From a virus (lineage: Duplodnaviria > Caudoviricetes), in IMG/VR virus record IMGVR_UViG_3300045935_000034, positions 1 to 59,478 of that record: a stretch of DNA of 59,478 bases; one strand, 5' to 3'. Position 1 is the first letter of the stretch. Every line of letters begins with the position of its first letter. The notes under the pieces were generated by a model. It saw nothing but the letters and a program-made list of their open reading frames with translations. It was not told where the DNA came from and ran no database searches. This document shows positions 1 to 59,478 of the stretch, piece by piece. The position numbers and the translations under genes were made by a program.

Positions 1-59
1 TCGCCTCTTTCACGTCCGTGGTGCTCAGCCCGGCTGATCCCAGGCTGGGCGCCACGCTC

Positions 60-160
60 GTCACCCGGCCGGGGGTAGGGGCGGTCGGATCGTCAGGACT
101 GAGGCCGCAAAAGACCGCAGCGTTAGTGACGATGGCACCCTGACAAATCATTTGCGTTGC
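60..160. other. Probable cos/packaging-initiation region
   Basis: GGGGGTAGGGGCGGTCGGATC...GACCGC lies between the HNH gene (window end, if circular) and the ParB/terminase genes, the usual layout of HK97-type cos phages. Exact cut site not determinable. Confidence 0.45.
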
Positions 161-197
161 TAACGACGTTTAACGCTGGTCGACAGGAGGCCAGAAC

Positions 198-692
198 ATG
201 ACGGTGACCTCGCAGTCCTACGACGCGAAGGCTGATATTTCAGAGCTGGTCGAGCACCCGCGCAACCCGCGCCGGGGAGTCGACGCCGTGGTGTCACGCT
301 CGATCACCGCGAACGGGTTCTATGGTGCGATCATCGCGCACAGCGCGACCGGCTACGTCCTCGCGGGACACACCCGCCGTCGCGCTCTGCTCGCGCAGGG
401 CACGACCATCGCCCCGGTGCTGTGGGTCGAGTGCGACGACCGCACCGCGACGCGCATCCTGCTCGCCGACAACAAAACCGCAGAGCTGGCCGAGTGGGAT
501 AACGACATGCTCGCCGAGATGCTGCGCGACATGGGCGAGACTGAGTACCTCGGCGCGGGCTTCACGACCTACGACCTCGAAGCGCTCGCGCGTCAGCTCG
601 ACGAGTTCGAGCCGGAGCTGACCGACGAGCGCGCCGACGTCGCGAAGAAGGAGATCACGTGCCCCGCGTGCAGTCACGTGTGGACGGTCTGA
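198..692 (+). CDS. ParB/Srx N-terminal domain protein with C-terminal Zn ribbon
   Basis: HPRNPR..SITANGF..AGHTR..LADNK motifs; ends CPAC; AGGAGG RBS. Confidence 0.85.
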   Translation: MTVTSQSYDAKADISELVEHPRNPRRGVDAVVSRSITANGFYGAIIAHSATGYVLAGHTRRRALLAQGTTIAPVLWVECDDRTATRILLADNKTAELAEWDNDMLAEMLRDMGETEYLGAGFTTYDLEALARQLDEFEPELTDERADVAKKEITCPACSHVWTV

Positions 693-693
693 C

Positions 694-1401
694 ATGAACA
701 TCACCATCGCGCCGTGTTCGTACGCGACAGCGAACAAGGCAGTCCAGCGCTGGCACTATTCGCGGCTCATGCCGCGCGGATTCAAGGTGATCTACGCCGC
801 ATTCGAGGATGCCCGGTTTGTCGGCGTGTTCGTGTTCGGCGTCGGTGTCGGCAAAGGCACGCCGGTCAGCCACGTCGAAGTCCGCGACGCGCTCGAACTC
901 CAGCGCATCGCGTTCACCGACCACGCCGCGCCGATCTCTCAGCACATGGCCGCAGCCGTCCGCAGACTGCGCGCACATCACAGCCTGCGCCTGCTCGTCT
1001 CCTACGCCGACCCGTTCCACGGACACCACGGCGGGATCTACCAGGCGGCAGGCTGGACCTACGTCGGCACGTCCGGGCCGTCGAACATGTACCGCGCGCC
1101 CAACGGTGAACTGAAACACTCCCGCGTCGTCACGCCGACCGGCTATAACCGCCAGTTCGGCTCGATAAAACGCGCATGGAAGTCCGACGTCTTCACGAAA
1201 GTGATCATGCCGGGCAAGCATCTCTACATACTCGGGCTCGACCGGCCGACGCGACGCGCAGTGAGCGCGCTCGCCAGGCCGTATCCGCCCGCTCGCGTGC
1301 TAGGTCTCGACGGTGAGACGGCTGGGTTCCGCCCGGCAGGTGTCGGTTCGACTCCGGCAGCGCGCTCAGAACACGACCCGGTCGCCGCGGAAGCGTCCTA
1401 G
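694..1401 (+). CDS. mom: Mom-like (GNAT-fold) adenine hypermodification enzyme
   Basis: RWHYS, ELQR, LVSYADPFHGHHGGIYQAAGWTYVG, GKHLY and PYP motifs typical of Mu Mom homologues. Confidence 0.85.
   Translation: MNITIAPCSYATANKAVQRWHYSRLMPRGFKVIYAAFEDARFVGVFVFGVGVGKGTPVSHVEVRDALELQRIAFTDHAAPISQHMAAAVRRLRAHHSLRLLVSYADPFHGHHGGIYQAAGWTYVGTSGPSNMYRAPNGELKHSRVVTPTGYNRQFGSIKRAWKSDVFTKVIMPGKHLYILGLDRPTRRAVSALARPYPPARVLGLDGETAGFRPAGVGSTPAARSEHDPVAAEAS
1295..1366 (+). tRNA. tRNA-Gly(UCC)-like element, non-canonical, inside mom CDS
   Basis: Acceptor GCGTGCT/AGCGCGC, D-stem GTCT/AGAC with GG in loop, anticodon stem GCTGG/CCGGC with TCC at 1328-1330, T-arm GTCGG-TTCGACT-CCGGC, discriminator T1366; no encoded CCA. 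Confidence 0.85.
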
Positions 1402-1557
1402 ACTCGAACGCCCGGGTTGCGCTCAGCCAGCCGTCGACGCCCTACGTCGTGCGCTGCTGGCGCTCACAGCGCCCTGGGACGCCGGAGAGGGCCAGGGCAC
1501 ACGTGCACGCACTGGCCCTCTCCATGGCCACGCACGCGCGAGATAAGCTCCCCGCTC

Positions 1558-1737
1558 ATGAGCGACGAGACAGCCCGCACGTGCGCCAAGTGTGGCGAGC
1601 CGCTGACCGCCGACGCGCGAGCCGCAGCGATCCTGTGCGCGTCGTGCGTCGAGCGACTGGGCGCCCCGTACTGGGACACTCGCGACGTCGAGCCGGACGG
1701 CAACGGCAGCGCGCGCGTCGTCGCCAGCGCACAGTAA
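1558..1737 (+). CDS. Small Zn-ribbon protein
   Basis: CAKC...CASC in a 59-aa ORF; weak RBS. Confidence 0.45.
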   Translation: MSDETARTCAKCGEPLTADARAAAILCASCVERLGAPYWDTRDVEPDGNGSARVVASAQ

Positions 1738-1742
1738 CCAGA

Positions 1743-1775
1743 CGCCAGCGCTACGTCACTGGCCGGCACAGGGCC
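1743..1775 (+). repeat. 33-bp direct repeat copy A (core CGTCACTGGCCGGCAC)
   Basis: CGCCAGCGCTACGTCACTGGCCGGCACAGGGCC; one mismatch to 2537-2569. Confidence 0.95.
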
Positions 1776-1921
1776 GACCGGGCAGGCGCCGCGCGAGCAC
1801 CGGGCCACCCGCCCGGCTGGGAGCGCCATGGGCGGCTTCGCCCTACTGCGCTCGTGCACGCGTATCGCCTCGCGGCGACCTCGCCCGGGTCGACGTCCCA
1901 CCCGCCGCAGAACGACCGCAC

Positions 1922-1957
1922 AAAAAAAGGCTGAGCGCGTATCGCGCTCAGCCTTTT
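1922..1957. terminator. Bidirectional intrinsic terminator
   Basis: A7-GGCTGAGCGCG-TAT-CGCGCTCAGCC-T4 between convergent genes. Confidence 0.9.
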
Positions 1958-1972
1958 CGTGTCGGTCTAGCT

Positions 1973-2377
1973 TCAGGCGTTGGCCTGCGCGTCCTCGGCG
2001 TAGAAGTCGCGGATGCCCTGAAGGCGCGAAAGGCGCTCGTTCATCGTGTCGACAAGCACGGTGTCACCCCGGCGGCTCGCACGCCACCTGCGGTCACGCG
2101 TGATCTTGATCAGCTTCGCGCACTCGATGGCGTCGGCGGGCACGTCGTCGCTGTCGGTCGACAGTTTCGCGACGGGCTTCGGCGCGGCCTTCGTCGACTT
2201 GCTCGACTTCGCAGCGGGCTTCGCAGCGGGCTTGGCGGGCGTAGCTTTCGCGGCGGGCTTCGCGGCGGGCTTGCTCGGCTTCGCTGCGGCCTTCGGCGCT
2301 GCGGTCGGCGCTGACTTCGCGTCGCGGCGTGCAGCGGCCCGAGCGGCTTTTTCAGTCTCGGTCAGGCGAACAGTCAT
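1973..2377 (-). CDS. Lys/Ala/Pro-rich histone H1-like protein
   Basis: KPAAK/PAAK repeats; GGGAG RBS; own promoter and terminator. Confidence 0.75.
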   Translation of the reverse strand: MTVRLTETEKAARAAARRDAKSAPTAAPKAAAKPSKPAAKPAAKATPAKPAAKPAAKSSKSTKAAPKPVAKLSTDSDDVPADAIECAKLIKITRDRRWRASRRGDTVLVDTMNERLSRLQGIRDFYAEDAQANA

Positions 2378-2451
2378 GGCGTGCTCCCTAGCTCGGCGTC
2401 ACTCGTCGCGCCCTACGCGACTCGCTGACGCTGTCTCTCTCGTGCTTCTCC

Positions 2452-2481
2452 AAGCTACGGCCGCACTCCGGGCCCTCGCAA
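2452..2481 (-). promoter_or_regulatory. Sigma70/HrdB-like promoter for the leftward gene
   Basis: TTGCGA-18 nt-TAGCTT on the minus strand, CGGCCG just upstream of the -10. Confidence 0.55.
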
Positions 2482-2536
2482 CTCTCTATCCACAATGGAC
2501 TCGGTGTCCCCGGATACACAGGCGCAGAGTCACGAC

Positions 2537-2569
2537 CGCCAGCGCTACGTGACTGGCCGGCACAGGGCC
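2537..2569 (+). repeat. 33-bp direct repeat copy B
   Basis: CGCCAGCGCTACGTGACTGGCCGGCACAGGGCC. Confidence 0.95.
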
Positions 2570-2624
2570 TACGTTCCGCGGCGAGCCGTGAACTTCCGCT
2601 ATATATAAGAGAAACAGGTGTGAT

Positions 2625-3095
2625 ATGGCCAAGCCAGGAGTGAGGCCGATGCCGACGCCTCTTCGGCTACTCACCGGAGATCAGCACAAGAACAGGTACA
2701 ACACCGACGAGCCAGCTCCCCGCGCGAGCGGTCCAGCGCTGCCCGCAGAGATCGGCGACGAGGTCGCCGAGGTATGGCATCGCGTCGTGGGCGAGCTGAC
2801 CGCAATGGGGATCGCTTACGCTGCTGACGCCGACGCACTGCGGTGCTTCTGTGAAGCCGTCGTCGTGCACCGCAAGGCGTCGTTCTTGCTCGCGCGCAGT
2901 CCCGTGCTCGTCAAGGGCACGCTCGGCGGCATGGTCCGCAACCCCGCGATTCAGGTCCAGCGCGACGCGGCGACGACAATCCGCCAGTTCGCTGCTGAGT
3001 TCGGGCTGACGCCATCTTCGCGCAGCACCATTCACGCGCAGGAGACCGGCACGAGCGAAGCCGACAACCCCTTCACCGGAACCGGCACGGGCTGA
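2625..3095 (+). CDS. terS: Terminase small subunit (P27 family)
   Basis: PMPTPLRLLTG...NPAI...EFGLTPSSR; directly upstream of terL. Confidence 0.92.
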   Translation: MAKPGVRPMPTPLRLLTGDQHKNRYNTDEPAPRASGPALPAEIGDEVAEVWHRVVGELTAMGIAYAADADALRCFCEAVVVHRKASFLLARSPVLVKGTLGGMVRNPAIQVQRDAATTIRQFAAEFGLTPSSRSTIHAQETGTSEADNPFTGTGTG

Positions 3096-3123
3096 GTGAC
3101 GCGACAGGGCGGGAGTCACGCCC

Positions 3124-4866
3124 ATGGCACGAACCGTTAAGCCACAGGACATCCCGAAAGTCGTTCCGCCGAGCGCGGCTGAGCTGGAGCGGCTACACCT
3201 CTCGCCCGAAGTCGGCTGGTATCTCGTGTCGCGGGGTATCGCGTTGCCGGACTGCCCGCCCAAGATCAAAACCCCTGAGGGCGGGCAGCTCGCCGGGGCC
3301 CGGTTCGACGCCGCGCGTGTCGACAGAGTGCTCAGCGTGTTCGCTCGACTGCGGCACACACAGGGCAAGTGGGCGGGCGAGCCGTTCATACCCGACTCGT
3401 GGCAGGTCGCCTACATCCTCGCGCCCGTGTTCGGCTGGGTGGCGCGCAACGATGACGGTATCTGGGCTCGTGTCACACGCCGCGTGTACATCGACATCCC
3501 GCGTAAGAACGGCAAGACGTCGCTCGCCGGTGGCATCGCGACATACCTCACGACCGCCGATGGTGAGGCCGGGGCGCAGGTCTACGCCGTGGCGAGTAGC
3601 AAAGATCAGGCCCGGTTTTGCTTCGATCCGGTGAAGAAAATCGCCGAGTCGTCGCCCGCATTGACGCCCTATGTCAAGACTTTGCAGTCACGGATCATCC
3701 ATCAGCCGTCCGGATCGTACTTCGCTGTCGTCTCGCGCGTCGCAGATGTCTTGCACGGGGCCAATATCTCCGGTGCGATCATCGATGAACTGCACATCCA
3801 CAAGACTCCCGACCTGGTCGAGGCAGTCGAGACCGGTACCGGCTCGCGCACTCAGCCGCTGATTCTGATCATCACGACTGCCGACGACGGTCGTCAGGCG
3901 ACGATCTACGCGCGGCGGCGGCACTACGTCGAGCAGCTCGCGCGTGGCGCGCTCACCGACCCCACGATGTACGGGGTGGTGTGGGCGGCAGACAAGGACG
4001 CCGACGCGTTCGTCGAGTCGACCTGGCGCGCTGCTAACCCGGGGTTCGGTATCTCGCCGTCCGCCGCGTATCTCGCGAGCGCGGCGAACGAGGCCAAGAA
4101 CTCACCGGCCGATCTGGCGAAGTTCCTGCGACTGCACTTGGGTTTGCGGACCAAGCAAGAGACGCGGTATCTCGACCTTGAGGTGTGGGACCGCAACGCA
4201 TCGATGGTCAATGAACAGAAGCTCGTCGGGCGCCACTGCTATGGCGGGCTCGACCTCGCCTCGTCGAGCGACCTCTGTGCACTCGCGTACGCCTTCCCCG
4301 ACGGGCTCGGCGGGCACGATCTCTTGTGGCGAATGTGGGCCCCTGAGGGCGCGCTCAGGAAGCTCGACGAGCGCACAGCGGGAGAGTCGCGTGTGTGGGT
4401 GGCGCGTGGCCTGCTGATCGTCACGCCCGGCGACGTCACCGATTACGACTACATCCGTTCACAGATAAATCTCGACGCCGAAAAGTTCGGCATTCGCGAA
4501 ATTGCTTACGACCCGTGGAACGCGTCGCAGCTCGTGACAGACCTCGGCAACGACGGTATATCGATGGTCACGATGCGCCAGGGATTCGCGTCGATGTCCG
4601 GCCCGACAAAAGAGTTTCAGCGGCTCATGCTCGAAGGCACGTCCGAGGTACCGCGGCTTCGGCATGGCGGTAACCCCGCCGTGCGCTGGCAGGTCGACAA
4701 CCTCGCGGTTGAAATGGACGCTGCGGGCAACGTGAAGCCCAGTAAGAAAAACAGCGGAGACAAGATTGACGCGATTGTCGCCGCGATCATGGCGCTGTCC
4801 CGCGCCGTGCACTATGTCGAGCCGCGCAGGTCCGCGTACGCCGACAACGATCTGGAGGTCGTGTGA
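3124..4866 (+). CDS. terL: Terminase large subunit (cos type)
   Basis: Walker A PRKNGKT, IIDELH, GGLDLAS, YDPWN, KIDAIVA. Confidence 0.97.
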   Translation: MARTVKPQDIPKVVPPSAAELERLHLSPEVGWYLVSRGIALPDCPPKIKTPEGGQLAGARFDAARVDRVLSVFARLRHTQGKWAGEPFIPDSWQVAYILAPVFGWVARNDDGIWARVTRRVYIDIPRKNGKTSLAGGIATYLTTADGEAGAQVYAVASSKDQARFCFDPVKKIAESSPALTPYVKTLQSRIIHQPSGSYFAVVSRVADVLHGANISGAIIDELHIHKTPDLVEAVETGTGSRTQPLILIITTADDGRQATIYARRRHYVEQLARGALTDPTMYGVVWAADKDADAFVESTWRAANPGFGISPSAAYLASAANEAKNSPADLAKFLRLHLGLRTKQETRYLDLEVWDRNASMVNEQKLVGRHCYGGLDLASSSDLCALAYAFPDGLGGHDLLWRMWAPEGALRKLDERTAGESRVWVARGLLIVTPGDVTDYDYIRSQINLDAEKFGIREIAYDPWNASQLVTDLGNDGISMVTMRQGFASMSGPTKEFQRLMLEGTSEVPRLRHGGNPAVRWQVDNLAVEMDAAGNVKPSKKNSGDKIDAIVAAIMALSRAVHYVEPRRSAYADNDLEVV

Positions 4867-5147
4867 TCCTCGCAATCCTGATCGTGGTCGCATCTGTGGC
4901 GATTCTCGCGACGGGATACCTGATCGCAGAGCGACTGCTCGACGCGAGCACTGTCGTGCGCCGTCGAGTGGTTGTGAACCTCTCTGACGGGCGCGCATTC
5001 TCCGGCGTGCTGACCGCGCGCCGCCGCAGGCTGCTCGTGCTGCGCAACGCCGAGCTACTGGAAAAGGGACTGTCGCCCGTCGCTATCGATGGAGTCGTCG
5101 TGATCGAGCGTGACCGAGTCGAGTTCGTCCAGGCAGCGGGAGGCTGA
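4863..5147 (+). CDS. Small membrane-anchored, Sm-like hypothetical protein
   Basis: N-terminal TM helix; VVVNLSDGRAFSGVL; overlaps terL stop. Confidence 0.7.
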   Translation: MILAILIVVASVAILATGYLIAERLLDASTVVRRRVVVNLSDGRAFSGVLTARRRRLLVLRNAELLEKGLSPVAIDGVVVIERDRVEFVQAAGG

Positions 5148-5149
5148 CA

Positions 5150-7075
5150 ATGTCGTTCGTCATCTCCCAGGGGCAGATGTCCAAAGTGGAACGGACCCTG
5201 TTCCCGCACGCGCCGATGGTGCGGCTCGACGACAATCTCGTCGAAGACTACGCGCAGATATGGCGCAGTCAGCCCAACGTCCGCACCGTGGTCGACTTCC
5301 TCGCGCGCAACATCGCGCAGTTGCCCATCCAGGTGTTCCGCCGCGTGTCCGACACGGACCGTGAACGGCTCAACGATCACCCGCTCGCGCAGCTTCTCAA
5401 GCGCCCCAACTACTTCACGACCCACTACCGCGCGATTGACAGCCTGATTCACGATATGGGCATCTATGACAATGCGTTCTGGGTCAAGGTCAGGCCTGAC
5501 AGTGGCGGGCAAATGACCGGGCTCGTGCGTGTCGACCCGCGCATGGTGACCCCGATCGGCACGACCTTTATCACGAGCACCGACTACATGATTCAGGGCA
5601 ACGGCGGATATCTCACGGTGCCCGCCGATCAGATGGTGCACTTCCGGGGCTATAACCCCGACAACATGCGTTGGGGCTGCTCGCCTATCGAGACGCTGCG
5701 CCGCGTGCTGATCGAAGAGTTCCAGGCTGGGGTGTACCGCGAGCAGTTGTGGCGCAACAGCGCCCGCATGTCCGGCTATCTCTCGCGACCGACTGACGCG
5801 CCGATGTGGGGCAAGGACGACCGGGGCCGGTTCCGTGAGCAGTGGCAAGCCCAGTACGCGGGCTCAGACGGCACGCACGCGGGAGGCACGCCGATTCTCG
5901 AAGACGGCATGTCATTCACGCAGGCCGCCGTCACACCCGAGCAGGCGCAGTACCTTGAGAATCGCAAGCTCACCCGCGAGGAAGTCGCTGCGGCATACCA
6001 CATCCCGCTCCCGATGGTCGGCATCCTCGATCATGCGACGTACTCGAACATGAACCAGGCCCACGCCCAGCTCTATCAGGACACGCTCGGCCCTTGGTTT
6101 CAGCAGCTCTCTGAGGACATCGAACTCCAGTTGCTACCGGAGTTCGACGACAACGACGGCGTGTACGTCGAGTTCAACATTGCTGCGAAGCTCGCGGGCT
6201 CGTTCGAGGAGCAGGCCGCAGTTCTACAATCTGCTGTCGGCGCGCCGTACATGCTGCGCAACGAGGCACGTGCGCGACTCAACCTGCCAGAGCTCGACGG
6301 CGGCAATGAACTCGTCACGCCGCTCAATGTCCTGATCGGCGGACAGGCTAGCCCAACCGACAGCGCCCCGCCGGCAAACCCGCTCTCCGCACCGAAACAT
6401 GTTGTGCCCCTTCATAAAGCGCGCGCGTCGGTCGCCGACGTCGACAAGATCAAGGCGTTGATGGCTGCGTTTTTCGCGCGTCAGCACAAGGCCATCTCGT
6501 CCGCGGTGGGTGCAACGCCGGACCCGTCGATCGGCGATGTGTTCGACGACGAACGCTGGGACAACGAACTGACCGGGGACCTGTTCAAGACAGCGGTTCC
6601 CGTCGCGTCGGGCATCGGCCGGGCCGTGCTGGAACTGCTCGGGCTCGACACAGTGTATGACGCGGTGCGCACACATTCCTACCTGCACACGTTCGCCGAG
6701 CTTGCTGCTACCGGGATCAACGACACCACGAAAGCGGACGTCACCGAGAAGCTCACTGCCGACGAGCCGTTGGTAGCGCTACAGGAATTGTTCGACGGCT
6801 ACCAGGGCGGACGTGCCGATCAGATCGGCGAGACGCAGGGCACTGCACTGTCAGGTTTCGGCAGTGAGGAAGCCGTGAAGCAGACCGGCATGGACGGCAG
6901 CAAGACGTGGCAAGTCACGTCGAAAAACCCGCGTGCGTCACATGCCGCGATGGACGGCGAAACCGTTGGGGTGGAAGAGGAATTCTCGAACGGTGCCAAG
7001 TGGCCGGGAGACTCCTCGCTTGATGTCGACGAGCGCGCCAACTGCTCGTGTGAGGTCGTCATGTCCGTCTCGTGA
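5150..7075 (+). CDS. HK97-type portal fused to a MuF-like head morphogenesis domain
   Basis: Portal motifs (IAQLP, GCSPIE, ILEDGM, NEARARLNLP); C-terminal KTW..PRASH..DGE..WPGD..NCSC. Confidence 0.92.
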   Translation: MSFVISQGQMSKVERTLFPHAPMVRLDDNLVEDYAQIWRSQPNVRTVVDFLARNIAQLPIQVFRRVSDTDRERLNDHPLAQLLKRPNYFTTHYRAIDSLIHDMGIYDNAFWVKVRPDSGGQMTGLVRVDPRMVTPIGTTFITSTDYMIQGNGGYLTVPADQMVHFRGYNPDNMRWGCSPIETLRRVLIEEFQAGVYREQLWRNSARMSGYLSRPTDAPMWGKDDRGRFREQWQAQYAGSDGTHAGGTPILEDGMSFTQAAVTPEQAQYLENRKLTREEVAAAYHIPLPMVGILDHATYSNMNQAHAQLYQDTLGPWFQQLSEDIELQLLPEFDDNDGVYVEFNIAAKLAGSFEEQAAVLQSAVGAPYMLRNEARARLNLPELDGGNELVTPLNVLIGGQASPTDSAPPANPLSAPKHVVPLHKARASVADVDKIKALMAAFFARQHKAISSAVGATPDPSIGDVFDDERWDNELTGDLFKTAVPVASGIGRAVLELLGLDTVYDAVRTHSYLHTFAELAATGINDTTKADVTEKLTADEPLVALQELFDGYQGGRADQIGETQGTALSGFGSEEAVKQTGMDGSKTWQVTSKNPRASHAAMDGETVGVEEEFSNGAKWPGDSSLDVDERANCSCEVVMSVS

Positions 7076-7166
7076 TCTTCGGCTCGACCAGACCCGCCGG
7101 TCTCAGCAATGCCCTTCCCGCGCGATCGGTGGCCGGTCCTGGTCATGCCCGAAAGGAACTTGTCGG

Positions 7167-8117
7167 ATGAAAATCAAAACGTGCGCCGCGCAGATCAAGG
7201 CCGCAGGTCCCCATGAGGGCACAGAAGACGGACAGTTTGACGCGATCGTGGCGACCTACGATTTGGACTCTGTCGGCGATATGATCATGCCCGGCGCGTT
7301 CGCCGAGACCCTCGCGGAGTGGTCAGCGTCAGGCGACCCCATCCCGGTCTACTGGTCGCACCGCATGGACGACCCTGCGATGTGCATCGGCAGCGTGCTC
7401 AACGCTCAGGAAACCGAGCAGGGCTTGAAAGTCACCGCACAGCTCGACTTGGATAACCCGACAGCCGTGCAGGTGTACAAGCTCCTCAAGGGCCGCCGGG
7501 TGACGCAATTCAGTTTCGCCTACGACGTCGAAGAAGGCGCGTACGTCGAGAAGGCAGACGAGCGTTCCTATTACGAGCTGCGGAAACTCAAGCTCTACGA
7601 AGTCGGACCGACGCCGATCGGCGCGAATCAGCACACCGAACTGATCGACGTGAAGTCTGGGCTTACCGTCGAAGTGCACAGCGCAGACCGCGCCGCAGCA
7701 GCCGCGTTCGCGAAGTCGATCCGCAGCGCGCTCGCCGAACTCCCGGATACCGCTGTGGGAAACAACTCCACTGCGCCCGACGCCAAGCCCGCCGAGCAGC
7801 CCGGCGTGGCCGGCACAGGGCCCACCCCAGATTTTCAGGCCAAGGACGGCCGGAGAAACAGCAAAGCGGATGCGTCGAGCGTGCAGACGATCCACGATGC
7901 GGCAACAAATCTCGGCGCCGAATGCGAGCCCAGTGAAGAAGAGGTCACCGAGCCCGCCGACGACACCGAGGAAGACGCAGGAAAGGCCACGCTCGACACG
8001 CACGCCACGACCGAGGAGCCCGACGGGGCCAAGGCCGATGTGCCAGCGCAGGAAAGCCCCGCCTCATTCCGTCTACGCGCAGAGCTGACCTCGTCCGAGG
8101 TCGAGTTCGTTTCGTAA
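7167..8117 (+). CDS. HK97 prohead protease with acidic C-terminal extension
   Basis: DSVGDMIMPGAF, WSH, FSFAY, LYEVGPTPIGAN; GAAAGGA RBS before ATG 7167. Confidence 0.92.
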   Translation: MKIKTCAAQIKAAGPHEGTEDGQFDAIVATYDLDSVGDMIMPGAFAETLAEWSASGDPIPVYWSHRMDDPAMCIGSVLNAQETEQGLKVTAQLDLDNPTAVQVYKLLKGRRVTQFSFAYDVEEGAYVEKADERSYYELRKLKLYEVGPTPIGANQHTELIDVKSGLTVEVHSADRAAAAAFAKSIRSALAELPDTAVGNNSTAPDAKPAEQPGVAGTGPTPDFQAKDGRRNSKADASSVQTIHDAATNLGAECEPSEEEVTEPADDTEEDAGKATLDTHATTEEPDGAKADVPAQESPASFRLRAELTSSEVEFVS

Positions 8118-8139
8118 ACCGAAGTGGGGAAACAGAACC

Positions 8140-9471
8140 ATGCCAACGCTGGAATCAGTCACGACTGAGATCAAGGACTTTCTCGGCAAGGCTCGCGACA
8201 TCGCGGACAAGGCTGAGACAGAGAACCGCGACTTCACCGACGCCGAGCGCGCCGAGATCACCGATCTCATGAAGAAGGCCGCCACTGGCAAGAAAAGCCT
8301 TGACCAGATCAAGGCCGACGCGGCAACGCGCAACGCCATCACAGACCTGGGCAACTCGATCGGCGAATACGAGCCGACCGCGACCAAGTCGACCAAGTCG
8401 GGCCTGATCGTCAACGACGGGCGCAAGTCCATCGGCGATATGTTCGTCGGCTCGCAGGGTTACACCGGCCTCGTAGCGGGCGCACCCAATGGACAGTTCG
8501 GCGAAAAAATGAGGATCCAGGGTCAGCCGACTGGATTCACGAACCTGCTGCCCGACCTGCACCGCAAGAGCCTGATCACTGGGTCGAACCCTGCGAGCGC
8601 GGGCAACATGGTGTATTCCGACCGACTCGGAATGCTCGGCGGGCTCGGCCCGTTCGAGCGCCCTCTGGTGCTGCGCCAGGTCGTCACCCCGGGCACCACC
8701 ACCAGCGACACGATCGAATACGCCAAGGTCGTCTCTGTCACGAACAACGCCGCTCCGGTCCCGGAAGCGACGACCGATGCAGCAGTCAGCGCGACGAGCC
8801 CGATCGTCACCGCCGCCCAGGCGGGCGTGAAGCCGCAGTCGGGTTTCACCACGGTGCGTCAGACCGCCGTAGTCAAGACGATTGCCCACTGGATCCCGGT
8901 GACTAAGCGGGCGCTCGCCGACGCCGCGCAGGTCAAGACCCTGATTGACAGCTTCCTGCAGTATGGCTTGGAAGAGGAACTGGAAGACCAGATGGTGTCC
9001 GGCGACGGCACCGGGGAGAACTTCACCGGTCTCGCGCACACCTCCGGTATGCAGCTCCAGGCGTGGGACACCGACGCGCTGACCACTTCGCGCAAGGCCA
9101 AGACGCTCGTCCGCTTGGTCGGCCGCTCGGTACCGAACGCGTTCGTCCTCAATCCCTACGATGTCCAGACCATCGACCTGCTCAAAGATGCGATGGCGCG
9201 CTACTACTTCGGCGGCCCGGCCACGTCCGGTGATGTGCAGACCCTCTGGGGCCTGCCGGTTGTCGAGTCACTCGCTGTCCCGATCGGTACCGGCTATGTC
9301 GGCGACTGGACGAAAGCGATCCTCTGGGACCGTCAGCAGGCCGCGGTGACCGTGACCGATTCGCACGAGGACTTCTTTGTGCGCAACCTGGTTGCTGTTC
9401 TCGCCGAGCTGCGCGCAGCGTTCGGCATCATCCAGCCGAATGCGTTCGTCCAGATCGACCTGACCGCATAA
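8140..9471 (+). CDS. Major capsid protein (HK97 fold)
   Basis: Coiled-coil delta domain; TIAHWIPVTKRALAD, GDGTG, LWGLPVV, FVRNLVAVLAELR. Confidence 0.96.
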   Translation: MPTLESVTTEIKDFLGKARDIADKAETENRDFTDAERAEITDLMKKAATGKKSLDQIKADAATRNAITDLGNSIGEYEPTATKSTKSGLIVNDGRKSIGDMFVGSQGYTGLVAGAPNGQFGEKMRIQGQPTGFTNLLPDLHRKSLITGSNPASAGNMVYSDRLGMLGGLGPFERPLVLRQVVTPGTTTSDTIEYAKVVSVTNNAAPVPEATTDAAVSATSPIVTAAQAGVKPQSGFTTVRQTAVVKTIAHWIPVTKRALADAAQVKTLIDSFLQYGLEEELEDQMVSGDGTGENFTGLAHTSGMQLQAWDTDALTTSRKAKTLVRLVGRSVPNAFVLNPYDVQTIDLLKDAMARYYFGGPATSGDVQTLWGLPVVESLAVPIGTGYVGDWTKAILWDRQQAAVTVTDSHEDFFVRNLVAVLAELRAAFGIIQPNAFVQIDLTA

Positions 9472-9483
9472 GCGCTCGACTCC

Positions 9484-9867
9484 ATGGTGATCAGGAGCGG
9501 CGACCGAATGCACGGCCGCCCCGGGCGGTGCCCTGTCTGCCACACGATGAACGCCACGTGTGGCAGCGGGGCACCGCTCGACCTGGCCGCTGTGGACATA
9601 CCCGATCGACGGGAGAGTTTCGTGGGAACACTTGCAACCTATGACGTCGAGCTGCATGGCCAGCGCGCCCGGCTACGTCTCGACGAGCGCGACGCCCGCG
9701 CCCTGGGCGTATATGTCGACGAGGTCGCCCAGTCTGAGCCTCTACGGCTCACTGAAAACGAGCCCGGCGACGAGCAGGCAGAGCAGAAGGCGAGCACGCC
9801 GCCGCCGAACAAATCACGACGCGCCCGCAATAAGGCCGCCTACGATTCGCGCAGCAGCAACGCATGA
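9484..9867 (+). CDS. Hypothetical head-associated protein (alternative start GTG 9622)
   Basis: Between capsid and adaptor; C-terminal PPNKSRRARNK. Confidence 0.6.
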   Translation: MVIRSGDRMHGRPGRCPVCHTMNATCGSGAPLDLAAVDIPDRRESFVGTLATYDVELHGQRARLRLDERDARALGVYVDEVAQSEPLRLTENEPGDEQAEQKASTPPPNKSRRARNKAAYDSRSSNA

Positions 9868-10418
9868 GCGCGCTCGCGACGTTCGATGATCTCCGCGTGC
9901 TCTCTCGCGCAGCGTGGTCAGACGACGACGACGAGCGCGCAGCAGCTCTGCTGGGCGTGGCCTCAACAGTGGTACGCGACTACTGCGGCTGGCAGATCAG
10001 CGCTGTGACAGATCAGACCGTGATGCTCGACGGGCCCGGCGGACACCTGCTGTCCCTGCCGTGCATGAACGTCTCGGCTGTCAGCGCAGTACAGGTCATG
10101 ATCGGTGACGGGCTCGTTGCCGTCGTCGACTACATCCCGTCCGTCAGCTCGGGAATGCTGCGGCGGCGGCGCGGCTGGCCCTCAGAGTTCTCGTCGATCG
10201 AGGTCACGTACTCGGGCGGGTATGACCCCGTCCCTGATGTTGTCGTTGCTGTGGTGTGCGCTATCGCAGACCGCGCGCAGACACTCCCCGTAGGCGTGTC
10301 ACAGGAAGCGACGGGGTTGATCAGCCGCACCTATACCGGAACCGACACGGGGCCAGTGTCGCTCAACAAAGCCGAGCGTGACGTACTCGGACCCTACCGG
10401 ATGTCGCGGGAAAGCTGA
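9864..10418 (+). CDS. Head-to-tail adaptor
   Basis: ALATFDDL..VRDYCGW..VTYSGGY..P; synteny. Confidence 0.85.
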   Translation: MSALATFDDLRVLSRAAWSDDDDERAAALLGVASTVVRDYCGWQISAVTDQTVMLDGPGGHLLSLPCMNVSAVSAVQVMIGDGLVAVVDYIPSVSSGMLRRRRGWPSEFSSIEVTYSGGYDPVPDVVVAVVCAIADRAQTLPVGVSQEATGLISRTYTGTDTGPVSLNKAERDVLGPYRMSRES

Positions 10419-10425
10419 GGTCGTC

Positions 10426-10758
10426 GTGATTCCGTTCGGCGTGCAGACGGTGACCTTGATCCGGCGCGTACTCGGCGTACCCGACGCGTACGGCAACGAC
10501 GTGTATCACGATGTGCGGGAAGCGTTGCGCCACTGCCAGGTCCAGCCGAACACCCTCACCAAAGAGGCGCTCAACGGCCGCGACCAGGTAGAAGATCGAA
10601 TGATCCTGCACGCCCCGCCAACCGCGCGATTCGAGTCCGTCGACGCTGTCGACGTCGCCGGGGTTCGCTATGAGGTGCACGGGCAACCGAAACCCTGGCC
10701 CGACTGGTCAGGCGGCGTCCACCATATCGAGGTCGTCCTACAGCGGATCGAGGGCTGA
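10426..10758 (+). CDS. Head-to-tail stopper
   Basis: DAYGN..YEVHGQP..W..L.RIEG; synteny. Confidence 0.82.
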   Translation: MIPFGVQTVTLIRRVLGVPDAYGNDVYHDVREALRHCQVQPNTLTKEALNGRDQVEDRMILHAPPTARFESVDAVDVAGVRYEVHGQPKPWPDWSGGVHHIEVVLQRIEG

Positions 10759-10761
10759 GCG

Positions 10762-11133
10762 ATGACAGAGTTCACGCTCGACCCGAATATCGTCGGCGAG
10801 ATTCTGAAGAACAACTCGCAAGTACGCGACGAGTTGGGCAGCATAATCAAAAAAGGGCTCCAGGCTGCGCAGGAAATGGCCCCAGTCGGCGACATCAGCG
10901 AGTCAGCCTATGACGATGGTAGCCGTCACCCGGGCGACTACCGCGACGGTCTTCAGGGCCGGGTGGTCGTGCAGCGGTCCCGCATGATCGGTCAGGTTGT
11001 CTCGACTGATTTCAAGTCGTGGTGGATCGAGTTCGGAACAGTGAACATGAGCAAGCAACGCGTACTCGGCCGCACGATGGACTCACTGACAACTGACGGC
11101 GATACCAGGTCTGTCCTCATGGCGGGTGACTAA
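10762..11133 (+). CDS. HK97 gp10-like neck protein
   Basis: APV..G.YR..WIEFGT..RVLGR. Confidence 0.8.
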   Translation: MTEFTLDPNIVGEILKNNSQVRDELGSIIKKGLQAAQEMAPVGDISESAYDDGSRHPGDYRDGLQGRVVVQRSRMIGQVVSTDFKSWWIEFGTVNMSKQRVLGRTMDSLTTDGDTRSVLMAGD

Positions 11134-11528
11134 TGCCTGCGCCACTGCTGCGATTCGCTGACGTCGAAGCCGCACTAGTCGGGGCGCTGGGCAATGTGAG
11201 CGGCGTGCGACGCGTCGTCACGCTGCTGCCCGCAGCGCTCGTCGGCGTACTCCCTTTGCTGAGGGTGCAACGGTTCGGCGGCCACGACAACCGAGTAACC
11301 GACACCGCGAACGTCGACATTGAGACCCTGGCCGGCACGTACGGTCAGGCAAGCGCGCTCGCGAACCTCGTGCATACGACAGTGCTCGCGCTCGCTCACA
11401 CACCGTTACAGGGAACCATGTTCGACACAGTCGAGACTATCTCGCATCCGATATGGGTCGACTATGAGAACCCGAATGTGTCGCGTTTTGTTGCGACATA
11501 CGAGATAGCGGCCCGCGTGCTCGCCTGA
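11133..11528 (+). CDS. Tail terminator
   Basis: VQRFGG..D...RFVATY; synteny. Confidence 0.82.
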   Translation: MPAPLLRFADVEAALVGALGNVSGVRRVVTLLPAALVGVLPLLRVQRFGGHDNRVTDTANVDIETLAGTYGQASALANLVHTTVLALAHTPLQGTMFDTVETISHPIWVDYENPNVSRFVATYEIAARVLA

Positions 11529-11618
11529 CGCTTGCCGATTCACACCCTAAACGCAGACCCGCCACCGGCCCCGCCTGCGGGGATTTCCGTTATCCGCTAT
11601 CACTGAGGAGACCCCGCG

Positions 11619-12281
11619 ATGGCAAGCGCCACATGGGATACGTTGTTCGACGGCCGTACTGACCTCATTCGGAAGATGCTTTTCGGTTCGGTCCTGATCA
11701 AGGATTACGACCCGGCTGTATCGCTCGCGACGTTCTCCCCGTTCGACTCCACCACCGGTGGCCTGTCGAGCACGCTCGTCTCAGGCCACGGCCTGGCTGA
11801 CATGGGCTACCTGGACGAGAACGGCGTGAAGTTCGCGCCGACTACTGCGACGGCCGACACGCTCGCGTGGCAGTCACGCCTTCCGCTGCGGACCGACTTC
11901 ACCTCGTCGACCGAGAAGGCCAGCGCGGTCTTCCTCCAGTCGAGCCCTGTCGTGGAAGCTGTGTTCCACAACAAGGTCATTCCGCTGACGGACACTCTCG
12001 GGCAAGAAGCCTATGAGATCACCGACGATCTGACCCCGGCCATCATCTACCGGTCGGTGTTGTTCCTCGGCGTCGACGGCTCCGGCGCGGATGTGCAGTA
12101 CGCCTGGAAGCTTTACCCGAAAGCTCTCATGACCAAGCCGTCCGAACAGGACTGGCAGGCGAAAAAGGAAGTTCAGTACGGAATGGAATTCACTCCGTAT
12201 CCGGACCCCGTCGCCGGGTTCGCAGTCACTCGTGGCCGTGAAGGCCCAGGATGGCGTTCGCTGGCCCCGGTCACCCCATAA
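11619..12281 (+). CDS. Major tail protein
   Basis: MGYLDENG, AWQSR.P.R, FTPYPD; GAGGAG RBS. Confidence 0.88.
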   Translation: MASATWDTLFDGRTDLIRKMLFGSVLIKDYDPAVSLATFSPFDSTTGGLSSTLVSGHGLADMGYLDENGVKFAPTTATADTLAWQSRLPLRTDFTSSTEKASAVFLQSSPVVEAVFHNKVIPLTDTLGQEAYEITDDLTPAIIYRSVLFLGVDGSGADVQYAWKLYPKALMTKPSEQDWQAKKEVQYGMEFTPYPDPVAGFAVTRGREGPGWRSLAPVTP

Positions 12282-12390
12282 GGCCCGGGTGGGGGCGCGT
12301 ATCCCACGGCGGGTCTGTACGCGCCCCTGCTCGGCTACACATCTTTGCCAGACCCGCCGAAGATCCGCCGACGATAAGGAAAGACTTCCC

Positions 12391-12741
12391 ATGTCAGACA
12401 TTGACCTTGACGCCATTCTCGCGCAGCGAGCCGAAGCGACCGGCGAGGTAGATACCGTGCCGTTCGCCTTCGCCGGGGAAACCTGGCGCATCAAGCATCC
12501 GTTGCTCGCTGACGACGAATGGAAGGACGAACTCGAAGACGTCGACAACGCCGACGGCATCGGCATCGCGCAGCACTATATGGGCGAGGAACAGTACGCC
12601 CGTTTCGTCGCAGCCGGAGGCAGGTCCGGTTTCGTCGTGCTGATCATCCGCGAAGTCGGCAAGGAGATGACCGACCTGACCGGGGATGACAAGCGCCCTA
12701 CACGATCCTCGACATCCTCGCGCAAGCGCCGGAAGCGGTAG
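12391..12741 (+). CDS. Tail assembly chaperone (gpG-like)
   Basis: Follows the major tail gene; AAGGA RBS; ends RPTRSSTSSRKRRKR. Confidence 0.82.
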   Translation: MSDIDLDAILAQRAEATGEVDTVPFAFAGETWRIKHPLLADDEWKDELEDVDNADGIGIAQHYMGEEQYARFVAAGGRSGFVVLIIREVGKEMTDLTGDDKRPTRSSTSSRKRRKR

Positions 12742-13085
12742 AGGCTGACCTCGCGCGGTACTACCCGCGCGGGGCTGACCAGCTCGCCGCGTACTGGCGG
12801 GGCGAGATGTCCTTGCGCCGCTTGCGGGTTCTGGTGCAGCACCTACCGGCTGACTCGGCGAGCGCCTGCATGTTGCGCGGGAACTCGTGGACAGACAAGG
12901 AATACTTGCTAGCCCTGCTGGTCGATCATCTGGCCCTGTCTCGATACGAATTCGCGAAGGCCAACGGCGGGTCACCCGACGAGCCGCAGCCCGTACACCG
13001 CCCCGGCGACGAGGCACCCGAGGACAGGCGCGAACTGTTGCGCGCTGCCCACGATTCCGTGATGGCTCAAATCAAAGGGGCGTGA
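12690..13085 (+). CDS. Tail assembly chaperone frameshifted segment (gpT-like, -1 frame)
   Basis: -1 frame open from 12690: QAPYTILD..EADLARYY..LVQHLP..; overlaps the end of the first chaperone ORF. Confidence 0.7.
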   Translation, partial: QAPYTILDILAQAPEAVEADLARYYPRGADQLAAYWRGEMSLRRLRVLVQHLPADSASACMLRGNSWTDKEYLLALLVDHLALSRYEFAKANGGSPDEPQPVHRPGDEAPEDRRELLRAAHDSVMAQIKGA

Positions 13086-13091
13086 TCCGCG

Positions 13092-16000
13092 GTGGCCTCA
13101 GTCGGCGTGCTGACACTCGACATCATGCCGAGTGTTAAGGATTTCAGCGGCGATATCCAGTCGCAGATCATCGGCCCCGCAACTCAGGCGGGAGTGCGCG
13201 CCGGAGAAGGCATCTCCTCCGGCATCCTCAGGGGTGCCACAGAAGGCTCAACCGGCGCGGGTCGCGCTATCACTTCGTCGATTACCGAGTCGGGCACACG
13301 GGCCGGTTCCGAAGCTGGGAAGGTTCTTCAGACTCAGCTCGGCGCGGCAGGTGCCCGTGCTGGTCGTGAAGCCGGTACGGGTATCACTGAAGGCGTGGTG
13401 TCGGCCACGTCCCGCGCGGGCAGCGACGCTGGGCGCACACTGTCATCCAGCGTCGCGAGCGGAGGCAGGACCGGCGGGAAAGAAGCTGGGGACGCTATCG
13501 GCAGCGCGGTCGGCGACGGCGCGAAAGAGGGTGGCTCCCGAGCGAAAACCCATCTGGCTGACGGAATCCACGAAGGAGCCAAGCAGGGGACCGCGCGGTC
13601 CAAAGAGTCGATGATGTCCGGGTTCGAGGGAATCGCCAAGGGCATGGCTGCGATGTGGGCAGGCAGCAAGGCGTTCGATTTCTTCAGTGAGTCCGTGCAG
13701 GCTGCGAAGGACTACAACTCGACGAACCGGACCGTTCAAGCGACATTGCAGAATGTCGGCGCTGGCGCAGGGGTCACGACCGAGTCCTTCAAGAAACTTT
13801 CCGAAGCCAACGCCGATCTCTCGGGCGCGGGCGACACCGCACAGCTCAGTATGCAGCAAACGTTGCTGGGCTTCACAAACATCAAGAACTCCGCCTCCGA
13901 CAAAATCTTCGACAAGACCGCGCTCGCGGTCAACGACCTGTCAGCCGGCATGGGAATCGAGCTGCCCCAAGCGGCGACGACCCTCGGCAAGGCGATGGAC
14001 AACCCAGCGCAGGCGGCAACTTCGCTGCGTAAAGCGCACATCGACTTGTCGGCCGCGCAGCAGCAGTCCATTAAGGACATGGTCAAGAACGGTGACACCG
14101 CTGGGGCTCAGAAGGTAATCCTTCAGGCTGTGGAGGACCGGTACAACGGGGTGGCCGCTGCGTCAGCCACGACCGGCGCGCGCAACTCCGTTGCCATGGA
14201 GCGGATGAAGACCGACGTCGGCGAGAAGCTCTTGCCTGCCATGGGCAAGTGGACCAAGTTCATGCAGAGCGAGGTTATCCCGAAACTTACTGCGGTGATT
14301 GGGTTCCTCGGTGATCACGCGACTGAGGTCGGCACGTTGATCGGGGTCCTCGGCGGGCTCTATGTGGCGTACAAAGTGTATACCGCCGGTGTCGCGATCA
14401 TGACCGGTATTCAGACAATCTGCACCACCGTCACGGAACTGCAGGAAAAAGGCTTCGGCAAGCTGAATAGCACAATGAGAGCTAACGTCATCGTGACTAT
14501 TGTGCTGCTGATCGCTGCGCTGATTCTCGCGCTGATCTACGCGTACAATCATTGCGAGACATTCCGGAATATTGTGGACAAAGTCTGGGATGTCATCAAA
14601 AAGGTCGGCGCATTTATTGGCGACATTTTCGTGGCTATCTGGAACGCTCTCGTTGACGCGTTTCATAAAGTTGTTGAGGCGGGAAAGACTGTCGGCGAGA
14701 AGCTGTCCGGCGTCATGCACGTCATCGCGGACGCGGCCTCGTGGATGTGGGACAACGTTCTCAAGCCCGTGTGGGACAAGCTCGTTGCCGCGTTCGATTG
14801 GGTTGTCGGCGCAGCAACCGATTTCGGCAAGGGCGTGGCGAAGGGTTTCAATGTCATCAAAGACGCGGCCGTGTGGTGGTGGGACCACGTACTGCATCCG
14901 ATCTTCGATGCCTACGCTATCGCCGTCGCGGTCCTGATTGCCATCGTGTGGGTCGTGTTCGTCAAGCCGATGATCTGGCTCTTCAAGGATGTACTCGCGC
15001 CGGTATTCGTGTGGCTGTGGGAGCACGTGATCAAGCCCGTTTTCGACAAGATCGGCGACATTTTTAACTGGATCTGGAACGCGATTATTTTCATTGTCGT
15101 CGGCCTGATCAAAAAAGAAATCGAGATCCTGTTCGGCGTATTCAACTTCCTGTGGGAGAACGTCGTAAAGCCGGTGTTCAATAAGATCGGCGACATTTTT
15201 AACTGGATCTGGAACGCGATTATCTTTGTCGTCGTGGGTCTGATTAAGAAAGAAATTCAGATTCTATGCGACATCTTTAACTGGCTCTGGGATAATGTCG
15301 TCAGGCCGGTATTCAGCAAGATCGGCGATATCTTCACCTGGATTCATGACACGATTATCAGGCCAATCGTTGACAAGATAAAAGAATCTATCGACGGCTG
15401 GGGCAAGATTTTCCACTGGTTGTACGACAATGTAATCAAGCCTGTTTTTGACAAGATCGGCGAAGCGGCTAACTGGTTCTGGGACCACGTCATTCACCCG
15501 GTGTTCGACTTCATCAGCGGAAAGGTGCACGACGTCGGTCAAGCCTTCAGCGACATGGGCGACACGATCGGCGGCATCTGGGACGGGCTCAAGAAAATGG
15601 TGCACGACGGCATCCAGGCCGTCGTGAACTTGGTGTGGAACAACGGTTTGCGGCCCGTGGTCAATGCCGTACTGAAGTGGATCCCGGGCATGGACGAGCT
15701 GCCCCGCTTCGATGTCCCGCAGTTCGCGGGCGGCGGCGTGCTGTCCGGATATGCCCCCGGGCGCGACACCGTGCACGCACTGCTCTCGCCCGGCGAGGCA
15801 GTGCTCGTGCCCGAGCTGGTCCGCATGATCGGGCCCGCCGCAATTCTCGCAGCCAACGCCGACGCAGCACGTCACCGTTACCACGGTGGCGGGCTCGTCG
15901 GTCACTTCGCTGACGGCGGGATCGTCAGTGGCGCAACAGGTCCCGCCGCGAACGCATCGGGTGCACCGATGGCCGGCACAGCCGCCGGATCGGCGGCCGA

Positions 16001-17945
16001 TCTCGACGCGACGACCAAGGCAGCAACGAGCGCCGACGCTGCCATTCAGAAGCTCGCGGCCAGCATCACAGGGACACTCACGCCCGCCGAAGCTGCGCTC
16101 AGCGCGCTGATCCTGGCGCAGGTGGTGCCCACCCTCATGCTCGCTGAGCTGCACGTGGGAACTGTTCTACCCCAGCAGAATGCAGCGCTGGTCACATCGA
16201 CCGTCGCGAGCTGGATGACAATCACCGCGACGATCACCGCCAACGACAACGCAGTCACCGCGCGACAGAACGCACTCGCGCAGTTCCTCGCCGCCTCGTG
16301 GGCGGGCATCACTGCCGTGGTGAGCGCATCGACGACCGCGCAGCTCACCGCGTTCGGCGGGCTCGGCAACGGCCTGTCGGGACTGCGTGACGCTGTCGGC
16401 CTCACCGCGACATGGGTACACGACCGGTTCGCCGACATGCAGGCAACGGCGTCCGCGCCGATTCGCTGGATTCTGCAGAACCCGTTCAACGCCGGATTGA
16501 TCGCAGCCTGGAACAGTCTGGACTCAAGTTTCGCGCTGGGTAAGCATCTCGCGCCCGTAGCGATCCCGTTCGCGACTGGTGGCGAAGTCCCCGGAATCGG
16601 CAACACAGACACAGTCCGCGCGCTGCTGACCCCGGGCGAATACGTGCTGCCGAAACCTGTCGTGGACAAGTGGGGGCTCGACAACGTCCGCGCTGCGCAC
16701 GAGGCCGCGCTCGTCCCCGGAGACTGGAGCGGCGTCGAGGGAATGATTCTCGGGTTCGCAGACGGTGGCGTAGTTCCCGCGACAGGCAGCGCGCAGAGTG
16801 CTGCCCTGGCACGAGGTATCGCCTACGCGCAGTCCATGACCGGCAAGCCCTACGTCTGGGGTGGCAGCTCCACAGCGGGCACAGACTGCTCGGGTTACAT
16901 GGGGTCTATCGCCCGCGTGCTGCTGGGCTTGCCTCCGTTCCCGCGCGAGTGGGCGACTGGCGCGGTATCGGCCAGCACGCCACCGCCGCATTTCGTTCCG
17001 GGCATTGACGGGACGTTCGCGATCGGCGTCAATCCTGGGTCGCATACGGCAGGCACGCTCGCCGGAGTCAACGTGGAGTCCGGCGGTGTGCACAACAACG
17101 TGCAGTACGGCGGCAACTCTGCTGGAGCTGACGCGAGCCAGTTCCCGCTGAAATTCCATCTCCCCGAACTGGGCGGGTCCTTTGTGTCCGGTGGCGGGGG
17201 CAGCGGCTTCGACCCGTCCGCGGTCGCTACTACCGCGTTCGCCGACACCTACAAAATGATCGGTCAGATCACCGGCCTGTTCGGCGCGTCGATGATGGCC
17301 AGTCAGGGCCAGGGCGTCGCCACTGCTGGGGCCGACGCCGCGAAGTCTGCGGCCATATCGAAGATCACGGCACTGGTCGCGGACACCAGCGCGGGCAGTG
17401 CCAGCTCGGCAGGCTCGGCTGACCTTGTCGCTACTGTGCGCGGCATCGCGGCGGGCTACGGCTGGAACAACGGCGCAGAATGGGACGCGATCGACTACAT
17501 CGTGTCGCACGAGTCGAGCTGGGACCCGACCAATCAGAACAAAGTCTCCACCGCGTACGGACTGTTCCAGTTCCTTGACGGGACATGGGGCGGTACCGGC
17601 GTCGCCAAGACCAGCAATCCCACGCAACAGGCTATCGCCGGTATGCGTTACATCCACGACCGCTATACCGACCCGCTGGGCGCGAAAGCGTTCTGGGATG
17701 CCCACCACTCCTACGACAGCGGCGGCATCGTGCCCGAAGGGAACACGCTGGTAACAAACAGCTCCCGTCGCCCTGAGGCTCTGCTCAACGGTCAGCAGTG
17801 GGACGACATTCACGCGCTCGCCCTGGCGCGCGGGCGCAGCGGCGACGCGCCCAACGTGACCGTGAACGCTCGCACTGACGCCAGTCCAGAGCACATCGCT
17901 GCCGTGGTCGCTCGTCGGCTACAGCTCGCACTGAGAGTGGGATAG
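13092..17945 (+). CDS. Tape measure protein with NlpC/P60-like and lytic transglycosylase domains
   Basis: 1617 aa; Trp-periodic repeats; GKPYVWGG..DCSG; IVSHESSW..AYGLFQFL..YIHDRY. Confidence 0.95.
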   Translation: MASVGVLTLDIMPSVKDFSGDIQSQIIGPATQAGVRAGEGISSGILRGATEGSTGAGRAITSSITESGTRAGSEAGKVLQTQLGAAGARAGREAGTGITEGVVSATSRAGSDAGRTLSSSVASGGRTGGKEAGDAIGSAVGDGAKEGGSRAKTHLADGIHEGAKQGTARSKESMMSGFEGIAKGMAAMWAGSKAFDFFSESVQAAKDYNSTNRTVQATLQNVGAGAGVTTESFKKLSEANADLSGAGDTAQLSMQQTLLGFTNIKNSASDKIFDKTALAVNDLSAGMGIELPQAATTLGKAMDNPAQAATSLRKAHIDLSAAQQQSIKDMVKNGDTAGAQKVILQAVEDRYNGVAAASATTGARNSVAMERMKTDVGEKLLPAMGKWTKFMQSEVIPKLTAVIGFLGDHATEVGTLIGVLGGLYVAYKVYTAGVAIMTGIQTICTTVTELQEKGFGKLNSTMRANVIVTIVLLIAALILALIYAYNHCETFRNIVDKVWDVIKKVGAFIGDIFVAIWNALVDAFHKVVEAGKTVGEKLSGVMHVIADAASWMWDNVLKPVWDKLVAAFDWVVGAATDFGKGVAKGFNVIKDAAVWWWDHVLHPIFDAYAIAVAVLIAIVWVVFVKPMIWLFKDVLAPVFVWLWEHVIKPVFDKIGDIFNWIWNAIIFIVVGLIKKEIEILFGVFNFLWENVVKPVFNKIGDIFNWIWNAIIFVVVGLIKKEIQILCDIFNWLWDNVVRPVFSKIGDIFTWIHDTIIRPIVDKIKESIDGWGKIFHWLYDNVIKPVFDKIGEAANWFWDHVIHPVFDFISGKVHDVGQAFSDMGDTIGGIWDGLKKMVHDGIQAVVNLVWNNGLRPVVNAVLKWIPGMDELPRFDVPQFAGGGVLSGYAPGRDTVHALLSPGEAVLVPELVRMIGPAAILAANADAARHRYHGGGLVGHFADGGIVSGATGPAANASGAPMAGTAAGSAADLDATTKAATSADAAIQKLAASITGTLTPAEAALSALILAQVVPTLMLAELHVGTVLPQQNAALVTSTVASWMTITATITANDNAVTARQNALAQFLAASWAGITAVVSASTTAQLTAFGGLGNGLSGLRDAVGLTATWVHDRFADMQATASAPIRWILQNPFNAGLIAAWNSLDSSFALGKHLAPVAIPFATGGEVPGIGNTDTVRALLTPGEYVLPKPVVDKWGLDNVRAAHEAALVPGDWSGVEGMILGFADGGVVPATGSAQSAALARGIAYAQSMTGKPYVWGGSSTAGTDCSGYMGSIARVLLGLPPFPREWATGAVSASTPPPHFVPGIDGTFAIGVNPGSHTAGTLAGVNVESGGVHNNVQYGGNSAGADASQFPLKFHLPELGGSFVSGGGGSGFDPSAVATTAFADTYKMIGQITGLFGASMMASQGQGVATAGADAAKSAAISKITALVADTSAGSASSAGSADLVATVRGIAAGYGWNNGAEWDAIDYIVSHESSWDPTNQNKVSTAYGLFQFLDGTWGGTGVAKTSNPTQQAIAGMRYIHDRYTDPLGAKAFWDAHHSYDSGGIVPEGNTLVTNSSRRPEALLNGQQWDDIHALALARGRSGDAPNVTVNARTDASPEHIAAVVARRLQLALRVG

Positions 17946-17949
17946 CCCG

Positions 17950-18870
17950 GTGTATGGCGCGAACACATGGCAGCTCGACTGGCTCACGCTCGACCCGACA
18001 CCCGACAAGCGCGACGCAGACGGCGTCCAGTGGTTCGCAACGAAAGTCGAAGGCTTCTGGGGCGCACCGAAATCCGATGTGGCGTTCACCCCGAAGGTTG
18101 CCCGCGCGGGAGTGTTCCGCGTGCCCGGCTGGAAGCGTGAGCGCATCATCACTGTGACAGCTCGCGCGTACGCCCCGACTGACGCTCTGCTGCGTCGAGC
18201 CGAGGCGCTCGTGTCGGGCCTGCTCTCCGGCGACGACGTCGAGTATCCGCTGATCTGTCAGTCCGATATCGGGCCACTGGTGTGCAGCGTGGTCCTGGAT
18301 GGCGACATCACCACGACACCGCTGACGACTGTGTCCGAACCCGGGTTCGAGTTCGCTGTGCAGGTCGCAGCGCCCGACCCGCGCAAATACACCGTTGCTT
18401 GGCAAGTCATGCAAACACGCCTGCCGTGGCCCGCCGCTGTGTCAGGGCTCGACTTTGTCAGCCCGGGTGGCATCGACTTTGAGACGACGGGCGGTATCCA
18501 CTTCGGGCTCGCGGCGTCGTCGGGCCTGATGTCGATGGCAAACCAGGGCACTGCGCCCGCGTTCCCCACGTTCGTGCTGACCGGCCCGCTGGTCACGCCG
18601 ACGATCACTACTCTCGGTGGAACGTTGACATATAACGCAACCCTCGGCGTCGGCGAGTCGATCACCATCGATACGTCAGTGCCGTCGGTGCTGGCCGGCA
18701 CGAGCTCGTCTCGTCGACATTTGGTGCACCCAGCCAATTTCGAGGCGTTTCTCATTCCAGCCGCGACCCCTGACGGTGAGCCCGGCGTACGCACTGTCGG
18801 TCTCAGCCACCTTGGCGCGGAGACCGCAGCCGGATACGTGACCGCCGAGTTTCGCTCTGCGTGGTTCTGA
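17950..18870 (+). CDS. Distal tail (Dit-like) protein
   Basis: VAAPDPRKY, NQGTAPAFP, ends RSAWF; follows tape measure. Confidence 0.85.
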   Translation: MYGANTWQLDWLTLDPTPDKRDADGVQWFATKVEGFWGAPKSDVAFTPKVARAGVFRVPGWKRERIITVTARAYAPTDALLRRAEALVSGLLSGDDVEYPLICQSDIGPLVCSVVLDGDITTTPLTTVSEPGFEFAVQVAAPDPRKYTVAWQVMQTRLPWPAAVSGLDFVSPGGIDFETTGGIHFGLAASSGLMSMANQGTAPAFPTFVLTGPLVTPTITTLGGTLTYNATLGVGESITIDTSVPSVLAGTSSSRRHLVHPANFEAFLIPAATPDGEPGVRTVGLSHLGAETAAGYVTAEFRSAWF

Positions 18871-18906
18871 CCCGCATCTCACTCGACTCTGCGAAAGGAA
18901 CCCCTT

Positions 18907-20088
18907 ATGCCTGCCCTCGGTACTGTCGCGACGTCGGCGCATCACGCCTGGGCCTATCAGGACCGCATCGACGCTGCCTCTGCCCGCTTCGCGTTCGCCG
19001 GTCTGCTCGCGCCGTCGCCCTCGGGCTCGGCGACCCCGTACCGCTCCGGCGTGTTCGCGTCCGGCGACACGACCAGCGCGAACGGTCCCACCCATACAGG
19101 TCTTCAGGTGCGCCCTGGGACGGGGCTCACGCCGACAGTCGAAGCGGGTCACGCTGTCGTCGACACCCCTGACAATGGGCCGTACATGGCGTCCCTGGGC
19201 GGGCAAGAGCTGCTCGTGCTCGACCCCGCCTCACCCGGCATGAGCCGCATCGACCTCGTGATCGGCCGCATCTATGACGATCAGAACTCCGCACTCGGCT
19301 CGCCGGTCGGCCAGCGAAAATTCACGGTAGAAGTCTGGACCGGTGACGCGTCGTCGGGCACGCCCGTCCGCCCGACCCCGACACCGGCCGCAGGCTGGAT
19401 ACCGCTCGCCGCGATCACCGTCGCGGCGGGTGCGTCGAGCCTCACCGCTGCGAACATCGCTGATCTGCGCGGCCCCGCGCTCGTCGCGCGTGGTGGCGCG
19501 ACGCTGCTATACGGGGCTGACTCGACCCCGGGCAGCGCTGCGCTTGCTGTACGCGGCTCACACCCGGGCGACCGGCGCTGGGTCGGGCGCTCTGACCAGT
19601 TCCACGACCAGGTATACGAGGGCTCCGCGATCGGCTGGCGCGGCGCGGGCAACGTTCACCGGTACTCGCCGAAGGCAGTTCCGACCGATCATCACTTCTA
19701 TGCAGGATGGGGCGCAGAGGCAGACTTCCTGCGCTTCACTGTGCCTGACCCGGGCGTGCCGTATCTGGTCTACCCCAGTGCGCGAGCGGCTATCACCCTG
19801 TCGAATCAATGCGCGGCTGACCTGGTGATCGTGATCGCTCACCCTGTCGCGCAGTCTGTCTCGAACTGGGTGAGGTTCGACACCTACGGCTCGGTGACCG
19901 ACAAGCTGTGCGTCCCCAACGTGGCCCCCATGCACAACGGCCCGTACACCGGAACAGTCGATGTGATCGTGCGTGTCGGGATGCGAGACCAATACAACGA
20001 ACACAACGGGTTTGTTATTAGCCCAGAGAACTTCGGGATTCAACTGTCCATCCTCGTGATGCCAGCGGCCAGCGACGACGGGGACTGA
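18907..20088 (+). CDS. Minor tail protein
   Basis: SRIDLVIGRIYD..GD.S..P.RP..P...IPLA.I.V motif of actinophage minor tail proteins. Confidence 0.8.
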   Translation: MPALGTVATSAHHAWAYQDRIDAASARFAFAGLLAPSPSGSATPYRSGVFASGDTTSANGPTHTGLQVRPGTGLTPTVEAGHAVVDTPDNGPYMASLGGQELLVLDPASPGMSRIDLVIGRIYDDQNSALGSPVGQRKFTVEVWTGDASSGTPVRPTPTPAAGWIPLAAITVAAGASSLTAANIADLRGPALVARGGATLLYGADSTPGSAALAVRGSHPGDRRWVGRSDQFHDQVYEGSAIGWRGAGNVHRYSPKAVPTDHHFYAGWGAEADFLRFTVPDPGVPYLVYPSARAAITLSNQCAADLVIVIAHPVAQSVSNWVRFDTYGSVTDKLCVPNVAPMHNGPYTGTVDVIVRVGMRDQYNEHNGFVISPENFGIQLSILVMPAASDDGD

Positions 20089-20092
20089 CCCA

Positions 20093-21235
20093 GTGCGCGA
20101 GTGGCGAGCGCTGGTCGCCGAGACAGTCAGCGGCAACGTCGTCGCCGATGTGGTGATGTCGGCATACCCTCAGTTCTCACGCAAGCTCTGCGACAAAGGG
20201 TCATGGGCAATAGATCTGGTTGTCGACGACAAGGCCAACCGCGGAATCGACTTCCACGCGTTCACCGAACCCGCGCGGTACTCGTGGATCGTCGCCTACA
20301 ACGACATGGCTGTGCAGGCCGGGCCGGTCTGGACCTATGCGTTCAAGGAAGACTCACGCACGCTCAGCGTGGCGGGCAGCGGGCTCGGCGGCCTGTTCGG
20401 CCGCAGGGTGCTGCGCAACCCTGCCGGTAACGCGGCGACGGTCGCCGACGTGTCGAACGACCTCACGTACACGGGACTCACGCTCGCGAGCATCCTCGTG
20501 GAGTTGGTCAGTGACAACGCTTCCCAGTTCGGTTACGCGTTGCCGCTCGATTGGCCGGCATTGACGCCAGGCAGCGCGCAGCGCACCTTCGCGGGCGCGG
20601 AACTCGCCAACGTGTGGGACCGGCTGACCGAATTGTCGCAAGTCATCAATGGGCCAGAGTTCGAGTTCGCCCCGGTACTCAGCGCGGGGGGATCACGCAT
20701 CCGCTGGCAGCTCGTGACCGGCTCGCCGCTGCTCGGAGACTCGGCCAGCACGAGCGTGTGGGACTATGGCGCAGCGCTGTCAGCGATCGACATCGACGTG
20801 AACGGCTCGGCGTCGCCAGTCACGCGCGTCTGGGCGAAAGGTGCAGGGCAGGACGCCGCGACGCTGACGGGCTTCGCCGAGAACGCCGATTTGATTGGCG
20901 TCGGCTATCCCGGGCTCGACTACGTCGACAGCGCCCACACCAGCGACACCAACCCCGACGACCTGACCGGGTACGCCCAGGCTGACGCGGCTGACTTCCG
21001 CACACCCGACGAAAAGTGGGCGTGCACGGTCCGTATCGATGGCCTGATCAACAGCGACGGCGTCGAGATATCACCCGGGTTCGGGTCCTGGTCGCTCGGC
21101 GACGCGCCGTTGTTCGGGCTGTCCGGTCACCCGTGGATAGCGGACGGGCTCTATCGCCGCCGGATTCTTGGCTACACACAAGCGGACCCGTCGACGCTGG
21201 CGCTCGTCATCGGCTCGACACCCATGGTGGTCTGA
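20093..21235 (+). CDS. Minor tail/baseplate hub protein
   Basis: AGPVW, LTELSQVINGPEF, LGD..RILG; synteny. Confidence 0.8.
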   Translation: MREWRALVAETVSGNVVADVVMSAYPQFSRKLCDKGSWAIDLVVDDKANRGIDFHAFTEPARYSWIVAYNDMAVQAGPVWTYAFKEDSRTLSVAGSGLGGLFGRRVLRNPAGNAATVADVSNDLTYTGLTLASILVELVSDNASQFGYALPLDWPALTPGSAQRTFAGAELANVWDRLTELSQVINGPEFEFAPVLSAGGSRIRWQLVTGSPLLGDSASTSVWDYGAALSAIDIDVNGSASPVTRVWAKGAGQDAATLTGFAENADLIGVGYPGLDYVDSAHTSDTNPDDLTGYAQADAADFRTPDEKWACTVRIDGLINSDGVEISPGFGSWSLGDAPLFGLSGHPWIADGLYRRRILGYTQADPSTLALVIGSTPMVV

Positions 21236-21253
21236 CAGAAACCCAGGTGCCCT

Positions 21254-21778
21254 ATGCCCATGCCTCCAGGGTCGGCGACTCCCGAGGAACAGTTCCGGTT
21301 GATTGACAAGAGGTTCGACGACCTCAGTCGGCGACGCGCAGTGCTGCCCACCGTGCAAGTGCAGCTCACGGGTGCTGTGTCATTGTTCCCCGGCGACACG
21401 CTCGCCGGGCCGAACTGGGCCGCAGCCGACGACGCGATGAACATGTTCACCGCCGCAAATCCTTGCTACATAACGGTTTCTGTGCGCGGGTGGTACGCGG
21501 TCTTTTTTCACGCGGCCATGGCCGGCACGCCCGGTGACGAAGTCGCGGTCAAAGTCACCCGCAACATGGTCAGCGTGGGCGGAGCAATCGCTACCGATGC
21601 CACGACGATCACGCCCGGCGGCGACGGCGGCGTTTGCTCAGCCAACCGTCCCCGTATCTACCTGAATGCGGGCGACGTTCTGTACTGGTCGATGTACGGG
21701 GCCTCACCTTGCACTCTTCGGCCGTCTGGTTTCAGCGTCCCCACCGAGGTAACACTCCGCTACATTGGTGGTACGTAA
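21254..21778 (+). CDS. Minor tail protein (short coil plus beta-sandwich)
   Basis: RGWY..YLNAGD; synteny. Confidence 0.7.
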   Translation: MPMPPGSATPEEQFRLIDKRFDDLSRRRAVLPTVQVQLTGAVSLFPGDTLAGPNWAAADDAMNMFTAANPCYITVSVRGWYAVFFHAAMAGTPGDEVAVKVTRNMVSVGGAIATDATTITPGGDGGVCSANRPRIYLNAGDVLYWSMYGASPCTLRPSGFSVPTEVTLRYIGGT

Positions 21779-21781
21779 GAC

Positions 21782-22147
21782 ATGCTGTCCGTGATTCTCG
21801 CGCAGGCCGCGCCGTTTGACCCGACCACATTCGTCAACTTCGGCGTGCTCGGCCTCGTGGTCTTGTCCTTGATCACCGGATGGCTATGGACAAAGCCCAG
21901 CGTGGACCGGCTTGTCGCAGAGAAAGAACGCGCCCTCGCCGACCGCGACAAGGCCGACGCTCAGCGCGATGCAATGGCGTTGGTACTCCAGGAGAAGCTA
22001 CTGCCGGTGGTGGGCGATTTCATCAACACCACCCGCGCGCTTCTCCCTGTGCTGCAAGAGATTCAGCAACTTCAGAAAGTTCTACCCCTGATTCACGAAC
22101 TGATCAAAGCAGGTGAAGCAAATGGGCCGCCGTCAAGGAAGTTCTGA
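21782..22147 (+). CDS. Membrane protein (lysis region)
   Basis: TM helix followed by a coiled coil. Confidence 0.75.
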   Translation: MLSVILAQAAPFDPTTFVNFGVLGLVVLSLITGWLWTKPSVDRLVAEKERALADRDKADAQRDAMALVLQEKLLPVVGDFINTTRALLPVLQEIQQLQKVLPLIHELIKAGEANGPPSRKF

Positions 22148-22148
22148 C

Positions 22149-22304
22149 GTGCCAACGAGTAACCCTTTCCCTCACCCTCACACGCCCACAGTCGACGAGG
22201 TTGACGCGCTGACCGAGCGAGCTTCGGCTCTGCTCGACGAACTACGCACGGTACTCAGCGAGATATCGGAGACGTTGCCACAGCACAGGATCGAGGCGGT
22301 ATGA
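22149..22304 (+). CDS. Small hypothetical protein
   Basis: AAGGA RBS, GTG start; tightly packed. Confidence 0.5.
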   Translation: MPTSNPFPHPHTPTVDEVDALTERASALLDELRTVLSEISETLPQHRIEAV

Positions 22305-22471
22305 GCTTCCTACAGCGATGGTTCGGGAAACGTGCACCGCCTGCATCATCGACCCCTGAGCGCCCCGCGAACCTCGATCATCTCACTGCTAAGGCTGACG
22401 CCATCTTGGCTGAGCTGGACGACATCGTGAAGCGCCTAAACGCCAAGATGGCAGAAGGAGCACCGAAATGA
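22301..22471 (+). CDS. Small hypothetical protein (MSFLQRWFG...)
   Basis: ATGA overlaps at both ends; GAGG RBS; below ORF-track cutoff. Confidence 0.6.
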   Translation: MSFLQRWFGKRAPPASSTPERPANLDHLTAKADAILAELDDIVKRLNAKMAEGAPK

Positions 22472-22908
22472 CCGACAAGGACGGACGCCCGCACTCGGTC
22501 ACGATCACCGCAGCCGAAGACTTGACCGCAGCTATGGACCGTCTCGGGATTGACATTCACGGGCTCGACCGCGCGGGAAAGCGGAATCGCCGCCTGATCT
22601 TCGCCGTCGCTGCGTCGGTGGTGCTCGACGTCGCACTGACTGTGGTTCTGGGCTTTACGGCTATCAAGGCCAACGACGCGGCTGTGTCTGCCGCATCTGC
22701 GACCGCGAGCAACGTTGTGAATGAGCAAGCGACGCGAATCGCTTGTGTAGCAACAAATGAGGCTCGCGCAGCTTCTGTCCAGCTATGGAAGGCGGTAGTC
22801 GACGCGATGGCTAAAGCGGACCCGTCGCCCGGCAACGATAAAGTCATTGCCGAACTTCGCGCCTACATCACTGTGGGATTCGCGCCCCGCGATTGCGGCA
22901 CGCCCTAG
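22468..22908 (+). CDS. Membrane protein
   Basis: TM helix; C..NEAR...RDC pattern. Confidence 0.75.
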   Translation: MTDKDGRPHSVTITAAEDLTAAMDRLGIDIHGLDRAGKRNRRLIFAVAASVVLDVALTVVLGFTAIKANDAAVSAASATASNVVNEQATRIACVATNEARAASVQLWKAVVDAMAKADPSPGNDKVIAELRAYITVGFAPRDCGTP

Positions 22909-22928
22909 TCAGTACGGAGGAGTGAGCT

Positions 22929-23918
22929 ATGCCGGTTCTTATTGACCTGTACCAGAAGTACAACGCTATTGCGGACTGGCCGGCATTGAGCCGGGCCGTC
23001 TCGGGCGCATACGTCAAGTTCTCCGATGGCACGTGCGCTGCTGCTGTACACGCCGACGACTATGTGAAGTCGTGTCACGACAACGGAATCCCGTTCGGCG
23101 GCTACCACTTCGCCGAGCCCGGCGACCCCATCGCACAGGCCGACTGTTTCGTGGCCCTGTACAAGAAGTTCCGGCCACTGCTCGCACCCGCGCTCGACCT
23201 CGAAACCGGTGAGATCCCTCTCGGTCAGAGAAAAGCTTTCGCTCGTGCGTTTCTTGAACGCGTGCACCAGACCTACGGCACGGTCGTGCTCTACGCCAAC
23301 AGCTCGTGGCTGTGCACTCTGAATCCCGACGCGTGGCCGTATCCGTGGGACCTCACGTGGTGCGCCGAGTACGGCACGAACAGAGGTCTGCGTAATGCAG
23401 TGCGTCAGTACCCGGGCCGTGTCGACCTGCACCAGTACACGAGCCGGGGCCACATCGGCGGGGCTGTGAGCCTTGTCGACCTGTCGTGGACAGACAACCT
23501 CGCGCCGTTTCTTCTCCAGCCCAGCCACACAAGCCGAGTCGCTCCGGCCGCCGCTCGCTCGACGAAAGAGGATGACGTGTCTGTGAACTCGCACGACTAC
23601 CAGCCGACCGGTGCCGCTGACGCTGACGGCGCGGTGCCAGAGCGTTGTCACACATTCGTTGTGCCCGTGGGTTCTGCGTCTGCCATCACTGGCCGCGCGT
23701 GGCTGTCGTTCAAATGCGCGGTCGGCGCGGCGAAGTCTGTGCGCTTGATGGCGATTGGCAGCAACCCCGTGCATTACCTCGTTGACCGCACGTTCTCCCC
23801 GGTCAGCGCGGATGCGAGTCGACCGTGGATCGAAGCGCCGGATGGTGCAGATCAGTTCACGGCGTTCGTGCGATCCGAATACCCGTACTCGCTCTGCATT
23901 GAGGTGGACTCGAAATGA
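22929..23918 (+). CDS. Endolysin, GH25 muramidase
   Basis: IDLY, YVKFSDG, GGYHFA, ALDLE, HQYTSRG, VDLS. Confidence 0.92.
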   Translation: MPVLIDLYQKYNAIADWPALSRAVSGAYVKFSDGTCAAAVHADDYVKSCHDNGIPFGGYHFAEPGDPIAQADCFVALYKKFRPLLAPALDLETGEIPLGQRKAFARAFLERVHQTYGTVVLYANSSWLCTLNPDAWPYPWDLTWCAEYGTNRGLRNAVRQYPGRVDLHQYTSRGHIGGAVSLVDLSWTDNLAPFLLQPSHTSRVAPAAARSTKEDDVSVNSHDYQPTGAADADGAVPERCHTFVVPVGSASAITGRAWLSFKCAVGAAKSVRLMAIGSNPVHYLVDRTFSPVSADASRPWIEAPDGADQFTAFVRSEYPYSLCIEVDSK

Positions 23919-24265
23919 CTCACGCGAAGGCCGCAGTCGCCGTTATCGGAACCGTGATTTCCGTTGTCGTCGCATCGTTCTCGGGTGACAACACGATCTC
24001 CCCGCAAGAGTGGATCAACGTCGCCATCTCTGCTGCGACTGCGCTCGCCGTCTACACAGCGCCGAACGTTCCCGGCGCGCACGTGACCAAGTTCCTGCTC
24101 GCGATTCTCATGGCCATGCTGACGCTCGCCGTGACTCTGATCGCTGGGGGCGTGACGACTGCCGAATGGCTGCAAATCGCCATGGCCGGACTCGCCGCTG
24201 TCGGCGTTTACGCCATGAGCAACAGCGACGACGTGCCAGCTACGCCGCCACCCGTGGGCGTGTAG
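23915..24265 (+). CDS. Holin
   Basis: Multi-TM with duplicated T..EW..IA..A..VY..PN; adjacent to the lysin. Confidence 0.85.
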   Translation: MTHAKAAVAVIGTVISVVVASFSGDNTISPQEWINVAISAATALAVYTAPNVPGAHVTKFLLAILMAMLTLAVTLIAGGVTTAEWLQIAMAGLAAVGVYAMSNSDDVPATPPPVGV

Positions 24266-24268
24266 CCG

Positions 24269-24613
24269 GTGGCCGCCGTCGACCACGACCTGTATATCGA
24301 GCAGGGCGCGACATTTACCGTCACATTCGAGTGGCGTGAAGACAGTGCGACGGGGCCGCTGATCGATACGGCGGGCTACTCGCCACGCATGCAAATCCGC
24401 CAGCGCCCAGGCTCGTCCGTGCTGCTCACCGTGGACTCCAGCATCACCGCGGTGGGCGGCATCATCGCTCTGCGCATCGGCGCTGACATCACCGCGACGC
24501 TGACCCACAGCGGCGTGTATGACATCGAACTGCACAGCGTCAGCGACTCGACCGAAGTCGTGCGTCTCGCACAGGGCGCTGTGACCCTCTCGCGTGAGGT
24601 GACAACGTCATGA
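24269..24613 (+). CDS. Tail fibre-associated (BppU-like) protein
   Basis: [31 protein letters not shown]. Confidence 0.75.
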
Positions 24614-25668
24614 CAGACACAGTCGTCGTCGTGCGCGAGCCGATCTCTGTCGTCGCCGTCGCGAGCCCCGGGCGGGGCCCTGCGGGCGTTGGTGGCCCAG
24701 CCGGACCCACCGGGCCCACCGGGGCGGCGTCGACCGTTCCCGGCCCGCCGGGAGCGGAGGGCGCTACTGGTCCCGCCGGTCCCGCAGGAGCCGCCGGAGC
24801 TGCGTCGAGCGTGCCCGGCCCAGTGGGGCCCGTCGGCCCCCCTGGAGCCGACTCGTTGATACCAGGCCCCATCGGTCCCATAGGGCCCGCTGGGGCCGAT
24901 TCAGTCGTGCCCGGTCCCGCTGGGCTTCCCGGCGCTGACTCAACTGTCCCTGGCCCCATAGGGCCTGCGGGCCCAGCAGGAGCCGACTCGACTGTCCCCG
25001 GTCCCGTGGGGCCAACCGGCGCGACCGGCGCAGCGTCCACAGTGCCCGGCCCTATAGGGCCGACCGGCGCGACCGGCGCGACCGGCGCAGCGTCGACCGT
25101 GCCGGGTCCCGTGGGTCCTGCCGGACCGACAGGACCCGCAGGGCCGACAGGTATGACAGGTGCTACCGGGGCAGCGTCCACCGTCGCGGGCCCCACCGGC
25201 CCGACCGGCGCGCCATCGACCGTTCCGGGCCCGATAGGGCCAGTAGGTCCCGCTGGGCCTACAGGGCCGACCGGCGCGACAGGTGCAACAGGTGCCACCG
25301 GTGCCACCGGTGCGGCGTCGACTGTGGCAGGCCCCACCGGCCCGACCGGCGCGGCGTCCACTGTCCCCGGACCAGTGGGGCCCGCAGGCCCAGCCGGACC
25401 GACAGGCCCCGCTGGGGCCGACTCCACCGTACCGGGCCCCACCGGCCCGACCGGGGCGGCTTCGACCGTGCCCGGACCGGCAGGCCCCACAGGCCCGACC
25501 GGGGCGGCATCGACTGTGCCCGGACCGGCAGGGCCCACGGGGCCGACTGGCGCGACCGGCGCGACTGGCGCGGCATCGACGGTTCCCGGGCCTACGGGGC
25601 TTACGGGCGCAACAGGTCCAGCCGGACCGAGCACGTACTTGCTGAGCGCGAAATGGGGGATTGACTGA
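24610..25668 (+). CDS. Collagen-like tail fibre protein
   Basis: ~310 aa of Gly-X-Y with AASTVP/ADSTVP interruptions. Confidence 0.9.
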
Positions 25669-25669
25669 G

Positions 25670-25990
25670 ATGGCAGACGTAGCGAAGCGGTTGTGCGGCC
25701 CGGTATTGCTCACCGGCACCGTAGTCACCTACTACACGGTTCCCGCCGCCACGACGACCATTATTCGCAGCATTCACGTGAACAACGGCGGCGGCACGGC
25801 AAACACTCTCACGCTCGGAATCGGCGGGGTGACCATTGCCCTGTCGCTGTTCTATCAGTTTCCGTTGGGGGGCAACGGAGCCGTTGACTGGTCAGGTTTC
25901 CTGGTGATGAGCGCGGGCGAAACGCTGCAGGTTCTGGCGAACAACGTCAACGTGCTCTCGCTGACAGTAAGCGGGGTCGAGACCTCGTGA
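25670..25990 (+). CDS. Hypothetical virion protein
   Basis: [25 protein letters not shown] beta-rich pattern. Confidence 0.72.
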
Positions 25991-26844
25991 CCATCATTCT
26001 GCGCGGTACGGACGCGGTGAACTCGGGCAAAGCCGCCGGGGCCTTGTCTCATGCGGAGGGCACGGGGCAGACCACTACCGGCGGGGCGCAGGCGCACGCC
26101 GAAGGGTCGGGCTCATCGGCGGGTGCGCAGGGGGCCCACGCGGAAGGCAGCTCCACCGCTACAGCATCCAACGCTCACGCTGAGGGGAGCGCCACGCAGG
26201 CCACCGGAAGCGGGGCACATTCGGAGGGCTCCGGCTCTGTCGCATCGGGAAACAACTCGCACGCCGAGGGAAGCTCGACCACCGCGTCGGGTTCCAGCGC
26301 GCACAGTGAAGGCGCGAACACCACCGCGTCGGGCACGAACTCCCACGCCGAGGGCGCGGGCGCCGTCGCGTCGCGGGTGGCGCAGCACGCGAAAGCCAGC
26401 AGCTTTTTCAACAGCTCCGGGGATACCCAGTACAGCAACTACGTCGCGATGTGCTTTACCACCGACGCGACTCCCACGCCGCTACTGAGTGGCAACAGTG
26501 GCCTAGTCAACACAAGCGGCACCAATACCAACGTGCTCACCCTCACTGTGAGTCGCGCCATGTACTTCCGCTTCGAATGCCTGGCCCGGCGGTACGACAC
26601 CATCGGCGAGTCGTCCGCGTGGACCATTGTCGGCGCGCTGGTTCGCGATGTGTCGGGCGTTCCCCGCTTCCTTGGCGCGCCAACGACAACCGTCTACGCC
26701 GACGCGGGCGCGGCGGCATGGACGCTGGTGCCCTCGATCGTGACCCTCGCCGGGCCGGTCTATTACCTCGCACTGACCGGAACCGGTGAGGCCGCGAAAT
26801 CGATCCGGTGGGCGGCAACCCTGCACACCACCGAATGCGGCTAG
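25987..26844 (+). CDS. Adhesin-like protein with 14-aa (S/A)HAEG beta-roll repeats
   Basis: About eight HAEG/HSEG repeats resembling YadA-type heads. Confidence 0.8.
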   Translation: MTIILRGTDAVNSGKAAGALSHAEGTGQTTTGGAQAHAEGSGSSAGAQGAHAEGSSTATASNAHAEGSATQATGSGAHSEGSGSVASGNNSHAEGSSTTASGSSAHSEGANTTASGTNSHAEGAGAVASRVAQHAKASSFFNSSGDTQYSNYVAMCFTTDATPTPLLSGNSGLVNTSGTNTNVLTLTVSRAMYFRFECLARRYDTIGESSAWTIVGALVRDVSGVPRFLGAPTTTVYADAGAAAWTLVPSIVTLAGPVYYLALTGTGEAAKSIRWAATLHTTECG

Positions 26845-26874
26845 ACCCTCATACACAGTAAGGAAACAGTCGTC

Positions 26875-27192
26875 ATGGCTACGCTTCTCGACGCCGGAAA
26901 CTTCGCGCTGGATGCCAACGTCCGCCTACCGATGACCGCAGGTATCACGCAGGCGGCGGTGGCCATCATGAACGAAGACCCGGTCACGGTGCACCACGTG
27001 CCCCGGTGCTTGCTGGCCACGCAGGTGCTCCGCAACCCGATGTCGATGTGCGATTCCTTCGCCTGGGCCATATCCACCAACCCCACAGTGGTGGACAAGT
27101 GGACGGCGGCCGACTTCGCCGGGGCGATCGGGGATTTCCCCTACGTCATCTCGTCGGTCTGGGATGCGGTAGCCGGGGCAGCTACAGCGTAA
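26875..27192 (+). CDS. Hypothetical protein
   Basis: AAGGA RBS; ends VISSVWDAVAG. Confidence 0.7.
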   Translation: MATLLDAGNFALDANVRLPMTAGITQAAVAIMNEDPVTVHHVPRCLLATQVLRNPMSMCDSFAWAISTNPTVVDKWTAADFAGAIGDFPYVISSVWDAVAGAATA

Positions 27193-27290
27193 ACAAAGCC
27201 CGCCCGGGGGCGCGGTCTGGCCGGCATAGAAGCGGCTCGTGAAATTTCCGCGCACCCCAACGTATCCCGACCCTGAGATAGGAGATCGTC

Positions 27291-30266
27291 GTGGCGCTTC
27301 CGTACGACTTTGACACTGTGCTCGTCACCGGCACTTACGTCCGGCCGGACGGCGTCGGCGCTACCGGCACGGTGACGTTTACCGCGAGCACCCGCCTGCG
27401 CTCGTCGGCTGCCCACACGTCGATCCTGCCCGGGGTCGTTGTCGCCACGCTCGACTCCGGCGGGTTCTTGTCGGTCCGGTTGCCGTGCACCAACGACCCC
27501 GATATCGCCCCGGCGGGCTGGTGGTGGGACGTGACCGAGCATTTCGGAACGGACGCGCCCTATATCAAGCGCTACGTCATGCTGTCGCCGATGGGTGACC
27601 CGATCGACTTGACCAACGTCGAGCCCGCGCTCCCGCCCACGGGGCCGCCCCCAGCGAATGGTTTGCTCACTGTGGTGGGCAAGATCCCGAACGCGGAGGG
27701 CGATATTCCCGTCAGTGTCAACGATCTGTCTGACGCGACGGTGACTGCGCCAGCGGTGGGGCAGTATCTCGGGTTCTCTGCCGGGGGCTGGGTCAACACG
27801 ACTTTGCCCGTCCCGCCGGTCCCGCTGATCACTGAGTTCAACGTCATGGCGTACGGCGCTGTCGGTAACGGCGTCGCCGACGACACAGCCGCGATCAACG
27901 CGACGATCACGGCGGCCGGTCCCTCGCGCGGCATCGTGTTTTTCCCTGCCGGTACATACCGCATCGCGACGTGGACGGGCACCCCGCACACGAGCGGGCA
28001 TCGCGCCATCACGCCTCTGCCCGGGATCACTCTCCGCGGAGCCTCGCGCGCGGCAAGCGTGATCAAGGTTGCGAACGGTGTCGGAGACTTCTTCACGATC
28101 GTCGGCCCGCCGACCCCGTCGACAGACCTCTCTGATCTCACAGTCGAAAATCTGACGTTCGATCAGAACATCACGAACAATATCGTCGTCTCGCCTGCGA
28201 CGATGGTCGCCGACTTGAACGACCGCGCGTGCGTGGTGGTCTACACGGGCAACCGCATCACGATCCGGTCGTGTCGTTTCACCAACATTGACGCGGTGTG
28301 GTGCACTGCGGTCAATGGTCCGAACAACACCGATGTCACTATCTCCGACAACTTGTATGACAGCTATGGGGTCTCCGGCGCGGCGCACGACTCGTCGGCT
28401 ATCTACACCCATGCCCTGCGCGCGCACATCGAAGACAACACTTTTGTGGGCACACGGTCGGGAAACGGTGCCCGGACAGCGATCGAGACGCATGGTGGCG
28501 GGCATGTCGTCACGGGAAACGACATCACGAATTTTCAGACCGGCATGAACATCACGGGGATTGCCAAGACTCAGGCCAACACGATCGGTACTCTGGTGGC
28601 GTGCAACAACATCAGAGGCGCAGACATCGGAATCCATCTGTGGTCGTGGGTGTACACGGGCGGTCCGACAGACTTCGGGCTGACTGACACCATCGTCGCG
28701 AGTAACACGATCGAGGTCGATTACGACGCCTGGTACGGCTCGGCGGGTCTGCATTCCGGTATCGCCATGGACCGCTCAAACGGCGTCGGCGTGAAGAATC
28801 TGTCCATCGTGGACAACATCATCAGGTTCTTGCCGTTCACCAACCCGAGTCAGGTCGGCGACTTCAGTGCGTCGGGCGTGCAGTACTACCGCTCCCCGGC
28901 GCTGACCGGGATCACTGACGAAAACATTGTCATCAGCCGCAACCTGATCACGGGCTCGCCGGGTGCCGGTATCTACATGCAGCCGAAGGCCGTCATCAAA
29001 GGCTTGCGTATCGAGGGCAACACGATCATTAATCCGGCGTTCGACGGCGGCGCCCTGTACAACTCGTCAAACCGCACGGGTATCAAGCTTTCCTCAACGC
29101 AAGACCGGCTCGACGACGTCCGGATAAACGGCAACACGATCATTGACGATCGGGCCACAGCAGTGCTCACAACGGGCATCGACATGCAGAACGTCGCGGT
29201 TCCCGTGACGAACGCCGAAGCGCTGGACAACGTGCTGCGCGTCGCCGACGCGACGGCGTCGATCCCCACGTTCCGGCCGTCAGGCACAGCGGGGACGGTG
29301 TTCTTCCTGCGTCAGCGCACGAACCGATATGTCGCGGTGACCGCGCCCACGGCGTACGGCTCGACGATCGTCGACTCTGCCGGTGGCGCGGTGTGGACGC
29401 AGACAGCAGTACCGAGCGGCGCGACCTGGTTGGCTGCTGCGTCCAGTTCGTCGACTCCGCCGAATGTGCAGTACTTCACAGCGTCGGGCACCTGGACGAA
29501 ACCCGCGCTCGCCAAAGCTGTGCACGTGTCGCTGATCGCAGGTGGCGCAGGTGGTGGATCCGGTCGGCGTGGCGCTGCGGGAAGTGTTCGCACGGGCGGC
29601 TCAGGCGGCGGCGGCGCGGGCATGAATGATCGTCTGTTCGACGCAGCCGACTTGCCCGCGACAGTCGTCGTGACGCTCGGCGCGGGCGGCGCGGGCGGCG
29701 CGGCTGTCACCGTCGACTCGACGAGCGGGAATCCCGGCATCGCGGGCGGGCCGACATTCTTCACAGCCTTCGCGCTCTGCGCGAACGGCGGGGCGGGCGT
29801 CGCGGGCAGCACCGCTGCCGCAGCAGGTGGCACGAGCGGCACGGCCAGCGCGCCGGGTGGCGCTGGCGGCGCCTCGTCGGCTACCGGTGGCGTGGGCACG
29901 GGAGCATCTCCCGCGTCAGGCGCGGCCGGTGGTGGTGCGGGAGGCGGAATTTCGGTGACCGACGTGGCCGGCAATGGTGGTCCTGGCTCGTATTCGTTGT
30001 CGGGCAACAGTTTCGCGATGGCTGGCGCCGCTGGCGTGGTCGACACGACCGCGCCGACGAGTGGTGTAGCCGCCACGGTGAAGGGCACTGCGTCGGCCGG
30101 TCCCGGCGGCGGGGCGGGCTCGATCACGACCGCAGCGCAGGCCGGTGCCGCCGGAGTCAGTTACGGCGCAGGCGGCGGCGGGGGCGGCGCGTCGCTCAAT
30201 GGCTTCGCGTCGGGCGCAGGCGGCGCGGGCAGCGCAGGATCTGCGCTGATCGTCACGTTCTTCTGA
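27291..30266 (+). CDS. Tail spike/receptor-binding protein (pectate-lyase-like beta-helix, Gly-rich C-terminus)
   Basis: FNVMAYGAVGNGVADDTAAI..FFPAGTY; I..N.I repeats; FTASGTWTKP followed by Gly-rich domain. Confidence 0.88.
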   Translation: MALPYDFDTVLVTGTYVRPDGVGATGTVTFTASTRLRSSAAHTSILPGVVVATLDSGGFLSVRLPCTNDPDIAPAGWWWDVTEHFGTDAPYIKRYVMLSPMGDPIDLTNVEPALPPTGPPPANGLLTVVGKIPNAEGDIPVSVNDLSDATVTAPAVGQYLGFSAGGWVNTTLPVPPVPLITEFNVMAYGAVGNGVADDTAAINATITAAGPSRGIVFFPAGTYRIATWTGTPHTSGHRAITPLPGITLRGASRAASVIKVANGVGDFFTIVGPPTPSTDLSDLTVENLTFDQNITNNIVVSPATMVADLNDRACVVVYTGNRITIRSCRFTNIDAVWCTAVNGPNNTDVTISDNLYDSYGVSGAAHDSSAIYTHALRAHIEDNTFVGTRSGNGARTAIETHGGGHVVTGNDITNFQTGMNITGIAKTQANTIGTLVACNNIRGADIGIHLWSWVYTGGPTDFGLTDTIVASNTIEVDYDAWYGSAGLHSGIAMDRSNGVGVKNLSIVDNIIRFLPFTNPSQVGDFSASGVQYYRSPALTGITDENIVISRNLITGSPGAGIYMQPKAVIKGLRIEGNTIINPAFDGGALYNSSNRTGIKLSSTQDRLDDVRINGNTIIDDRATAVLTTGIDMQNVAVPVTNAEALDNVLRVADATASIPTFRPSGTAGTVFFLRQRTNRYVAVTAPTAYGSTIVDSAGGAVWTQTAVPSGATWLAAASSSSTPPNVQYFTASGTWTKPALAKAVHVSLIAGGAGGGSGRRGAAGSVRTGGSGGGGAGMNDRLFDAADLPATVVVTLGAGGAGGAAVTVDSTSGNPGIAGGPTFFTAFALCANGGAGVAGSTAAAAGGTSGTASAPGGAGGASSATGGVGTGASPASGAAGGGAGGGISVTDVAGNGGPGSYSLSGNSFAMAGAAGVVDTTAPTSGVAATVKGTASAGPGGGAGSITTAAQAGAAGVSYGAGGGGGGASLNGFASGAGGAGSAGSALIVTFF

Positions 30267-30277
30267 GCCGAGTCGTG

Positions 30278-30323
30278 CCAGCGGGCTGTGTGCAGGTGCC
30301 AGCTCAGCGTCACTGGCCGGCAC
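30278..30323 (+). repeat. 46-bp direct repeat copy C
   Basis: CCAGCGGGCTGTGT..GGTGCCAGCTCAGCGTCACTGGCCGGCAC; near-identical to 33054-33100. Confidence 0.95.
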
Positions 30324-30325
30324 GA

Positions 30326-30618
30326 GCACTCCGCAGTGGAGTGCACATTCGGTTCTGCTGGCCCAACCTCGACACCGAGGCTTGTGCACGCGCCCCGGGG
30401 GCTCGCACGCTGTATGTGGTGACGAGTTCCCCGCGGCTTTCGGTCGCTCCCCTCCCAACACCCCTCAGGTCGGGGGCGACCGGATTCCATCAGGGGCTCG
30501 TCACAGGGCACTGGGATGCTGCCCAGTGTCGTCGTGTCAACCCAGCTCGCCCACGCGCCCAGGGGCGTACCCAGCCGGGCGCACGGCATGACGGGTCGTG
30601 AACCCCGACCATGACCCG
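30326..30618 (+). ncRNA. Candidate structured non-coding RNA
   Basis: Nested helices with G-U pairs: 30419-30430/30493-30504, 30441-30451/30472-30482, 30507-30515/30522-30530, 30592-30600/30610-30618. Confidence 0.5.
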
Positions 30619-30656
30619 AAAAGAGCCCCCGCACCGTCATGGTGCGGGGGCTCTTT
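30619..30656. terminator. Bidirectional intrinsic terminator
   Basis: AAAGAGCCCCCGCACC-GTCAT-GGTGCGGGGGCTCTTT at the convergence of late and leftward genes. Confidence 0.9.
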
Positions 30657-30667
30657 GCTGTGCGCGG

Positions 30668-31123
30668 CTACAGGCTCGCGTGCCACTCCTGCGCGCCCTC
30701 AGCAGTCATGAGATAGCCGGACGCGTCGCCGCTCGCCCCGCACGTGACACAGCCGAACTCGTCGCCCGCGAGCGCGACGCGGTGCACGTCGCTCCCGACA
30801 GCGATCACGACGACCTCAGCCCGCGTGGGCGGCACCGGGAAGTGATAGCCGCTCGTGCCCTCAGGGTCGACAATGCCGACATGCAACACGTCTCCCTGGC
30901 TGTCGACGTACAGAGCTTCCCCGCACACGGTGCACGCGCCCAGCACGCGCGTGAGCACGGCGGGGACGGGCAGCGTCGCAGTGAACACCTGGTAGTCGAC
31001 GCCTGCGTCAAGGGCGCTCTGAGCTTCGCCGAGCGTGAACCACGCGCACGCCGAGCGACGCGCGTCCTCGGCGTCAGCGCCCACCCAGAACAGCGTGACG
31101 GTGGCGGCGGGGTCGGCGTTCAT
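30668..31123 (-). CDS. Hypothetical protein (CxxC motifs)
   Basis: ATGA-coupled to the upstream gene. Confidence 0.7.
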   Translation of the reverse strand: MNADPAATVTLFWVGADAEDARRSACAWFTLGEAQSALDAGVDYQVFTATLPVPAVLTRVLGACTVCGEALYVDSQGDVLHVGIVDPEGTSGYHFPVPPTRAEVVVIAVGSDVHRVALAGDEFGCVTCGASGDASGYLMTAEGAQEWHASL

Positions 31124-31503
31124 CGGTACATCACCTGGCCGAACGCGGCGACCTGCAGAACCTGGTCGGCAATCACGAGCAGCAACTCCGAAGGCATTTC
31201 ACTGTTGAACCTCACAGCGTCCGCTCCGCGCTTCCCGATGTCGACGCAACGGCGACGCGTCACGACCAGCGTCCCGGTCTGCCTGAGTGGAGCCCAGGAG
31301 ATACGCCGGATAGCTTTCACGACCTGCTCATGTGTGACGGTGAACCTCTCGCCCTGCTGCTCGACATCGACGAAAGAGAACGTCCACGAGTCAGGCGTCT
31401 GGCTGAGTTCGGGCGTCCCGTACGTGCGGTAGCGCAGCAAGCCGGAGCCGAACAGGAAATTACTCGCCTCTGCGCTGGTCAGCGTCAGTTTCGCGCTGCT
31501 CAT
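31120..31503 (-). CDS. Hypothetical protein
   Basis: C-terminal ADQVLQVAAFGQVMY, a motif I recognise from phage hypotheticals. Confidence 0.75.
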   Translation of the reverse strand: MSSAKLTLTSAEASNFLFGSGLLRYRTYGTPELSQTPDSWTFSFVDVEQQGERFTVTHEQVVKAIRRISWAPLRQTGTLVVTRRRCVDIGKRGADAVRFNSEMPSELLLVIADQVLQVAAFGQVMYR

Positions 31504-31862
31504 AGCTGCGCCCGGAGTTCGTTGCACAGATCGTCGAGCAGCTCGCGCGTCACGCTCACCGTGACGACCGACTCGCCGTCCTGGAATTCAATGTCGACGG
31601 CGTCATCGGAGCCGGTCACGGCGAACCCCCTGGCGTTGTCCATGTGTACTGACGTGCGCATGATGCTCCCCTTCGATGCGGTCGGTGTCTGGCTATCGGC
31701 GTGCTCAGCGTCGAGCGCGATGCGGACGAGCCTTCGCAGCGCCTCAGGCTGCTTCACTTCATGAGCTGCGGCCCAGTCGTCGACTTCGGACTGAACGTCG
31801 CACGCGAACGTGACTCGTGGTCCGATGCGGGGACGTCCCGCTCCCCGTGCGAGCACGCTCAC
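31500..31862 (-). CDS. Ribbon-helix-helix (CopG-like) DNA-binding protein with C-terminal domain
   Basis: GRPRIG..VDDWAAAHEVKQPEALRRLVRIAL; GTG overlaps upstream stop; internal RBS+ATG may give a second short product. Confidence 0.65.
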   Translation of the reverse strand: MSVLARGAGRPRIGPRVTFACDVQSEVDDWAAAHEVKQPEALRRLVRIALDAEHADSQTPTASKGSIMRTSVHMDNARGFAVTGSDDAVDIEFQDGESVVTVSVTRELLDDLCNELRAQL

Positions 31863-32359
31863 GACGACTGCCCGCGCATCGTGTATTGCGGTGCCGGATA
31901 ACCGTTCGAGACTTTGCCGCAGTCCTCGCATTTGAGCATGGGGTGCAGGCCGCTGGGAATCCGCGCGCTGACGAAGTCGACCGAGCCGAGGCAGAACGGG
32001 CACGCGTAGTTCTCCTGGGACAGCATGTGCTCAAAGCCGAAAATCGGAATGACATCAGGCTCGGCCGGGCCGAGGTCGAACAGCAGGCGCAGCGCGGAGC
32101 CGAAGAATGTCGGCGAGATGTCGAGCGCGTGCGCCGGGGTGATCTGGTCGGCGAGCCCGCGCGCTTGCGCCTCGCAGTACAGGCGGGCGTGCTCGCGGCT
32201 CTGCATGTCGCGGTCATGGTCACTGAGCGTGCGCTCCTGCATGAATACCGTGGAGAGTCGGAGAATGTCGAGCAGCTCGGGCGTAGAGAGCGACTCGCGC
32301 TCAGACGACCACGGATCGTCTGCGATGTGGAAATACGTACCGTCTGACACGTCAGACAT
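31859..32359 (-). CDS. Hypothetical Zn-ribbon protein
   Basis: CPFC...CEDC; AAGGAG RBS. Confidence 0.7.
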   Translation of the reverse strand: MSDVSDGTYFHIADDPWSSERESLSTPELLDILRLSTVFMQERTLSDHDRDMQSREHARLYCEAQARGLADQITPAHALDISPTFFGSALRLLFDLGPAEPDVIPIFGFEHMLSQENYACPFCLGSVDFVSARIPSGLHPMLKCEDCGKVSNGYPAPQYTMRGQSS

Positions 32360-32438
32360 GGCGGGCTCCTTGATGCGTAAGGGAAAGGGTCGGTGTGAAG
32401 CCCGCGCGCCCCGTCGAGCAGGGCGCGCGGGCTCGTGC

Positions 32439-32678
32439 TCAGCGGGTCTCGCTCCAATTGACGACGGCGAAGCTCCCGTGCGCTGTCACTGTCGCGAGGT
32501 CTCCCAGCCACCCGCCCAGATACGCTGCGACTGCATCGACGTCGCAGAGCTGAATCATGGTCTGGTAAGCGTTGTGGCTAGCTGGTGTGCTCACGACTCG
32601 GCCGGAGTATCCGGCGTCTGTCAGTGCTCGTCGAACGAGACGTGTGCGTTCGGCTGCGGTTTTGCGAAGCGTTTCCAT
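32439..32678 (-). CDS. Hypothetical protein
   Basis: GAGGG RBS; cassette context. Confidence 0.65.
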   Translation of the reverse strand: METLRKTAAERTRLVRRALTDAGYSGRVVSTPASHNAYQTMIQLCDVDAVAAYLGGWLGDLATVTAHGSFAVVNWSETR

Positions 32679-32693
32679 GAGATGCCCTCGCGC

Positions 32694-32924
32694 TCAGCGG
32701 GTCAGGAAGTGGTCGTAAATCTCGGCCCAATCGGCGTCGCGCAGCTCTGCAGTGGTCAGCTCTGACTTGTCGCTGAGGTAGCTCGTTGCGGCGACGCGGT
32801 ACGCCTCGATGTTGTCGACGGGGAACATTTCGCCGACGAGGTGCCCGCGCTTCCCCTCAGGCTCGGTGAACAGCGCCTCGAATACGAGGCGGGTCGCTGT
32901 GCTCGTGCTGCCGAATTCGGTCAT
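32694..32924 (-). CDS. Hypothetical protein (first gene of the leftward cassette)
   Basis: GAGGGAG RBS; ends ADWAEIYDHF. Confidence 0.7.
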   Translation of the reverse strand: MTEFGSTSTATRLVFEALFTEPEGKRGHLVGEMFPVDNIEAYRVAATSYLSDKSELTTAELRDADWAEIYDHFLTR

Positions 32925-32965
32925 CGGTTTTCTCCCTCGTGGGCGGGTCGTTGAATACGCCCAGA

Positions 32966-32996
32966 AAGGTACGGCCGAAAGGGCCGGGACCGGCAA
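32966..32996 (-). promoter_or_regulatory. Sigma70-like promoter of the leftward cassette
   Basis: TTGCCG-19 nt-TACCTT with CGGCCG before the -10 (as at 2452-2481) and an AT-rich upstream tract. Confidence 0.45.
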
Positions 32997-33053
32997 ATAA
33001 ATGTGTCGAATATTATCGGGCTGGTATGGAAATCCGCGGAATAGCACCGTAAT

Positions 33054-33100
33054 CCAGCGGGCTGTGTATTCGGTGCCAGCTCAGCGTCACTGGCCGGCAC
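33054..33100 (+). repeat. 47-bp direct repeat copy D
   Basis: CCAGCGGGCTGTGTATTCGGTGCCAGCTCAGCGTCACTGGCCGGCAC. Confidence 0.95.
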
Positions 33101-33159
33101 AGACCGACCGCAGGTGCTCGCGCGCGCGAGCGGTTTCGGTGTGCGCGTGGGGTGATGCC

Positions 33160-33519
33160 CTAGTGGCGCTCAGGGGTCCATAGAGACGACGACGCGCGCA
33201 GCTCGCGCGAGGGTGCGCCGGGCTGCTCGGGAGCAGGGAGAGCGAGCACAGCGTGGATGACTTCGGCCGTCGAGCCGCGCAGGTGCCACACGGGGCGGGG
33301 CGTCTGGGCGTTGCCGTACTCGTCGGCGAGGAAGCGCGCAGCCCACGCGTCGGACTGTGCCATGACGGCGTAGGTGTCGACGACGCCACCGTGACGACGC
33401 TCGGCGTAGATGGCGAACAGCTCGGCGTCGTGGCCCGCCATGTGCACGAACCGGTAGCCCCGCGCGACGCTGAGACTGATCGCGGATAGGTGCTCGCGGT
33501 CGTCGTCGGGCGGCGTCAC
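33160..33519 (-). CDS. Hypothetical protein
   Basis: Coupled to the zf-HC3-like gene; VIHAVLALPAP..PGAP. Confidence 0.7.
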   Translation of the reverse strand: MTPPDDDREHLSAISLSVARGYRFVHMAGHDAELFAIYAERRHGGVVDTYAVMAQSDAWAARFLADEYGNAQTPRPVWHLRGSTAEVIHAVLALPAPEQPGAPSRELRASSSLWTPERH

Positions 33520-33881
33520 GCGCTTGCCTCTGCGGTAGGCGCGACGACGCCGTCAGGGATGCCACCCAGCGGCGGCGTCGCGCGGGCACTCCGGCCGACA
33601 GGCGAACGGGACGCCTGTCGCGGGATGGCCGGAGAGAGTTCGTGGTGCGGTGCGGGGCCGAGCAGTTCGCCCGTGCTCGTGCAGGGGGTGGCGAGCCAGA
33701 CCGTCTCGCACGCGAGGCAGGTAGGGGCGAGCCATGTCCCGCCGAGTTCGATCAGGTCGCAGCGCTGCGGCACGGGGTGAAGTCCGCACAGGGTCTCGAA
33801 AGGGTGCTCCACGCAGAGCGCGCCGCTGTCGACGCGGGCATGACGAGCGCCCTCGGCTTGCTGCCATCGCAGTCTGGGCAC
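33516..33881 (-). CDS. zf-HC3-like zinc-finger protein
   Basis: W...G.RHA..LCG..W..PTC..C; divergent from XRE-DUF5753. Confidence 0.7.
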   Translation of the reverse strand: MPRLRWQQAEGARHARVDSGALCVEHPFETLCGLHPVPQRCDLIELGGTWLAPTCLACETVWLATPCTSTGELLGPAPHHELSPAIPRQASRSPVGRSARATPPLGGIPDGVVAPTAEASA

Positions 33882-33921
33882 GGATTGTCCCCTTTCAGTT
33901 GGGTGACTTGCTCGTCATCCT

Positions 33922-34016
33922 CGTGCAATTTTGCACGGGAGCAACGTATGCTGGGCCATACGTGTCGATATTCACCCGATTGGCGTAGCGATCGTGCACC
34001 CGCGCTAAGGTGCACA
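33922..34016. promoter_or_regulatory. Palindromic operator candidates in the divergent intergenic region
   Basis: CGTGCAA-TT-TTGCACG (33922-33937) and GTGCACC...GGTGCAC (~33994-34016). Confidence 0.5.
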
Positions 34017-34055
34017 CTGACTGTCTGCGCCCCGCGACCACTGGAGAAACTGCCC

Positions 34056-34955
34056 GTGACCAGCCCCGCCCCGCGTCCCAGCCTGCGTCAACGCCGAGTC
34101 GCTCGACGCCTGCGCGCGTGGCGAAAAACTCGCGGCGTGACCCTCGAAGATGTCGCGAAGCAACTGCGCTGGCACTCGGCGAAGCTCTCTCGACTCGAAC
34201 GCGCCGAGCCCCGGGGCGGGCTCGCCGGACCGGCCGAAGTCATCGCACTGGCCACAATCCTCGGTATCGACGAGGCCGAGCGTGACCGCGTCGTGTCGCT
34301 CGCTATCGCGGGCGCGGACAACGTCGGCTGGTGGCGGGCCTACACGCCCGGCGTCGTTCCCGAATACTTCGCCGACTACCTGGAGACCGAGAGCGAAGCG
34401 TCGTCGGTGTCGAACGTCGACAGCACGCTCGTTCCCGGTCTGCTGCAAACCGCCGCGTACACCGACGCTTTGCAGCGTGGCTGGCAGGGCGACGCGCCGC
34501 AGGTTGACACCGTCATGGTCGAGCGCCGCGAGCTGCGCCAGCAACGACAGGCGCGACTCGACGAGGACGGCACCGGCAAGGTTCTCGCTCTGCACTCGAT
34601 CATCGACGAGGCCGCGTTGCGCCGACTCGTCGGCGGGCCCGCCGTGATGGCCGAACAGCTCGACGTCATCGCTCGTCGCGCCGCCCAGCCGAGCATCACT
34701 GTGCAGGTGCTCGCCGCGGAACTCGGCGCGTACCCCGGGCTCGGCGTGGCGTTCCGGCTGCTGCGCTTCGATGACGAGTCGAGCGCGGTCTATATCGAGA
34801 CACTGGACTCCGGCCTGTACGTGGAGGAGCCCGACAATGTCGCGGGCTACCTTGAGATTTTCGAGCGGCTGACCACTGTCGCCCTCGATCCAGAGACGTC
34901 CCTCGCGCGGATAACGGGAATCGGTGACGAGTGGCGAACGCAGATAACGGAATGA
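34056..34955 (+). CDS. XRE HTH plus DUF5753 (WhiJ/Scr1-like) regulator
   Basis: RRLRAWR..KLSRLE; YLETESEA; VPGLLQT..Y; R..RQARL; IIDEAALRRLVGG..VMAEQL. Confidence 0.93.
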   Translation: MTSPAPRPSLRQRRVARRLRAWRKTRGVTLEDVAKQLRWHSAKLSRLERAEPRGGLAGPAEVIALATILGIDEAERDRVVSLAIAGADNVGWWRAYTPGVVPEYFADYLETESEASSVSNVDSTLVPGLLQTAAYTDALQRGWQGDAPQVDTVMVERRELRQQRQARLDEDGTGKVLALHSIIDEAALRRLVGGPAVMAEQLDVIARRAAQPSITVQVLAAELGAYPGLGVAFRLLRFDDESSAVYIETLDSGLYVEEPDNVAGYLEIFERLTTVALDPETSLARITGIGDEWRTQITE

Positions 34956-34961
34956 GGAACC

Positions 34962-35156
34962 ATGAGTGACCCGGTGACATGGATGAAAAGCAGCTACAGC
35001 AACGGCAACGGGAACGAGTGCGTTGAGGTCGCACAACCACCCCAGGGCCCTGTCATGGTGCGAGACAGCAAGCTCGGCGAGTCAGGCCCCGTGCTGACGC
35101 TCGCCCCCGCTGCATGGGCGGGAGTCCTGCACATCGCTGACCCAGCACAGCACTGA
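34962..35156 (+). CDS. DUF397 (BldB/Scr2-like) protein
   Basis: WMKSSYS....ECVEVA....VRDSK...GPVL.....W. Confidence 0.95.
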   Translation: MSDPVTWMKSSYSNGNGNECVEVAQPPQGPVMVRDSKLGESGPVLTLAPAAWAGVLHIADPAQH

Positions 35157-35176
35157 CGCACTGGGCAGCTAACTGA

Positions 35177-35222
35177 CAGCGGCCCTCACGCGACGACACG
35201 CGTGGGGGCCGCTGCCTGTTTT
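35177..35222. terminator. Hairpin terminator between convergent genes
   Basis: CAGCGGCCCTCACGCG/CGCGTGGGGGCCGCTG followed by TGTTTT. Confidence 0.7.
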
Positions 35223-35272
35223 GTGGAGCGCCCGCGACGCTGACCCGGTAGCCGCGCACGGGACACCGGATG

Positions 35273-35920
35273 TTACGCCCCGCCCACGGGCGGCTGCGGC
35301 GGCTCCTGAGCGATCGCATACGCAGCCTTCACCGCCGCGTCGAGATCGGCCAGCGCTGCGGTGAGCGACGGCATCCACGGCCACGCGTCGTCGCCCTTCT
35401 GGGTGTAGTGACTGATCTGCGGGACACCGCCGCGACGTCGATGCACGACGAGCAGGCTTCGATCAGTCACCGCGAACCCGACCCGCACTTCCACCGAGCC
35501 GGGCCGGTCGACGAGCGCGACGTCCTCGCCGTACAGGTCGTTGCCGCGCTCCCAGCCCGCCACCGTGTCCACGTGCTGCCACGCCTCGAACACGATGGCG
35601 TGCGCCACCGGCGGGAACTCATACGTCGCACCGACATCGCGGGCGTACAGCGGGTCGCGCAGCATCGCTGCGATGGTGACGACTTCGCTCTCCGGCTCGC
35701 CGTAATCGCCCAGCGGCTGCTGTACCAGGCAGTAGCCGTCAGACGGCGCGGAGTTCGGCATCCGGCATACCTCGAACATCATCGGCCCCGCGCAGTCCCA
35801 GCCGGACTGCCCGCACGCCGACTCCATCGCGACGAGCAGGTTCGCGACGTCGCCGAGCTGGCCGGTCATGCCGTGATCGTCGGTCGCGCGGCCGAGCATC
35901 GGAATCGGGAACTCCGTCAC
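35273..35920 (-). CDS. Hypothetical protein
   Basis: FEAW..DRPGSVEVR pattern; coupled start. Confidence 0.7.
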   Translation of the reverse strand: MTEFPIPMLGRATDDHGMTGQLGDVANLLVAMESACGQSGWDCAGPMMFEVCRMPNSAPSDGYCLVQQPLGDYGEPESEVVTIAAMLRDPLYARDVGATYEFPPVAHAIVFEAWQHVDTVAGWERGNDLYGEDVALVDRPGSVEVRVGFAVTDRSLLVVHRRRGGVPQISHYTQKGDDAWPWMPSLTAALADLDAAVKAAYAIAQEPPQPPVGGA

Positions 35921-36225
35921 GGCGACGCCACCTCCGCGCTGACGTCGGTCTCATACTGCGCGAGCTTGTCGCGGAACTCCCACGCGCGGTAGGCGACCTC
36001 AGTCGACAACCACGTCTCCATGGCAATGCTCGTCGCTTGCTCCAGCTTCCATGCCATCAGCACGGTCAACGCGCTGCGCCCGTTGATCAGCTCGCTCAGG
36101 CGACTTTCGCTGACACTCGCCTTCTGCGCGAAACCCTTCTGGTCCACGCCGAGCGTGTCGATCCACTTGCGCAGCAACTCCGCTGGTGACAACGGCTTCG
36201 GGTTCGCGTACCGCTCCTCGGTCAT
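35917..36225 (-). CDS. higA: HigA-family antitoxin-like HTH protein
   Basis: SPAELL..Q..FA....S..RLSELING...LT...A.KLE.......WL. Confidence 0.8.
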   Translation of the reverse strand: MTEERYANPKPLSPAELLRKWIDTLGVDQKGFAQKASVSESRLSELINGRSALTVLMAWKLEQATSIAMETWLSTEVAYRAWEFRDKLAQYETDVSAEVASP

Positions 36226-36623
36226 GGCGTGTCGCCGGTTGCTCGGGCGACCATGATTTCCCACGTGTGGTCGAGCGCGTCCATGATCAGCGGATCGTCG
36301 ATCGTCGCGGCGACTACTGTCACGATGCTTTCGTGACCCGCCATAGCTGACTCCTCGGTGGGGTAGCGGTTGCACAGATGGTCCATCGCGTCGTTGCCGA
36401 ACACCATGGTCTCGAAAATGATCGGCGCGAAGTACTGCCCGAACGACATATCGGTACCGAGCCAGATCGTGGAGACGTTGAACGACACCGACAGATCAGC
36501 AGCGGAGGTGATCATCGTGTTCGCGAGCCGCTGATACACCGGGTCGCTGAATAGGTTGCTCCACATCATCAGGTCGATGGGCTCGACGTTCTTGTCGTAA
36601 TACACAATCGTGAAAGGGTTCAC
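36222..36623 (-). CDS. Phage hypothetical protein
   Basis: VSTIWLG.D..FETMVF..RYPTEE.A.AGH. Confidence 0.75.
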   Translation of the reverse strand: MNPFTIVYYDKNVEPIDLMMWSNLFSDPVYQRLANTMITSAADLSVSFNVSTIWLGTDMSFGQYFAPIIFETMVFGNDAMDHLCNRYPTEESAMAGHESIVTVVAATIDDPLIMDALDHTWEIMVARATGDTP

Positions 36624-36916
36624 AGCTTGCCCCTGCTCTCACTGTGGCAGCTATCGCAGACACAGAACGGCCATTGGGTAGCGGGGAACCCGCCCCGCTC
36701 GTCGAGTACCGCGTCACCGGCGAGTTCAATGCGCACCTCCAGGCGCAGCGTGCGCGCCCCGCAGTCACGGCACGCAATGCCGACGAACGGGTTCGGTATC
36801 GGCTCGTCGTTCATGCGCACGCGAATGTATGTCCGCGCGGGGGCCGTGAACGACTCGACGAGCGCTGCGACGATCTCAGGCTCCCACTCGTCCTCGTGCT
36901 CGCTGCTGCTCAACAT
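36620..36916 (-). CDS. Hypothetical Zn-ribbon protein
   Basis: CRDC...CDSC; coupled. Confidence 0.6.
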   Translation of the reverse strand: MLSSSEHEDEWEPEIVAALVESFTAPARTYIRVRMNDEPIPNPFVGIACRDCGARTLRLEVRIELAGDAVLDERGGFPATQWPFCVCDSCHSESRGKL

Positions 36917-37086
36917 CCGACGTCCATCGGCACAGTGATGTAGACCCGTTCCCCGTCGGCGTCCAGCTCGCGCGGCAACATGCCCACGCTCAGCCGACGC
37001 GCGCGCAGCCACTCGACGAGGTCAGGCCAGAGCGCGGGATGAACGATCAGCATCCGCACCCGGTCGTCAGCTTCAGGTGGCGGCAT
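36910..37086 (-). CDS. Hypothetical protein
   Basis: AGGAGG RBS. Confidence 0.6.
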   Translation of the reverse strand: MPPPEADDRVRMLIVHPALWPDLVEWLRARRLSVGMLPRELDADGERVYITVPMDVGC

Positions 37087-37348
37087 CGCTGCCTCCTGGC
37101 GGGGGCGGCTTGTCGGTGAGCGGGCTCCACAGCTTCGCCAGGCGGGCACCCGACAGCACGAGCATTCCGCAGTGCCAGTACGGCTGTCCCCATGCCCAGC
37201 GCCGCCCACGCCGGTCGTATACGACGTTGACCCCGGGCGGCGGTGGGCACCTCCAGCTCTGGTAGTTCTTGATTCGCGGCTGACGCTGCTGCCCGTCGTC
37301 GGTGTCGACGGGCGCGGGCGGGCTTCCCCGCCTGCTGATTCTGGTCAT
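37073..37348 (-). CDS. Hypothetical protein
   Basis: ATGA-coupled; Trp-rich. Confidence 0.55.
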   Translation of the reverse strand: MTRISRRGSPPAPVDTDDGQQRQPRIKNYQSWRCPPPPGVNVVYDRRGRRWAWGQPYWHCGMLVLSGARLAKLWSPLTDKPPPPGGSDAAT

Positions 37349-37626
37349 GTGAGGCTCGGCGTAGTCGGCGGATGCTCGTCGTCGAGCGACAGGCCCAGCT
37401 CGACGCAGAGCGACGCCATGACGACGCTCACCGGCACGTCGAGCGCGACGGCGAGTGACTTGATGGTCTCCGGTAGGGGGAACGTGCGCAGTTGATGGTG
37501 AACGAGGTTGCTCATTGTCGAGCGCGCGATGACAGTCGGCCGCCCGGCTGTGCGGGCAGTCATCTGCTGATAGGAAAGGTTCTGCTCATGCTTGGCGCGC
37601 TGAATGAGATGACTGATGCTCGTCAT
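37345..37626 (-). CDS. HTH protein, paralogue of the repressor at 46451-46804
   Basis: HEQ.LSY..S.LVH..R.FP.PET..LA.ALDVP.SV shared with that gene. Confidence 0.8.
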   Translation of the reverse strand: MTSISHLIQRAKHEQNLSYQQMTARTAGRPTVIARSTMSNLVHHQLRTFPLPETIKSLAVALDVPVSVVMASLCVELGLSLDDEHPPTTPSLT

Positions 37627-38498
37627 GCGGGATCGCAAGGGGTGGGCGAAAATTTCGCATTGGTCGGTGTGGCCGGCACGGTGGAAATATCCCCGACCGG
37701 CGTGGCCGGCACACGGGCACCGACCCGGGGCGTTGCGCCGTTGCGCACATCGATGATGCGGAAGTTGCGATGCCCCAACGTTCCCTCCTTGTCCAGCCCA
37801 GTGACCGAGACGTCGCCGTAGTGCATCCGGACTTCCGTCTGATGGGCGAGGTGATAGTGACCGTGAATGATCGTGGCGGGCATGACACGGTCGACGATCA
37901 CCTGAAGTCGCTGTCGGTGCCGGTCAGCGCGGGCGAGATCTGCTGCCGCCCACAGCGGGCTCGGCTCGCCGAGCGCGAGCGGAACCTCTGACGGGGCGTC
38001 GTGACACACCATGACGTCGGCGTGTCCGCCGTCGAGCGCGAGCGTGGCGTCAGCGTCGGTGATCTCCTCGCCGGGCCACCAGGACAGCCCTTTGGTGCGT
38101 AGCGCTGCATCGACCGACACAGCGCCACCGAGCGCGAGCCACTCGCGGCCATGCCACGCCCAGCGATGCCCACGCGGAAGCCAGTCGATCTCGGACGCGA
38201 CGGCGACCGGCGCGGTGCACATTGGGCCGTCGCGTAGCGCGTCGAGTTGCGTGAAGTCCTCGTGATTGCCATCGACGAACATCAATTTGCCGTTCACGGC
38301 GCGCAGTGCGCGGTTCACGTCGTCGACATAGGCGAGGCCACCGCGGCCGGGCCAGATACCGAAGTCGCCGGTATGCAGCACGATGCGCGGCGACTCGTCG
38401 GGCAGCAGGTCGGGCAGCCGGGAGATCAGCGAGCGTGCCCAATTCCCGTTCGAGTGCCAGCATCCGGCCACGAGCACGTATGTAGGGTCAGCATTCAT
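37623..38498 (-). CDS. Calcineurin-like metallophosphoesterase
   Basis: GCWH (DxH variant), TGDFG, DGNHED, LGGAVSVD, CHDAP, HGHYH. Confidence 0.88.
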   Translation of the reverse strand: MNADPTYVLVAGCWHSNGNWARSLISRLPDLLPDESPRIVLHTGDFGIWPGRGGLAYVDDVNRALRAVNGKLMFVDGNHEDFTQLDALRDGPMCTAPVAVASEIDWLPRGHRWAWHGREWLALGGAVSVDAALRTKGLSWWPGEEITDADATLALDGGHADVMVCHDAPSEVPLALGEPSPLWAAADLARADRHRQRLQVIVDRVMPATIIHGHYHLAHQTEVRMHYGDVSVTGLDKEGTLGHRNFRIIDVRNGATPRVGARVPATPVGDISTVPATPTNAKFSPTPCDPA

Positions 38499-38835
38499 CG
38501 CAGTTGTCGGACTCTTGCTGCGCTTCGGTTTGCGAGATGTCATACTCTGTCGACCTTCCGTACGTGGCCTGCGTGGTCGTGCGGGCGTAGACGTGACCCA
38601 GGTCAGTTGCGAACGCGGCGAACACTTCCTGCGGTGCGCAGCTCAGCGCCCCGGCGATACCTCGGATGACTTCTGGAGCGGGGATGCGCTTGACGGTGTC
38701 CGCGCGGCTGAATATCTGTTCGATGGCTGACAGGCTCAGGCCGTGCGAGTCGGCCGCAAGCTCGCGCAGCGGGGCGTTCGGCCGCCACTTCTGGCGCAGT
38801 GCGCGCACAGTCGGCAACGGGTCCGGCTCGATCAT
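38488..38835 (-). CDS. HTH DNA-binding protein
   Basis: LRELA...LS.SAI..IPAPEVIRGIAGAL. Confidence 0.7.
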   Translation of the reverse strand: MIEPDPLPTVRALRQKWRPNAPLRELAADSHGLSLSAIEQIFSRADTVKRIPAPEVIRGIAGALSCAPQEVFAAFATDLGHVYARTTTQATYGRSTEYDISQTEAQQESDNCDEC

Positions 38836-39113
38836 TCGTCGTCCTCAGGCTCGATTTCCAGCCCGTAGTCCGGGTGCCGGTATCCGGCCATCACCATCTC
38901 GCCGCAATATCGACAGTGATACATGCCGAGCGGGACGCCCGTGAGCTGCTGCGGATCCCACGGCCAGGGACACTCGTCGCCCTCGGTGTCGCGCGGCCCC
39001 TGGATGCCCTCTGTGGGTAGCCGAATGTCGACGGCGTCCTTGGGTTCGATCTCATGCCACATGCGCGGGTGCTCGATCTTGGGCCGACCCACGGGGCGCC
39101 CTGTGCTGCTCAT
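38832..39113 (-). CDS. Hypothetical protein
   Basis: CPWPW.P..LGMYHC.YCG..V.AG..HPDY. Confidence 0.7.
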   Translation of the reverse strand: MSSTGRPVGRPKIEHPRMWHEIEPKDAVDIRLPTEGIQGPRDTEGDECPWPWDPQQLTGVPLGMYHCRYCGEMVMAGYRHPDYGLEIEPEDDE

Positions 39114-39298
39114 GTGACGCGCCGGTGGCGTGCGCGCAAGCCGTATTGAAAGACCAGGCCCGGCCACCATTTCACGTCGCACGGCTCGCAGTCCAGGAAC
39201 ACAGTCGAGCTGCGCGGCTTGATACTGACAGCGCGCACCTCGCCGCAGCGTGGGCAGCGGTGGCAATCGACCTTGTTGCGCTTGACTCTCGTCGTCAC
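39110..39298 (-). CDS. Small Zn-ribbon protein
   Basis: CPRC...CEPC; GGAAGAGG RBS. Confidence 0.6.
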   Translation of the reverse strand: MTTRVKRNKVDCHRCPRCGEVRAVSIKPRSSTVFLDCEPCDVKWWPGLVFQYGLRARHRRVT

Positions 39299-39678
39299 GT
39301 TGTCCTCTTCCGTCGTCGTAGGCGCGCGCTGCGTACGCACGGGACGCACTGACAGCCGTAGTAATCACTCGCGCTCGGCGTGCCGTGCCGGTCGGCGCGC
39401 AGCTCGACCGCGACGAGCACGCCGTCTATCAGCACGCGTCGCGCGAGGTGCTCGCGGCGCAGCTCGGCGCGCCGGTCGGCGTCGTTGTGCACGACGCCCG
39501 CGCGGCACCGTATGCAGTTGCACCCGTAGTAGTCGCTGACGTACGGCTTCCCGTGGTGCTCGTCGGGTACGTGGGCAGCGATGAACACGCCCTCAACGCG
39601 TACACAGCGCTGGCGGGCGCGGGCTCGGGCTCGCTGCTGGGTGGTCAGCTCAGGGGTGATGCAGGTCTGCTGGGTCAC
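39295..39678 (-). CDS. Protein with duplicated HG..SDYYGCxCxxC motif
   Basis: Two copies of the His/Cys motif. Confidence 0.7.
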   Translation of the reverse strand: MTQQTCITPELTTQQRARARARQRCVRVEGVFIAAHVPDEHHGKPYVSDYYGCNCIRCRAGVVHNDADRRAELRREHLARRVLIDGVLVAVELRADRHGTPSASDYYGCQCVPCVRSARLRRRKRTT

Positions 39679-40064
39679 GGGGCGACACTCTGGAACGTCC
39701 CTGGCGAGCCCGGCGAGCGCCACGTCTGGGTCTGGCCGTTTTTGTTCCAGCCCAAGGGGTCGGACTCCAGCTCGCCGTCGAACATCGCGGCGGCGATGAT
39801 CGTCGCGGTGAACGTGTCCGGGGTCGTTCCCGCGTAGCACCAATACCGGTCATAGATGTACGGGACATCGACCGGGGTCGTGGTGATCCTGTAGTTGTGC
39901 ATCATCCGCTGGACATCGACGAAATGATGTTCAGTGCGCACGATCCGCCAGCCACCGTCGACAGGCTCGACGAGCAGCGCTCCCGGCCCGACGAGAGGCG
40001 TCAGGAACTCGCGCAGGACTGCTATGTCAGCATGTCGGCTGAGCGCGTCTCCGTTCGTGGTCAC
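39675..40064 (-). CDS. Hypothetical protein
   Basis: DRYWCY..P.GWNK. Confidence 0.7.
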   Translation of the reverse strand: MTTNGDALSRHADIAVLREFLTPLVGPGALLVEPVDGGWRIVRTEHHFVDVQRMMHNYRITTTPVDVPYIYDRYWCYAGTTPDTFTATIIAAAMFDGELESDPLGWNKNGQTQTWRSPGSPGTFQSVAP

Positions 40065-40393
40065 AGTATCTCCCGGGGTTCGATGGCAGCGGCGATAGCG
40101 CGCAGCGTCTTGGCGTGTGCAGTGAGTTCGCTGGGCAGCACTGCGGGCGGGACGGGCTCCCACGCCGCAGTGCCGGTCAAGAGCCACGCGGGGTCTGCGT
40201 TAAGAAACTCGGCGACTTTCACGACCTGCTCGGCCGACATGCGCTGACGCCCGCCCTCAATGTTGGTGATGCTCGCGCGTTGCAGGCTCAGCATGTGGCC
40301 GAGCTGTGCCTGAGTCAGCGACGCAGAGAATCGCGCCAGCGTGACCCGCTTACCGAAGTCGGTCCAGTACGCGGAATTGACCTGGGCGACCAT
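40061..40393 (-). CDS. XRE-family HTH regulator
   Basis: FGKRV..R....LTQAQLG...RASITNIEGGRQ..WLLTG. Confidence 0.88.
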   Translation of the reverse strand: MVAQVNSAYWTDFGKRVTLARFSASLTQAQLGHMLSLQRASITNIEGGRQRMSAEQVVKVAEFLNADPAWLLTGTAAWEPVPPAVLPSELTAHAKTLRAIAAAIEPREIL

Positions 40394-41002
40394 TTACCTG
40401 TTCCCGTCGTCGACGGGCATGTACTGCGCGAGCCTGACCACGAACTGCTCAGCCCCCGCCTTGTCGAGCCGCATGGTCTCGATCAGGCAGCTCCGCAGAC
40501 CCATGTCCAGGTTGACTGCCGCGAGAACGGACATGACATCGACGGCGTGCCGACGCAGAGCTTCCGGGGTCAGCTCACCGACCCTCTGATCATGCAACCG
40601 CATCAGCAGCATCGGCACGAAATGCCCCGCGAATGGGTGCGCCCCAACGGCTCGGCCAATGGCCGGCACGAAGGCTACCGGGCGCGTGGCCGCGTCTTCG
40701 ACGTTTCCCCGGTACGGCCGCATGTCTCCGGTGACAACCTTGTACGCGTCGTCATCGCTCATTTCGAGACGCTCGGTCAGCATCCGCATGATGGCCGTCG
40801 AGTGGTCGGCCTCGGTCGCTCGCGCTATCGCAGCACTGGCATACGCGAGGGCCTGACTGCGCCGCAGCGGGAAACTCTCGTCCGGGCCGACGAACACGAC
40901 CACCCCGTACGCCCCGTTGTGCGAGATATCGGACTCGACCCGCAAGGTGTAGCGCTCCAACTGCGCGTCGTCCTGCTCGTCCTGCTCGTCCTGCGTGGTC
41001 AT
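40394..41002 (-). CDS. Hypothetical protein
   Basis: AGGA RBS, ATGA coupling. Confidence 0.7.
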   Translation of the reverse strand: MTTQDEQDEQDDAQLERYTLRVESDISHNGAYGVVVFVGPDESFPLRRSQALAYASAAIARATEADHSTAIMRMLTERLEMSDDDAYKVVTGDMRPYRGNVEDAATRPVAFVPAIGRAVGAHPFAGHFVPMLLMRLHDQRVGELTPEALRRHAVDVMSVLAAVNLDMGLRSCLIETMRLDKAGAEQFVVRLAQYMPVDDGNR

Positions 41003-41364
41003 TTCCTGGCCTTCTGGTTGCGCTGCGGGGGGTTCTCCTGCGCTTGCGACAGCAGGTAGGTCCGTACCTCGTTGCGCGAGAGGCGAGCCCCTTTGACGTA
41101 GTACCCCTTCACGAGCACCGATCGACGATCGAACTTCCCGCCACCGAGCGCGGGATAGATCACCGCGGCACCGCGACAGCGCAGGCACTCTAGCTCGATC
41201 CGCCACGGCTCGCCCGCCTCGGCGCGCAGCCAGCCCTTATGCGTCGGGTTCCACGCGTGACCGATGGCGCGACACATCAGATACGCCTCGGGCGACGACG
41301 CGAGGTAGTCGTCAATGTCGGTGTCATCCGCGTTGCCCGTCACACGGCCGCGACGAATACTCAC
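40999..41364 (-). CDS. Hypothetical protein (C..GHAW..C.RC)
   Basis: Actinophage-type Zn motif; coupled. Confidence 0.7.
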   Translation of the reverse strand: MSIRRGRVTGNADDTDIDDYLASSPEAYLMCRAIGHAWNPTHKGWLRAEAGEPWRIELECLRCRGAAVIYPALGGGKFDRRSVLVKGYYVKGARLSRNEVRTYLLSQAQENPPQRNQKARK

Positions 41365-41879
41365 GCGTTCGTCAAGGTCTGCTGGCCGTTCGTGGCGGGC
41401 CGGGACGCACCGTTGGCTCTCGCGTGCTTACGCTGGAAGTTGCTCCAGCATACGAACAACGCACCGGTCCAGCCCATCGCTTTCTTCCATGCCGGATACA
41501 CGTCGAACGGAATGCGCCCTTTTTCGCCGAGCTGTGGCCAGCCGTGAGTCATCGCCCAGTTGCGCGCGTCGAGCCGCAGTTGCTTGTACTGCTCACGCTC
41601 GACGTAGGTAGCGTCCGGCGGCGTCGACCACTCGGCAAGCTCGCTCGCGGGCGACGCTGCTGACGTGGAGGACGCCACAGTGGACGCGTGCACGACAGTG
41701 GGCGGCTTGCCCGACTTTCGTGCGTGCTCGACCCACTGCGCCATCTGGGTCTCGAACTCGGCGACGTGCTTCGCGCTCAGGTCGATGGCGTAGTCCTTGC
41801 CACGCCACCCGAACTCGACTGTACCGACTGCCTCGGTGGTCTTGTCGAAGTCATCAACCAATCGGATTTGCTGCGCCAT
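41361..41879 (-). CDS. lsr2: Lsr2-like nucleoid-associated protein
   Basis: LVDDFD..TVEFG..G..Y.IDLS dimerisation domain; RNWA...G....KGRIP AT-hook. Confidence 0.9.
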   Translation of the reverse strand: MAQQIRLVDDFDKTTEAVGTVEFGWRGKDYAIDLSAKHVAEFETQMAQWVEHARKSGKPPTVVHASTVASSTSAASPASELAEWSTPPDATYVEREQYKQLRLDARNWAMTHGWPQLGEKGRIPFDVYPAWKKAMGWTGALFVCWSNFQRKHARANGASRPATNGQQTLTNA

Positions 41880-42019
41880 AGTCGCAGGTCAACCCCTTCC
41901 CGAAGCCGGTGGAATAATCCCCCGCGACGATCGGTGATGATCATTGCGCGTAGGGGGTGATTCAGGCCCAGGGTCCATGGGATATGGCAGAGCTAACACG
42001 GGCGTGATGATCAACCGCA

Positions 42020-42067
42020 AGCATTCCCCGACGACTCACCCGAACGTGAGTCACCGGGGAATGCTGA
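42020..42067 (-). terminator. Long hairpin downstream of the integrase
   Basis: AGCATTCCCCG..GACTCAC / GTGAGTC..CGGGGAATGCT. Confidence 0.7.
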
Positions 42068-42093
42068 CTGTGAAAGAGTGGTTGCCTGACGTT

Positions 42094-43746
42094 TTACTGC
42101 GAAGTGACAACCGGCAGTGCCCCTGGCGGGGTCAGCTGGACGCGCAGGTCGAAGCCCTTGAGTCGCGTCATGCCCGCAGGTCGTTGCACGTCGCGAGAGG
42201 GGATGATGGTGACTGTCATCAGTGACTGCACGATGGCGCGCCTGTATTCAATGTCGGTGATCGTGTCGTATGCAGCGACCGGGTCAGCAGCGTCAGCAAC
42301 GCCGAGCAATGGTGATGTGGATGCAACGGTGCCGAGTTCGTAGTCCACCGCAGCGAGCTTGACTTTCAGTGGCTCGATTGCCCTCAGCATCTCCCTGAGT
42401 GCGATCAGCTCCTTGGCATACGCGTCGGCGCACTCGTCGATCAGTACACGTAGCTCAGTCGCACGTCGTCTCAGCCCGGCCACATCGACTTCTGGGTGAC
42501 TCTGTACCAGCTTCGCGCCCTGTTCGCGCAGAATCCGGCGCACTGCCTCGTTTACTACCCTGTCAGCGATATGCGTAGCTATGGACATGTGCGCACCCGC
42601 GCGGCATCGATACGTTCGATACGCGCCCTTGGGCGCCATGGACTTGCCTGTCATCATCAGGGCACCGCAGTTGCCGCAACGGTAGACACCGTTTCCGAGC
42701 TGTGGATTGTTGCCAGCTCTCGCGGTGATCCGCTCTGGGTCATTGAGCTTGGCCCGCAGTGCTCGCCACGTGTCTTCACTGATAATGGCGGGCCACTGTG
42801 CGGTGGTGAGTACTCGGTCAGACCCATCATTGACGAGGACGATTCCGGCATTGCGAGGGTTCAGCATGATGTTCCTGACAGACAGTCGGTGCCAGTGCCC
42901 GCGAATAATCGGTATGCCCCGGTCTGCGAACTCCCATACGACTTCGCGCGGCGACTGTATGTCACGTCCAGATGGGGGCGGTGCGTACATCCGTTCGACA
43001 GCCTCATAGATCAGCGCGGCCTCGTCGGGGCGTTCGTTGCTTGGCGTCTTGGCGACAAGCTCGGCGAGCATTGGCCTCGACCATGTGCACGGCGGGCAAT
43101 GCTCGTCCCATTTCGCAACGAGGCTTCGCAGGGACCTTCCGCTGAGCAGGTGCTCAGCGCCGTCCCTGATCCATCTTGCTTCGCGTTCACGTATCCGCAT
43201 TCCGTGGCGCTCATACCCGAACGCGCGTTGCCCTCCCATGAACTCGCCGGTCTTGCGTTTGCCGACCTTCGAGTCGATAACGCGCTCGGCGTCGCGCTCA
43301 GCCTCCGCAGCATCCCATGCTGCCAGCGTCCGGGCGACCGCGCGGCCATCTGCCGTGTTCAGGTTGAAACTGGGGCTCCGAATGAACCGGTACTCGATTG
43401 CCGCAGTCTCGGCGAGTTCAATCTGGTCCTCATGCTCACGCGGGCGGCGAGTGAGTCGCGCGCTGGTGTAGGCATAGATGATGCTGCCCGGGTCGCTGCG
43501 CGCGTCGCGCAAGAGGCGGTCATACTGCGGTCGCTTCTTTTTCGAGTGCTTCGATGCGCCGATGTCGTTGTCGCGATATGAGTCGACGATCACCAGCGTG
43601 GGGTCCTTTTCTATTACCGAGATCAGGCCGTTGTGCTGGAGTTCCACGCCGAGCTCGCGCCCCTCCCTGTCTCTGCTGATCCGCTCATACAAGCGAACGT
43701 GACGTGGCGTTGCGATCATTAACGGGTGCGGTGCGGCAGTGGTCAT
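42094..43746 (-). CDS. int: Large serine recombinase (phiRv1-type integrase); alternative start GTG 43758
   Basis: YERISRD..GV..Q, DNDIGAS..RPQY, RLTRRP, AFGY, NPRNAG, WPAII, CGNCG..YRC. Confidence 0.95.
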   Translation of the reverse strand: MTTAAPHPLMIATPRHVRLYERISRDREGRELGVELQHNGLISVIEKDPTLVIVDSYRDNDIGASKHSKKKRPQYDRLLRDARSDPGSIIYAYTSARLTRRPREHEDQIELAETAAIEYRFIRSPSFNLNTADGRAVARTLAAWDAAEAERDAERVIDSKVGKRKTGEFMGGQRAFGYERHGMRIREREARWIRDGAEHLLSGRSLRSLVAKWDEHCPPCTWSRPMLAELVAKTPSNERPDEAALIYEAVERMYAPPPSGRDIQSPREVVWEFADRGIPIIRGHWHRLSVRNIMLNPRNAGIVLVNDGSDRVLTTAQWPAIISEDTWRALRAKLNDPERITARAGNNPQLGNGVYRCGNCGALMMTGKSMAPKGAYRTYRCRAGAHMSIATHIADRVVNEAVRRILREQGAKLVQSHPEVDVAGLRRRATELRVLIDECADAYAKELIALREMLRAIEPLKVKLAAVDYELGTVASTSPLLGVADAADPVAAYDTITDIEYRRAIVQSLMTVTIIPSRDVQRPAGMTRLKGFDLRVQLTPPGALPVVTSQ

Positions 43747-44011
43747 GGCGCGAGTCACTTTCAGTCATACGTCAGACGCGAGGCGTGGTTGCCTGGCGGT
43801 TGACGCATACTGTAGTTAATGAACAACGTCGAGACAAACTTGCACAACGACACGATGCTGTGCGCTTAGACTGACACGACGTCGTGGACTGATGTTTGTG
43901 CAGCTCAGCGCGCATATGCGCTGAATCGCGCAGGGCGTTACCTGGCGAGTAACGTGAGCCCGGCTGTGAGCGTCACAGCAGCCTGACCAGCCCCGATAGG
44001 TAGTTGCGCAC

Positions 44012-44203
44012 ATGCTCGAACATCGCTCGTCTACACGCACGCCCTGCACGGGCCCTCACGCCCCGTTCTCTGTCTGCTCGTCCACGATGCTCGTCGTCGT
44101 CTGCAAGGCGTGCGGGCAGCGCTGGGCTGACGACGACATCCCCGCGGAAGTTCGCGCCCAGCTTGACGCCGCGCACGCGTTCGTCACTCTCGGTGAAGCA
44201 TGA
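44012..44203 (+). CDS. Small Cys-rich protein
   Basis: ATGA-coupled to the next gene. Confidence 0.5.
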   Translation: MLEHRSSTRTPCTGPHAPFSVCSSTMLVVVCKACGQRWADDDIPAEVRAQLDAAHAFVTLGEA

Positions 44204-44631
44204 GCACCCCGGCTATTTGTTACACGTGTCGTCGTGCTCTCGATCTTCACACGAACGAGGACGGCGCGACATACGTTCACAGCCCGCTCGACGCGGACGA
44301 CCACGAGGCGATACCGATCGTCCCCGGTCCGTCGTGGCGTGGCAGGTGCGACTTCTGCTCGCAGGGCGTCGCGGAGTTTATGTTGCCAGCGCGAGACTTC
44401 CGCGTTCCGCACGACCCAATGAGTATGAGCAACGGCGACTGGGGTGCGTGCATGATCTGCGCGCAGCTGATCACGACCGGCTTATGGGACGAGGTAGCGG
44501 AGCGGGCCACCACTTTCTATGTAACCCAGCATGGCGGTACCGATGTGGTCGAATACAAGGCTACAGTGGGGCGCTTGTACTCGGTTCTGCGACAAAACAT
44601 TATCGGTCCGATAACCGAGCTAGGAGAATAG
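44200..44631 (+). CDS. Hypothetical Zn-binding protein
   Basis: CYTC, CDFC, WGACMIC. Confidence 0.72.
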   Translation: MSTPAICYTCRRALDLHTNEDGATYVHSPLDADDHEAIPIVPGPSWRGRCDFCSQGVAEFMLPARDFRVPHDPMSMSNGDWGACMICAQLITTGLWDEVAERATTFYVTQHGGTDVVEYKATVGRLYSVLRQNIIGPITELGE

Positions 44632-44635
44632 AGCG

Positions 44636-44851
44636 GTGAGATTGACCCACGCGCAATACCGGATGTTGGTCGGATTAGGGCGTCAACGTGGCGGGAAGGC
44701 ACTCGTCGGTAACCTCTTATCGGCGTGCATCCTGGAACGACGCGGGCTCGTCGCCGTGGGCACGGCTGATCAATCTGGGCGTGCACCAGTGACACTGACC
44801 CCGCGCGGGCGTGTCCTTGCAGCCGGAGCGGGGGCCGCTCCGTGCAACTGA
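44636..44851 (+). CDS. Small winged-helix-like protein
   Basis: LERRGLV..LTPRGR. Confidence 0.6.
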   Translation: MRLTHAQYRMLVGLGRQRGGKALVGNLLSACILERRGLVAVGTADQSGRAPVTLTPRGRVLAAGAGAAPCN

Positions 44852-45486
44852 CAGGCGCACAGCGCGAGCATCGCGCCCAGAAAATAGCGGTCAAGATCAA
44901 GGCACGCATGACGGAGCTGTCGTTATCGCAGGCCGAGGTGGCGCGCCGTTGCAATATCAGTACGGCGACGTTCCGCAATAGGCTTCTCCGCTTCTCCTCA
45001 GCACAGCAGGACATCGTGTCACTGGCGCAATTGTCGCTCGCGATGGAGTGGCCGGTCGAATATCTCAGCAAGGTTCTCGACGGCACTTACGACCTCAGCG
45101 ACGATCCAGCGGCTTTGCCGGCCACACCGAGCCCCGCGCAAAAAACGTTGCCCCGTAAGCGGAAGGTCGTCGCCCCGCCACAAGAACGGCTCGCCGAGAG
45201 CGACCTCGATGCGCATATCAGCGCACTGGTAGCCGCCGCGCCCACGCTGACACCCGCACAGGCCGAGCGGATCAGGAACATTGTGCCCGCGCTGACGCCC
45301 GCGAAGGTCAGCAAGTTGGCTGTGAATGAACGCGCAGCGCCACCACTGGCAGAACGAGTAGCAGAGCTGGAAAGAGTGGTCGCGCGTCTCGCGCGGCACG
45401 AGCAGAGTCGCAACCTCCATCCGCCCCAGACCCCGGCGACCTCCACCAACGGGAACGGCGCTCATGAGCAGAGATATCGAGCCTGA
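44842..45486 (+). CDS. XRE-type HTH protein with a phiRv1 RDF-like motif
   Basis: LSQAEVARRCNIS HTH; ISALVAAAPTLTPAQAERIRNIV. Confidence 0.72.
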   Translation: MQLTGAQREHRAQKIAVKIKARMTELSLSQAEVARRCNISTATFRNRLLRFSSAQQDIVSLAQLSLAMEWPVEYLSKVLDGTYDLSDDPAALPATPSPAQKTLPRKRKVVAPPQERLAESDLDAHISALVAAAPTLTPAQAERIRNIVPALTPAKVSKLAVNERAAPPLAERVAELERVVARLARHEQSRNLHPPQTPATSTNGNGAHEQRYRA

Positions 45487-45769
45487 CCAGCCCGAGTATC
45501 ACGACGACGACCGCGCACCTGAAGTCGCCGAAGGCGATATCCGGTGCGGCCTGCCCAGCAAAGCCGAGCTTGCCGAAGGACTCCGTCAGATCCGCGCGGC
45601 AGCTAATTTCCACGAGTTGCAAGGCAACGTGCGGCGGGCCGAGACGCTCCGGCGGCTTGCGACGTGGGCGCAGCGGCTCGACGAGGACCCCGACTACCCG
45701 GGCGAGGGCGCGCCGCCGGACGACGTGCCTGACGCCCCAGTCGTCCCTTTCGCGCCGGGGGTGGGGTAG
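45464..45769 (+). CDS. Hypothetical acidic protein
   Basis: ORF in the operon. Confidence 0.55.
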   Translation: MSRDIEPDQPEYHDDDRAPEVAEGDIRCGLPSKAELAEGLRQIRAAANFHELQGNVRRAETLRRLATWAQRLDEDPDYPGEGAPPDDVPDAPVVPFAPGVG

Positions 45770-45772
45770 GTC

Positions 45773-46213
45773 GTGGGCGAGGTAACGGACAGAGATGCGA
45801 GCGACGAGCAGGACGAGCCGCATCGGATCTTCAGCGCTGTAGCGCTCGGCAGCCCGGACGTGAGGCCGAGGCGAGGACAGCGTGAGCGTCTCTTGTCGGG
45901 CGCGGACTATGTCGACTCGCTCGCGGTCACCTACCGTGACGACCATGCGTCTGCTGCGCTGTGGCGGGAGCTTGCGGGTCACCTGCGGCGTGAGGCGAAC
46001 ACGCCGCTGTGGGTGCGGCGGGCGCGTTACTGGGCACGGAGGCTTCGGTTCTCGCTCACGTTCTGGGTGCTGCTGATCGGGATGTGGCTGTGGTGGGTGT
46101 TCGACCCGTCGCACGCGCCGAACTGGGTCGTGCAGGTCATATGGACTGCCGGAGTGTTCGCCCTGGGATTCGCGCGGACAGGACTGCTGCGGCGCTGGGC
46201 GAGACGGGGCTAG
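45773..46213 (+). CDS. Membrane protein (2 TM)
   Basis: C-terminal hydrophobic helices. Confidence 0.65.
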   Translation: MGEVTDRDASDEQDEPHRIFSAVALGSPDVRPRRGQRERLLSGADYVDSLAVTYRDDHASAALWRELAGHLRREANTPLWVRRARYWARRLRFSLTFWVLLIGMWLWWVFDPSHAPNWVVQVIWTAGVFALGFARTGLLRRWARRG

Positions 46214-46383
46214 CAGTACCGAGGGTCTTCGCGGGTCGCTGCGATGCGGTCGAACGCGTCGCGGTCTACCGCGGAGACGTCCTCGCCGTAGCTCATGCGC
46301 GGGGAGCCGTCCTCGTCGAGCACGTAGGCGCCGTCCACATCGGAGCGAGCGTCATCGGGCGGGTCTGGCTGCTGGCTGCCCAT
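46210..46383 (-). CDS. Small acidic protein downstream of the repressor
   Basis: 57-aa ORF (MGSQQPDPP...) filling the gap; no clear RBS. Confidence 0.35.
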   Translation of the reverse strand: MGSQQPDPPDDARSDVDGAYVLDEDGSPRMSYGEDVSAVDRDAFDRIAATREDPRYC

Positions 46384-46450
46384 AAGAGCGAAGCTACCCC
46401 GCGTGCCGCGCTATCGCACGCCGAGAATGATCTTGCTGCCCGCTGCCCGG

Positions 46451-46804
46451 CTAGCGTGTCGCTGGGGGCTCGTTCACTCCACGCACGCGCTCGACTCTGC
46501 GGGGGCTCGTCGCCGTGCGCGTGAACCTCGTGGGAGCCCCTGGCGCGACAGGCTCATGAATCGTGATACCGAAGCTCTCTGCGACGGCGGCAACGATCAC
46601 GCTCGGCGGGACGTCGAGCGCAGCAGCGAGCGCGAACAAAGTCTCTGGGAACGGGAACGCTCGCATCGGCTTGTGCACGAGCTTGCTGAGCGCCGCTTTG
46701 GTGAGGAACACGTACCCGGCGTCGTGTGCGCGCTTGAGCAAGTCCGGGTAGCTCAACCCCTGCTCATGCTGCGCTTTCAATATCAGGCCGCTCAGATCGG
46801 TCAC
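46451..46804 (-). CDS. Probable immunity repressor (HTH)
   Basis: HTH-like; divergent from the Cro-like gene; GGAGGG RBS. Confidence 0.72.
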   Translation of the reverse strand: MTDLSGLILKAQHEQGLSYPDLLKRAHDAGYVFLTKAALSKLVHKPMRAFPFPETLFALAAALDVPPSVIVAAVAESFGITIHEPVAPGAPTRFTRTATSPRRVERVRGVNEPPATR

Positions 46805-46907
46805 GCTGTGCCCCTCCGGTGTTTTTCACTGGGGCAATGTAACCACAGCTCACGCTGGGCCGCTGCGCCCGCCACGTCACCACTTCGGTGCAAGTGTTAC
46901 CTGAGCG

Positions 46908-46937
46908 TTGACGCGGCAGTGCGATCGGGCCTAGCGT
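46908..46937 (+). promoter_or_regulatory. Rightward early promoter
   Basis: TTGACG-18 nt-TAGCGT. Confidence 0.65.
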
Positions 46938-47027
46938 TCCGTCTCACAAGCAGGTCAGTTGCGCAGCCAAGGAGACGCTTCACATCTTCCGGGATGCTGC
47001 GCCGCAACGCTTTACGGAGGGCCACTC

Positions 47028-47285
47028 GTGGCTGTCTCAGTGCGTGTCCGCAGTGTTCCGAGGTTGGCCGAATGTGTTGCCCGCAACGGCTTTCAGGCCG
47101 ATGTGGCACGACGAGCGAGTATCTCGCGGTCTCGTCTCAATCAACTCTTGCGGGGCACCCGCGACACGGTGAGCCTGGAGCTTGCTGCCCGCCTGGAAGA
47201 CACTCTCGGCGAGTCGAGAGGCAACCTCTTCAGGTTCTCTGACGAGGCACTCGCAGCGCCGTACATTCAGAAGCTCACAGCATGA
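47028..47285 (+). CDS. Cro-like HTH protein
   Basis: QADVARRASISRSRLNQLLRG..LAARLE..L; GGAGG RBS. Confidence 0.85.
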   Translation: MAVSVRVRSVPRLAECVARNGFQADVARRASISRSRLNQLLRGTRDTVSLELAARLEDTLGESRGNLFRFSDEALAAPYIQKLTA

Positions 47286-47434
47286 CTGCCACTCAGGAAA
47301 CGCACGAGCGCGCAGACATCGTTGAGACGCAACACGTCACGGACATGCTGCCCGCTCTGCTCAAGTTGAGCCAAGAGCAGCTCGACGCAGTCGCGCTCGC
47401 TCTCTGGCCTGTCTCGCCGTTCGATCCAAAGTAG
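47282..47434 (+). CDS. Small hypothetical protein
   Basis: ATGA-coupled to cro. Confidence 0.55.
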   Translation: MTATQETHERADIVETQHVTDMLPALLKLSQEQLDAVALALWPVSPFDPK

Positions 47435-47520
47435 ACGAACGGGCACCCTCACTGCGCATATATCGCGCACCTGACTCGACCCCGATTGCCGTGCTCGCCT
47501 GGTGAAGGGATCCCCTTGTC

Positions 47521-47772
47521 ATGGGAGATCGTCCTACGCACGCCCAGATCATCCGCCCCCGTGTCGTCGAGTTCCCCCTGTGGGTGGCGTGGCGCACCGG
47601 GTACGGACTGCTGCGGGCGCGCACCGAAATGCTGGTCTTTGCCGCGCTGTGGTTGAACTTTTTCGATAGCCGACCCGTGCCGGCCAACCGTGAGCTGATC
47701 GCACTGCGGCTCGGTCTCACCCTGCTGACTGTGGTGTTCGTTGTGACCGCGCTCGGCCTGCTGCTCTCCTGA
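47521..47772 (+). CDS. Membrane protein
   Basis: C-terminal TM helix; AAGGGA RBS. Confidence 0.6.
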   Translation: MGDRPTHAQIIRPRVVEFPLWVAWRTGYGLLRARTEMLVFAALWLNFFDSRPVPANRELIALRLGLTLLTVVFVVTALGLLLS

Positions 47773-47814
47773 TCGACTCGCTTTTCCTTTGCGCTACAGG
47801 GAAAGGATCATGTC

Positions 47815-47934
47815 ATGACGACAACCGAAACGCTCGAACTCGACGAGGTGGCAACCTCGCGCGACGTCGACACCCCTCTCTGGGACGACTTGCTCAGTCG
47901 CTATGACGCCGACGACGTCGAGCGTCAGCTATGA
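47815..47934 (+). CDS. Small acidic protein
   Basis: GAAAGGA RBS; ATGA-coupled to the next gene. Confidence 0.5.
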   Translation: MTTTETLELDEVATSRDVDTPLWDDLLSRYDADDVERQL

Positions 47935-48182
47935 CCGCGCCTGAGGGGGAACCGTTTAGCCGCACCAACCTCCCCGGCGGGGTGTGGCGGGCTTACCGCA
48001 AGACCACGGCCACTGCGATGACGCGGATCGAGGGCCTGTTCTGGGTCGAGACCCGCGAAGGAACGTTGTCCTGCCCTGACGGCTACCTCGCGTTGGGCGG
48101 CGATGGCTGGCCGTACCCCATCGCGGCGGACTACCACGACGCGAACTATCTGCCCACGGAGTACCCGAAGCTCTCTGTCTGA
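47931..48182 (+). CDS. Phage hypothetical protein
   Basis: YRK..VETREG..DGYL..G.PYP...Y. Confidence 0.7.
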   Translation: MTAPEGEPFSRTNLPGGVWRAYRKTTATAMTRIEGLFWVETREGTLSCPDGYLALGGDGWPYPIAADYHDANYLPTEYPKLSV

Positions 48183-48259
48183 TCACAGCCTCGTCTGACC
48201 CGGTCCCCATCGGTGCACGTCTTCTCCTTACGCAGAGCCAGAACCTACCGGAGGTACTC

Positions 48260-48652
48260 GTGTCTACCGACCCGCCGACGACGCTCTATCACTACACCTG
48301 CAATCACGGCCTGCCCGGCATCGCGGCTGACCAGCTCGTGTTGCCGAACATCCACCCCTGGCTCGGCTACGGTCTCGCCTGGCTCACCGATCTGGACGTT
48401 CCCGACCGGCTGGGCCTGGGCTTGACCTCAGTGACGTTGTGCTGCGACCGCACAGCGCATCGGGTCGAAGTCGACAGCACAGCCGATGTCATGCACTGGC
48501 CGAAGTGGGCGCATGAGCAGCGCGTGCCGTGGCTGACCCGGCTGACCCTCGAAGGCGCAGGGTCAGCGCTGCCTATGCATTGGTGGGTCAGCACAACGCC
48601 GGTTCCGGTGCGCGCCATCGTGACCCGGATTGCCGACACGGTGACAGCGTGA
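48260..48652 (+). CDS. Hypothetical protein, possible ADP-ribosyltransferase-like fold
   Basis: LYHYT....I....L.P..AWLT..WWVS; GGAGG RBS. Confidence 0.55.
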   Translation: MSTDPPTTLYHYTCNHGLPGIAADQLVLPNIHPWLGYGLAWLTDLDVPDRLGLGLTSVTLCCDRTAHRVEVDSTADVMHWPKWAHEQRVPWLTRLTLEGAGSALPMHWWVSTTPVPVRAIVTRIADTVTA

Positions 48653-48903
48653 AAGCCACCCCGCTCGACGCACTCGCCGCCGACGTGCGGAAGTGGCAAC
48701 GACTGAAGTCGGACATCGGCAAACTGCGCGCCACTGCAGCGGACCTTGAAGCGAAGTTGATTGCCGCACTCGGTGACGCCGAGGTCGGCACTGTGCGCGG
48801 CAAAGAGGAAGTCCGCTGCATTGTCAAGGAGGGCCCGCACATGCGGCGGCGTCTCGTGATCGTGCCGCGTGGTTCGGCATGGGAAGAGGGACGGCGCGCG
48901 TGA
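48649..48903 (+). CDS. Hypothetical coiled-coil protein
   Basis: ALGDAEVG.V.G; coupled. Confidence 0.6.
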   Translation: MKATPLDALAADVRKWQRLKSDIGKLRATAADLEAKLIAALGDAEVGTVRGKEEVRCIVKEGPHMRRRLVIVPRGSAWEEGRRA

Positions 48904-49169
48904 TTGCCTCAGATATGGAAGCGCTCGCGCGTATTGCCGAGGCGCACGTGAAATGGGTCCAGCACGACGGTTCGACGAGCGGGGACTGTGCCGAGTGCAT
49001 CCGGCTGTGGCCGTGCCCGACCTACGTGTGGGCGACAGACGACCGCGACTCGATGGCGTGCTGGGACCCCATCGACGACGAGGACGACGAGGACGACGAG
49101 GACGCACCGCTGTGCGACTGCCCGCCTGATGATCGGCGCCTGCACTCGACGCACGGTGATCGAGAGTGA
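48900..49169 (+). CDS. Hypothetical protein (H..C.EC..WPCPT)
   Basis: Actinophage-type motif; coupled. Confidence 0.65.
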   Translation: MIASDMEALARIAEAHVKWVQHDGSTSGDCAECIRLWPCPTYVWATDDRDSMACWDPIDDEDDEDDEDAPLCDCPPDDRRLHSTHGDRE

Positions 49170-49852
49170 CTCGGCCACGCCTGCTCGACCTGTACTGCGG
49201 CGTGGGCGGCGCGGGCGTCGGCTACTGGCTCGCCGGGTTCGACGTCGTCGGAGTCGATCACAACCCACAACCGCGCAACCCCTTGCCGTTCGAGTGCGCC
49301 GACGCGCTGGAGTACGTGCTCGACCACGGCGCGGAGTTCGACGCCATTCACGCCAGCCCGCCGTGTCAGTCGCACTGCGCGGTGACCAAGGGCAACCGTG
49401 CACGTGGCTGGCTCGACGAGCACGCCGGGTATCTGGGCGCGACACGAGCCGCGCTCGACGGGCTCGACGTGCCCTACGTCCTGGAGAACGTGCCCGGCGC
49501 GCCGATGCGGCGTGACCTGGTGCTGTGCGGGGAGATGTTCGGGCTCAACGTGATCCGGCATCGCTGGTTCGAGCTGGGCGGCTGGACAGCGAGCGCACCG
49601 GAGCACCTGGCGCACCGCGGTCGAGTCGCGGGCTTCCGCCACGGTGATTGGTTCCTGGGCAACTACTTCGCCATCTACGGCATGGGCGGCGGCAAGGGCA
49701 CCGTGGCGCAGTGGCAGGGCGCGATGGGCATCACCTGGACCAGGGACCGGCGTGAAATCGCAGAGGCGCTGCCCCCGGCCTACACCCAGCATCTCGGCAC
49801 GCAGCTCGCCGCGCACGTCACGACGAGCGGCAGGGGTCTCGTATGTCGATGA
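49166..49852 (+). CDS. Compact DNA cytosine-C5 methyltransferase
   Basis: LDLYCGVGG (motif I), ASPPCQ (IV), LENV (VI), RHRWFE. Confidence 0.9.
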   Translation: MTRPRLLDLYCGVGGAGVGYWLAGFDVVGVDHNPQPRNPLPFECADALEYVLDHGAEFDAIHASPPCQSHCAVTKGNRARGWLDEHAGYLGATRAALDGLDVPYVLENVPGAPMRRDLVLCGEMFGLNVIRHRWFELGGWTASAPEHLAHRGRVAGFRHGDWFLGNYFAIYGMGGGKGTVAQWQGAMGITWTRDRREIAEALPPAYTQHLGTQLAAHVTTSGRGLVCR

Positions 49853-50121
49853 TCATTCACCGCTGCACCTGCGGGCACCCAGACCTCTTCCACCTCAACG
49901 CGCGCACCCCGAATTCCGAATGCAGCTACTCGTGGTGCCCGTCGCGGTTGCACGCGTTCGACAGTGCGCCCGAAGTCATCCGCACGTGGACGTGGGACGG
50001 CGAGCTAGTCAGAGAGATCACCATCCCCGGTCAGCAGGTGCATCCCTATCAGCGGACGTGCGCATGTGACGAGTGCCTCGCGCTGTATGCGCTTCTGACC
50101 ACTACTTCCGTTACCCAGTAA
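49843..50121 (+). CDS. Cys/His-rich hypothetical protein
   Basis: CTCGH, C.CDEC. Confidence 0.6.
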   Translation: MSMIIHRCTCGHPDLFHLNARTPNSECSYSWCPSRLHAFDSAPEVIRTWTWDGELVREITIPGQQVHPYQRTCACDECLALYALLTTTSVTQ

Positions 50122-50181
50122 GGAATTCCCCATGCGAAAATTTCCCCCGCAGGCTGTGCCGGCCATCGGTCCCGGTGTCGG

Positions 50182-51216
50182 GTGAGTGCCCCGGTGCTCG
50201 ACGTCGACTCGTTCGACCCGCCACAGACAGACGTCCCGCGCGACAAGTGGAAACGGCCGCTGATCACGCCCGTGGGCGGCGGCAAGCCGGTCGCCTACAC
50301 GCGGTGCACGACCTATGTCGGCTGCCTCGAAGACATGTACAACATCAGCCTATGGCAGCAACGCATGGTCGCTCTCGGCCTCGCTGCGCGCCCTGACCTC
50401 CTGCTCTCCGTCGCGGTCGCCGACCGTGAGGACAAGAAGGCGCTCGACGCACTCGCCGACGCGGCAGCCGAGGCAGCGGGCGCACACGCGGCGGCGACGA
50501 CCGGGACGGCGTTGCACCGTCTCACCGAACGCTATGACCGGGGCGAGCTGGGGGAGTCGGACGTCTCGTTCATCCCGCCCGCCTACCGGGGCGACCTCGC
50601 CGCGTACATCGAACGCACGACGGGCATGGACATGCCGGTGATCGAACAATTCTCGGTGTGCGACGACCTCAGGGTAGGTGGCACCCCGGACCGGATTGTG
50701 GTGATCGACGGGCGCGGCTACATCGCAGACCTGAAGACGGGCTCGCTCGACTGGGGCGCGGCGAAGATGGCCATGCAGCTCGCGGTCTACGCGCACAGCA
50801 AGCCGTATGATCACCGCACAGGCGAGCGTGCCGAGTGGCCGGTGCAGGTCGACACCGAGCGCGGCATCATCATCCATCTCCCGGCGGGCACCGGACTGTG
50901 CTCGCTGCTCTGGCTCGATATCGCCACCGGCTGGGAGGGCGTCTCGCTCGCCGGGGATGTCCGGGCGTGGCGCAAGCGCAGGAACTTCCTCGATAAGTGG
51001 CCCGCCCCAACAGGTCCCGGGGAATCGGTCCCCTTGCCGGCCACAGCGCCGACCGATCTCGGCTCGCTCACGACGGCGCTTGCCGCGCTGCGGGCCACAT
51101 CCACGCTCGTCGAGCTGCGCGGGGTCTATGACCTGCTGATCGTCGCCGGGTACAAGAAAGACGACCTGCTCGCGACCTGCATTGCACGCAAGAGCGAGCT
51201 GGGTGCGTCGCTGTGA
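50182..51216 (+). CDS. PD-(D/E)XK exonuclease (RecE/Cas4-like)
   Basis: GTALH..E, GGTPDR, ADLKTG, QLAVYA. Confidence 0.9.
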   Translation: MSAPVLDVDSFDPPQTDVPRDKWKRPLITPVGGGKPVAYTRCTTYVGCLEDMYNISLWQQRMVALGLAARPDLLLSVAVADREDKKALDALADAAAEAAGAHAAATTGTALHRLTERYDRGELGESDVSFIPPAYRGDLAAYIERTTGMDMPVIEQFSVCDDLRVGGTPDRIVVIDGRGYIADLKTGSLDWGAAKMAMQLAVYAHSKPYDHRTGERAEWPVQVDTERGIIIHLPAGTGLCSLLWLDIATGWEGVSLAGDVRAWRKRRNFLDKWPAPTGPGESVPLPATAPTDLGSLTTALAALRATSTLVELRGVYDLLIVAGYKKDDLLATCIARKSELGASL

Positions 51217-51890
51217 GCGCGCGAGGCAACGGGCGTCGCTGGGCAGCGGTGGCGGCCATCGCGGCGGGCAGCGTCACGCTGAGCGTCGCGCTGACCGGGT
51301 GCGGGTCGACAGCGTGCAGAGCGCCCAGCGCAGCACTGTCGACGAGCCTGCGCTCACTCGTCGTGGCACCGGAGGACAGCAGCGCGCCGTATGACCGGGC
51401 GAGCTGGGGCACCTGGACGACGGTCGCAGGGTGCGACACCCGCGAGCGGGTCCTCAAGCGCGACGGCGGGCACGTCGAGACCGGGCCCGGCTGCACGATC
51501 GTCGCGGGGACATGGCTGTCGCCATACGACGGGGCGCTGATCACCGTCCCGGCCGCGCTCGACATCGACCACGTGGTGCCACTCTCGCAGGCCGAACGGT
51601 CCGGGGCTCGCGACTGGACCCGCGCGCGGCGCGTCGCGTTCGCCAACGACACGGCCAACCTCTTCGCAGTGTCCGCGCACAGCAACCGCTCGAAAGGCGA
51701 CCGCGACCCCGCGACATGGCTCCCGATCACCGCGGAGTGCTGCGTCTACGTCTCGGCCTACATCGCGGTCAAAGCCGCCTACGGGCTCAGCGTCGACCAG
51801 GGCGAACACGACGCGCTCGCCCGCGTCGTCTCGACGTGCGCGACCCCGGTCAGCGGCGTCCGCCGCGTCGCCTGGACTGGTGCGCGGTGA
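51213..51890 (+). CDS. Lipoprotein HNH nuclease (DUF1524-like)
   Basis: Signal peptide with LTGC lipobox; CDTRE.VL.RD, DIDHVVPL, NRSKGD.DP..WLP. Confidence 0.88.
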   Translation: MSARGNGRRWAAVAAIAAGSVTLSVALTGCGSTACRAPSAALSTSLRSLVVAPEDSSAPYDRASWGTWTTVAGCDTRERVLKRDGGHVETGPGCTIVAGTWLSPYDGALITVPAALDIDHVVPLSQAERSGARDWTRARRVAFANDTANLFAVSAHSNRSKGDRDPATWLPITAECCVYVSAYIAVKAAYGLSVDQGEHDALARVVSTCATPVSGVRRVAWTGAR

Positions 51891-52153
51891 TGCACCACGG
51901 CGTGCCGGACACCCTGATCTCTCAATGCCGCATGGGATTCGCGGTCTATCTGCTCGGCCTGCGCGTGGTGCTGATCGACATTCTCGCCGCGCACTCAGTG
52001 CTGACGTGGCTGCTCGTGCCGGTCGACATTGCTCTGATCGTGCTGCTGACCACCTGGCGCACAGCGCACCGCGAGCAGATCGAGCCCAGCCAGCCAGCCG
52101 AGACCTTACCAGCCACAAGCCCATCACCGTCTACAAAGGAGACAGCAGCATGA
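51890..52153 (+). CDS. Membrane protein
   Basis: Two hydrophobic helices. Confidence 0.6.
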   Translation: MHHGVPDTLISQCRMGFAVYLLGLRVVLIDILAAHSVLTWLLVPVDIALIVLLTTWRTAHREQIEPSQPAETLPATSPSPSTKETAA

Positions 52154-52503
52154 GGCGAAAACCACGCCCGAAGCTACAGCCCGGCGAGAACGATTACGCG
52201 GGCGTGTGCACGCTCGTCCCCGGAGGGAAGGGCCCCGTCTGCGGACAGCCCGCCACAGTGCACCTGCTCGTTGCCGGGCCCGGCGCGACCGGCTGGCTGG
52301 CACTGCCGTCGTGCGCCGAGCATGTCGACATCGGGCGACGCTGCGACGTGCTCGACGAGCACGTACATCAGGGCATGTGCGGGATGCCCTCGACGAAATG
52401 GGACACGCCCAGCAAGTCGTGCGTCCTCAACGGACTCGACAGCGAGCCCGACCGGACCGGGCACAAGCTCGTGGCGCGTGACGGCGAGCTGGTGAGCGCG
52501 TGA
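52150..52503 (+). CDS. Cys/His-rich hypothetical protein
   Basis: AAGGAG RBS. Confidence 0.65.
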   Translation: MRRKPRPKLQPGENDYAGVCTLVPGGKGPVCGQPATVHLLVAGPGATGWLALPSCAEHVDIGRRCDVLDEHVHQGMCGMPSTKWDTPSKSCVLNGLDSEPDRTGHKLVARDGELVSA

Positions 52504-52850
52504 GCCCAGCAGCGCGCAAGAACTCCGGGCGCAGATCAACTGCGCAGCGCAGGCCCACGCTGACCTACCCGTCACGCAAGGCCGCGCCCGTCAAGCGGAA
52601 GCCGTGCCCGGCGAAGTGCGGGGCGTATGTCGACGAGTTCACCGAGGCACACGGGCGCACAGTGTGGCTCGACGCGACCCCGCCGAGCGTGGACATCGAC
52701 CTTATGACCGTCGTCGAGCGGCTATATGAGTACCACGGCCCGAACGTCGGCTGGTGCTCGAAGACGCTCCCCATCCGTGGATGGCGCGAGCTGCGCCTGA
52801 TCCATGTCTGCCGCTTTCCTGCTGTATCAACGAAAAGGGGCAACTCATGA
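52500..52850 (+). CDS. Hypothetical protein
   Basis: CPAKCG..LD..H.C; coupled. Confidence 0.65.
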   Translation: MSPAARKNSGRRSTAQRRPTLTYPSRKAAPVKRKPCPAKCGAYVDEFTEAHGRTVWLDATPPSVDIDLMTVVERLYEYHGPNVGWCSKTLPIRGWRELRLIHVCRFPAVSTKRGNS

Positions 52851-53236
52851 CCGACATGTTCGACAACCCAGGTGAACTGACCGGACTGACGTGGGAGAAC
52901 TACGTGGGGCGGCTGATGTTGCTCACTCCCACGGAGAAGGTCACCGGCATCTCGACGACGGTTGGCACGAAGGACGCCATCCGCGCCGACATTGTCGTGC
53001 TCGACGGGCCGAACTCGCCGGAGCAGTTCCGCGACGCGCTCGTGTTCCCGCTCGTGCTTCAGGGCCAGTTGCGGACCAACGTCGCCACCGGGCGCACCGT
53101 GCTCGGGCGGCTGGGTCAGGGCGACAAAAAACCCGGTCAGAACGCGCCGTGGAAGCTCGCTGACCCGACCGAGGCAGACAAGTCCATCGCGCGCGCCCAT
53201 CTCGGGCGCTCGACGAGCAACGAGGCCCCGTTCTGA
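52847..53236 (+). CDS. Probable single-stranded DNA-binding protein (actinophage type)
   Basis: ADIVVLDG..LGRLGQG..GQNAPWKL; ends EAPF; near the exonuclease. Confidence 0.65.
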   Translation: MTDMFDNPGELTGLTWENYVGRLMLLTPTEKVTGISTTVGTKDAIRADIVVLDGPNSPEQFRDALVFPLVLQGQLRTNVATGRTVLGRLGQGDKKPGQNAPWKLADPTEADKSIARAHLGRSTSNEAPF

Positions 53237-53754
53237 TGGGCTACCCCACATACAAAGACGGCCCCACATACAAGGACGGCAGCCCGTTCGACGGCGGACC
53301 GGTCGCCACCCCCGGCCCGGACGCGGCCCCGGCGTGGTCCGGTCCGGCCCGGCTCTTCATTCTGCGGCGCGACGTCGACACCACCGGCGTGTCGGGAACC
53401 GGTGACGTCGCGGACGGCACCGAGTACCCGAACGGGTCCGTGTCGCTGTGCTGGCGCGGCCCGGCGTCGAGTGTGGCGGTGTGGTCCTGCATGGCCGACA
53501 TGCTGGCCGTACACGGGCACGGCGGCGACACGCGCGCGGTGTTCGGAGACGAGGAAGGCACTATCTGGCGACAGGGTCGAAAGGTCCCGCATCACGTCTA
53601 TGCGCAGAACGGCATCGGGCCGGACGACAGGCCATGGCCGGACGGGGATCGGCCAATCGCCACGTTCCTTAACCCGATCGACGCGCAGACAGCCACGTAC
53701 GCGATGAACACGATGTTGCTGTGGCAACGGCGGACCGGGGCATACAACCGCTAG
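53236..53754 (+). CDS. Phage hypothetical protein
   Basis: LRRDVD.TGVSGTG.VA.G..HGHGG.T. Confidence 0.72.
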   Translation: MGYPTYKDGPTYKDGSPFDGGPVATPGPDAAPAWSGPARLFILRRDVDTTGVSGTGDVADGTEYPNGSVSLCWRGPASSVAVWSCMADMLAVHGHGGDTRAVFGDEEGTIWRQGRKVPHHVYAQNGIGPDDRPWPDGDRPIATFLNPIDAQTATYAMNTMLLWQRRTGAYNR

Positions 53755-53846
53755 CACCACCGGCGAGCCGGTCCCGCGTGGACCGGCTCGCCGAGCTTGA
53801 CGCCTGGACCGTTACGCCTTGACCCGCCAAGCCCCTTGGAGTCGCC

Positions 53847-54542
53847 ATGCGCACCTACACGACTTGTCCCGGCTGTGGTGAGCCGATACTCCACGCGGGG
53901 CGGCGCGGCACCGTGCACGCTGGGTGTGTCGACCCTGCACAGTGGATAGACGATCTGGAGGAGGCGTTTCTTTCCGCGGTGACCGAGGAGCGCGACGAGG
54001 ACGCCGTCGCGCTGGGCCGCGCGCTCGACAACGCCGAGGGCTCCCCGCCGCGCTATCTTGCCGCCGCGCTCGCCTACGCCGCGTGGGGCTGGCCGGTGCA
54101 CCCGCTTTTCCCTGGTAGCAAAGTGCCGGCCACGGGTCACGGGTTCCGTGATGCCACAACGAGTCCCGAGGTCATCACGGCGTGGTGGGCGAAAACACCG
54201 AACGCGAACATCGGCTTGGCGACCGGGCACGCGTTCGACGTGCTCGACATCGACATGTACGTGCCGGGGACCGGACTTCGCTGGGCTGACCTGCGTGAGT
54301 CTGACGCGCTGCCCACCACGCACGGGATCGTGTCGACCGCGAGGGGTGGCCTGCACGTGTACCTGCTGCCCACGCTCGACGTCGGCAATCAGGTCGCCAC
54401 GGTGCCGGGCATCGACTGGCGCGGGCGCGGCGGCTACGTCGTCGCCCCGCCGTCGCGGCTCGACGACACCGCCGTCTGGACGTGGTCGATACGGCCGAGT
54501 CCCTACATCACCACCCAGCAAGGACGGGAACCGACGCCATGA
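53847..54542 (+). CDS. Bifunctional DNA primase/polymerase domain protein
   Basis: ALAYA..GWPV.PL, HGF.DATT, NIGLATG, VLDID, T.RGG.H.Y, GIDWRG.GGYVVAPPS. Confidence 0.93.
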   Translation: MRTYTTCPGCGEPILHAGRRGTVHAGCVDPAQWIDDLEEAFLSAVTEERDEDAVALGRALDNAEGSPPRYLAAALAYAAWGWPVHPLFPGSKVPATGHGFRDATTSPEVITAWWAKTPNANIGLATGHAFDVLDIDMYVPGTGLRWADLRESDALPTTHGIVSTARGGLHVYLLPTLDVGNQVATVPGIDWRGRGGYVVAPPSRLDDTAVWTWSIRPSPYITTQQGREPTP

Positions 54543-56008
54543 CCAATTACGACCACCCACTCTCGCGGATGCTGATAGCGGCCGGACTGCTGGAGCCGGA
54601 GACCCCGCCACCGGTCGGGGTGATGACGTTCGTATTGCCCGCGAGCAACCCGGACGACCCGGCGGCGACCCGTTACGCGCAGGCCGCGCTACGCAGCGAA
54701 GCGCAGGGGCTCGCCTCCTGCGCGGAGGGCGGGCGCAATCACGCGTTGAACAGGGCCGCGTACTCACTCGAAAGGCTAGTAGCGGGCGGCTATCTCGACG
54801 CGGCGCAGGTCGTCGACACGCTGACCACGGCGGCTCGCGCCTCTGGTCTCGGTGACGCTGAGATAGCTCGCACCATCGCGTCGGGAACCCGTGCGGGTGC
54901 ACAGAACCCGCGCACAGTGCAGCTCGACAGCGAGTCAGACGGCATCGCGCCCGGCTACACCCTCACCCCGGAAGACCTGATCGGGCCAGTCGCTGACCAG
55001 GCGAAAGTCAGTGACGGCACTCAGCCGCCCTACATCGGGACGTCCCCGTGGTCGTTCGTCGACCTGTCGGCGCACATCGCGGGGACGCACGAGCCGCAGG
55101 CGACCGGCGTGCTGTATCGCAGCGACGGGCTCGGCCTGTTCTATCCAGGAGAGATCTCCTGGTTGCAAGGCGAGAGCGAGTCGGGCAAGTCGTGGGTGGC
55201 GCAAATCGCGGCTGCCGAGACGATTCAGGCAGGCGGGGACGTTCTCTACATCGATTACGAGTCCAACCCCGCGCAGATGGTCGCCCGATTGAAGTATCTC
55301 GGCGTGACGGCCGAGCAGTTCTCACACTTCTTCTACATCCGGCCACAACACCCGGCGCTGTCGCTGCTGTGTATCGGCGACTTCACCTATCTGATGGGTC
55401 AGAAGTACGTCCTGGTCGTGCTCGACGGGGTCACCGACGCGTTGGGCGTCGAGGGTAAGTCGATGCTCGACAACGACGAGGTAGCCGCGTGGATGCGGAC
55501 AATCCTGCGACCGCTCGCCCAGCACACGGGCGGGGCGGTCGTCGCCGTTGATCACGTGACCAAATCGAACGACGCGCGCGGGAGGTTCCCGATCGGGGCT
55601 CAGGCGAAGCTGGCCGGAGTGACCGGCGTGGCCTACCTCGTCGAGCCGGTCACCGCGTTCGGGATGGGGATGGTCGGGGAGCTGGCGATGCGTGTCGTCA
55701 AGGATCGGCCCGGGGAAATCCGGCCACGCTGCGGTGAGTACAGGGTCAGCGACAGGTCTCAGGAGGTCGCTCGCATCACGATCGACGCGAGCGTCACGCC
55801 GTACGCCTACCGCATCGCGCCGCCCGGGAACCTCGTCATCACGGCGCGCCCAGCGCTCGAACGCTGTATCGAGGCGCTGGAAAACCTCGGCGTCAACCCG
55901 ACTGCCGGACGGCGCACCGTGGATCATTTGCTGCGCGCCAAAGGGCACGACTTCAGCGCTCGCACGATTCAGGCGGCGCTCGTTTACCTGCGTGAAAACG
56001 AGCTCTGA
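54539..56008 (+). CDS. Replicative helicase (RepA/AAA_25-like) with N-terminal primase C-terminal-like domain
   Basis: GGRNHALN; Walker A GESESGKS; YIDYE; Walker B VVLDG; DHVTK; KDRPG. Confidence 0.9.
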   Translation: MTNYDHPLSRMLIAAGLLEPETPPPVGVMTFVLPASNPDDPAATRYAQAALRSEAQGLASCAEGGRNHALNRAAYSLERLVAGGYLDAAQVVDTLTTAARASGLGDAEIARTIASGTRAGAQNPRTVQLDSESDGIAPGYTLTPEDLIGPVADQAKVSDGTQPPYIGTSPWSFVDLSAHIAGTHEPQATGVLYRSDGLGLFYPGEISWLQGESESGKSWVAQIAAAETIQAGGDVLYIDYESNPAQMVARLKYLGVTAEQFSHFFYIRPQHPALSLLCIGDFTYLMGQKYVLVVLDGVTDALGVEGKSMLDNDEVAAWMRTILRPLAQHTGGAVVAVDHVTKSNDARGRFPIGAQAKLAGVTGVAYLVEPVTAFGMGMVGELAMRVVKDRPGEIRPRCGEYRVSDRSQEVARITIDASVTPYAYRIAPPGNLVITARPALERCIEALENLGVNPTAGRRTVDHLLRAKGHDFSARTIQAALVYLRENEL

Positions 56009-56009
56009 G

Positions 56010-56213
56010 GGTGGTTCCCAAGGCGGTTCCGGGCCCTTTTTCGGGGAGTGGTTCCCAAAACGCCGAAAACGGTTCCCATGACGACGACGACATGACAGAT
56101 CCCCTGCGTGAGGCGGTTCCATGCATGGGAACCAAAAATCCGAAACGGTGCCTAACCGAGGGTGGTTCCCTGGCCCCCCTACTACGTAGTGGGGCCAGGG
56201 GAACCACCCTCGG
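56010..56213. repeat. Probable replication origin (GGTTCC iterons plus long inverted repeat)
   Basis: Six GGTTCC and two GGAACC; inverted repeat 56156-56177/56191-56213 with ACTACGTAGT in the loop; directly after the helicase. Confidence 0.75.
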
Positions 56214-56265
56214 CCATAAGAGCAAAGAGACCAGGACCACGACGAGCACGAGAGAGAGGATCACG

Positions 56266-56514
56266 ATGGACACGACCGCTCCCCACAAAGGGCAGGGAAG
56301 CTCCCGTAGGCCCGAGGACGACGCCGACCCGCAGACCGTGCACGAGCACCCTGCGGAAGTGGGCGGCACAGGCCTCCCCGGCGAGGACGGCCGCGAGGGC
56401 GTGGCCGACGCGCTCTGGGCGATTCACGCCGAGCTGGTTCACGCGAACCTGGCTCGCGAGTCGTGGGCGCGCCAGATATTCGAGCTACTCGCCGCAGCCA
56501 AGGAGGAAGCGTGA
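56266..56514 (+). CDS. Hypothetical protein
   Basis: GAGGA RBS. Confidence 0.55.
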   Translation: MDTTAPHKGQGSSRRPEDDADPQTVHEHPAEVGGTGLPGEDGREGVADALWAIHAELVHANLARESWARQIFELLAAAKEEA

Positions 56515-56996
56515 TGGTTGACCATGCAGAGCGGGCGCTGATCGGGGCGGCAGCCAATCGCAAGGGCAAAGCCGCGGAACAGGCTGTCGCGCGATACCTG
56601 CGTGAGCATGGCTGGCCCGACGCGGCGCGGACGGTGCGAACCGGCTGGGCGAACGAGCGCGGCTCGCGTGCAGACGTCGGCGACATCGACGGCACGTCCC
56701 GGCTGGTGTGGCAGGTCAAGACCGGGGCGTCGGATATGTCGGGGGCGAGCGTGCCGCGCTCGCTGGCCGAGACGGTAAACCAGGCTATCGCGGCGGGCGC
56801 GGATTACGGCCTGCTCGTCGTGCGCCGCTCGGGCAAGTCCGACCCCGGGCAGTGGTGGGTGTGGCTGGGCGCTCGCGACTTCCGCGACCTGCTGCGGGGC
56901 GACGTGTTCCCGGCGGGGACGCTCGTCGATTTCCCCATCCGTGCCCAGCTCGGTGATCTCGTCGGGCTGCTGAAGACAGCCGGGTACTCGGCGTGA
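56511..56996 (+). CDS. Holliday junction resolvase (Hjc-like PD-(D/E)XK)
   Basis: KGKAAEQAVARYL..G..D.GDI.G..QVK. Confidence 0.85.
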   Translation: MMVDHAERALIGAAANRKGKAAEQAVARYLREHGWPDAARTVRTGWANERGSRADVGDIDGTSRLVWQVKTGASDMSGASVPRSLAETVNQAIAAGADYGLLVVRRSGKSDPGQWWVWLGARDFRDLLRGDVFPAGTLVDFPIRAQLGDLVGLLKTAGYSA

Positions 56997-57295
56997 GCCG
57001 CGCGGGGATGGGCGACGTGTTGCCGAACTCGTTGCCGCTGACGCCGGATCAGGATCAGGCGACCCGGCGTAGCGCGGCCCTGCTGGTAGCCACCTTCGCT
57101 CGTGACGCTGCGGATTGCGCCCAGCTACTCGACGCTCTCGGCCTCACTGTGGACGGCTCAGCGAAGCCGACGCCGCCGTGTGACCCGAAGTCGTGGGGCA
57201 TTCGGCACGGTGCTCAGCGCAACCGGCCGAAGAGGAAGAAAACGCCGGGCCAAGGAACGTCGCCGTGGTTCAACGAGTACACCAGGAGCACGTGA
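56993..57295 (+). CDS. Hypothetical protein
   Basis: A.DAADC.QLLDALGL. Confidence 0.65.
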   Translation: MSRAGMGDVLPNSLPLTPDQDQATRRSAALLVATFARDAADCAQLLDALGLTVDGSAKPTPPCDPKSWGIRHGAQRNRPKRKKTPGQGTSPWFNEYTRST

Positions 57296-57296
57296 C

Positions 57297-58028
57297 ATGA
57301 GCGCACATCGCTGCCACCGAGGATCACGCTGCGCCGCGTGGGAGCGCGGAAACCCCGAATCCGTGCGGCTGGGCGCCGCGATCAACGCCGAGGCCGGGCT
57401 GTGCGAGACCTGCACGCGGCATCTTGCCCGCGCGCTCGACGAGCTGCCCGGCGATTACGTGAACGTCTCGGCGCTGCTAACCCCGGGCAGCCGTGGCGCG
57501 CGGGAGTTCGTCACCGGGTCGGCAGAACGGCCGATCCCGATCAGGGTCGACATAGACGCCATGCTGCGCGACATCGCGCACGAATCGGCCTGCTGGGCGG
57601 AATCCACCGCCGAGGTTCTCGGCGTCGTCGTCGACACCCAGCACGCTCGTGACGCTCGTGTCGGGTTCTCGGTGCAGAAACACACGCGCCTGCTCAGCGG
57701 GGCGCTCAGCGTGCTGCTGAGCCTGCGCGACGTCGAGCACGGGGCGTGGGCCTACGGCGATTGGATGGTGCTCGCCCGAGACGGCCTCGATGCGGCGAAC
57801 GTGTTTCTGGACCTGCACCAGCGGGCCCGGTCCGTCACGGGAGCTGTCGCCCTGGTCAACGCGCTGCCTGAGCCGTGTCCGCGCTGTGAGTCGCGGGGTT
57901 TGGAGCGCCCGGACGGCAGCGAGACGATTGCGTGCAGTGTGTGCGGTCAGTACTGGACGTGGGACGACTATCAGCGGTTGTGCACGATTGTGTGCGACCA
58001 CAACGGGTATGCGGGGTTCGCCGCGTGA
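57297..58028 (+). CDS. Zn-finger protein, possible late-transcription regulator
   Basis: LCETC..L..LP; CPRC...CSVC; AGGAG RBS; position before late genes. Confidence 0.65.
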   Translation: MSAHRCHRGSRCAAWERGNPESVRLGAAINAEAGLCETCTRHLARALDELPGDYVNVSALLTPGSRGAREFVTGSAERPIPIRVDIDAMLRDIAHESACWAESTAEVLGVVVDTQHARDARVGFSVQKHTRLLSGALSVLLSLRDVEHGAWAYGDWMVLARDGLDAANVFLDLHQRARSVTGAVALVNALPEPCPRCESRGLERPDGSETIACSVCGQYWTWDDYQRLCTIVCDHNGYAGFAA

Positions 58029-58408
58029 GTCCTTATCAGACGGTCGGGGATAATTGGCCCTGGCCGGCAGATACGCCAATGGAGCGCGCGCGCCGTGTCG
58101 GCCGGTCCTATCGCGACGCGCTCGCCGAGCGGGACCCGGAACGCTGCGGCTATCTCGACCGCAGAATGACCGCGCTGGGTCAGCGATGGGTGGTGCCCCG
58201 CCGGGTGACGTATGAGCCCGACGAGCTGCTCACGGTCGGCGCTGTCGCCGAGATGTGCGATGTCCAGCGTGGGACCGTCGCCCAGTGGCGTCGGCGTGGG
58301 CTTGTCGTGACGGCGACCCCTGACGGGACGCGATATCGCGTGTCAGACGTGCTCGCCTATCACGCGAGACTGCGACAACGGCGCGTCCCGGTTGGCGAAA
58401 AGGGATGA
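58025..58408 (+). CDS. MerR-like HTH DNA-binding protein
   Basis: LLTVGAVAEMCDV..GTVAQWRRRG..YRVSDV. Confidence 0.8.
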   Translation: MSPYQTVGDNWPWPADTPMERARRVGRSYRDALAERDPERCGYLDRRMTALGQRWVVPRRVTYEPDELLTVGAVAEMCDVQRGTVAQWRRRGLVVTATPDGTRYRVSDVLAYHARLRQRRVPVGEKG

Positions 58409-58487
58409 CTGTACTACTGTGGCGAGCAGGCCCCCATATGTCCACATGCCCCCGTGAAGGGCACTGCTGGTTTCGTGGGGATCTTCT

Positions 58488-58620
58488 CGGCAACGACGAG
58501 TAAGGGGAGTTCCTCGTCACTGCCGGACATCAGGCAAGGGCTCGTGAGGGTGCTGTGGTGCGCAACTACCTTTCTCGCGAGCCCTTGTCTGATACAGCAC
58601 CACATCCCCCTATGGAGGGA
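58488..58620 (+). ncRNA. Candidate structured leader/ncRNA
   Basis: 20-bp stem 58529-58548/58574-58593 with 2 G-U pairs; hairpin 58488-58525; RBS-occluding hairpin. Confidence 0.45.
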
Positions 58621-58629
58621 CACAGCCCC

Positions 58630-58836
58630 ATGCCCTCGATCATGATCGTGTTGGGCTGGTCGCTGATCGCACTGGCCTCACTCGCTGTCTGCTACGGCGC
58701 CGGGTTCTATCTCGGGCGTACGCATGAGCGTGAACGCAGAGCAGCACGCACACGACCGGCAGCACCGTCCGAAGTAGACGATTCAGTGCTCGACGAACAT
58801 ATCTCCCCATCCCCGCGCAAGACATGGCAGCCCTGA
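58630..58836 (+). CDS. Small membrane protein
   Basis: TM helix; GGAGG RBS. Confidence 0.65.
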   Translation: MPSIMIVLGWSLIALASLAVCYGAGFYLGRTHERERRAARTRPAAPSEVDDSVLDEHISPSPRKTWQP

Positions 58837-58867
58837 CCCGCCGACACCCTCTGTGGAGTGCACACCC

Positions 58868-59104
58868 ATGAGCATCAACATCACAGCGAAGATCAAGTGT
58901 CAGAGCAAGACAGACCAGGGCGACGGCGACGACATGCGCGCCATGCTGACCTTTGCCCCGGACTACGGCGAAGGACGCAACGCATCATGGGCAGCGATGA
59001 CGCCCGCGCTCAGTCTCGTGATGACAGTGAAGGCGGCCGTTGCCGAGCAGTTCGAGCCCGGCACCGCGTATACGCTCACGTTCACCCCTGACGACGACAG
59101 CTAG
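58868..59104 (+). CDS. Phage hypothetical protein
   Basis: AK.KC..N..WA..TP...L..F.PG..Y..TF. Confidence 0.75.
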   Translation: MSINITAKIKCQSKTDQGDGDDMRAMLTFAPDYGEGRNASWAAMTPALSLVMTVKAAVAEQFEPGTAYTLTFTPDDDS

Positions 59105-59112
59105 CAGGGCGC

Positions 59113-59475
59113 GTGCCCACTCGCCCGCCCCGGGTGTGTGCGATGTGCGGCGCCCCGGCGCGCGGGCACTGCACGTGCCGCCCGCAGGTGCGCCGGGACA
59201 GTGACCGTGCTCGCGGCACCGCCGCCGAACGAGGCTACGGCGAGCACTGGCGTGCTGTCCGTCGTGCGTACCTGAGGGCACACCCGCTGTGCGTGCTCTG
59301 CGCCCGACTCGCGAACGTCGCAGATCACCACCCCGACACCCGCCGGGCACTGCTCGCCGAGCAGGTACCGGACCCTGATGCCTGGTACCGACTGCGGTCA
59401 TTGTGCAAGCAATGTCACGACAGGCACACGGCGCGCACCAGCCCTGGCGGGTGGACTTGGCGCAGCACACCGTGA
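59113..59475 (+). CDS. HNH endonuclease (packaging-associated)
   Basis: RGYG..W...R..YL..HPLC..C..DH..LCKQCH..HT. Confidence 0.92.
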   Translation: MPTRPPRVCAMCGAPARGHCTCRPQVRRDSDRARGTAAERGYGEHWRAVRRAYLRAHPLCVLCARLANVADHHPDTRRALLAEQVPDPDAWYRLRSLCKQCHDRHTARTSPGGWTWRSTP

Positions 59476-59478
59476 CCC

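Follow-up and report, generated by a model that had tools for sequence, protein, structure and literature searches.

A glycine-tRNA-like gene joined to the 3′ end of phage mom genes: a candidate glycyl donor for DNA hypermodification

The virus record analyzed here is complete (59,478 nt, CheckV 100%), and its whole length is henceforth termed the window. It carries a three-part cassette composed of a ParB-like nuclease-domain gene, a mom gene, and a tRNA-Gly-like gene that overlaps the mom 3′ end. An element resembling a glycine tRNA recurs at the 3′ end of Mom in 105 of 143 Mom loci. The viral loci among them were limited to the 80 most similar out of 583 confirmed, so that this fraction is a biased estimate for the whole family. 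Observed directly are the gene, where it lies, how often it recurs, and how it is conserved. Mom was reported in 2026 as the first enzyme shown to use a charged tRNA for DNA modification (Silva et al., Nat Commun 2026, PMC13219725). We propose that the element is a gene-linked glycyl donor for Mom, a reading we consider reasonably probable.

Results

The cassette in the window

The first gene of the cassette (198..692, + strand) encodes a product with a match to PHROG 620, “ParB-like partition protein” (E 1e-31), and a weak one to Pfam ParB_N (E 0.086). Its stop lies 1 nt ahead of the mom start, and a ParB-like homologue is found immediately upstream of Mom in 104 of the 143 loci. The mom ORF (694–1401) encodes 235 amino acids, of which residues 3–198 match the Pfam family Mom (PF25680, E 2.6e-36; 125.6 bits, cut-off 27.1), with a further match to PHROG 1384 “Mom-like” (E 1.5e-40). 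In the AlphaFold2 prediction, pLDDT is >90 at residues 1–201 and <50 at 202–235, and the best Foldseek match to the model is Mu Mom (8bv8, E 2e-11, TM 0.60–0.68). Together, the Pfam, PHROG, AlphaFold2, and Foldseek results place a Mom-family GNAT domain at residues 1–199 (694..1290, +), followed by a tail of codons 200–235 and the stop TAG at 1399–1401 (1291..1401, +) that overlies the tRNA gene. A scan of window positions 1–2700 detected no promoters or terminators, and a megablast search of positions 1–6000 against phages gave no match. A look-up of sequencing runs containing this stretch gave one DNA run, from a soil metagenome that may be its source, and no RNA run.

Activity of Mu Mom requires H58, Y59, R111, S124, D149, R151, and Y159 (PMC13219725). 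In the window protein, H21, Y22, R71, D106, and Y116 align with Mu H58, Y59, R111, D149, and Y159, respectively. S84 pairs with Mu S124 in the multiple alignment A1 only, being two residues off in the pairwise alignment, and Mu R151 is aligned to F108 and thus not conserved. The clade to which the window protein belongs shares about 22% identity with Mu Mom, by analogy with which we assume that it transfers a glycyl group to the N6 position of adenine.

The tRNA-Gly(UCC)-like gene extends from position 1 to the discriminator at 1295..1366 (+), with its anticodon at 1328–1330. ARAGORN, applied to the whole window, calls a single tRNA, tRNA-Gly(tcc) at 1293..1367 (+), and Rfam RF00005 matches 1295–1366 (+) over the full model (1–71) with 35.6 bits (gathering threshold 29, E 1e-5), such that both programs bear out the cloverleaf that a first-pass annotation had described from the sequence alone. 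It is the sole tRNA in the complete phage record, and R1, one of two covariance models (R1 and R2) built in this analysis, scores it at 79.4 bits. The Mom motif P196-Y197-P198 is encoded at 1279–1287, and tRNA position 1 (1295) is the second base of codon 201, which leaves 7 nt between the last conserved Mom residue and the tRNA start and agrees with the earlier observation that the cloverleaf begins a few codons past this motif. About 35 mom codons overlie or come after the tRNA before the first in-frame stop at 1399, and a G-S-T-P motif in the ORF tail is the translated T arm (GGTTCGACTCCG). That these last codons are read-through, as first suggested, fits the low pLDDT of residues 202–235.

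Direct reading of the bases recovered every detail of the first-pass annotation, including A8/C14, G32/C38, U50.G64, and U73. The reported bacterial tRNA-Gly determinants G1:C72, C2:G71, C35, C36, and U73 (PMC10464925) are located at 1295/1365, 1296/1364, 1329, 1330, and 1366. Also kept are G3:C70, the D-loop GG, and a T loop reading TTCGACT. The core consists of A8 (1302), C14 (1308), and G21, with a C14:G21 pair; the canonical elongator core U8/A14/A21 is therefore absent, while U33 and T54-U55-C56 are present. G32 and C38 lie at 1326 and 1332, on either side of the anticodon U34, C35, and C36 at 1328–1330, and the T stem comprises G49-C65, U50.G64, and C51-G63. The 3′ CCA is not encoded; the acceptor stem is followed by TCAG.

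Recurrence of the element at Mom loci

The 143 Mom loci, which amount to about 0.70 Mb, derive from phages, viral contigs, and prophages of many phyla. They were collected by alignment-based scans; a single-protein search gave one distant viral locus, which is element-less. Searches with R1 and R2 located the 105 elements, of which 103 share the strand of mom. Since R1 also scores host tRNA-Gly genes at 52–61 bits and is therefore not family-specific, the case rests on position and traits rather than on model scores. Independently of both models, ARAGORN called 17 tRNAs in the 143 loci, 16 of which are tRNA-Gly located −1 to +57 nt past the end of the Mom domain; the 17th, 1.2 kb upstream, is unassignable, and ARAGORN found no ordinary tRNA elsewhere in the roughly 0.7 Mb of Mom flanks. 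Standard finders miss most of the elements, as default ARAGORN detects only these 16 of 105 and Rfam at E ≤ 0.1, applied to loci L001–L005, detected only the element of Microbacterium phage Appa. Carriers include the Arthrobacter phages Sicarius2 and Shade, in which the element is unannotated, Salinibacter phage B2_17, and the cyanophage Pan3. No element was found in Mu, phiEf11, VSiP, AS-sw, and three prophage clades. In a tree of 136 Mom domains, carriers are spread throughout, and element-less loci form a few compact nested clades; judged from these sequences, the linkage between mom and the element survives deep divergence. The scan of Mom homologue 3′ ends that had been suggested as a check of the initial proposal thus returned recurrent glycine anticodons with covariation. 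We found no published description of a mom-linked tRNA-Gly in the literature searched.

A cloverleaf of this kind might also be an integration-site remnant (attP/attB in a tRNA gene) or have arisen by chance in GC-rich coding sequence. Phage integration into tRNA genes is frequent, and the thermodynamic folding of the window element is not exceptional: the z-score is only −1.45, 19 of 200 shuffled sequences fold equally well, and the minimum free energy structure is not a cloverleaf, with the centroid retaining the acceptor, D, and anticodon arms. However, the element is a complete tRNA rather than a 3′ half, and across the 105 loci it tracks Mom, not integrases, with covariation. In addition, a model-free pattern (GCG, 7-bp closure, CGC, then T) occurs in 96 of 134 loci; the remainder of these loci leads one to expect 0.069 per stretch of equal length, which makes the enrichment approximately 10-fold. 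We consider an origin by integration or chance highly improbable. The serine recombinase integrase of the window (42097–43758, −) lies 41 kb away from the element, and the attachment-site reading was rejected.

Conserved and relaxed traits of the element family

Traits were counted on 97 distinct elements, with the anticodons of 77 machine-parsed and those of the other 20 read by eye from model alignments. The discriminator U73 is present in 97/97, and the acceptor end is GCG/CGC in 93, the other 4 having a compensated GCC. All 77 parsed elements have an NCC anticodon, as do the 20 assessed by eye; the anticodons are distributed as UCC 50, ACC 34, CCC 11, GCC 1, and unclear 1. A 3′ CCA is encoded in 69 of the 97. 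Features connected to decoding are kept far less strictly: A8 occurs in 85 of 97 elements, U33 is kept in 38 of the 77 parsed, the T loop of the 95 class-assigned elements starts with TGC in 30, GGC in 13, and TTC in 26, and, of the 28 full-cloverleaf elements whose D stem could be parsed, only 1 has U8/A14/A21. As a control, 14 host tRNA-Gly genes from five prophage-bearing genomes were inspected; U8, A14, and a TTC T loop are present in 14/14, and the anticodons are GCC (6), UCC (4), and CCC (4). To our knowledge, ACC is not normally a bacterial glycine anticodon, and it is found in 0/14 of these host genes. On the evidence of these alignments, the family keeps the bacterial GlyRS identity marks and relaxes the decoding marks.

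Two structural classes support base pairing. In the full-cloverleaf class, 96.6% of cells are paired and 16 of 21 pairs show compensatory change, which none of 500 shuffles equaled; the rows of the first alignment were chosen by ARAGORN, and its pair counts are hence biased towards the cloverleaf. The other class, of 64–67 nt, has a linker of about 12 nt in place of the D arm. Pairing in its acceptor stem is complete (100%), and 4 of the 7 pairs covary. Its T arm can be read either with a G50.A64 mismatch plus an extra base or, according to RNAalifold, as a stem of 5 bp in which an A is bulged.

These traits bear on one alternative, i.e., that the element is an ordinary phage elongator tRNA-Gly(UCC) supplementing the decoding of GGA and GGG, with its adjacency to mom meaningless. 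tRNA genes are common in phages; the anticodon loop of the window copy is a regular one of 7 nt with U33, its T loop reads TTC, and it has the D-loop GG and a standard T stem; and GGA and GGG make up 133 of 470 glycine codons in ten window genes. Yet the phage has no second tRNA, and every assignable tRNA call in the 143 loci is a glycine tRNA at the Mom 3′ end. Relatives carry ACC (34/97), a base other than U33, A8, G55, or no D arm, whereas all 14 host genes are canonical. Moreover, the GCC anticodon, which reads the commonest type of glycine codon (the remaining 337 of 470 in the ten window genes), is present in just one of 97 elements. A purely decoding role is thus unlikely in our view. 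The window copy is the most canonical form among the mom-linked elements and may also decode GGA/GGG. The first-pass annotation had described this copy as poor for ribosomes, a claim that is not supported for it, since it has U33, a TTC T loop, and a regular T stem and is unusual only in A8, the C14:G21 pair, and G32/C38; the claim finds its basis in the whole family.

Overlap of element and reading frame

Position 1 of the element is mostly ≤1 base from the last conserved Mom codon. In the 97 distinct loci, the first stop in the mom frame lies beyond the element in 80, falls within it in 13, and precedes it in 4. The element is stop-free in the Mom frame in 85 of 102 cases, and the other two frames are stop-free in 95 of 204. 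This overlap would suit a tRNA-like structure that acts in cis on the mom mRNA, rather than a trans-acting donor, and that serves as a 3′ stabilizer, a processing signal, or a binding site for Mom or GlyRS regulating a toxic enzyme; Mu mom is indeed described as tightly regulated and toxic (PMC3378877, PMC6483171). Two loci speak against a cis role. The Appa element is encoded on the strand opposite to mom and 58 nt downstream of it, yet is fully conserved (78.4 bits) with CCA encoded, and in locus L140 it is located 5′ of mom. A position that varies relative to the message, combined with retention of the GlyRS marks and, in the 69 loci mentioned, an encoded 3′ CCA, fits a free chargeable RNA. 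We therefore regard a cis-acting element as quite unlikely.

Proposed role as a glycyl donor

We infer from these data a pathway of transcription, processing, charging, and use by Mom in which the tRNA-Gly-like RNA would be transcribed together with mom in the window and matured in tRNA fashion. As CCA is not encoded in the window, the host would add it, and host GlyRS could then load the RNA with glycine, which we propose because the bacterial glycine identity set is kept. The charged RNA would donate its glycyl group to Mom for transfer to the N6 of adenine in phage dsDNA, in the manner of Mu Mom. Linkage to mom would secure the donor supply whenever the enzyme is made, and the loss of decoding features in many members would keep the Gly-RNA pool from EF-Tu and the ribosome.

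The literature supplies a biochemical rationale. Mu Mom moves glycine from Gly-tRNA-Gly to adenine N6 in dsDNA, in agreement with the first-pass annotation, and it refuses Gly-tRNA-Ala (PMC13219725). Two metagenomic Mom homologues are active as well (PMC13219725). Mu Mom accepts all three host isoacceptors and, in the authors' view, reads the acceptor end only and scavenges host tRNA (PMC13219725); a private tRNA is hence not required in principle. Phage tRNA genes are not mentioned in the main text of that article. Chargeability is not assured for each member. L. plantarum GlyRS, the one enzyme for which this preference is reported, favors a purine at position 4 combined with a pyrimidine at 69, and it depends on the arms and on the L shape (PMC10464925). 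The window copy has U4.G69 (1298/1362), and one class has no D arm.

Two parts of the initial proposal are accordingly narrowed. The proposal of a dedicated glycyl donor is supported by recurrence, covariation, and the Mu precedent, except for its “poor for ribosomes” component in the window copy. Co-transcription with mom is plausible in the window, where both genes share a strand with no intervening stop or terminator pattern, but does not extend to a family rule given the opposite strand in Appa.

The overlap itself could be a mechanism, namely a ratio control or timer built into the gene of a toxic DNA-modifying enzyme, although we rate this idea as speculative and unlikely. No stop codon precedes the element in 93 of the 97 distinct loci, so a cut at the tRNA 5′ end (RNase P) or at the CCA end would leave a non-stop mom mRNA. 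A given transcript would then produce either Mom with its tail or a glycyl carrier together with a non-stop message for tmRNA tagging. On this speculative reading, the D-arm-less members of 64–67 nt would also be the first known minimal, non-decoding, synthetase-charged tRNAs of bacteria and their phages.

Discussion

The sequences compared here suggest that most Mom enzymes in related phages probably carry their own glycine carrier. If so, tRNA-dependent DNA hypermodification would be a self-contained portable module, with consequences for in vitro reconstitution of the chemistry and for the prediction of restriction-evading phages. To the staphylococcal cell-wall tRNAs it would also add a second case, independent and much more widespread, of tRNAs reserved for roles other than translation. 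The series from full cloverleaf to D-arm-less forms would inform which tRNA parts GlyRS and a GNAT transferase need. Annotation is affected as well: most of the elements are unannotated, and mom ORFs are lengthened by about 30–40 codons.

Compared to Mu Mom (PDB 8bv8, PF25680), the window protein shares family, fold, and most key residues. It differs in that Mu has no element after mom, while the window and the 105 loci carry a mom-joined tRNA-Gly-like gene, and in that the window clade has no R151 equivalent, its product being presumed by analogy.

The closest parallel in tRNA biology is provided by staphylococci, in which Fem transferases are served by tRNA-Gly isoacceptors that have TGC/TGT in the T loop and bind EF-Tu weakly (PMC7826273). 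According to the same source, these non-proteogenic tRNAs (NP1–NP3), used by FmhB, FemA, and FemB, are confined to staphylococci and have the weak T-stem pairs A49-U65, U50-A64, and A51-U63. Charging by GlyRS and diversion to a GNAT-fold transferase would be common to both systems, as proposed by analogy for the mom elements, and the TTC-to-TGC change in the T loop occurs in 30 of 95 classed mom elements. In contrast, the lineages are unrelated, the acceptor of the mom system is DNA instead of a peptidoglycan precursor, and the mom element is physically joined to the gene of its enzyme. The NP tRNAs retain U8 where mom-linked elements have A8, and the window copy, with its TTC T loop and none of the weak NP T-stem pairs, does not display the staphylococcal hallmarks.

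With ordinary phage tRNAs, the window element shares its location in a phage genome and its visibility to ARAGORN and Rfam; it is set apart by being single, of glycine type, and located at mom, and by a core with A8 and a 14:21 pair. D-arm-less tRNAs are known from mitochondria, and aminoacylatable tRNA-like structures occur at the 3′ ends of plant-virus RNAs. Like the former, the 64–67-nt class keeps acceptor, anticodon, and T arms, and like the latter, mom elements are found at the 3′ end of a coding RNA with a terminal CCA encoded. What distinguishes the mom elements from both is their bacterial and phage setting, their glycine identity, and their linkage to a DNA-modifying enzyme.

A tRNA-Gly gene at the 3' end of mom

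The window encodes a Mom-family protein of 235 amino acids (694-1401, + strand; Pfam PF25680 at residues 3-198, E 2.6e-36), which also matches PHROG 1384, 'Mom-like DNA modification protein' (E 1.5e-40). A structure search with its predicted model returned Mu Mom, the founder enzyme of the family, as the best match (PDB 8bv8, E 2e-11, TM 0.60-0.68), with generic GNATs behind, and AlphaFold2 pLDDT exceeded 90 for residues 1-201 and fell below 50 for residues 202-235. Together, the pLDDT pattern and the 8bv8 match indicate that this reading frame comprises a 200-residue Mom domain followed by ~35 unstructured codons that read through a tRNA gene, in line with what the first-pass annotation had proposed for these last codons. 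Read from the sequence, the conserved P-Y-P motif lies at 1279-1287, tRNA position 1 at 1295, and the stop codon at 1399-1401.

Over all 59,478 nt of the window, ARAGORN makes a single tRNA call, a tRNA-Gly(tcc) at 1293..1367 (+). The Rfam tRNA model aligns over its full length to 1295-1366 with 35.6 bits (gathering threshold 29, E 1e-5), its only match in this whole, 100% complete virus record. Both tools agree with the cloverleaf tRNA-Gly(UCC) previously drawn at 1295-1366, and the bases assigned to it had all been read correctly, i.e., G1:C72, C2:G71, G3:C70, U73, C35 and C36 as well as A8, C14, G32/C38, U50.G64, the GG and TTCGA. Taken alone, the thermodynamic folding of the element is unremarkable (z = -1.45).

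About 110 nt 3' of the tRNA lies a GC-rich inverted repeat (1474-1534) with only sub-threshold matches to microRNA families in Rfam; it was not called as a terminator because it lacks a T run. A large serine integrase is encoded 41 kb from the tRNA gene (42097-43758, - strand; PHROG 95, E 3.7e-68), so the phage is probably temperate.

Recurrence at Mom 3' ends

Of 50,697 phage records searched by tblastn with the Mom domain as query, 55 matched, and four of these were inspected. Microbacterium phage Appa carries an annotated tRNA-Gly(ccc) with encoded CCA on the strand opposite mom, 33 nt past its Mom gene; in the collected loci this element (L002:3656-3728 (-), equivalent to L013:3156-3228 (-)) is placed 58 nt downstream. 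Salinibacter phage B2_17 has an annotated tRNA-Gly 33 nt 3' of its Mom homologue that scores 70.9 bits with R1, one of two covariance models built here. An unannotated tRNA-Gly(tcc) overlaps the 3' end of an 'acetyltransferase' gene in Arthrobacter phage Sicarius2; for Arthrobacter phage Shade ARAGORN makes no call, yet R1 finds the element at 74.3 bits. Appa has a second, weak tRNA-like match (24.7 bits, L002:5243-5318 (+)) 1.6 kb beyond the element. In B2_17 (L005, ~2983-3572) the Mom match is split between two frames (two tblastn pieces, with the profile match running only to position 133). The CDS annotated there is short, and the record seems to contain a frameshift or sequencing error.

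The wider locus set combines the best 80 of 583 confirmed viral contigs with 57 genome contigs, collected using 29 aligned Mom proteins. Across 142 loci and the window (~0.70 Mb), ARAGORN made 17 tRNA calls, 16 of them tRNA-Gly located -1 to +57 nt from the Mom domain end. The 17th, 'tRNA-???' with the four-letter anticodon gaag, lies 1.2 kb upstream of Mom (L025:1108-1188 (+); R1 25.8 bits). By R1, which was trained on 14 ARAGORN-called elements, 75 of the 143 loci carry an element at the 3' end of Mom. Reading the ORF tails (63-132 nt) of many R1-negative loci revealed a shorter second class, on which R2 was trained. In this sample, in which relatives of the window's Mom protein are over-represented, the two models combined give 105 of 143 loci with an element at the 3' end of Mom; in 103 of these it shares the strand of mom. 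The recurrence of a glycine anticodon at the 3' ends of Mom homologues, which the first-pass annotation had put forward as a check on its reading, is thus borne out, with an NCC anticodon throughout and covarying helices.

The element occurs in phages infecting Actinomycetota, Salinibacter and a cyanobacterium, as well as in contigs whose assignments span more than 10 phyla. Among five further reference phages, cyanophage Pan3 carries the element (34.2 bits, 7 nt past the Mom domain), and none was found in Mu, phiEf11, VSiP or AS-sw. At L016:634-720, directly 3' of a Mom gene whose stop comes 6 nt beyond the domain, a T-arm-like GGTCGATTCC without acceptor closure may represent a decayed element.

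Elsewhere in the loci R1 and R2 seldom match, and with two exceptions these off-site matches are weak (15-26 bits). The two stronger ones, also the only R2 matches away from Mom 3' ends, are a second copy in L029 and a 5'-side element in L140. The former, lacking a D arm, lies at 2023-2092 (+), 711 nt 3' of the first copy (1312-1381); both score 80.9 bits with R2, and the second may stem from duplication or from a repeat in the assembly. The latter (L140:2415-2487 (+)) sits just 5' of the Mom domain in an upstream extension of ORF 2360-3103; this Mom may be frameshifted, its profile match reaching only position 127. A model-free pattern (GCG, closure by at least 6 of 7 pairs, CGC, then T; span 58-80 nt) begins -6 to +70 nt from the Mom domain end in 96 of 134 loci. 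The remainder of these loci has 1,267 occurrences in 1,397,974 start positions (0.069 per 76 nt). R1 is not family-specific, as chromosomal tRNA-Gly genes of five host genomes score 52-61 bits.

Overlap with the mom reading frame

Measured from the last aligned Mom codon to element position 1, the spacing is -1 nt at 25 of the 97 distinct loci, +1 nt at 26 and 0-10 nt at a further 30. The Mom-frame stop lies 3' of the element in 80, within it in 13, and ahead of it in 4. The Mom frame crosses the element without a stop in 85 of 102 cases; the two alternative frames do so in 95 of 204. This excess is only suggestive because the loci are related. The 'G-S-T-P' and 'G-A-x-P' tails common to Mom proteins in our alignment (A1) correspond to the translated T arm.

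Anatomy of the element family

The elements, counted as 97 distinct sequences out of 106, invariably carry the discriminator U (97/97). They begin with GCG (93/97) or with GCC and a compensating change (4/97); 87 have C at position 74, and 69 encode the CCA. In the anticodon hairpin, NCC is the central triplet of all 77 machine-parsed elements and, by eye, of the remaining 20. The family thereby retains G1:C72, C2:G71, C35, C36 and U73, given as bacterial glycine determinants in PMC10464925. Other positions are relaxed, with A8 in 85 of 97 and U33 in only 38 of 77. All 14 host tRNA-Gly genes are canonical (U8, A14, TTC T loop), with anticodons GCC (6), UCC (4), CCC (4) and ACC (0). At position 34 of the elements, 50 have U, 34 have A, 11 have C and 1 has G, with 1 unclear; G34 is nearly absent (1/97) though A, the same kind of transversion from U, is common, and GCC accounts for 6 of the 14 host genes. 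This scarcity may reflect selection against reading the major glycine codons.

Three grades can be distinguished: a full cloverleaf with a normal T arm, the window's type (37 loci); a cloverleaf whose T arm is of the GGCGG/CCGAC type and contains a bulged A or, read alternatively, a G.A mismatch and an additional base (32 loci); and a 64-67-nt form with a ~12-nt linker in place of the D arm (35 loci). Full cloverleaves of the first grade show base-pair covariation between positions 14 and 21; among their 28 parseable members, the 8/14/21 triplet is A-C-G in 17, A-U-A in 5 and the canonical U-A-A in 1. In an alignment of 14 cloverleaf rows, which had been selected by the tRNA finder, 96.6% of cells are paired and 16 of 21 pairs show compensatory change, equalled by 0 of 500 shuffles. 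Among 25 short elements, the acceptor stem is 100% paired with 4 of 7 pairs covarying, and RNAalifold independently recovered acceptor and T stems and a 2-bp contact between linker and variable region. The window copy is the most tRNA-like form and might also decode GGA/GGG, which make up 133 of 470 Gly codons in 10 window genes.

Phylogeny and gene context

A FastTree phylogeny built from 136 distinct Mom domains, with Mu as an arbitrary root, has element-bearing genes spread throughout. Apart from a few singletons, the element-free loci fall into compact, nested clades of Pseudonocardiaceae prophages (10), Enterobacterales (6) and Bacillota (10, among them phiEf11), a distribution that looks like repeated loss. 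The window's Mom clusters with L006, L007 and L010, all full cloverleaves (support 0.96), and its clade has no equivalent of Mu Mom R151. Directly upstream lies a ParB-like nuclease-domain gene (198-692, +), an adjacency found in 104 of 143 loci, so that ParB-like gene, Mom and tRNA-like element together form the conserved unit.

A candidate glycyl carrier for Mom

Across the family, features read by GlyRS are retained and features read by the ribosome are dropped, a sequence pattern that fits a glycyl carrier linked to mom. The inverted copy in Appa and the 5'-side copy in L140 argue for a free RNA over a message-bound structure. Full-text literature searches returned no account linking a phage tRNA gene to mom, and the main texts of the Mom-tRNA papers and of a jumbo-phage survey do not mention such a link.

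The use of Gly-tRNA-Gly by Mom, which the first-pass annotation had mentioned, is published for Mu Mom: according to PMC13219725, this enzyme moves the glycine of Gly-tRNA-Gly onto N6 of adenine in dsDNA, accepts all three E. coli isoacceptors and rejects Gly-tRNA-Ala, and its authors describe the strategy as scavenging of host tRNA. For one GlyRS, a purine at 4 with a pyrimidine at 69 is preferred and the tRNA arms are needed, as stated in PMC10464925; the window tRNA, with U4.G69, differs from this preference. T loops of the 95 class-assigned elements start with TGC in 30, TTC in 26 and GGC in 13, and the staphylococcal tRNA-Gly species that serve Fem transferases are described in PMC7826273 as having a TGC/TGT T loop and binding EF-Tu weakly.

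What the first reader, a model, noticed from the sequence alone, without database searches (positions are those of the whole stretch)
1279..1401. Maturing the embedded tRNA would remove the mom stop codon
Seen: the stop codon (1399-1401) lies 3' of the tRNA. Established: RNase P cuts tRNA 5' ends, non-stop mRNAs are rescued by tmRNA tagging, and Mu mom is toxic and tightly controlled. Inference: a transcript yields either full-length enzyme or tRNA plus tagged enzyme, which could limit or time modification.
Basis: inference. Interest (0 to 1): 0.7.

Follow-up and report, generated by a model that had tools for sequence, protein, structure and literature searches.

The report
Glycine tRNA inside Mom gene's tail
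A phage gene for the DNA-disguising enzyme Mom runs straight through a glycine-tRNA gene before reaching its stop codon, so cutting out the tRNA, which is probably the enzyme's own glycine carrier, must cut the stop codon off the enzyme's message; most related phages share this layout, but nobody has tested its effect.

Summary
The mom ORF (694-1401) reads through a tRNA-Gly(UCC) (1295-1366), and its TAG (1399-1401) lies 32 nt past the tRNA.

The layout is a family trait, not chance. I examined 80 related IMG/VR mom loci, the window and phage BarretLemon. In 77 of these 82 a tRNA-Gly-like element follows mom on the same strand. In 74 of the 77 the stop lies inside or beyond the element. All three reading frames are used.

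Mu Mom takes glycine from Gly-tRNAGly (Silva et al. 2026, PMC13219725). The elements keep the glycyl-tRNA synthetase (GlyRS) identity set but often lose features needed for decoding. They are most likely private glycine carriers for Mom.

Stop-codon loss on RNase P cleavage follows logically from this layout. Regulation through tmRNA tagging is untested. Some lineages do without the overlap: the stop lies before the tRNA, or the tRNA is on the opposite strand or upstream, or there is none (Mu).

The tRNA-encoded tail is predicted disordered, and Mu Mom ends one residue after the same PYP motif.

This scan has noted mom-embedded tRNA-Gly elements before, on other DNA.

The parts
198..692 (+). 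Upstream ORF (164 aa). Its TGA ends 1 nt before the mom ATG, so the two are probably in one operon.
   Evidence: Listed. No Pfam hit at E<=0.01. In cultured relatives the gene before mom, directly or with one small gene between, is annotated ParB-like; that label was not tested for this window.
694..1401 (+). mom ORF, 235 aa including the read-through tail; the stop codon is included in the range.
   Evidence: Pfam Mom PF25680 over residues 3-198, 125.6 bits. R71 and S82 align with Mu Mom R111 and S124.
1279..1287 (+). PYP motif, the last conserved motif of the Mom domain.
   Evidence: P198 is invariant in A1 and A6. The Pfam profile ends here. Mu Mom ends one residue after the same motif.
1288..1294 (+). 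7-nt linker. The expected RNase P cut lies between 1294 and 1295.
   Evidence: The cleavage itself is inferred from the established action of RNase P, not observed.
1295..1366 (+). tRNA-Gly(UCC), anticodon at 1328-1330, discriminator U at 1366. CCA is not encoded (U, then CAG).
   Evidence: R1 gives 78.6 bits and R2 72.7 bits. Covariation across the family is shown.
1295..1398 (+). Codons 201-235 of mom: the tRNA read as protein, plus 10 further codons.
   Evidence: AlphaFold2 pLDDT is below 50 for residues 202-235, against 83-97 for most of residues 1-200. In relatives the tail is read in three different frames.
1399..1401 (+). TAG stop of mom, 32 nt beyond the tRNA.
1484..1523 (+). 12-bp GC-rich hairpin with a 16-nt loop and no U tract; a possible transcript end.
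   Evidence: Present in both the MFE and the centroid fold. Not called by the terminator scan. Function not tested.

Best explanation
The embedded tRNA-Gly is most likely Mom's own glycine carrier. It is made from the same transcript as the enzyme, and Mom would use it once charged (Mu Mom moves glycine from Gly-tRNAGly onto N6 of adenine in DNA). The tRNA starts 7 nt after the last motif of the Mom domain, and the first in-frame stop lies beyond it. Releasing the tRNA (RNase P at 1294/1295, then 3' trimming and CCA addition) therefore cuts the stop codon off the mom message. One transcript can either be translated to TAG 1399, giving Mom with a roughly 35-residue disordered tail that is just the tRNA read as protein, or be cut into a tRNA plus a stop-less mom message left to ribosome rescue. 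I read the overlap mainly as a consequence of tight co-expression of enzyme and co-substrate. Loss of the stop is a real structural consequence whose size and regulatory use are unknown. Shown here: the anatomy, its conservation, selection at the RNA level, and retention of the GlyRS identity set. Taken from the literature: the Gly-tRNAGly dependence of Mu Mom. Inferred: co-transcription, RNase P cleavage, charging, use by this Mom, and the fate of the cut message.
For: (1) Anatomy.

(2) Conservation. Covariance models R1 and R2 find one tRNA-Gly-like element beside mom in 77 of the 80 IMG/VR loci kept (55, 17 more, 5 more). L020, L036 and L081 have none. The more distant L006 (26% identity, fetched separately) also has none and is not counted among the 80. 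ARAGORN alone sees only 14 tRNAs in 81 loci: 13 are Gly and one is unassigned.

(3) It is an RNA under structural selection. On A4, 19 of 21 pairs show changes on both sides and 96.8% of cells are paired, against 65% in shuffles and 33-43% when the partner is slid. On the MAFFT alignment A2, 16 of 21 pairs change on both sides.

(4) Identity set in 65 unique elements: G1, C2, G71, C72 and U73 in 65 of 65; G3:C70 in 61, with C3:G70 in the other 4; all 61 elements with a 7-nt anticodon loop read NCC. Decoding features decay: U33 in only 29 of 61, A8 instead of U8 in 57 of 65, many non-canonical T-loops, and forms of 66-68 nt with little or no D-arm. Position 34 is U, A or C and never G.

(5) Silva et al. 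2026 (PMC13219725; abstract and sections 10 and 14 read): Mom uses Gly-tRNAGly, accepts all three E. coli isoacceptors and rejects Gly-tRNAAla.

(6) It is the only tRNA in 59 kb. GGA is the rarest Gly codon in 12 ORFs (10%).

(7) The tail is not part of the fold: pLDDT is below 50 for residues 202-235, and Mu Mom ends one residue after PYP.

(8) Stop position: after the element in 63 loci, inside it in 11 and before it in 3, out of 77.

(9) Cultured phages show the same link. It is overlapping and unannotated in Arthrobacter phages Martha, BarretLemon and Sicarius2, inside the CDS in Pseudanabaena phage Pan3, and adjacent and annotated as tRNA-Gly in Salinibacter B2_17 and Microbacterium Appa.
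Against: There are no expression, processing or charging data for any of these elements; no RNA run holds the window.

The Mom-tRNA biochemistry comes from Mu, which has no such element and uses host tRNAs.

The window's own tRNA is nearly canonical (U33, TTCGA T-loop, GG in the D-loop), so an ordinary decoding role is not excluded here.

The 80 loci are the nearest of at least 591 relatives. They include 9 identical repeats (68 unique elements) and are phylogenetically related, so the counts overstate the number of independent cases.

R1 and R2 were built from this family, so A4 leans towards the model's structure.

If the overlap were only a by-product, one would not obviously expect two results. 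The mom frame is open across the element in 57 of 68 unique elements, against 61 of 135 for the other two frames. In the mom frame the stop also follows sooner (median 22 nt against 67 nt). Both hint at selection on read-through translation, though neither comparison is corrected for phylogeny.
Confidence: 0.6

Rival explanations
1. One reading: the overlap is a selected switch. RNase P cutting turns mom mRNA into a non-stop message, tmRNA tags the protein for degradation, and this limits or times a toxic enzyme.
For: The stop is inside or beyond the element in 74 of 77 loci. The element starts 0-11 nt after PYP in 66 of the 76 of those loci where the motif could be placed. The overlap persists in all three frames (33, 20 and 15 of 68 unique elements), and the frames are interleaved on the quick Mom tree. 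In Dehalococcoides islands a tRNA-Gly-like locus sits within the first 150 bp of the mom homologue (McMurdie et al. 2011, PMC3146451, passages read). There too, excision and translation of one transcript would be mutually exclusive.
Against: Nothing shows cleavage, tagging or any effect on Mom level. Several lineages carry a stop before the tRNA, or the tRNA on the other strand or upstream, or no tRNA at all. With a linker of 0-11 nt a stop placed before the tRNA would end up at the very 3' end of the cut message and might not work anyway, so the absence of such stops need not be selected. The excess of open mom frames across the element and the early stops after it suggest that selection acts on translation of uncut messages.
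Confidence: 0.2
2. The element is not cut out of translated mom messages. Either the tRNA comes from a separate start inside mom, or it stays attached as a tRNA-like 3' structure that stabilises the message or is charged in cis.
For: Nothing direct. The stop lies close behind the element (median 22 nt), and a strong hairpin follows at 1484-1523, which is compatible with a defined 3' end. In 46 of 65 unique elements the two bases after position 74 are CA, and position 74 is C in 58 of 65, so most encode CCA or something close to it.
Against: No sigma-70-like promoter in 1-3200; this is weak evidence, because actinobacterial promoters differ. The acceptor and T arms are intact and covary, which is what RNase P recognises (established knowledge). 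Mom needs the terminal adenosine of the tRNA (PMC13219725, section 10), so at least 3' processing must occur, and in 63 of 77 loci that alone removes the stop.
Confidence: 0.1
3. An ordinary phage tRNA for GGA/GGG decoding that happens to overlap a stop-poor, GC-rich ORF end.
For: The window's tRNA is nearly canonical. A 37-codon stop-free run has P about 0.39 here.
Against: The same position beside mom recurs in 77 of 80 loci. All detected ones are Gly-type. Many have lost U33, the D-arm or a canonical T-loop. It is the only tRNA in the genome, and GGA is the rarest Gly codon.
Confidence: 0.05
4. A remnant or attachment site from integration into a host tRNA-Gly gene.
For: Phages often integrate into tRNA genes (established knowledge).
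Against: It is a whole tRNA, not a 3' half. The only recombinase found among 10 large ORFs scanned is a large serine recombinase at 42097-43758, 40 kb away. The element travels with mom, not with an integrase, across diverged lineages.
Confidence: 0.03

Closest known systems
Phage Mu Mom with host Gly-tRNAGly (Silva et al., Nat Commun 2026, PMC13219725)
   Same: Same enzyme family (PF25680). The window's R71 and S82 align with Mu's essential R111 and S124. The co-substrate is glycyl-tRNAGly.
   Different: Mu carries no tRNA-like element beside mom, and its Mom ends one residue after PYP. Here the tRNA gene lies inside the ORF's tail. The main text of the paper does not mention phage-encoded or embedded tRNAs (term counts of 0). 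Its supplements could not be seen.
tRNA-Gly-like 'pseudo-tRNA' embedded in the mom homologue of Dehalococcoides ssrA genomic islands (McMurdie et al., BMC Genomics 2011, PMC3146451)
   Same: A tRNA-Gly-like locus inside a mom homologue, next to a ParB-domain gene and a serine recombinase (passages read).
   Different: There it lies within the first 150 bp of the gene, not at the 3' end. No function was proposed, and no consequence for the stop codon arises.
Non-proteinogenic tRNA-Gly species that feed FemXAB cell-wall synthesis in staphylococci (recalled, not checked in a call)
   Same: Glycine tRNAs kept for a GNAT-fold aminoacyl transferase rather than for the ribosome, with altered features relevant to translation.
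   Different: Those are free-standing host genes. They are not embedded in the enzyme's ORF and not phage-borne.
tRNA punctuation of mitochondrial transcripts, and MALAT1-mascRNA (recalled, not checked in a call)
   Same: Excision of a tRNA or tRNA-like structure by RNase P sets the 3' end of the upstream RNA. Mitochondrial mRNAs can be left without a complete stop codon.
   Different: In those cases the coding region ends before the tRNA. Here the ORF continues through the tRNA to a stop beyond it, in a phage, and the tRNA is the enzyme's presumed co-substrate.
Trans-translation (tmRNA/SsrA) on non-stop mRNAs (established knowledge, recalled)
   Same: A mom message cut at 1294 would be a textbook non-stop substrate.
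   Different: No evidence here that tagging happens or is used for control.

Membership tests
Mom family (Pfam PF25680) | Profile match above the curated cut-off. | tested here: met
   125.6 bits against a cut-off of 27.1; residues 3-198 on profile positions 2-201 of 202.
Mom family (Pfam PF25680) | Residues essential in Mu Mom (R111 and S124, per the abstract of PMC13219725). | tested here: met
   Window R71 aligns with Mu R111 in an invariant column of A6. Window S82 aligns with Mu S124, and one of the 7 rows has T there.
Mom family (Pfam PF25680) | Glycyl transfer from Gly-tRNAGly to adenine in dsDNA. | not testable with these tools
   Biochemistry is known only for Mu Mom and two metagenomic homologues (PMC13219725).
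Bacterial tRNA-Gly | Cloverleaf with 7/4/5/5 stems and an NCC anticodon. | tested here: met
   ARAGORN Gly(tcc). Rfam tRNA 35.6 bits against 29. Compensatory changes across the family.
Bacterial tRNA-Gly | GlyRS identity set G1:C72, C2:G71, G3:C70, U73, C35, C36 (the set is recalled, and is also listed in note e1-6270535). | tested here: met
   All present in the window's tRNA (alignment). Across 65 unique family members they are invariant or compensated.
Bacterial tRNA-Gly | Universal elongator features: U8, U33 and a T-loop of TTCRA type. | tested here: inconclusive
   The window has U33 and a TTCGA loop but A8 instead of U8. In the family A8 occurs in 57 of 65 and U33 in only 29 of 61, and many T-loops are non-canonical.
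Bacterial tRNA-Gly | Charging with glycine, and a mature CCA end. | not testable with these tools
   CCA is not encoded in the window. Position 74 is C in 58 of 65 unique relatives, and the next two bases are CA in 46 of 65.
Non-stop mRNA / tmRNA substrate | An mRNA 3' end upstream of any in-frame stop. | not testable with these tools
   It follows from the anatomy if RNase P cuts at 1294/1295. No RNA data are available.
RNase P substrate | Stacked acceptor and T arms with a 5' leader. | tested here: met
   The acceptor and T stems are 98.7% and 97.6% paired across 66 distinct rows. Cleavage itself is not testable here.

The most novel reading that the evidence does not exclude
The overlap is a selected partition device. 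Each mom transcript becomes either enzyme (a ribosome reads through and unfolds the tRNA) or co-substrate (RNase P cuts first). This sets the enzyme-to-carrier ratio and caps a toxic activity, and the cut, stop-less message is resolved by ribosome rescue. The same mutual exclusion would hold for the lineages with the tRNA-like element in the first codons of mom, so it would be a general rule for this enzyme family.
Probability: 0.2. Interest if true: 0.8.

Novelty: new variant of a known kind. Interest (0 to 1): 0.55.

Why it matters
Mom was shown only recently to use charged tRNA-Gly to modify DNA. Many phages appear to carry that tRNA inside the mom gene itself, often in a form that keeps only what GlyRS needs. 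That points to private, non-ribosomal glycine carriers, and to an unusual bacterial case where one RNA stretch is both coding sequence and a structured RNA product.

The stop-codon consequence gives a concrete experiment on how a phage balances an enzyme against its RNA co-substrate. It can be done in cultured Arthrobacter phages.

It also matters for annotation. The element is unannotated in Arthrobacter phages Martha, BarretLemon and Sicarius2. ARAGORN missed it in most loci (14 tRNAs in 81 loci), and among these three phages it called only the Sicarius2 copy.

Tried and rejected
Near-identical DNA relatives in cultured phages: blastn of 600-1800 found only 5 short (5-7%) matches inside mom.

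The search for related loci with the single protein gave one distant locus (L006, 26% identity). No element was found there.

Promoter and terminator scan of 1-3200: 0 and 0 sites. The consensus is E. coli-type, so this says little for an actinobacterial host.

Public reads: one DNA run, possibly the source sample, and no RNA holder listed.

RNA fold of 1270-1560: z-score -0.71, and the MFE fold does not reproduce the cloverleaf. Thermodynamic folding of the 291-nt stretch is uninformative here; the covariance models and covariation carry the structural claim.

attP idea: the only recombinase found among 10 large ORFs is a serine recombinase 40 kb away.

Codon supplementation: GGA is the rarest Gly codon.

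Tree: the careful treekit search did not finish in 288 s. The quick IQ-TREE tree was used for a qualitative statement only. 24 of its 72 inner branches are below 80% support, and the window sits on a long branch.

Literature: searches found no paper that describes a tRNA embedded at the 3' end of mom or its effect on the stop codon. The only embedded-tRNA report found is McMurdie 2011, for the 5' end. Supplements of all papers were closed, and those of PMC13219725 (metagenome mining of more than 8000 homologues) might bear on this.

Full report
**What is in the window**

The window is a complete 59,478-bp IMG/VR virus record of about 65% G+C. ORF 694-1401 (+, 235 aa) is a Mom-family protein: Pfam PF25680 covers residues 3-198 at 125.6 bits. 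R71 and S82 align with R111 and S124 of Mu Mom, the two residues that Silva et al. report as essential (PMC13219725, abstract).

The Pfam match ends at the PYP motif (nt 1279-1287). Seven bases later a tRNA-Gly(UCC) begins. ARAGORN places it at 1293-1367 and Rfam at 1295-1366 with 35.6 bits. The anticodon is at 1328-1330. It is the only tRNA in the record. The mom frame stays open through the tRNA and ends at TAG 1399-1401.

Taken alone it would not be remarkable. At this composition a 37-codon run without a stop has a chance of about 0.39.

**Relatives**

Protein relatives at 40-76% identity share a tail after PYP. That tail turned out to be the D-arm and T-arm of a tRNA read as protein.

I fetched the 80 nearest viral loci out of at least 591. 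ARAGORN sees a tRNA in only 14 of 81 loci. Thirteen are Gly and one is unassigned. Twelve sit at the mom 3' end, one is upstream and one is on the other strand.

I built a covariance model from those 14 and the window (R1), and a second from its hits (R2). Together they find one element beside mom in 77 of the 80 loci: 55, 17 more and 5 more. L020, L036 and L081 have none.

The fold is supported by covariation. On A4, 19 of 21 pairs change on both sides and 96.8% of cells are paired, against 65% in shuffles and 33-43% with slid partners. On the MAFFT alignment A2, 16 of 21 pairs change on both sides. Both alignments come from sequences picked as tRNA-like, so the paired percentages lean that way. 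The compensatory changes lean less.

**What kind of tRNA**

Among 65 unique elements:
- G1, C2, G71, C72 and U73 are invariant.
- G3:C70 occurs in 61, and the other 4 have the compensated C3:G70.
- All 61 elements with a 7-nt anticodon loop read NCC (36 UCC, 19 ACC, 6 CCC, no GCC).

By recalled knowledge this is the bacterial GlyRS identity set.

Features needed on the ribosome are not kept:
- U33 occurs in only 29 of 61.
- Position 8 is A in 57 of 65.
- Many T-loops are non-canonical, and a large subgroup carries an extra bulged A in the T stem.
- Fifteen elements are 66-68 nt long, with little or no D-arm.

Silva et al. showed that Mu Mom transfers glycine from Gly-tRNAGly to N6 of adenine in dsDNA. 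It accepts all three E. coli isoacceptors and rejects Gly-tRNAAla (abstract and sections 10 and 14 read). Put together, the simplest reading is that these elements are private glycine carriers for Mom.

The main text of that paper does not mention phage-encoded or embedded tRNAs, and neither does the 2023 preprint. McMurdie et al. 2011 did note a tRNA-Gly-like locus within the first 150 bp of the mom homologue of Dehalococcoides islands, without proposing a function. I was led to that paper by earlier notes of this scan.

**The stop codon**

Seventy-seven loci have a same-strand element downstream of the Mom domain: 75 IMG/VR loci, the window and BarretLemon. In these the mom stop lies beyond the element in 63, inside it in 11 and before it in 3. 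The element starts 0-11 nt after PYP in 66 of the 76 where the motif could be placed.

All three phases occur (33, 20 and 15 of 68 unique elements). They are interleaved on a quick Mom tree. So the peptide is not what is conserved.

A cut at the tRNA 5' end would remove the stop in 74 of 77 loci. For the 63 loci with the stop beyond the element, 3' maturation alone would remove it as well.

**Is the tail a real part of the protein?**

AlphaFold2 with alignment A1 gives pLDDT 83-97 for most of residues 1-200 and below 50 for residues 202-235. Mu Mom ends one residue after PYP. Relatives without the overlap end 4-18 residues after the motif. The tail looks like a by-product of reading through the tRNA.

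**Is the overlap selected?**

Two results hint that read-through translation matters:
- The mom frame has no stop inside the element in 57 of 68 unique elements, against 61 of 135 for the other two frames (Fisher p 8e-8).
- Where the frame is open, the stop follows after a median of 22 nt, against 67 nt in the other frames (p 1.4e-5).

Neither test corrects for relatedness, and downstream genes may lengthen the other frames. The result fits a picture in which uncut messages are translated to a proper stop.

Against a required role for stop loss, several lineages lack the overlap:
- Three loci and Salinibacter phage B2_17 have the stop before the tRNA.
- Microbacterium phage Appa (and L017) has the tRNA on the other strand.
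- L043 has it upstream.
- Mu, phiEf11, SP-031, P12002L and AS-sw have none.

With linkers this short, a stop placed before the tRNA would sit at the very end of the cut message and might not function anyway. Its absence therefore need not be selected.

**Other readings**

- Codon supplementation is unlikely. GGA is the rarest Gly codon, and many family members cannot plausibly decode.
- An attachment-site origin is unlikely. The only recombinase found among 10 large ORFs is a serine recombinase 40 kb away.
- A separate promoter for the tRNA cannot be excluded. The scan found none, but it uses an E. coli consensus.
- No RNA data exist for this sequence.

**Verdict**

Loss of the stop on maturation is a sound structural inference that holds for most relatives. 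Its use as a control device is untested and is not needed by all lineages. The primary reason for the tRNA is most likely that it is Mom's co-substrate.

This scan has reported mom-embedded tRNA-Gly elements before on other genomes, and the same reader noted the tRNA on this window (e1-6270535).

Noticed in passing
L090 1801-1872 (Arthrobacter phage Martha), L087 1812-1883 (BarretLemon), L091 1798-1869 (Sicarius2): Cultured Arthrobacter phages carry the tRNA-Gly-like element overlapping the end of the annotated mom / acetyltransferase gene, with no tRNA feature in the records. ARAGORN calls only the Sicarius2 copy.
   Followed up: partly
L094 1645-1711 (Pseudanabaena phage Pan3); L092 1791-1864 (Salinibacter phage B2_17): The Mom-tRNA-Gly link reaches beyond actinophages. 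In a cyanophage a 67-nt form with little or no D-arm lies inside the CDS. In a Salinibacter phage a tRNA-Gly lies 33 nt after the stop.
   Followed up: partly
Family alignment A4, e.g. L013 1154-1227, L040 3002-3068: There are three structural grades: a canonical 73-nt form, a 74-nt form with a bulged A in the T stem and a TGCAACT-type loop, and 66-68-nt forms with little or no D-arm. Closely related Mom proteins (L013/L033 against L035/L053/L040) carry different grades that differ by 9 nt in all, so the downstream reading frame is kept.
   Followed up: partly
L035 1312-1379 and 2023-2090: Two identical-scoring copies of the element lie 711 nt apart on one contig. This is either a duplicated mom or an assembly repeat.
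   Followed up: no
window 1484-1523: A 12-bp perfect GC-rich hairpin lies 83 nt after the mom stop, without a U tract. It might end the mom-tRNA transcript.
   Followed up: no
window 1558-1737: A small ORF (59 aa) with a weak double-zinc-ribbon match (E 0.0029, below the Pfam cut-off) lies between mom and a bidirectional-looking terminator palindrome at 1914-1967 (self-match).
   Followed up: no
window 42097-43758 (-): Large serine recombinase (Resolvase and Recombinase domains), so the phage is probably temperate.
   Followed up: no
L017 (IMG/VR contig of 38,684 bp) and L089 (Microbacterium phage Appa, 38,684 bp): Same length and same arrangement (tRNA-Gly(ccc) on the minus strand just after mom). 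The viral contig probably is, or closely matches, phage Appa.
   Followed up: no

Follow-up and report, generated by a model that had tools for sequence, protein, structure and literature searches.

The window analysed here, all 59,478 nucleotides of IMG/VR record IMGVR_UViG_3300045935_000034, holds the late genes of a phage, two leftward gene cassettes, a serine integrase and a replication module in which a Prim-Pol gene is followed by an AAA_25 helicase gene; many homologues of this pair are fused Prim-Pol+AAA_25 proteins (Table 1). Directly after the helicase stop codon lies an iteron cluster that contains 6 of the genome's 18 GGTTCCC copies within 193 bp together with a 23-nt inverted repeat. 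On the strength of its iterons and its position this cluster (56004-56213) is likely the replication origin, although GC skew at third codon positions provides no independent support for the direction of the forks. The phage also encodes an exonuclease (phrog_466), RusA and, besides a small C5 cytosine methyltransferase, a Mom family protein; a ParB-like gene is present as well and is counted among the candidate binders. G+C content is 57-70% in 2-kb segments, mostly 63-68%, slightly under the 68% assumed in the original prediction for this DNA. Dispersed among these features are the copies of a short asymmetric word, TGGCCGGCA, most of which extend to the 10-mer TGGCCGGCAC.

Table 1. Copies of the word and associated features of the phage genome (feature, position in the window, strand, remarks)
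Exact 10-mer	1760..1769	+	Intergenic; core of extended repeat A
Exact 10-mer	2554..2563	+	Intergenic; core of extended repeat B; ~37 bp before TATATATAAG box upstream of terS
Exact 10-mer	7807..7816	+	Late gene, sense, VAGT
Exact 10-mer	11329..11338	+	Late gene, sense, LAGT
Exact 10-mer	15970..15979	+	1617-aa putative tape-measure ORF (assigned by length alone), sense, MAGT
Exact 10-mer	18692..18701	+	Late gene, sense, LAGT
9-mer, position 10 = T	20552..20561	+	Sense, WPAL via rare codons GCA and TTG
Exact 10-mer	21519..21528	+	Late gene, sense, MAGT
9-mer, position 10 = T	22977..22986	+	Sense, WPAL via rare codons
9-mer, position 10 = T	27218..27227	+	Intergenic
9-mer, position 10 = A	29965..29974	+	Sense, VAGN
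Exact 10-mer	30314..30323	+	Intergenic; core of extended repeat C, past last late gene
Exact 10-mer	33091..33100	+	Intergenic; core of extended repeat D
Exact 10-mer	37670..37679	+	Antisense, 3' end of phosphoesterase ORF (VPAT)
Exact 10-mer	37703..37712	+	Antisense, phosphoesterase ORF (VPAT); 33 bp from 37670 copy
Exact 10-mer	40660..40669	+	Antisense in minus-strand gene (VPAI); last plus copy before flip
9-mer, position 10 = A	45115..45124	-	Antisense in HTH gene 44842-45486 (LPAT, rare TTG); first minus copy
Exact 10-mer	47677..47686	-	Antisense in plus-strand gene (VPAN)
Exact 10-mer	50156..50165	-	Between called genes; also in possible 17-codon mini-ORF (VPAI) before exonuclease gene
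9-mer, position 10 = A	51034..51043	-	Antisense in exonuclease gene (LPAT, rare TTG)
Exact 10-mer	54123..54132	-	Antisense in Prim-Pol gene (VPAT); last minus copy, 1.9 kb left of iterons
9-mer, position 10 = G	58061..58070	+	9 bp before ATG of MerR/excisionase-like HTH gene 58079-58408; 1.85 kb right of iterons
Extended repeat A	1723..1782	+	Left border, leftward cassette 1; repeat families D7, D8, D18
Extended repeat B	2517..2573	+	Right border, leftward cassette 1
Extended repeat C	30277..30336	+	Left border, leftward cassette 2
Extended repeat D	33054..33113	+	Right border, leftward cassette 2
Iteron cluster and 23-nt inverted repeat	56004..56213		Likely origin; divergence point of copies
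Prim-Pol (53847-54542) and AAA_25 helicase (54539-56008)	53847..56008	+	Candidate readers of the word, beside iterons
Serine integrase	42094..43647	-	att region beside integrase, within convergence interval
Small C5 cytosine methyltransferase	49166..49852	+	phrog_363; LYCGVGG, SPPCQ and ENV read as conserved motifs
XRE-type HTH genes	35917..36225; 40061..40393		Candidate binders
Repressor-like gene	46451..46804		Candidate binder
HTH gene	44842..45486		Candidate binder
MerR-like gene	58079..58408		Candidate binder
phrog_1568 gene	57363..58028		Candidate binder
Zinc ribbon gene	1558..1737		Candidate binder

The commonest 10-mer of the phage genome is TGGCCGGCAC, with 15 copies (12 plus, 3 minus) against 0.44 expected from 100 dinucleotide shuffles, none of which reached 15 and the richest of which held 3; Markov models of orders 1-5 place the expectation at 0.2-0.44, in agreement with the earlier estimate of less than one copy. 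The strict core is the 9-mer TGGCCGGCA, of which there are 22 copies (17 plus, 5 minus) against 1.3 expected under an order-3 Markov model, a 17-fold enrichment. Variation is confined to position 10, mostly C, and a purine follows at position 11. Eleven variants differ from the word at positions 1-9, about the chance level (10.2 by shuffling, all matches with at most one mismatch); they are unpolarised, as only 5 of them obey the polarity rule described below. Polarity is absent from sub-words outside the TGGCCGGCA motif, and no other 7-9-mer with at least 10 copies joins enrichment with polarity. All 15 exact copies listed in the original prediction lie where it placed them and on the strands it gave, and an exact, repeated count over the whole window found no TGGCCGGCAC in the opposite orientation. 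The three 9-mer variants that it named are likewise present (45115 and 51034 on the minus strand, 58061 on the plus), although its list was incomplete, missing four plus-strand copies (20552, 22977, 27218 and 29965). The observation is confirmed, and it is stronger than was stated.

Called genes contain 10 copies of the 10-mer (of 15) and 15 of the 9-mer (of 22). Two codon-aware nulls were run, following the check that had been proposed. Synonymous-codon shuffling yielded 1.36 +/- 1.08 ten-mers (maximum 6 in 300) and 2.38 nine-mers, and codon permutation 0.48 and 1.4, respectively, so that the enrichment of both words persists under either null. The encoded peptides are informative in the same respect. 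Within the late genes, the exact 10-mer encodes all five [LMV]AGT peptides, while the one remaining VAGT of the proteome, in a right-arm gene, is without it; outside the late genes, it lies in five of five VPA[TIN] peptides. Codon usage alone would give the 10-mer with a probability of 0.06-0.16 per such peptide. Because these peptides carry the exact 10-mer, and because four copies of the word use the rare codons TTG (10%) or GCA (14%), selection on the word acts at the level of DNA and not of protein. A dispersed repeat element of the MITE or REP type was rejected, as flanks are shared by only 4 of the 22 copies, those in extended repeats A-D.

The arrangement of the 22 sites is as distinctive as their number. 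They are spaced more evenly than by chance (largest gap 5253 bp, P = 0.0013; CV 0.54, P = 0.0017), and the five minus copies form a single block on the circle (P = 0.0008). Every one of them points away from the iteron cluster (binomial P = 4.8e-7), and both landmarks used to define this polarity were located independently of the word: the integrase spans 42.1-43.6 kb, the iterons 56.0-56.2 kb. The copies form two arms that meet in the integrase/att region (41-45 kb; interval 40.7-45.1 kb). Orientation flips once within 40.67-45.1 kb and again within 54.13-58.06 kb, the latter interval containing the iteron cluster, which bears out the predicted reversals near the integrase and the putative origin. 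Equally well founded was the view that orientation does not simply follow transcription: coding copies are sense in 8 of 8 late-gene cases and antisense in 7 of 7 cases in all other genes, the copies within the minus-strand gene block (30.6-43.6 kb) are plus, and those within the plus-strand block (44-56 kb) are minus. Since gene blocks carry copies against their own strand while a codon-driven contrast word, CGCGCTCGAC, does track gene direction, transcription does not account for the orientation of the word. The best explanation is that TGGCCGGCA represents a selected, strand-specific DNA signal of an uncultured soil actinophage, arranged by replication rather than by genes.

Whether such a signal belongs to the phage or to its host bears directly on what may read it. 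Word density is 252 per Mb in the phage. A search of relatives and candidate hosts, as had been suggested, found no enrichment in the nearest relatives; in a family-level sample (151 genomes from the family of one Pseudonocardia species) density was at most ~48 per Mb, in a class-level sample (301 genomes of that species' class) the maximum was ~47 per Mb, and in four further genomes from candidate lineages it ranged from 2 to 32 per Mb. No sampled actinomycete genome (452 + 4) therefore exceeds about one-fifth of the phage density, and many members of the family from which the host probably comes avoid it, one 8.2-Mb genome having 3 copies versus 74 control hits. Because these densities are so far below that of the phage, the factor reading the word is probably phage-encoded, and a host-wide Chi or KOPS is unsupported. 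KOPS are chromosome-wide host words read by FtsK, and architecture-imparting sequences (AIMS) of bacterial chromosomes were reportedly described by Hendrickson et al. in 2018. Like both, the present word is polar and lies on the strand leading from origin toward terminus or recombination site, its two arms converging on the integrase and att; unlike them, it is specific to one phage. Moreover, it would flip inside an integrated prophage and is therefore unfit for host segregation, and a host-wide word read by a host translocase is not supported by the sampled densities. Of the predicted polar site pointing away from the origin, the geometry stands (22/22), and the suggested likenesses are in part weakened: the word lacks defining features of Cluster A stoperators, and the sampled densities give no support to a Chi or KOPS shared with the host. 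It may be a protein-binding site on duplex DNA, as predicted, or a signal read on one strand.

Our preferred reading, at a probability of roughly 0.5, is that replication sets the orientation of the signal and that a factor encoded by the phage reads it. More tentatively, the word may be a priming or re-priming site for the phage's own Prim-Pol/helicase replisome. Each copy lies on the strand running 5'->3' away from the likely iteron-type origin, the lagging-strand template for forks leaving it; in this model the replisome would read the word on single-stranded DNA, and selection would keep one copy per 2-5 kb on that template, even within genes and despite the GCCGGC that each copy carries. 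With the iterons as the inferred origin and forks meeting at att, 22 of 22 copies are on the lagging-strand template, and the Prim-Pol and helicase genes adjoin the iterons. Phage and plasmid Prim-Pols require specific template words, 5'-TTTGGTTA-3' and 5'-GTG-3' for NrS-1 and GTG for pRN1 ORF904, and begin the primer immediately 5' of them (PMC8718748); a word carried by the template of the lagging strand is in keeping with this. The likeness extends to the presence of the word on that template in both arms and to a Prim-Pol gene beside the origin. However, known primase words are flexible and of 3-8 nt, whereas this one is strict and of 9-11 nt, and the GTG of both characterised Prim-Pols is absent from its relevant strand and present on the complementary one. 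No genome-wide, polar and evenly spaced arrangement of Prim-Pol words is reported in the portions of the literature drawn on here. Further points weigh against priming. A purine-initiating primase might require a pyrimidine at the base 5' of the word, for which there is no preference (7/15); four copies are embedded in longer cassette-border repeats that priming leaves unaccounted for; and on a symmetric, bidirectional circle forks would meet near 26 kb rather than at 41-45 kb, leaving 7 of 22 copies wrong-stranded, so that the model needs unequal forks or in situ replication of an integrated prophage.

An unlikely alternative is that the word acts as a Chi-like signal, at which a helicase-nuclease that processes DNA ends (AdnAB/RecBCD of the host, or an enzyme of the phage) would switch from degradation to recombination at broken forks or free ends. 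In E. coli, Chi is oriented on the strand running away from the origin, as is the word here, and known Chi words are 5-8 nt, shorter than its 9-11 nt. The placement of copies at the borders of two gene cassettes is what might be expected of a recombination hotspot, and no strand-annealing protein was detected among the phage proteins scanned, but the phage does have its own exonuclease and RusA. The signature resembles that of Chi-rich phages (E. coli LLS and P1, Pseudomonas phage MD8; Zheng et al. 2025, PMC12315714), namely a commonest k-mer in ~20 copies with a strong strand bias that does not derive from codon usage; in LLS, Chi is the commonest octamer and 20 of its 23 sites share one orientation. 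In those phages, however, the word is the host's own 8-nt, host-abundant Chi, unipolar and clustered at one end (PMC12315714), whereas here a single rule covers all 22 copies but is bipolar around the phage origin, with even spacing. A host Chi should also abound in the host chromosome; this reading is weakened by the sampled candidate-host genomes, none of which approaches the phage density and many of which, in the likely host family, avoid the word. Finally, the phage word, unlike Chi of these phages, contains a restriction-type palindrome purged elsewhere.

It is less likely still that a protein of phage or host binds the word on duplex DNA and acts there as a one-way block or as a mark of genome architecture; such a site would resemble a stoperator but would face replication forks or antisense, rather than sense, transcription. 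The word is asymmetric and, at 9-11 bp, spans roughly one turn of the helix, candidate binders are many (Table 1), four copies bracket the two leftward cassettes, and 7 of the 22 copies are intergenic versus a genome that is 13% non-coding. Against this, 15 of 22 are within genes, the main regulatory gaps (43.65-44.2, 44.63-44.84, 46.8-47.15 and 33.8-34.1 kb) contain no copy, the sense-then-antisense pattern is not tied to transcription, and degenerate copies, which a transcription factor would usually have, are wholly absent. Cluster A stoperators (L5 gp71; the TipsytheTRex repressor) likewise belong to actinophages and are comparable in number, L5 having >20 asymmetric 13-mers genome-wide, but they sit in promoters and short intergenic gaps and follow transcription (PMC9283540), whereas the phage word is mostly intragenic and follows the origin/att axis. 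Membership of that class was rejected on both placement and orientation, and the HTH proteins found with Pfam and PHROGs profiles are XRE- or MerR-type only, no stoperator-domain repressor being among the matches. The Streptomyces AdpA box TGGCSNGWWY is also a 10-bp asymmetric site whose TGGCS core matches the first five bases of the word (TGGCC), with 9 of 10 positions fitting; AdpA binding is, however, loose (PMC3372375), whereas the phage word is strict and breaks the consensus at position 8, and the AdpA consensus is not enriched (9 seen versus 8.6 expected).

The palindrome at the core of the word invites a further comparison. GCCGGC is purged from the genome (24 seen versus ~70 expected), 22 of the 24 survivors being inside the word and only 2 outside; so are many other 6-bp palindromes, among them CTCGAG (0 of ~30), GCATGC (1 of ~26) and CAGCTG (2 of ~38). 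A type II restriction/modification target was rejected, since avoidance applies to the palindromic core, the complete word being asymmetric and enriched. A modification or anti-restriction mark, in which the copies are the only affordable GCCGGC sites, modified by the C5 methyltransferase or a Mom-like enzyme and perhaps read as 'self', is very improbable. Both enzymes are encoded, the methyltransferase being a possible modifier of the GC-rich word, and on one strand an A follows each of the 24 sites. Yet protection would account for tolerance, not for enrichment, even spacing and strict polarity, and 22 of the 24 sites have the same flanking T and G, so they do not represent a random remnant of the GCCGGCA class.

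Least probable is that cassettes are inserted or exchanged at sites built around the word, or that it is a relic of their capture, with the other copies as secondary sites: repeats A/B (~33 nt, one mismatch) and C/D (~46 nt) do bracket the two leftward cassettes and all four share GCCAGC-N4-CGTSAC plus the word, but the other 18 copies have no sequence in common beyond the word, intragenic copies must stem from point changes, polarity around the origin is not predicted, the 26-nt border pattern finds no relative (5 unrelated metagenome matches with 1-2 9-mers each, 0 in viral contigs) and, more weakly, a cassette-less form was not seen in the contigs of the sole run with the phage. Each leftward cassette has its own promoter-like boxes and a bidirectional terminator-like hairpin.

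The 10-mer TGGCCGGCAC, referred to here as the polar word, occurs 15 times in the window (12 plus-strand and 3 minus-strand copies), exactly at the places and on the strands given in the original prediction, and is the commonest 10-mer of the phage genome. The accompanying estimate that less than one copy should occur by chance also holds, the expectation being 0.44 under dinucleotide shuffles, none of 100 of which reaches 15, and 0.2-0.44 under Markov models of orders 1-5. When one mismatch is allowed, position 10 alone proves to be free: seven extra copies, four of them previously overlooked, differ at that base only (T, A or G), and every one follows the polarity rule described below. Mismatches at positions 1-9 yield 11 variants, no more than chance would give, of which only 5 follow it. 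Consequently, the unit is the 9-mer TGGCCGGCA, the strict core, with 22 copies (17 plus, 5 minus) against 1.3 expected. C occupies position 10 in 15 of the 22, and all but one of the 15 exact copies have a purine at position 11. On a circle, the widest interval between neighbouring copies is 5,253 bp, compared with a mean widest interval of ~10,000 under random placement (P = 0.0013), and the coefficient of variation of their spacing is 0.54 (P = 0.0017).

Ten of the 15 ten-mers lie inside genes according to codon-usage gene calls, and the excess persists against codon-aware nulls: a protein-preserving shuffle of synonymous codons yields 1.36 +/- 1.08 ten-mers (largest count 6 in 300), and codon permutation predicts 0.48. 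Coding copies occupy two frames only, sense xTG-GCC-GGC-ACx and antisense GTG/TTG-CCG-GCC-Axx. The exact word underlies 5/5 [LMV]AGT peptides in the late genes and 5/5 VPA[TIN] peptides outside them, while codon usage alone predicts it in 6-16% per peptide, and four copies are written with a rare codon, either TTG (10% of Leu) or GCA (14% of Ala). These peptides seem to exist owing to the DNA word and not vice versa. Chance and codon artefact are therefore both rejected by the shuffles, the Markov and codon nulls, and the peptide and rare-codon counts. The second most skewed 10-mer, CGACCGGCGC (11 plus, 1 minus), is no kin of the polar word, as it derives from the collagen-like Gly-X-Y repeat gene at 24.6-25.7 kb.

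The record of 59,478 bases represents a whole virus, with completeness rated 100% and class linear, and 87% of it is coding by the codon-usage calls. The caller is a simple one and gene starts are approximate, although key genes are backed by Pfam and PHROGs.

Gene blocks and features of the phage genome
Feature	Coordinates	Strand	Remarks
Late genes	0.2-30.3 kb	+	Include ParB-like gene, Mom, terS
Leftward cassette 1	1973-2377	leftward	Embedded among late genes
terL	3124-4866	+	Putative, from position and size only
Portal	5150-7075	+	Reading based on database matches
Capsid	8140-9471	+	Reading based on database matches
Tape measure	13092-17945	+	Putative, from position and size only
Collagen-like Gly-X-Y repeat gene	24610-25668
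Mostly minus-strand block	30.6-43.6 kb	-
Leftward cassette 2	30668-32924	leftward
HTH gene	35917-36225		In mostly minus-strand block
Phosphoesterase	37623-38543		In mostly minus-strand block
XRE/CI-like repressor (HTH_19)	40061-40393	-
Lsr2	41361-41879		In mostly minus-strand block
Serine integrase	42094-43647		In mostly minus-strand block
Plus-strand block	44-59.5 kb	+	Also holds GmrSD_C/HNH-like gene, RusA
HTH gene	44842-45486	+
Small C5 cytosine methyltransferase	49166-49852	+	228 aa; LYCGVGG, SPPCQ, ENV read as conserved motifs
Exonuclease	50194-51216	+
Prim-Pol	53847-54542	+
AAA_25 helicase	54539-56008	+
MerR/excisionase-like HTH gene	58079-58408	+	phrog_1969, phrog_66, phrog_2474; overlooked by codon-usage caller
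HNH endonuclease	59113-59475	+

One polar-word copy ends 9 bp upstream of the ATG of the MerR/excisionase-like gene. A second repressor-like gene at 46451-46804 (minus strand, phrog_12831) is separate from the XRE/CI-like gene; a divergent control region is possible for both, and either may be the immunity switch. The portal and a WhiJ-like regulator have their nearest named homologues in Pseudonocardiaceae (45-64% identity), so the host probably belongs to that family.

The orientation of the copies divides the genome in two. Plus-strand copies run from 58.06 kb across the ends to 40.67 kb and minus-strand copies from 45.1 to 54.1 kb, which bears out the predicted flips near the integrase and near a putative origin and confines them to 40.7-45.1 and 54.1-58.1 kb. 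The former interval spans the serine integrase and both gaps able to hold attP. The latter contains a 257-bp gap 3' of the helicase stop, in which lie a 23-nt inverted repeat and GGTTCCC-type iterons in both orientations (56004-56213); of the 18 GGTTCCC copies in the genome, 6 fall within 193 bp here, together with GGTTCC variants. Judging from the iterons and their position beside the replication genes, which is typical of iteron origins, this cluster is likely the replication origin. All 22 copies point away from it (binomial P = 4.8e-7, the landmarks being defined independently), the nearest lying ~1.9 kb on either side. Among the 7-9-mers present 10 times or more in the window, none besides it combines enrichment with polarity, and sub-words outside the polar motif show no polarity. 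Transcription is not the organiser, as had been foreseen: a codon-driven word, CGCGCTCGAC, tracks gene direction (minus at 31-38 kb, plus at 46-57 kb), whereas the polar word opposes the genes in both of these regions and agrees with them in the late region only. A transcription-coupled orientation is thus rejected.

Given that 22/22 copies are directed outward, the word lies on the strand running 5'->3' away from the putative origin, that is, on the lagging-strand template. The two arms so defined are unequal, at about 12 kb and 47 kb, which fits forks that meet at att. Symmetric replication of a circle would leave 7/22 copies on the wrong strand, and in-situ replication of the prophage from its own origin, with att forming both ends, fits the arms exactly; such replication occurs in other phages. 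The third-codon-position GC skew of the coding strand is -0.137 in the late genes, -0.053 in the minus-strand genes at 30.6-43.7 kb and -0.058 at 44-56 kb, but +0.015 at 56-59.5 kb, where the fork model would expect about -0.14; this pattern is probably a gene-class effect.

Retention of the word appears costly. Its GCCGGC core is seen 24 times in the genome against ~70 expected (62-72 under three models), and in coding DNA 17 times against ~61 under both codon nulls. Twenty-two of the 24 sites are within the polar word and 2 are elsewhere, so that the density of 0.40 per kb in the phage drops to 0.03 per kb outside the word, compared with a median of 1.57 per kb in related prophage loci. That the phage pays to retain 22 such sites argues for a function of the word, and counts of the hexamer inside and outside the motif provide a gauge of its worth to the phage. 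Other palindromes are similarly depleted in the window, namely CTCGAG (0 vs ~30 expected), GCATGC (1 vs ~26), CAGCTG (2 vs ~38), GAGCTC (4 vs ~26), CTGCAG (7 vs ~26), GGCGCC (16 vs ~58), CCGCGG (21 vs ~60) and CTAG (21 vs ~53-190); GTCGAC and GTGCAC show no avoidance. We read this profile as restriction avoidance, and it may help to find the host. In the likely host family the 10-mer is strongly rarer than its reversed control in many genomes (for example 3 vs 74 and 5 vs 62), which suggests that GCCGGC avoidance is common there and fits a widespread pressure against the hexamer. Sampled genomes in which it is 5-25 times rarer than the control include G335, G384, G367, G435 and G393.

Comparison with relatives and candidate hosts, a check suggested in the prediction, returned no parallel of comparable density. 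Megablast of both genome halves against GenBank phages gives short 72-75% matches only, and capsid tblastn at most 46% identity. Close searches with the portal, in viral and genome contigs, and with the helicase were empty. The best portal identities are 72%, for a match on a 3.4-kb contig, and 63%, and the nearest helicase homologue, on a 2.5-kb contig, is 59% identical. The relative with the 63% portal, a 22-kb fragment, has no copy of the word, two further records have 5 and 1, and none of 83 related loci (L060-L142) has more than two ten-mers; the phage is a singleton in the collections searched. A 15-mer scan of viral contigs reached 59 loci, 53 with one copy, five with two and one, L030, with five; the last are spaced ~120 nt apart at 4769-5390 and are probably an unrelated tandem repeat inside a gene. 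Against 252 ten-mers per Mb in the phage, five genomes reached via related prophage loci (two Pseudonocardia, Amycolatopsis, Gordonia and Nocardiopsis) carry 2-32 per Mb, and the highest densities among genomes of the same class (301) and the same family (151) as one such Pseudonocardia species are ~47-48. These samples include 14 unpublished genomes (G270, G014, G043, G037, G050, G039, G031, G022, G437, G370, G395, G346, G312 and G431), none of which is an extreme and without which the negative stands. A host-wide Chi or KOPS word is thus unsupported in the genomes searched, which makes a phage-encoded reader more likely. We found no published description of the 10-mer; the listed titles of papers matching it or its complement concern neither phages nor bacterial DNA signals, and among the papers listed on polar words around phage origins or on stoperators none shows such an arrangement.

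Cells and some phages use polar, over-represented words to guide enzymes moving on DNA (Chi for RecBCD, KOPS for FtsK); we know of no such steering word in actinobacteria. The present word is specific to a single phage, is tied to that phage's putative origin and att site, and is retained despite containing a hexamer otherwise avoided. This provides a directly testable cis signal with the Prim-Pol/helicase, the exonuclease, a few HTH proteins and the C5 methyltransferase as candidate readers. We put at about 0.5 the probability that it is a replication-oriented signal with a phage factor as reader. Of the polar protein-binding site originally proposed, the polarity outward from the putative origin stands; a stoperator fails on placement and orientation, and a host-wide Chi or KOPS word is unsupported in the genomes searched.

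For the identity of the reader we tentatively prefer the Prim-Pol/helicase replisome, which would read the word strand-specifically as a site of priming or re-priming. Such a role would unite strictness and single-strand asymmetry with replication polarity, a phage-private reader and the requirement that sites be regularly spaced. The strict core looks more like an enzyme recognition word than a transcription-factor box, and the Prim-Pol gene shares its last 4 bases with the helicase gene, the homologues of the two often being fused in one protein. According to PMC8718748, the Prim-Pols of phage NrS-1 and plasmid pRN1 require template words (TTTGGTTA and GTG), with primers beginning just 5' of the word. 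Several points nevertheless speak against priming: GTG is absent from the relevant strand, the base 5' of the word is not preferentially a pyrimidine, the unequal arms must be explained, and the polar word is, to our knowledge, longer than any primase word. If the replisome is indeed the reader, this would be the first genome-scale evidence of a primase word shaping a phage genome. It is rather unlikely that lagging-strand fragments start only at the 9-nt word and that the genome is thereby punctuated every 2-5 kb on both arms; the word would then have been placed on the lagging-strand template, through genes and by means of rare codons, at the cost of keeping 22 restriction-type sites that are purged elsewhere.

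A Chi-like signal read by a nuclease would be the first of its type in actinobacteria, and the signature recalls Chi-rich phages such as LLS, for which PMC12315714 reports 23 Chi sites, 20 in one orientation, with Chi the commonest octamer. The negative result in the host genomes searched and the bipolar, even layout nonetheless render it unlikely. A duplex-binding roadblock is improbable; the placement and orientation of the word differ from those that define stoperators (PMC9283540). Candidate duplex binders are encoded at 198-692, 1558-1737, 35917-36225, 40061-40393, 44842-45486, 46451-46804, 57363-58028 and 58079-58408. The AdpA box is not enriched in the phage. That the word is a modification mark is very improbable. 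The small methyltransferase gives neither a Pfam hit at E<0.01 nor any sequence match among solved structures.

Least probable is a linker for cassette recombination, even though four of the copies are embedded in repeats of 33-47 nt, which have GCCAGC-N4-CGTSAC and the word in common and bracket both leftward cassettes (repeats A and B at 1723-1782 and 2517-2573, C and D at 30277-30336 and 33054-33113). The contigs of the single DNA run containing the phage, possibly the source sample, cover the window without differences; no RNA run is listed as containing it, and no joint deleting cassette 2 occurs in that contig-level run; a loose contig end at 33075 is read as the repeat A region aligned to repeat D at the 85% setting. 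As single-stranded DNA, repeats A-D have no common fold (z-scores 0.05, -0.64, -1.56 and -0.40), and their 26-nt border pattern has five unrelated metagenome matches and no viral one. Consensus scans for promoters and terminators around the cassettes gave no hits, the putative promoter-like and terminator-like boxes there being a reading by eye. Elsewhere, the 13-mer ATGCGAAAWTTTC has two exact copies, at 37648-37660 (minus) and 50132-50144 (plus), each 9-11 nt from the polar word and each at the beginning of a short ORF with the N-terminus MR(N/K)F. The ORF at 50132 terminates in GTGA, where it overlaps the start of the exonuclease gene, and with up to two mismatches the 13-mer has 3 matches against 0.63 expected.
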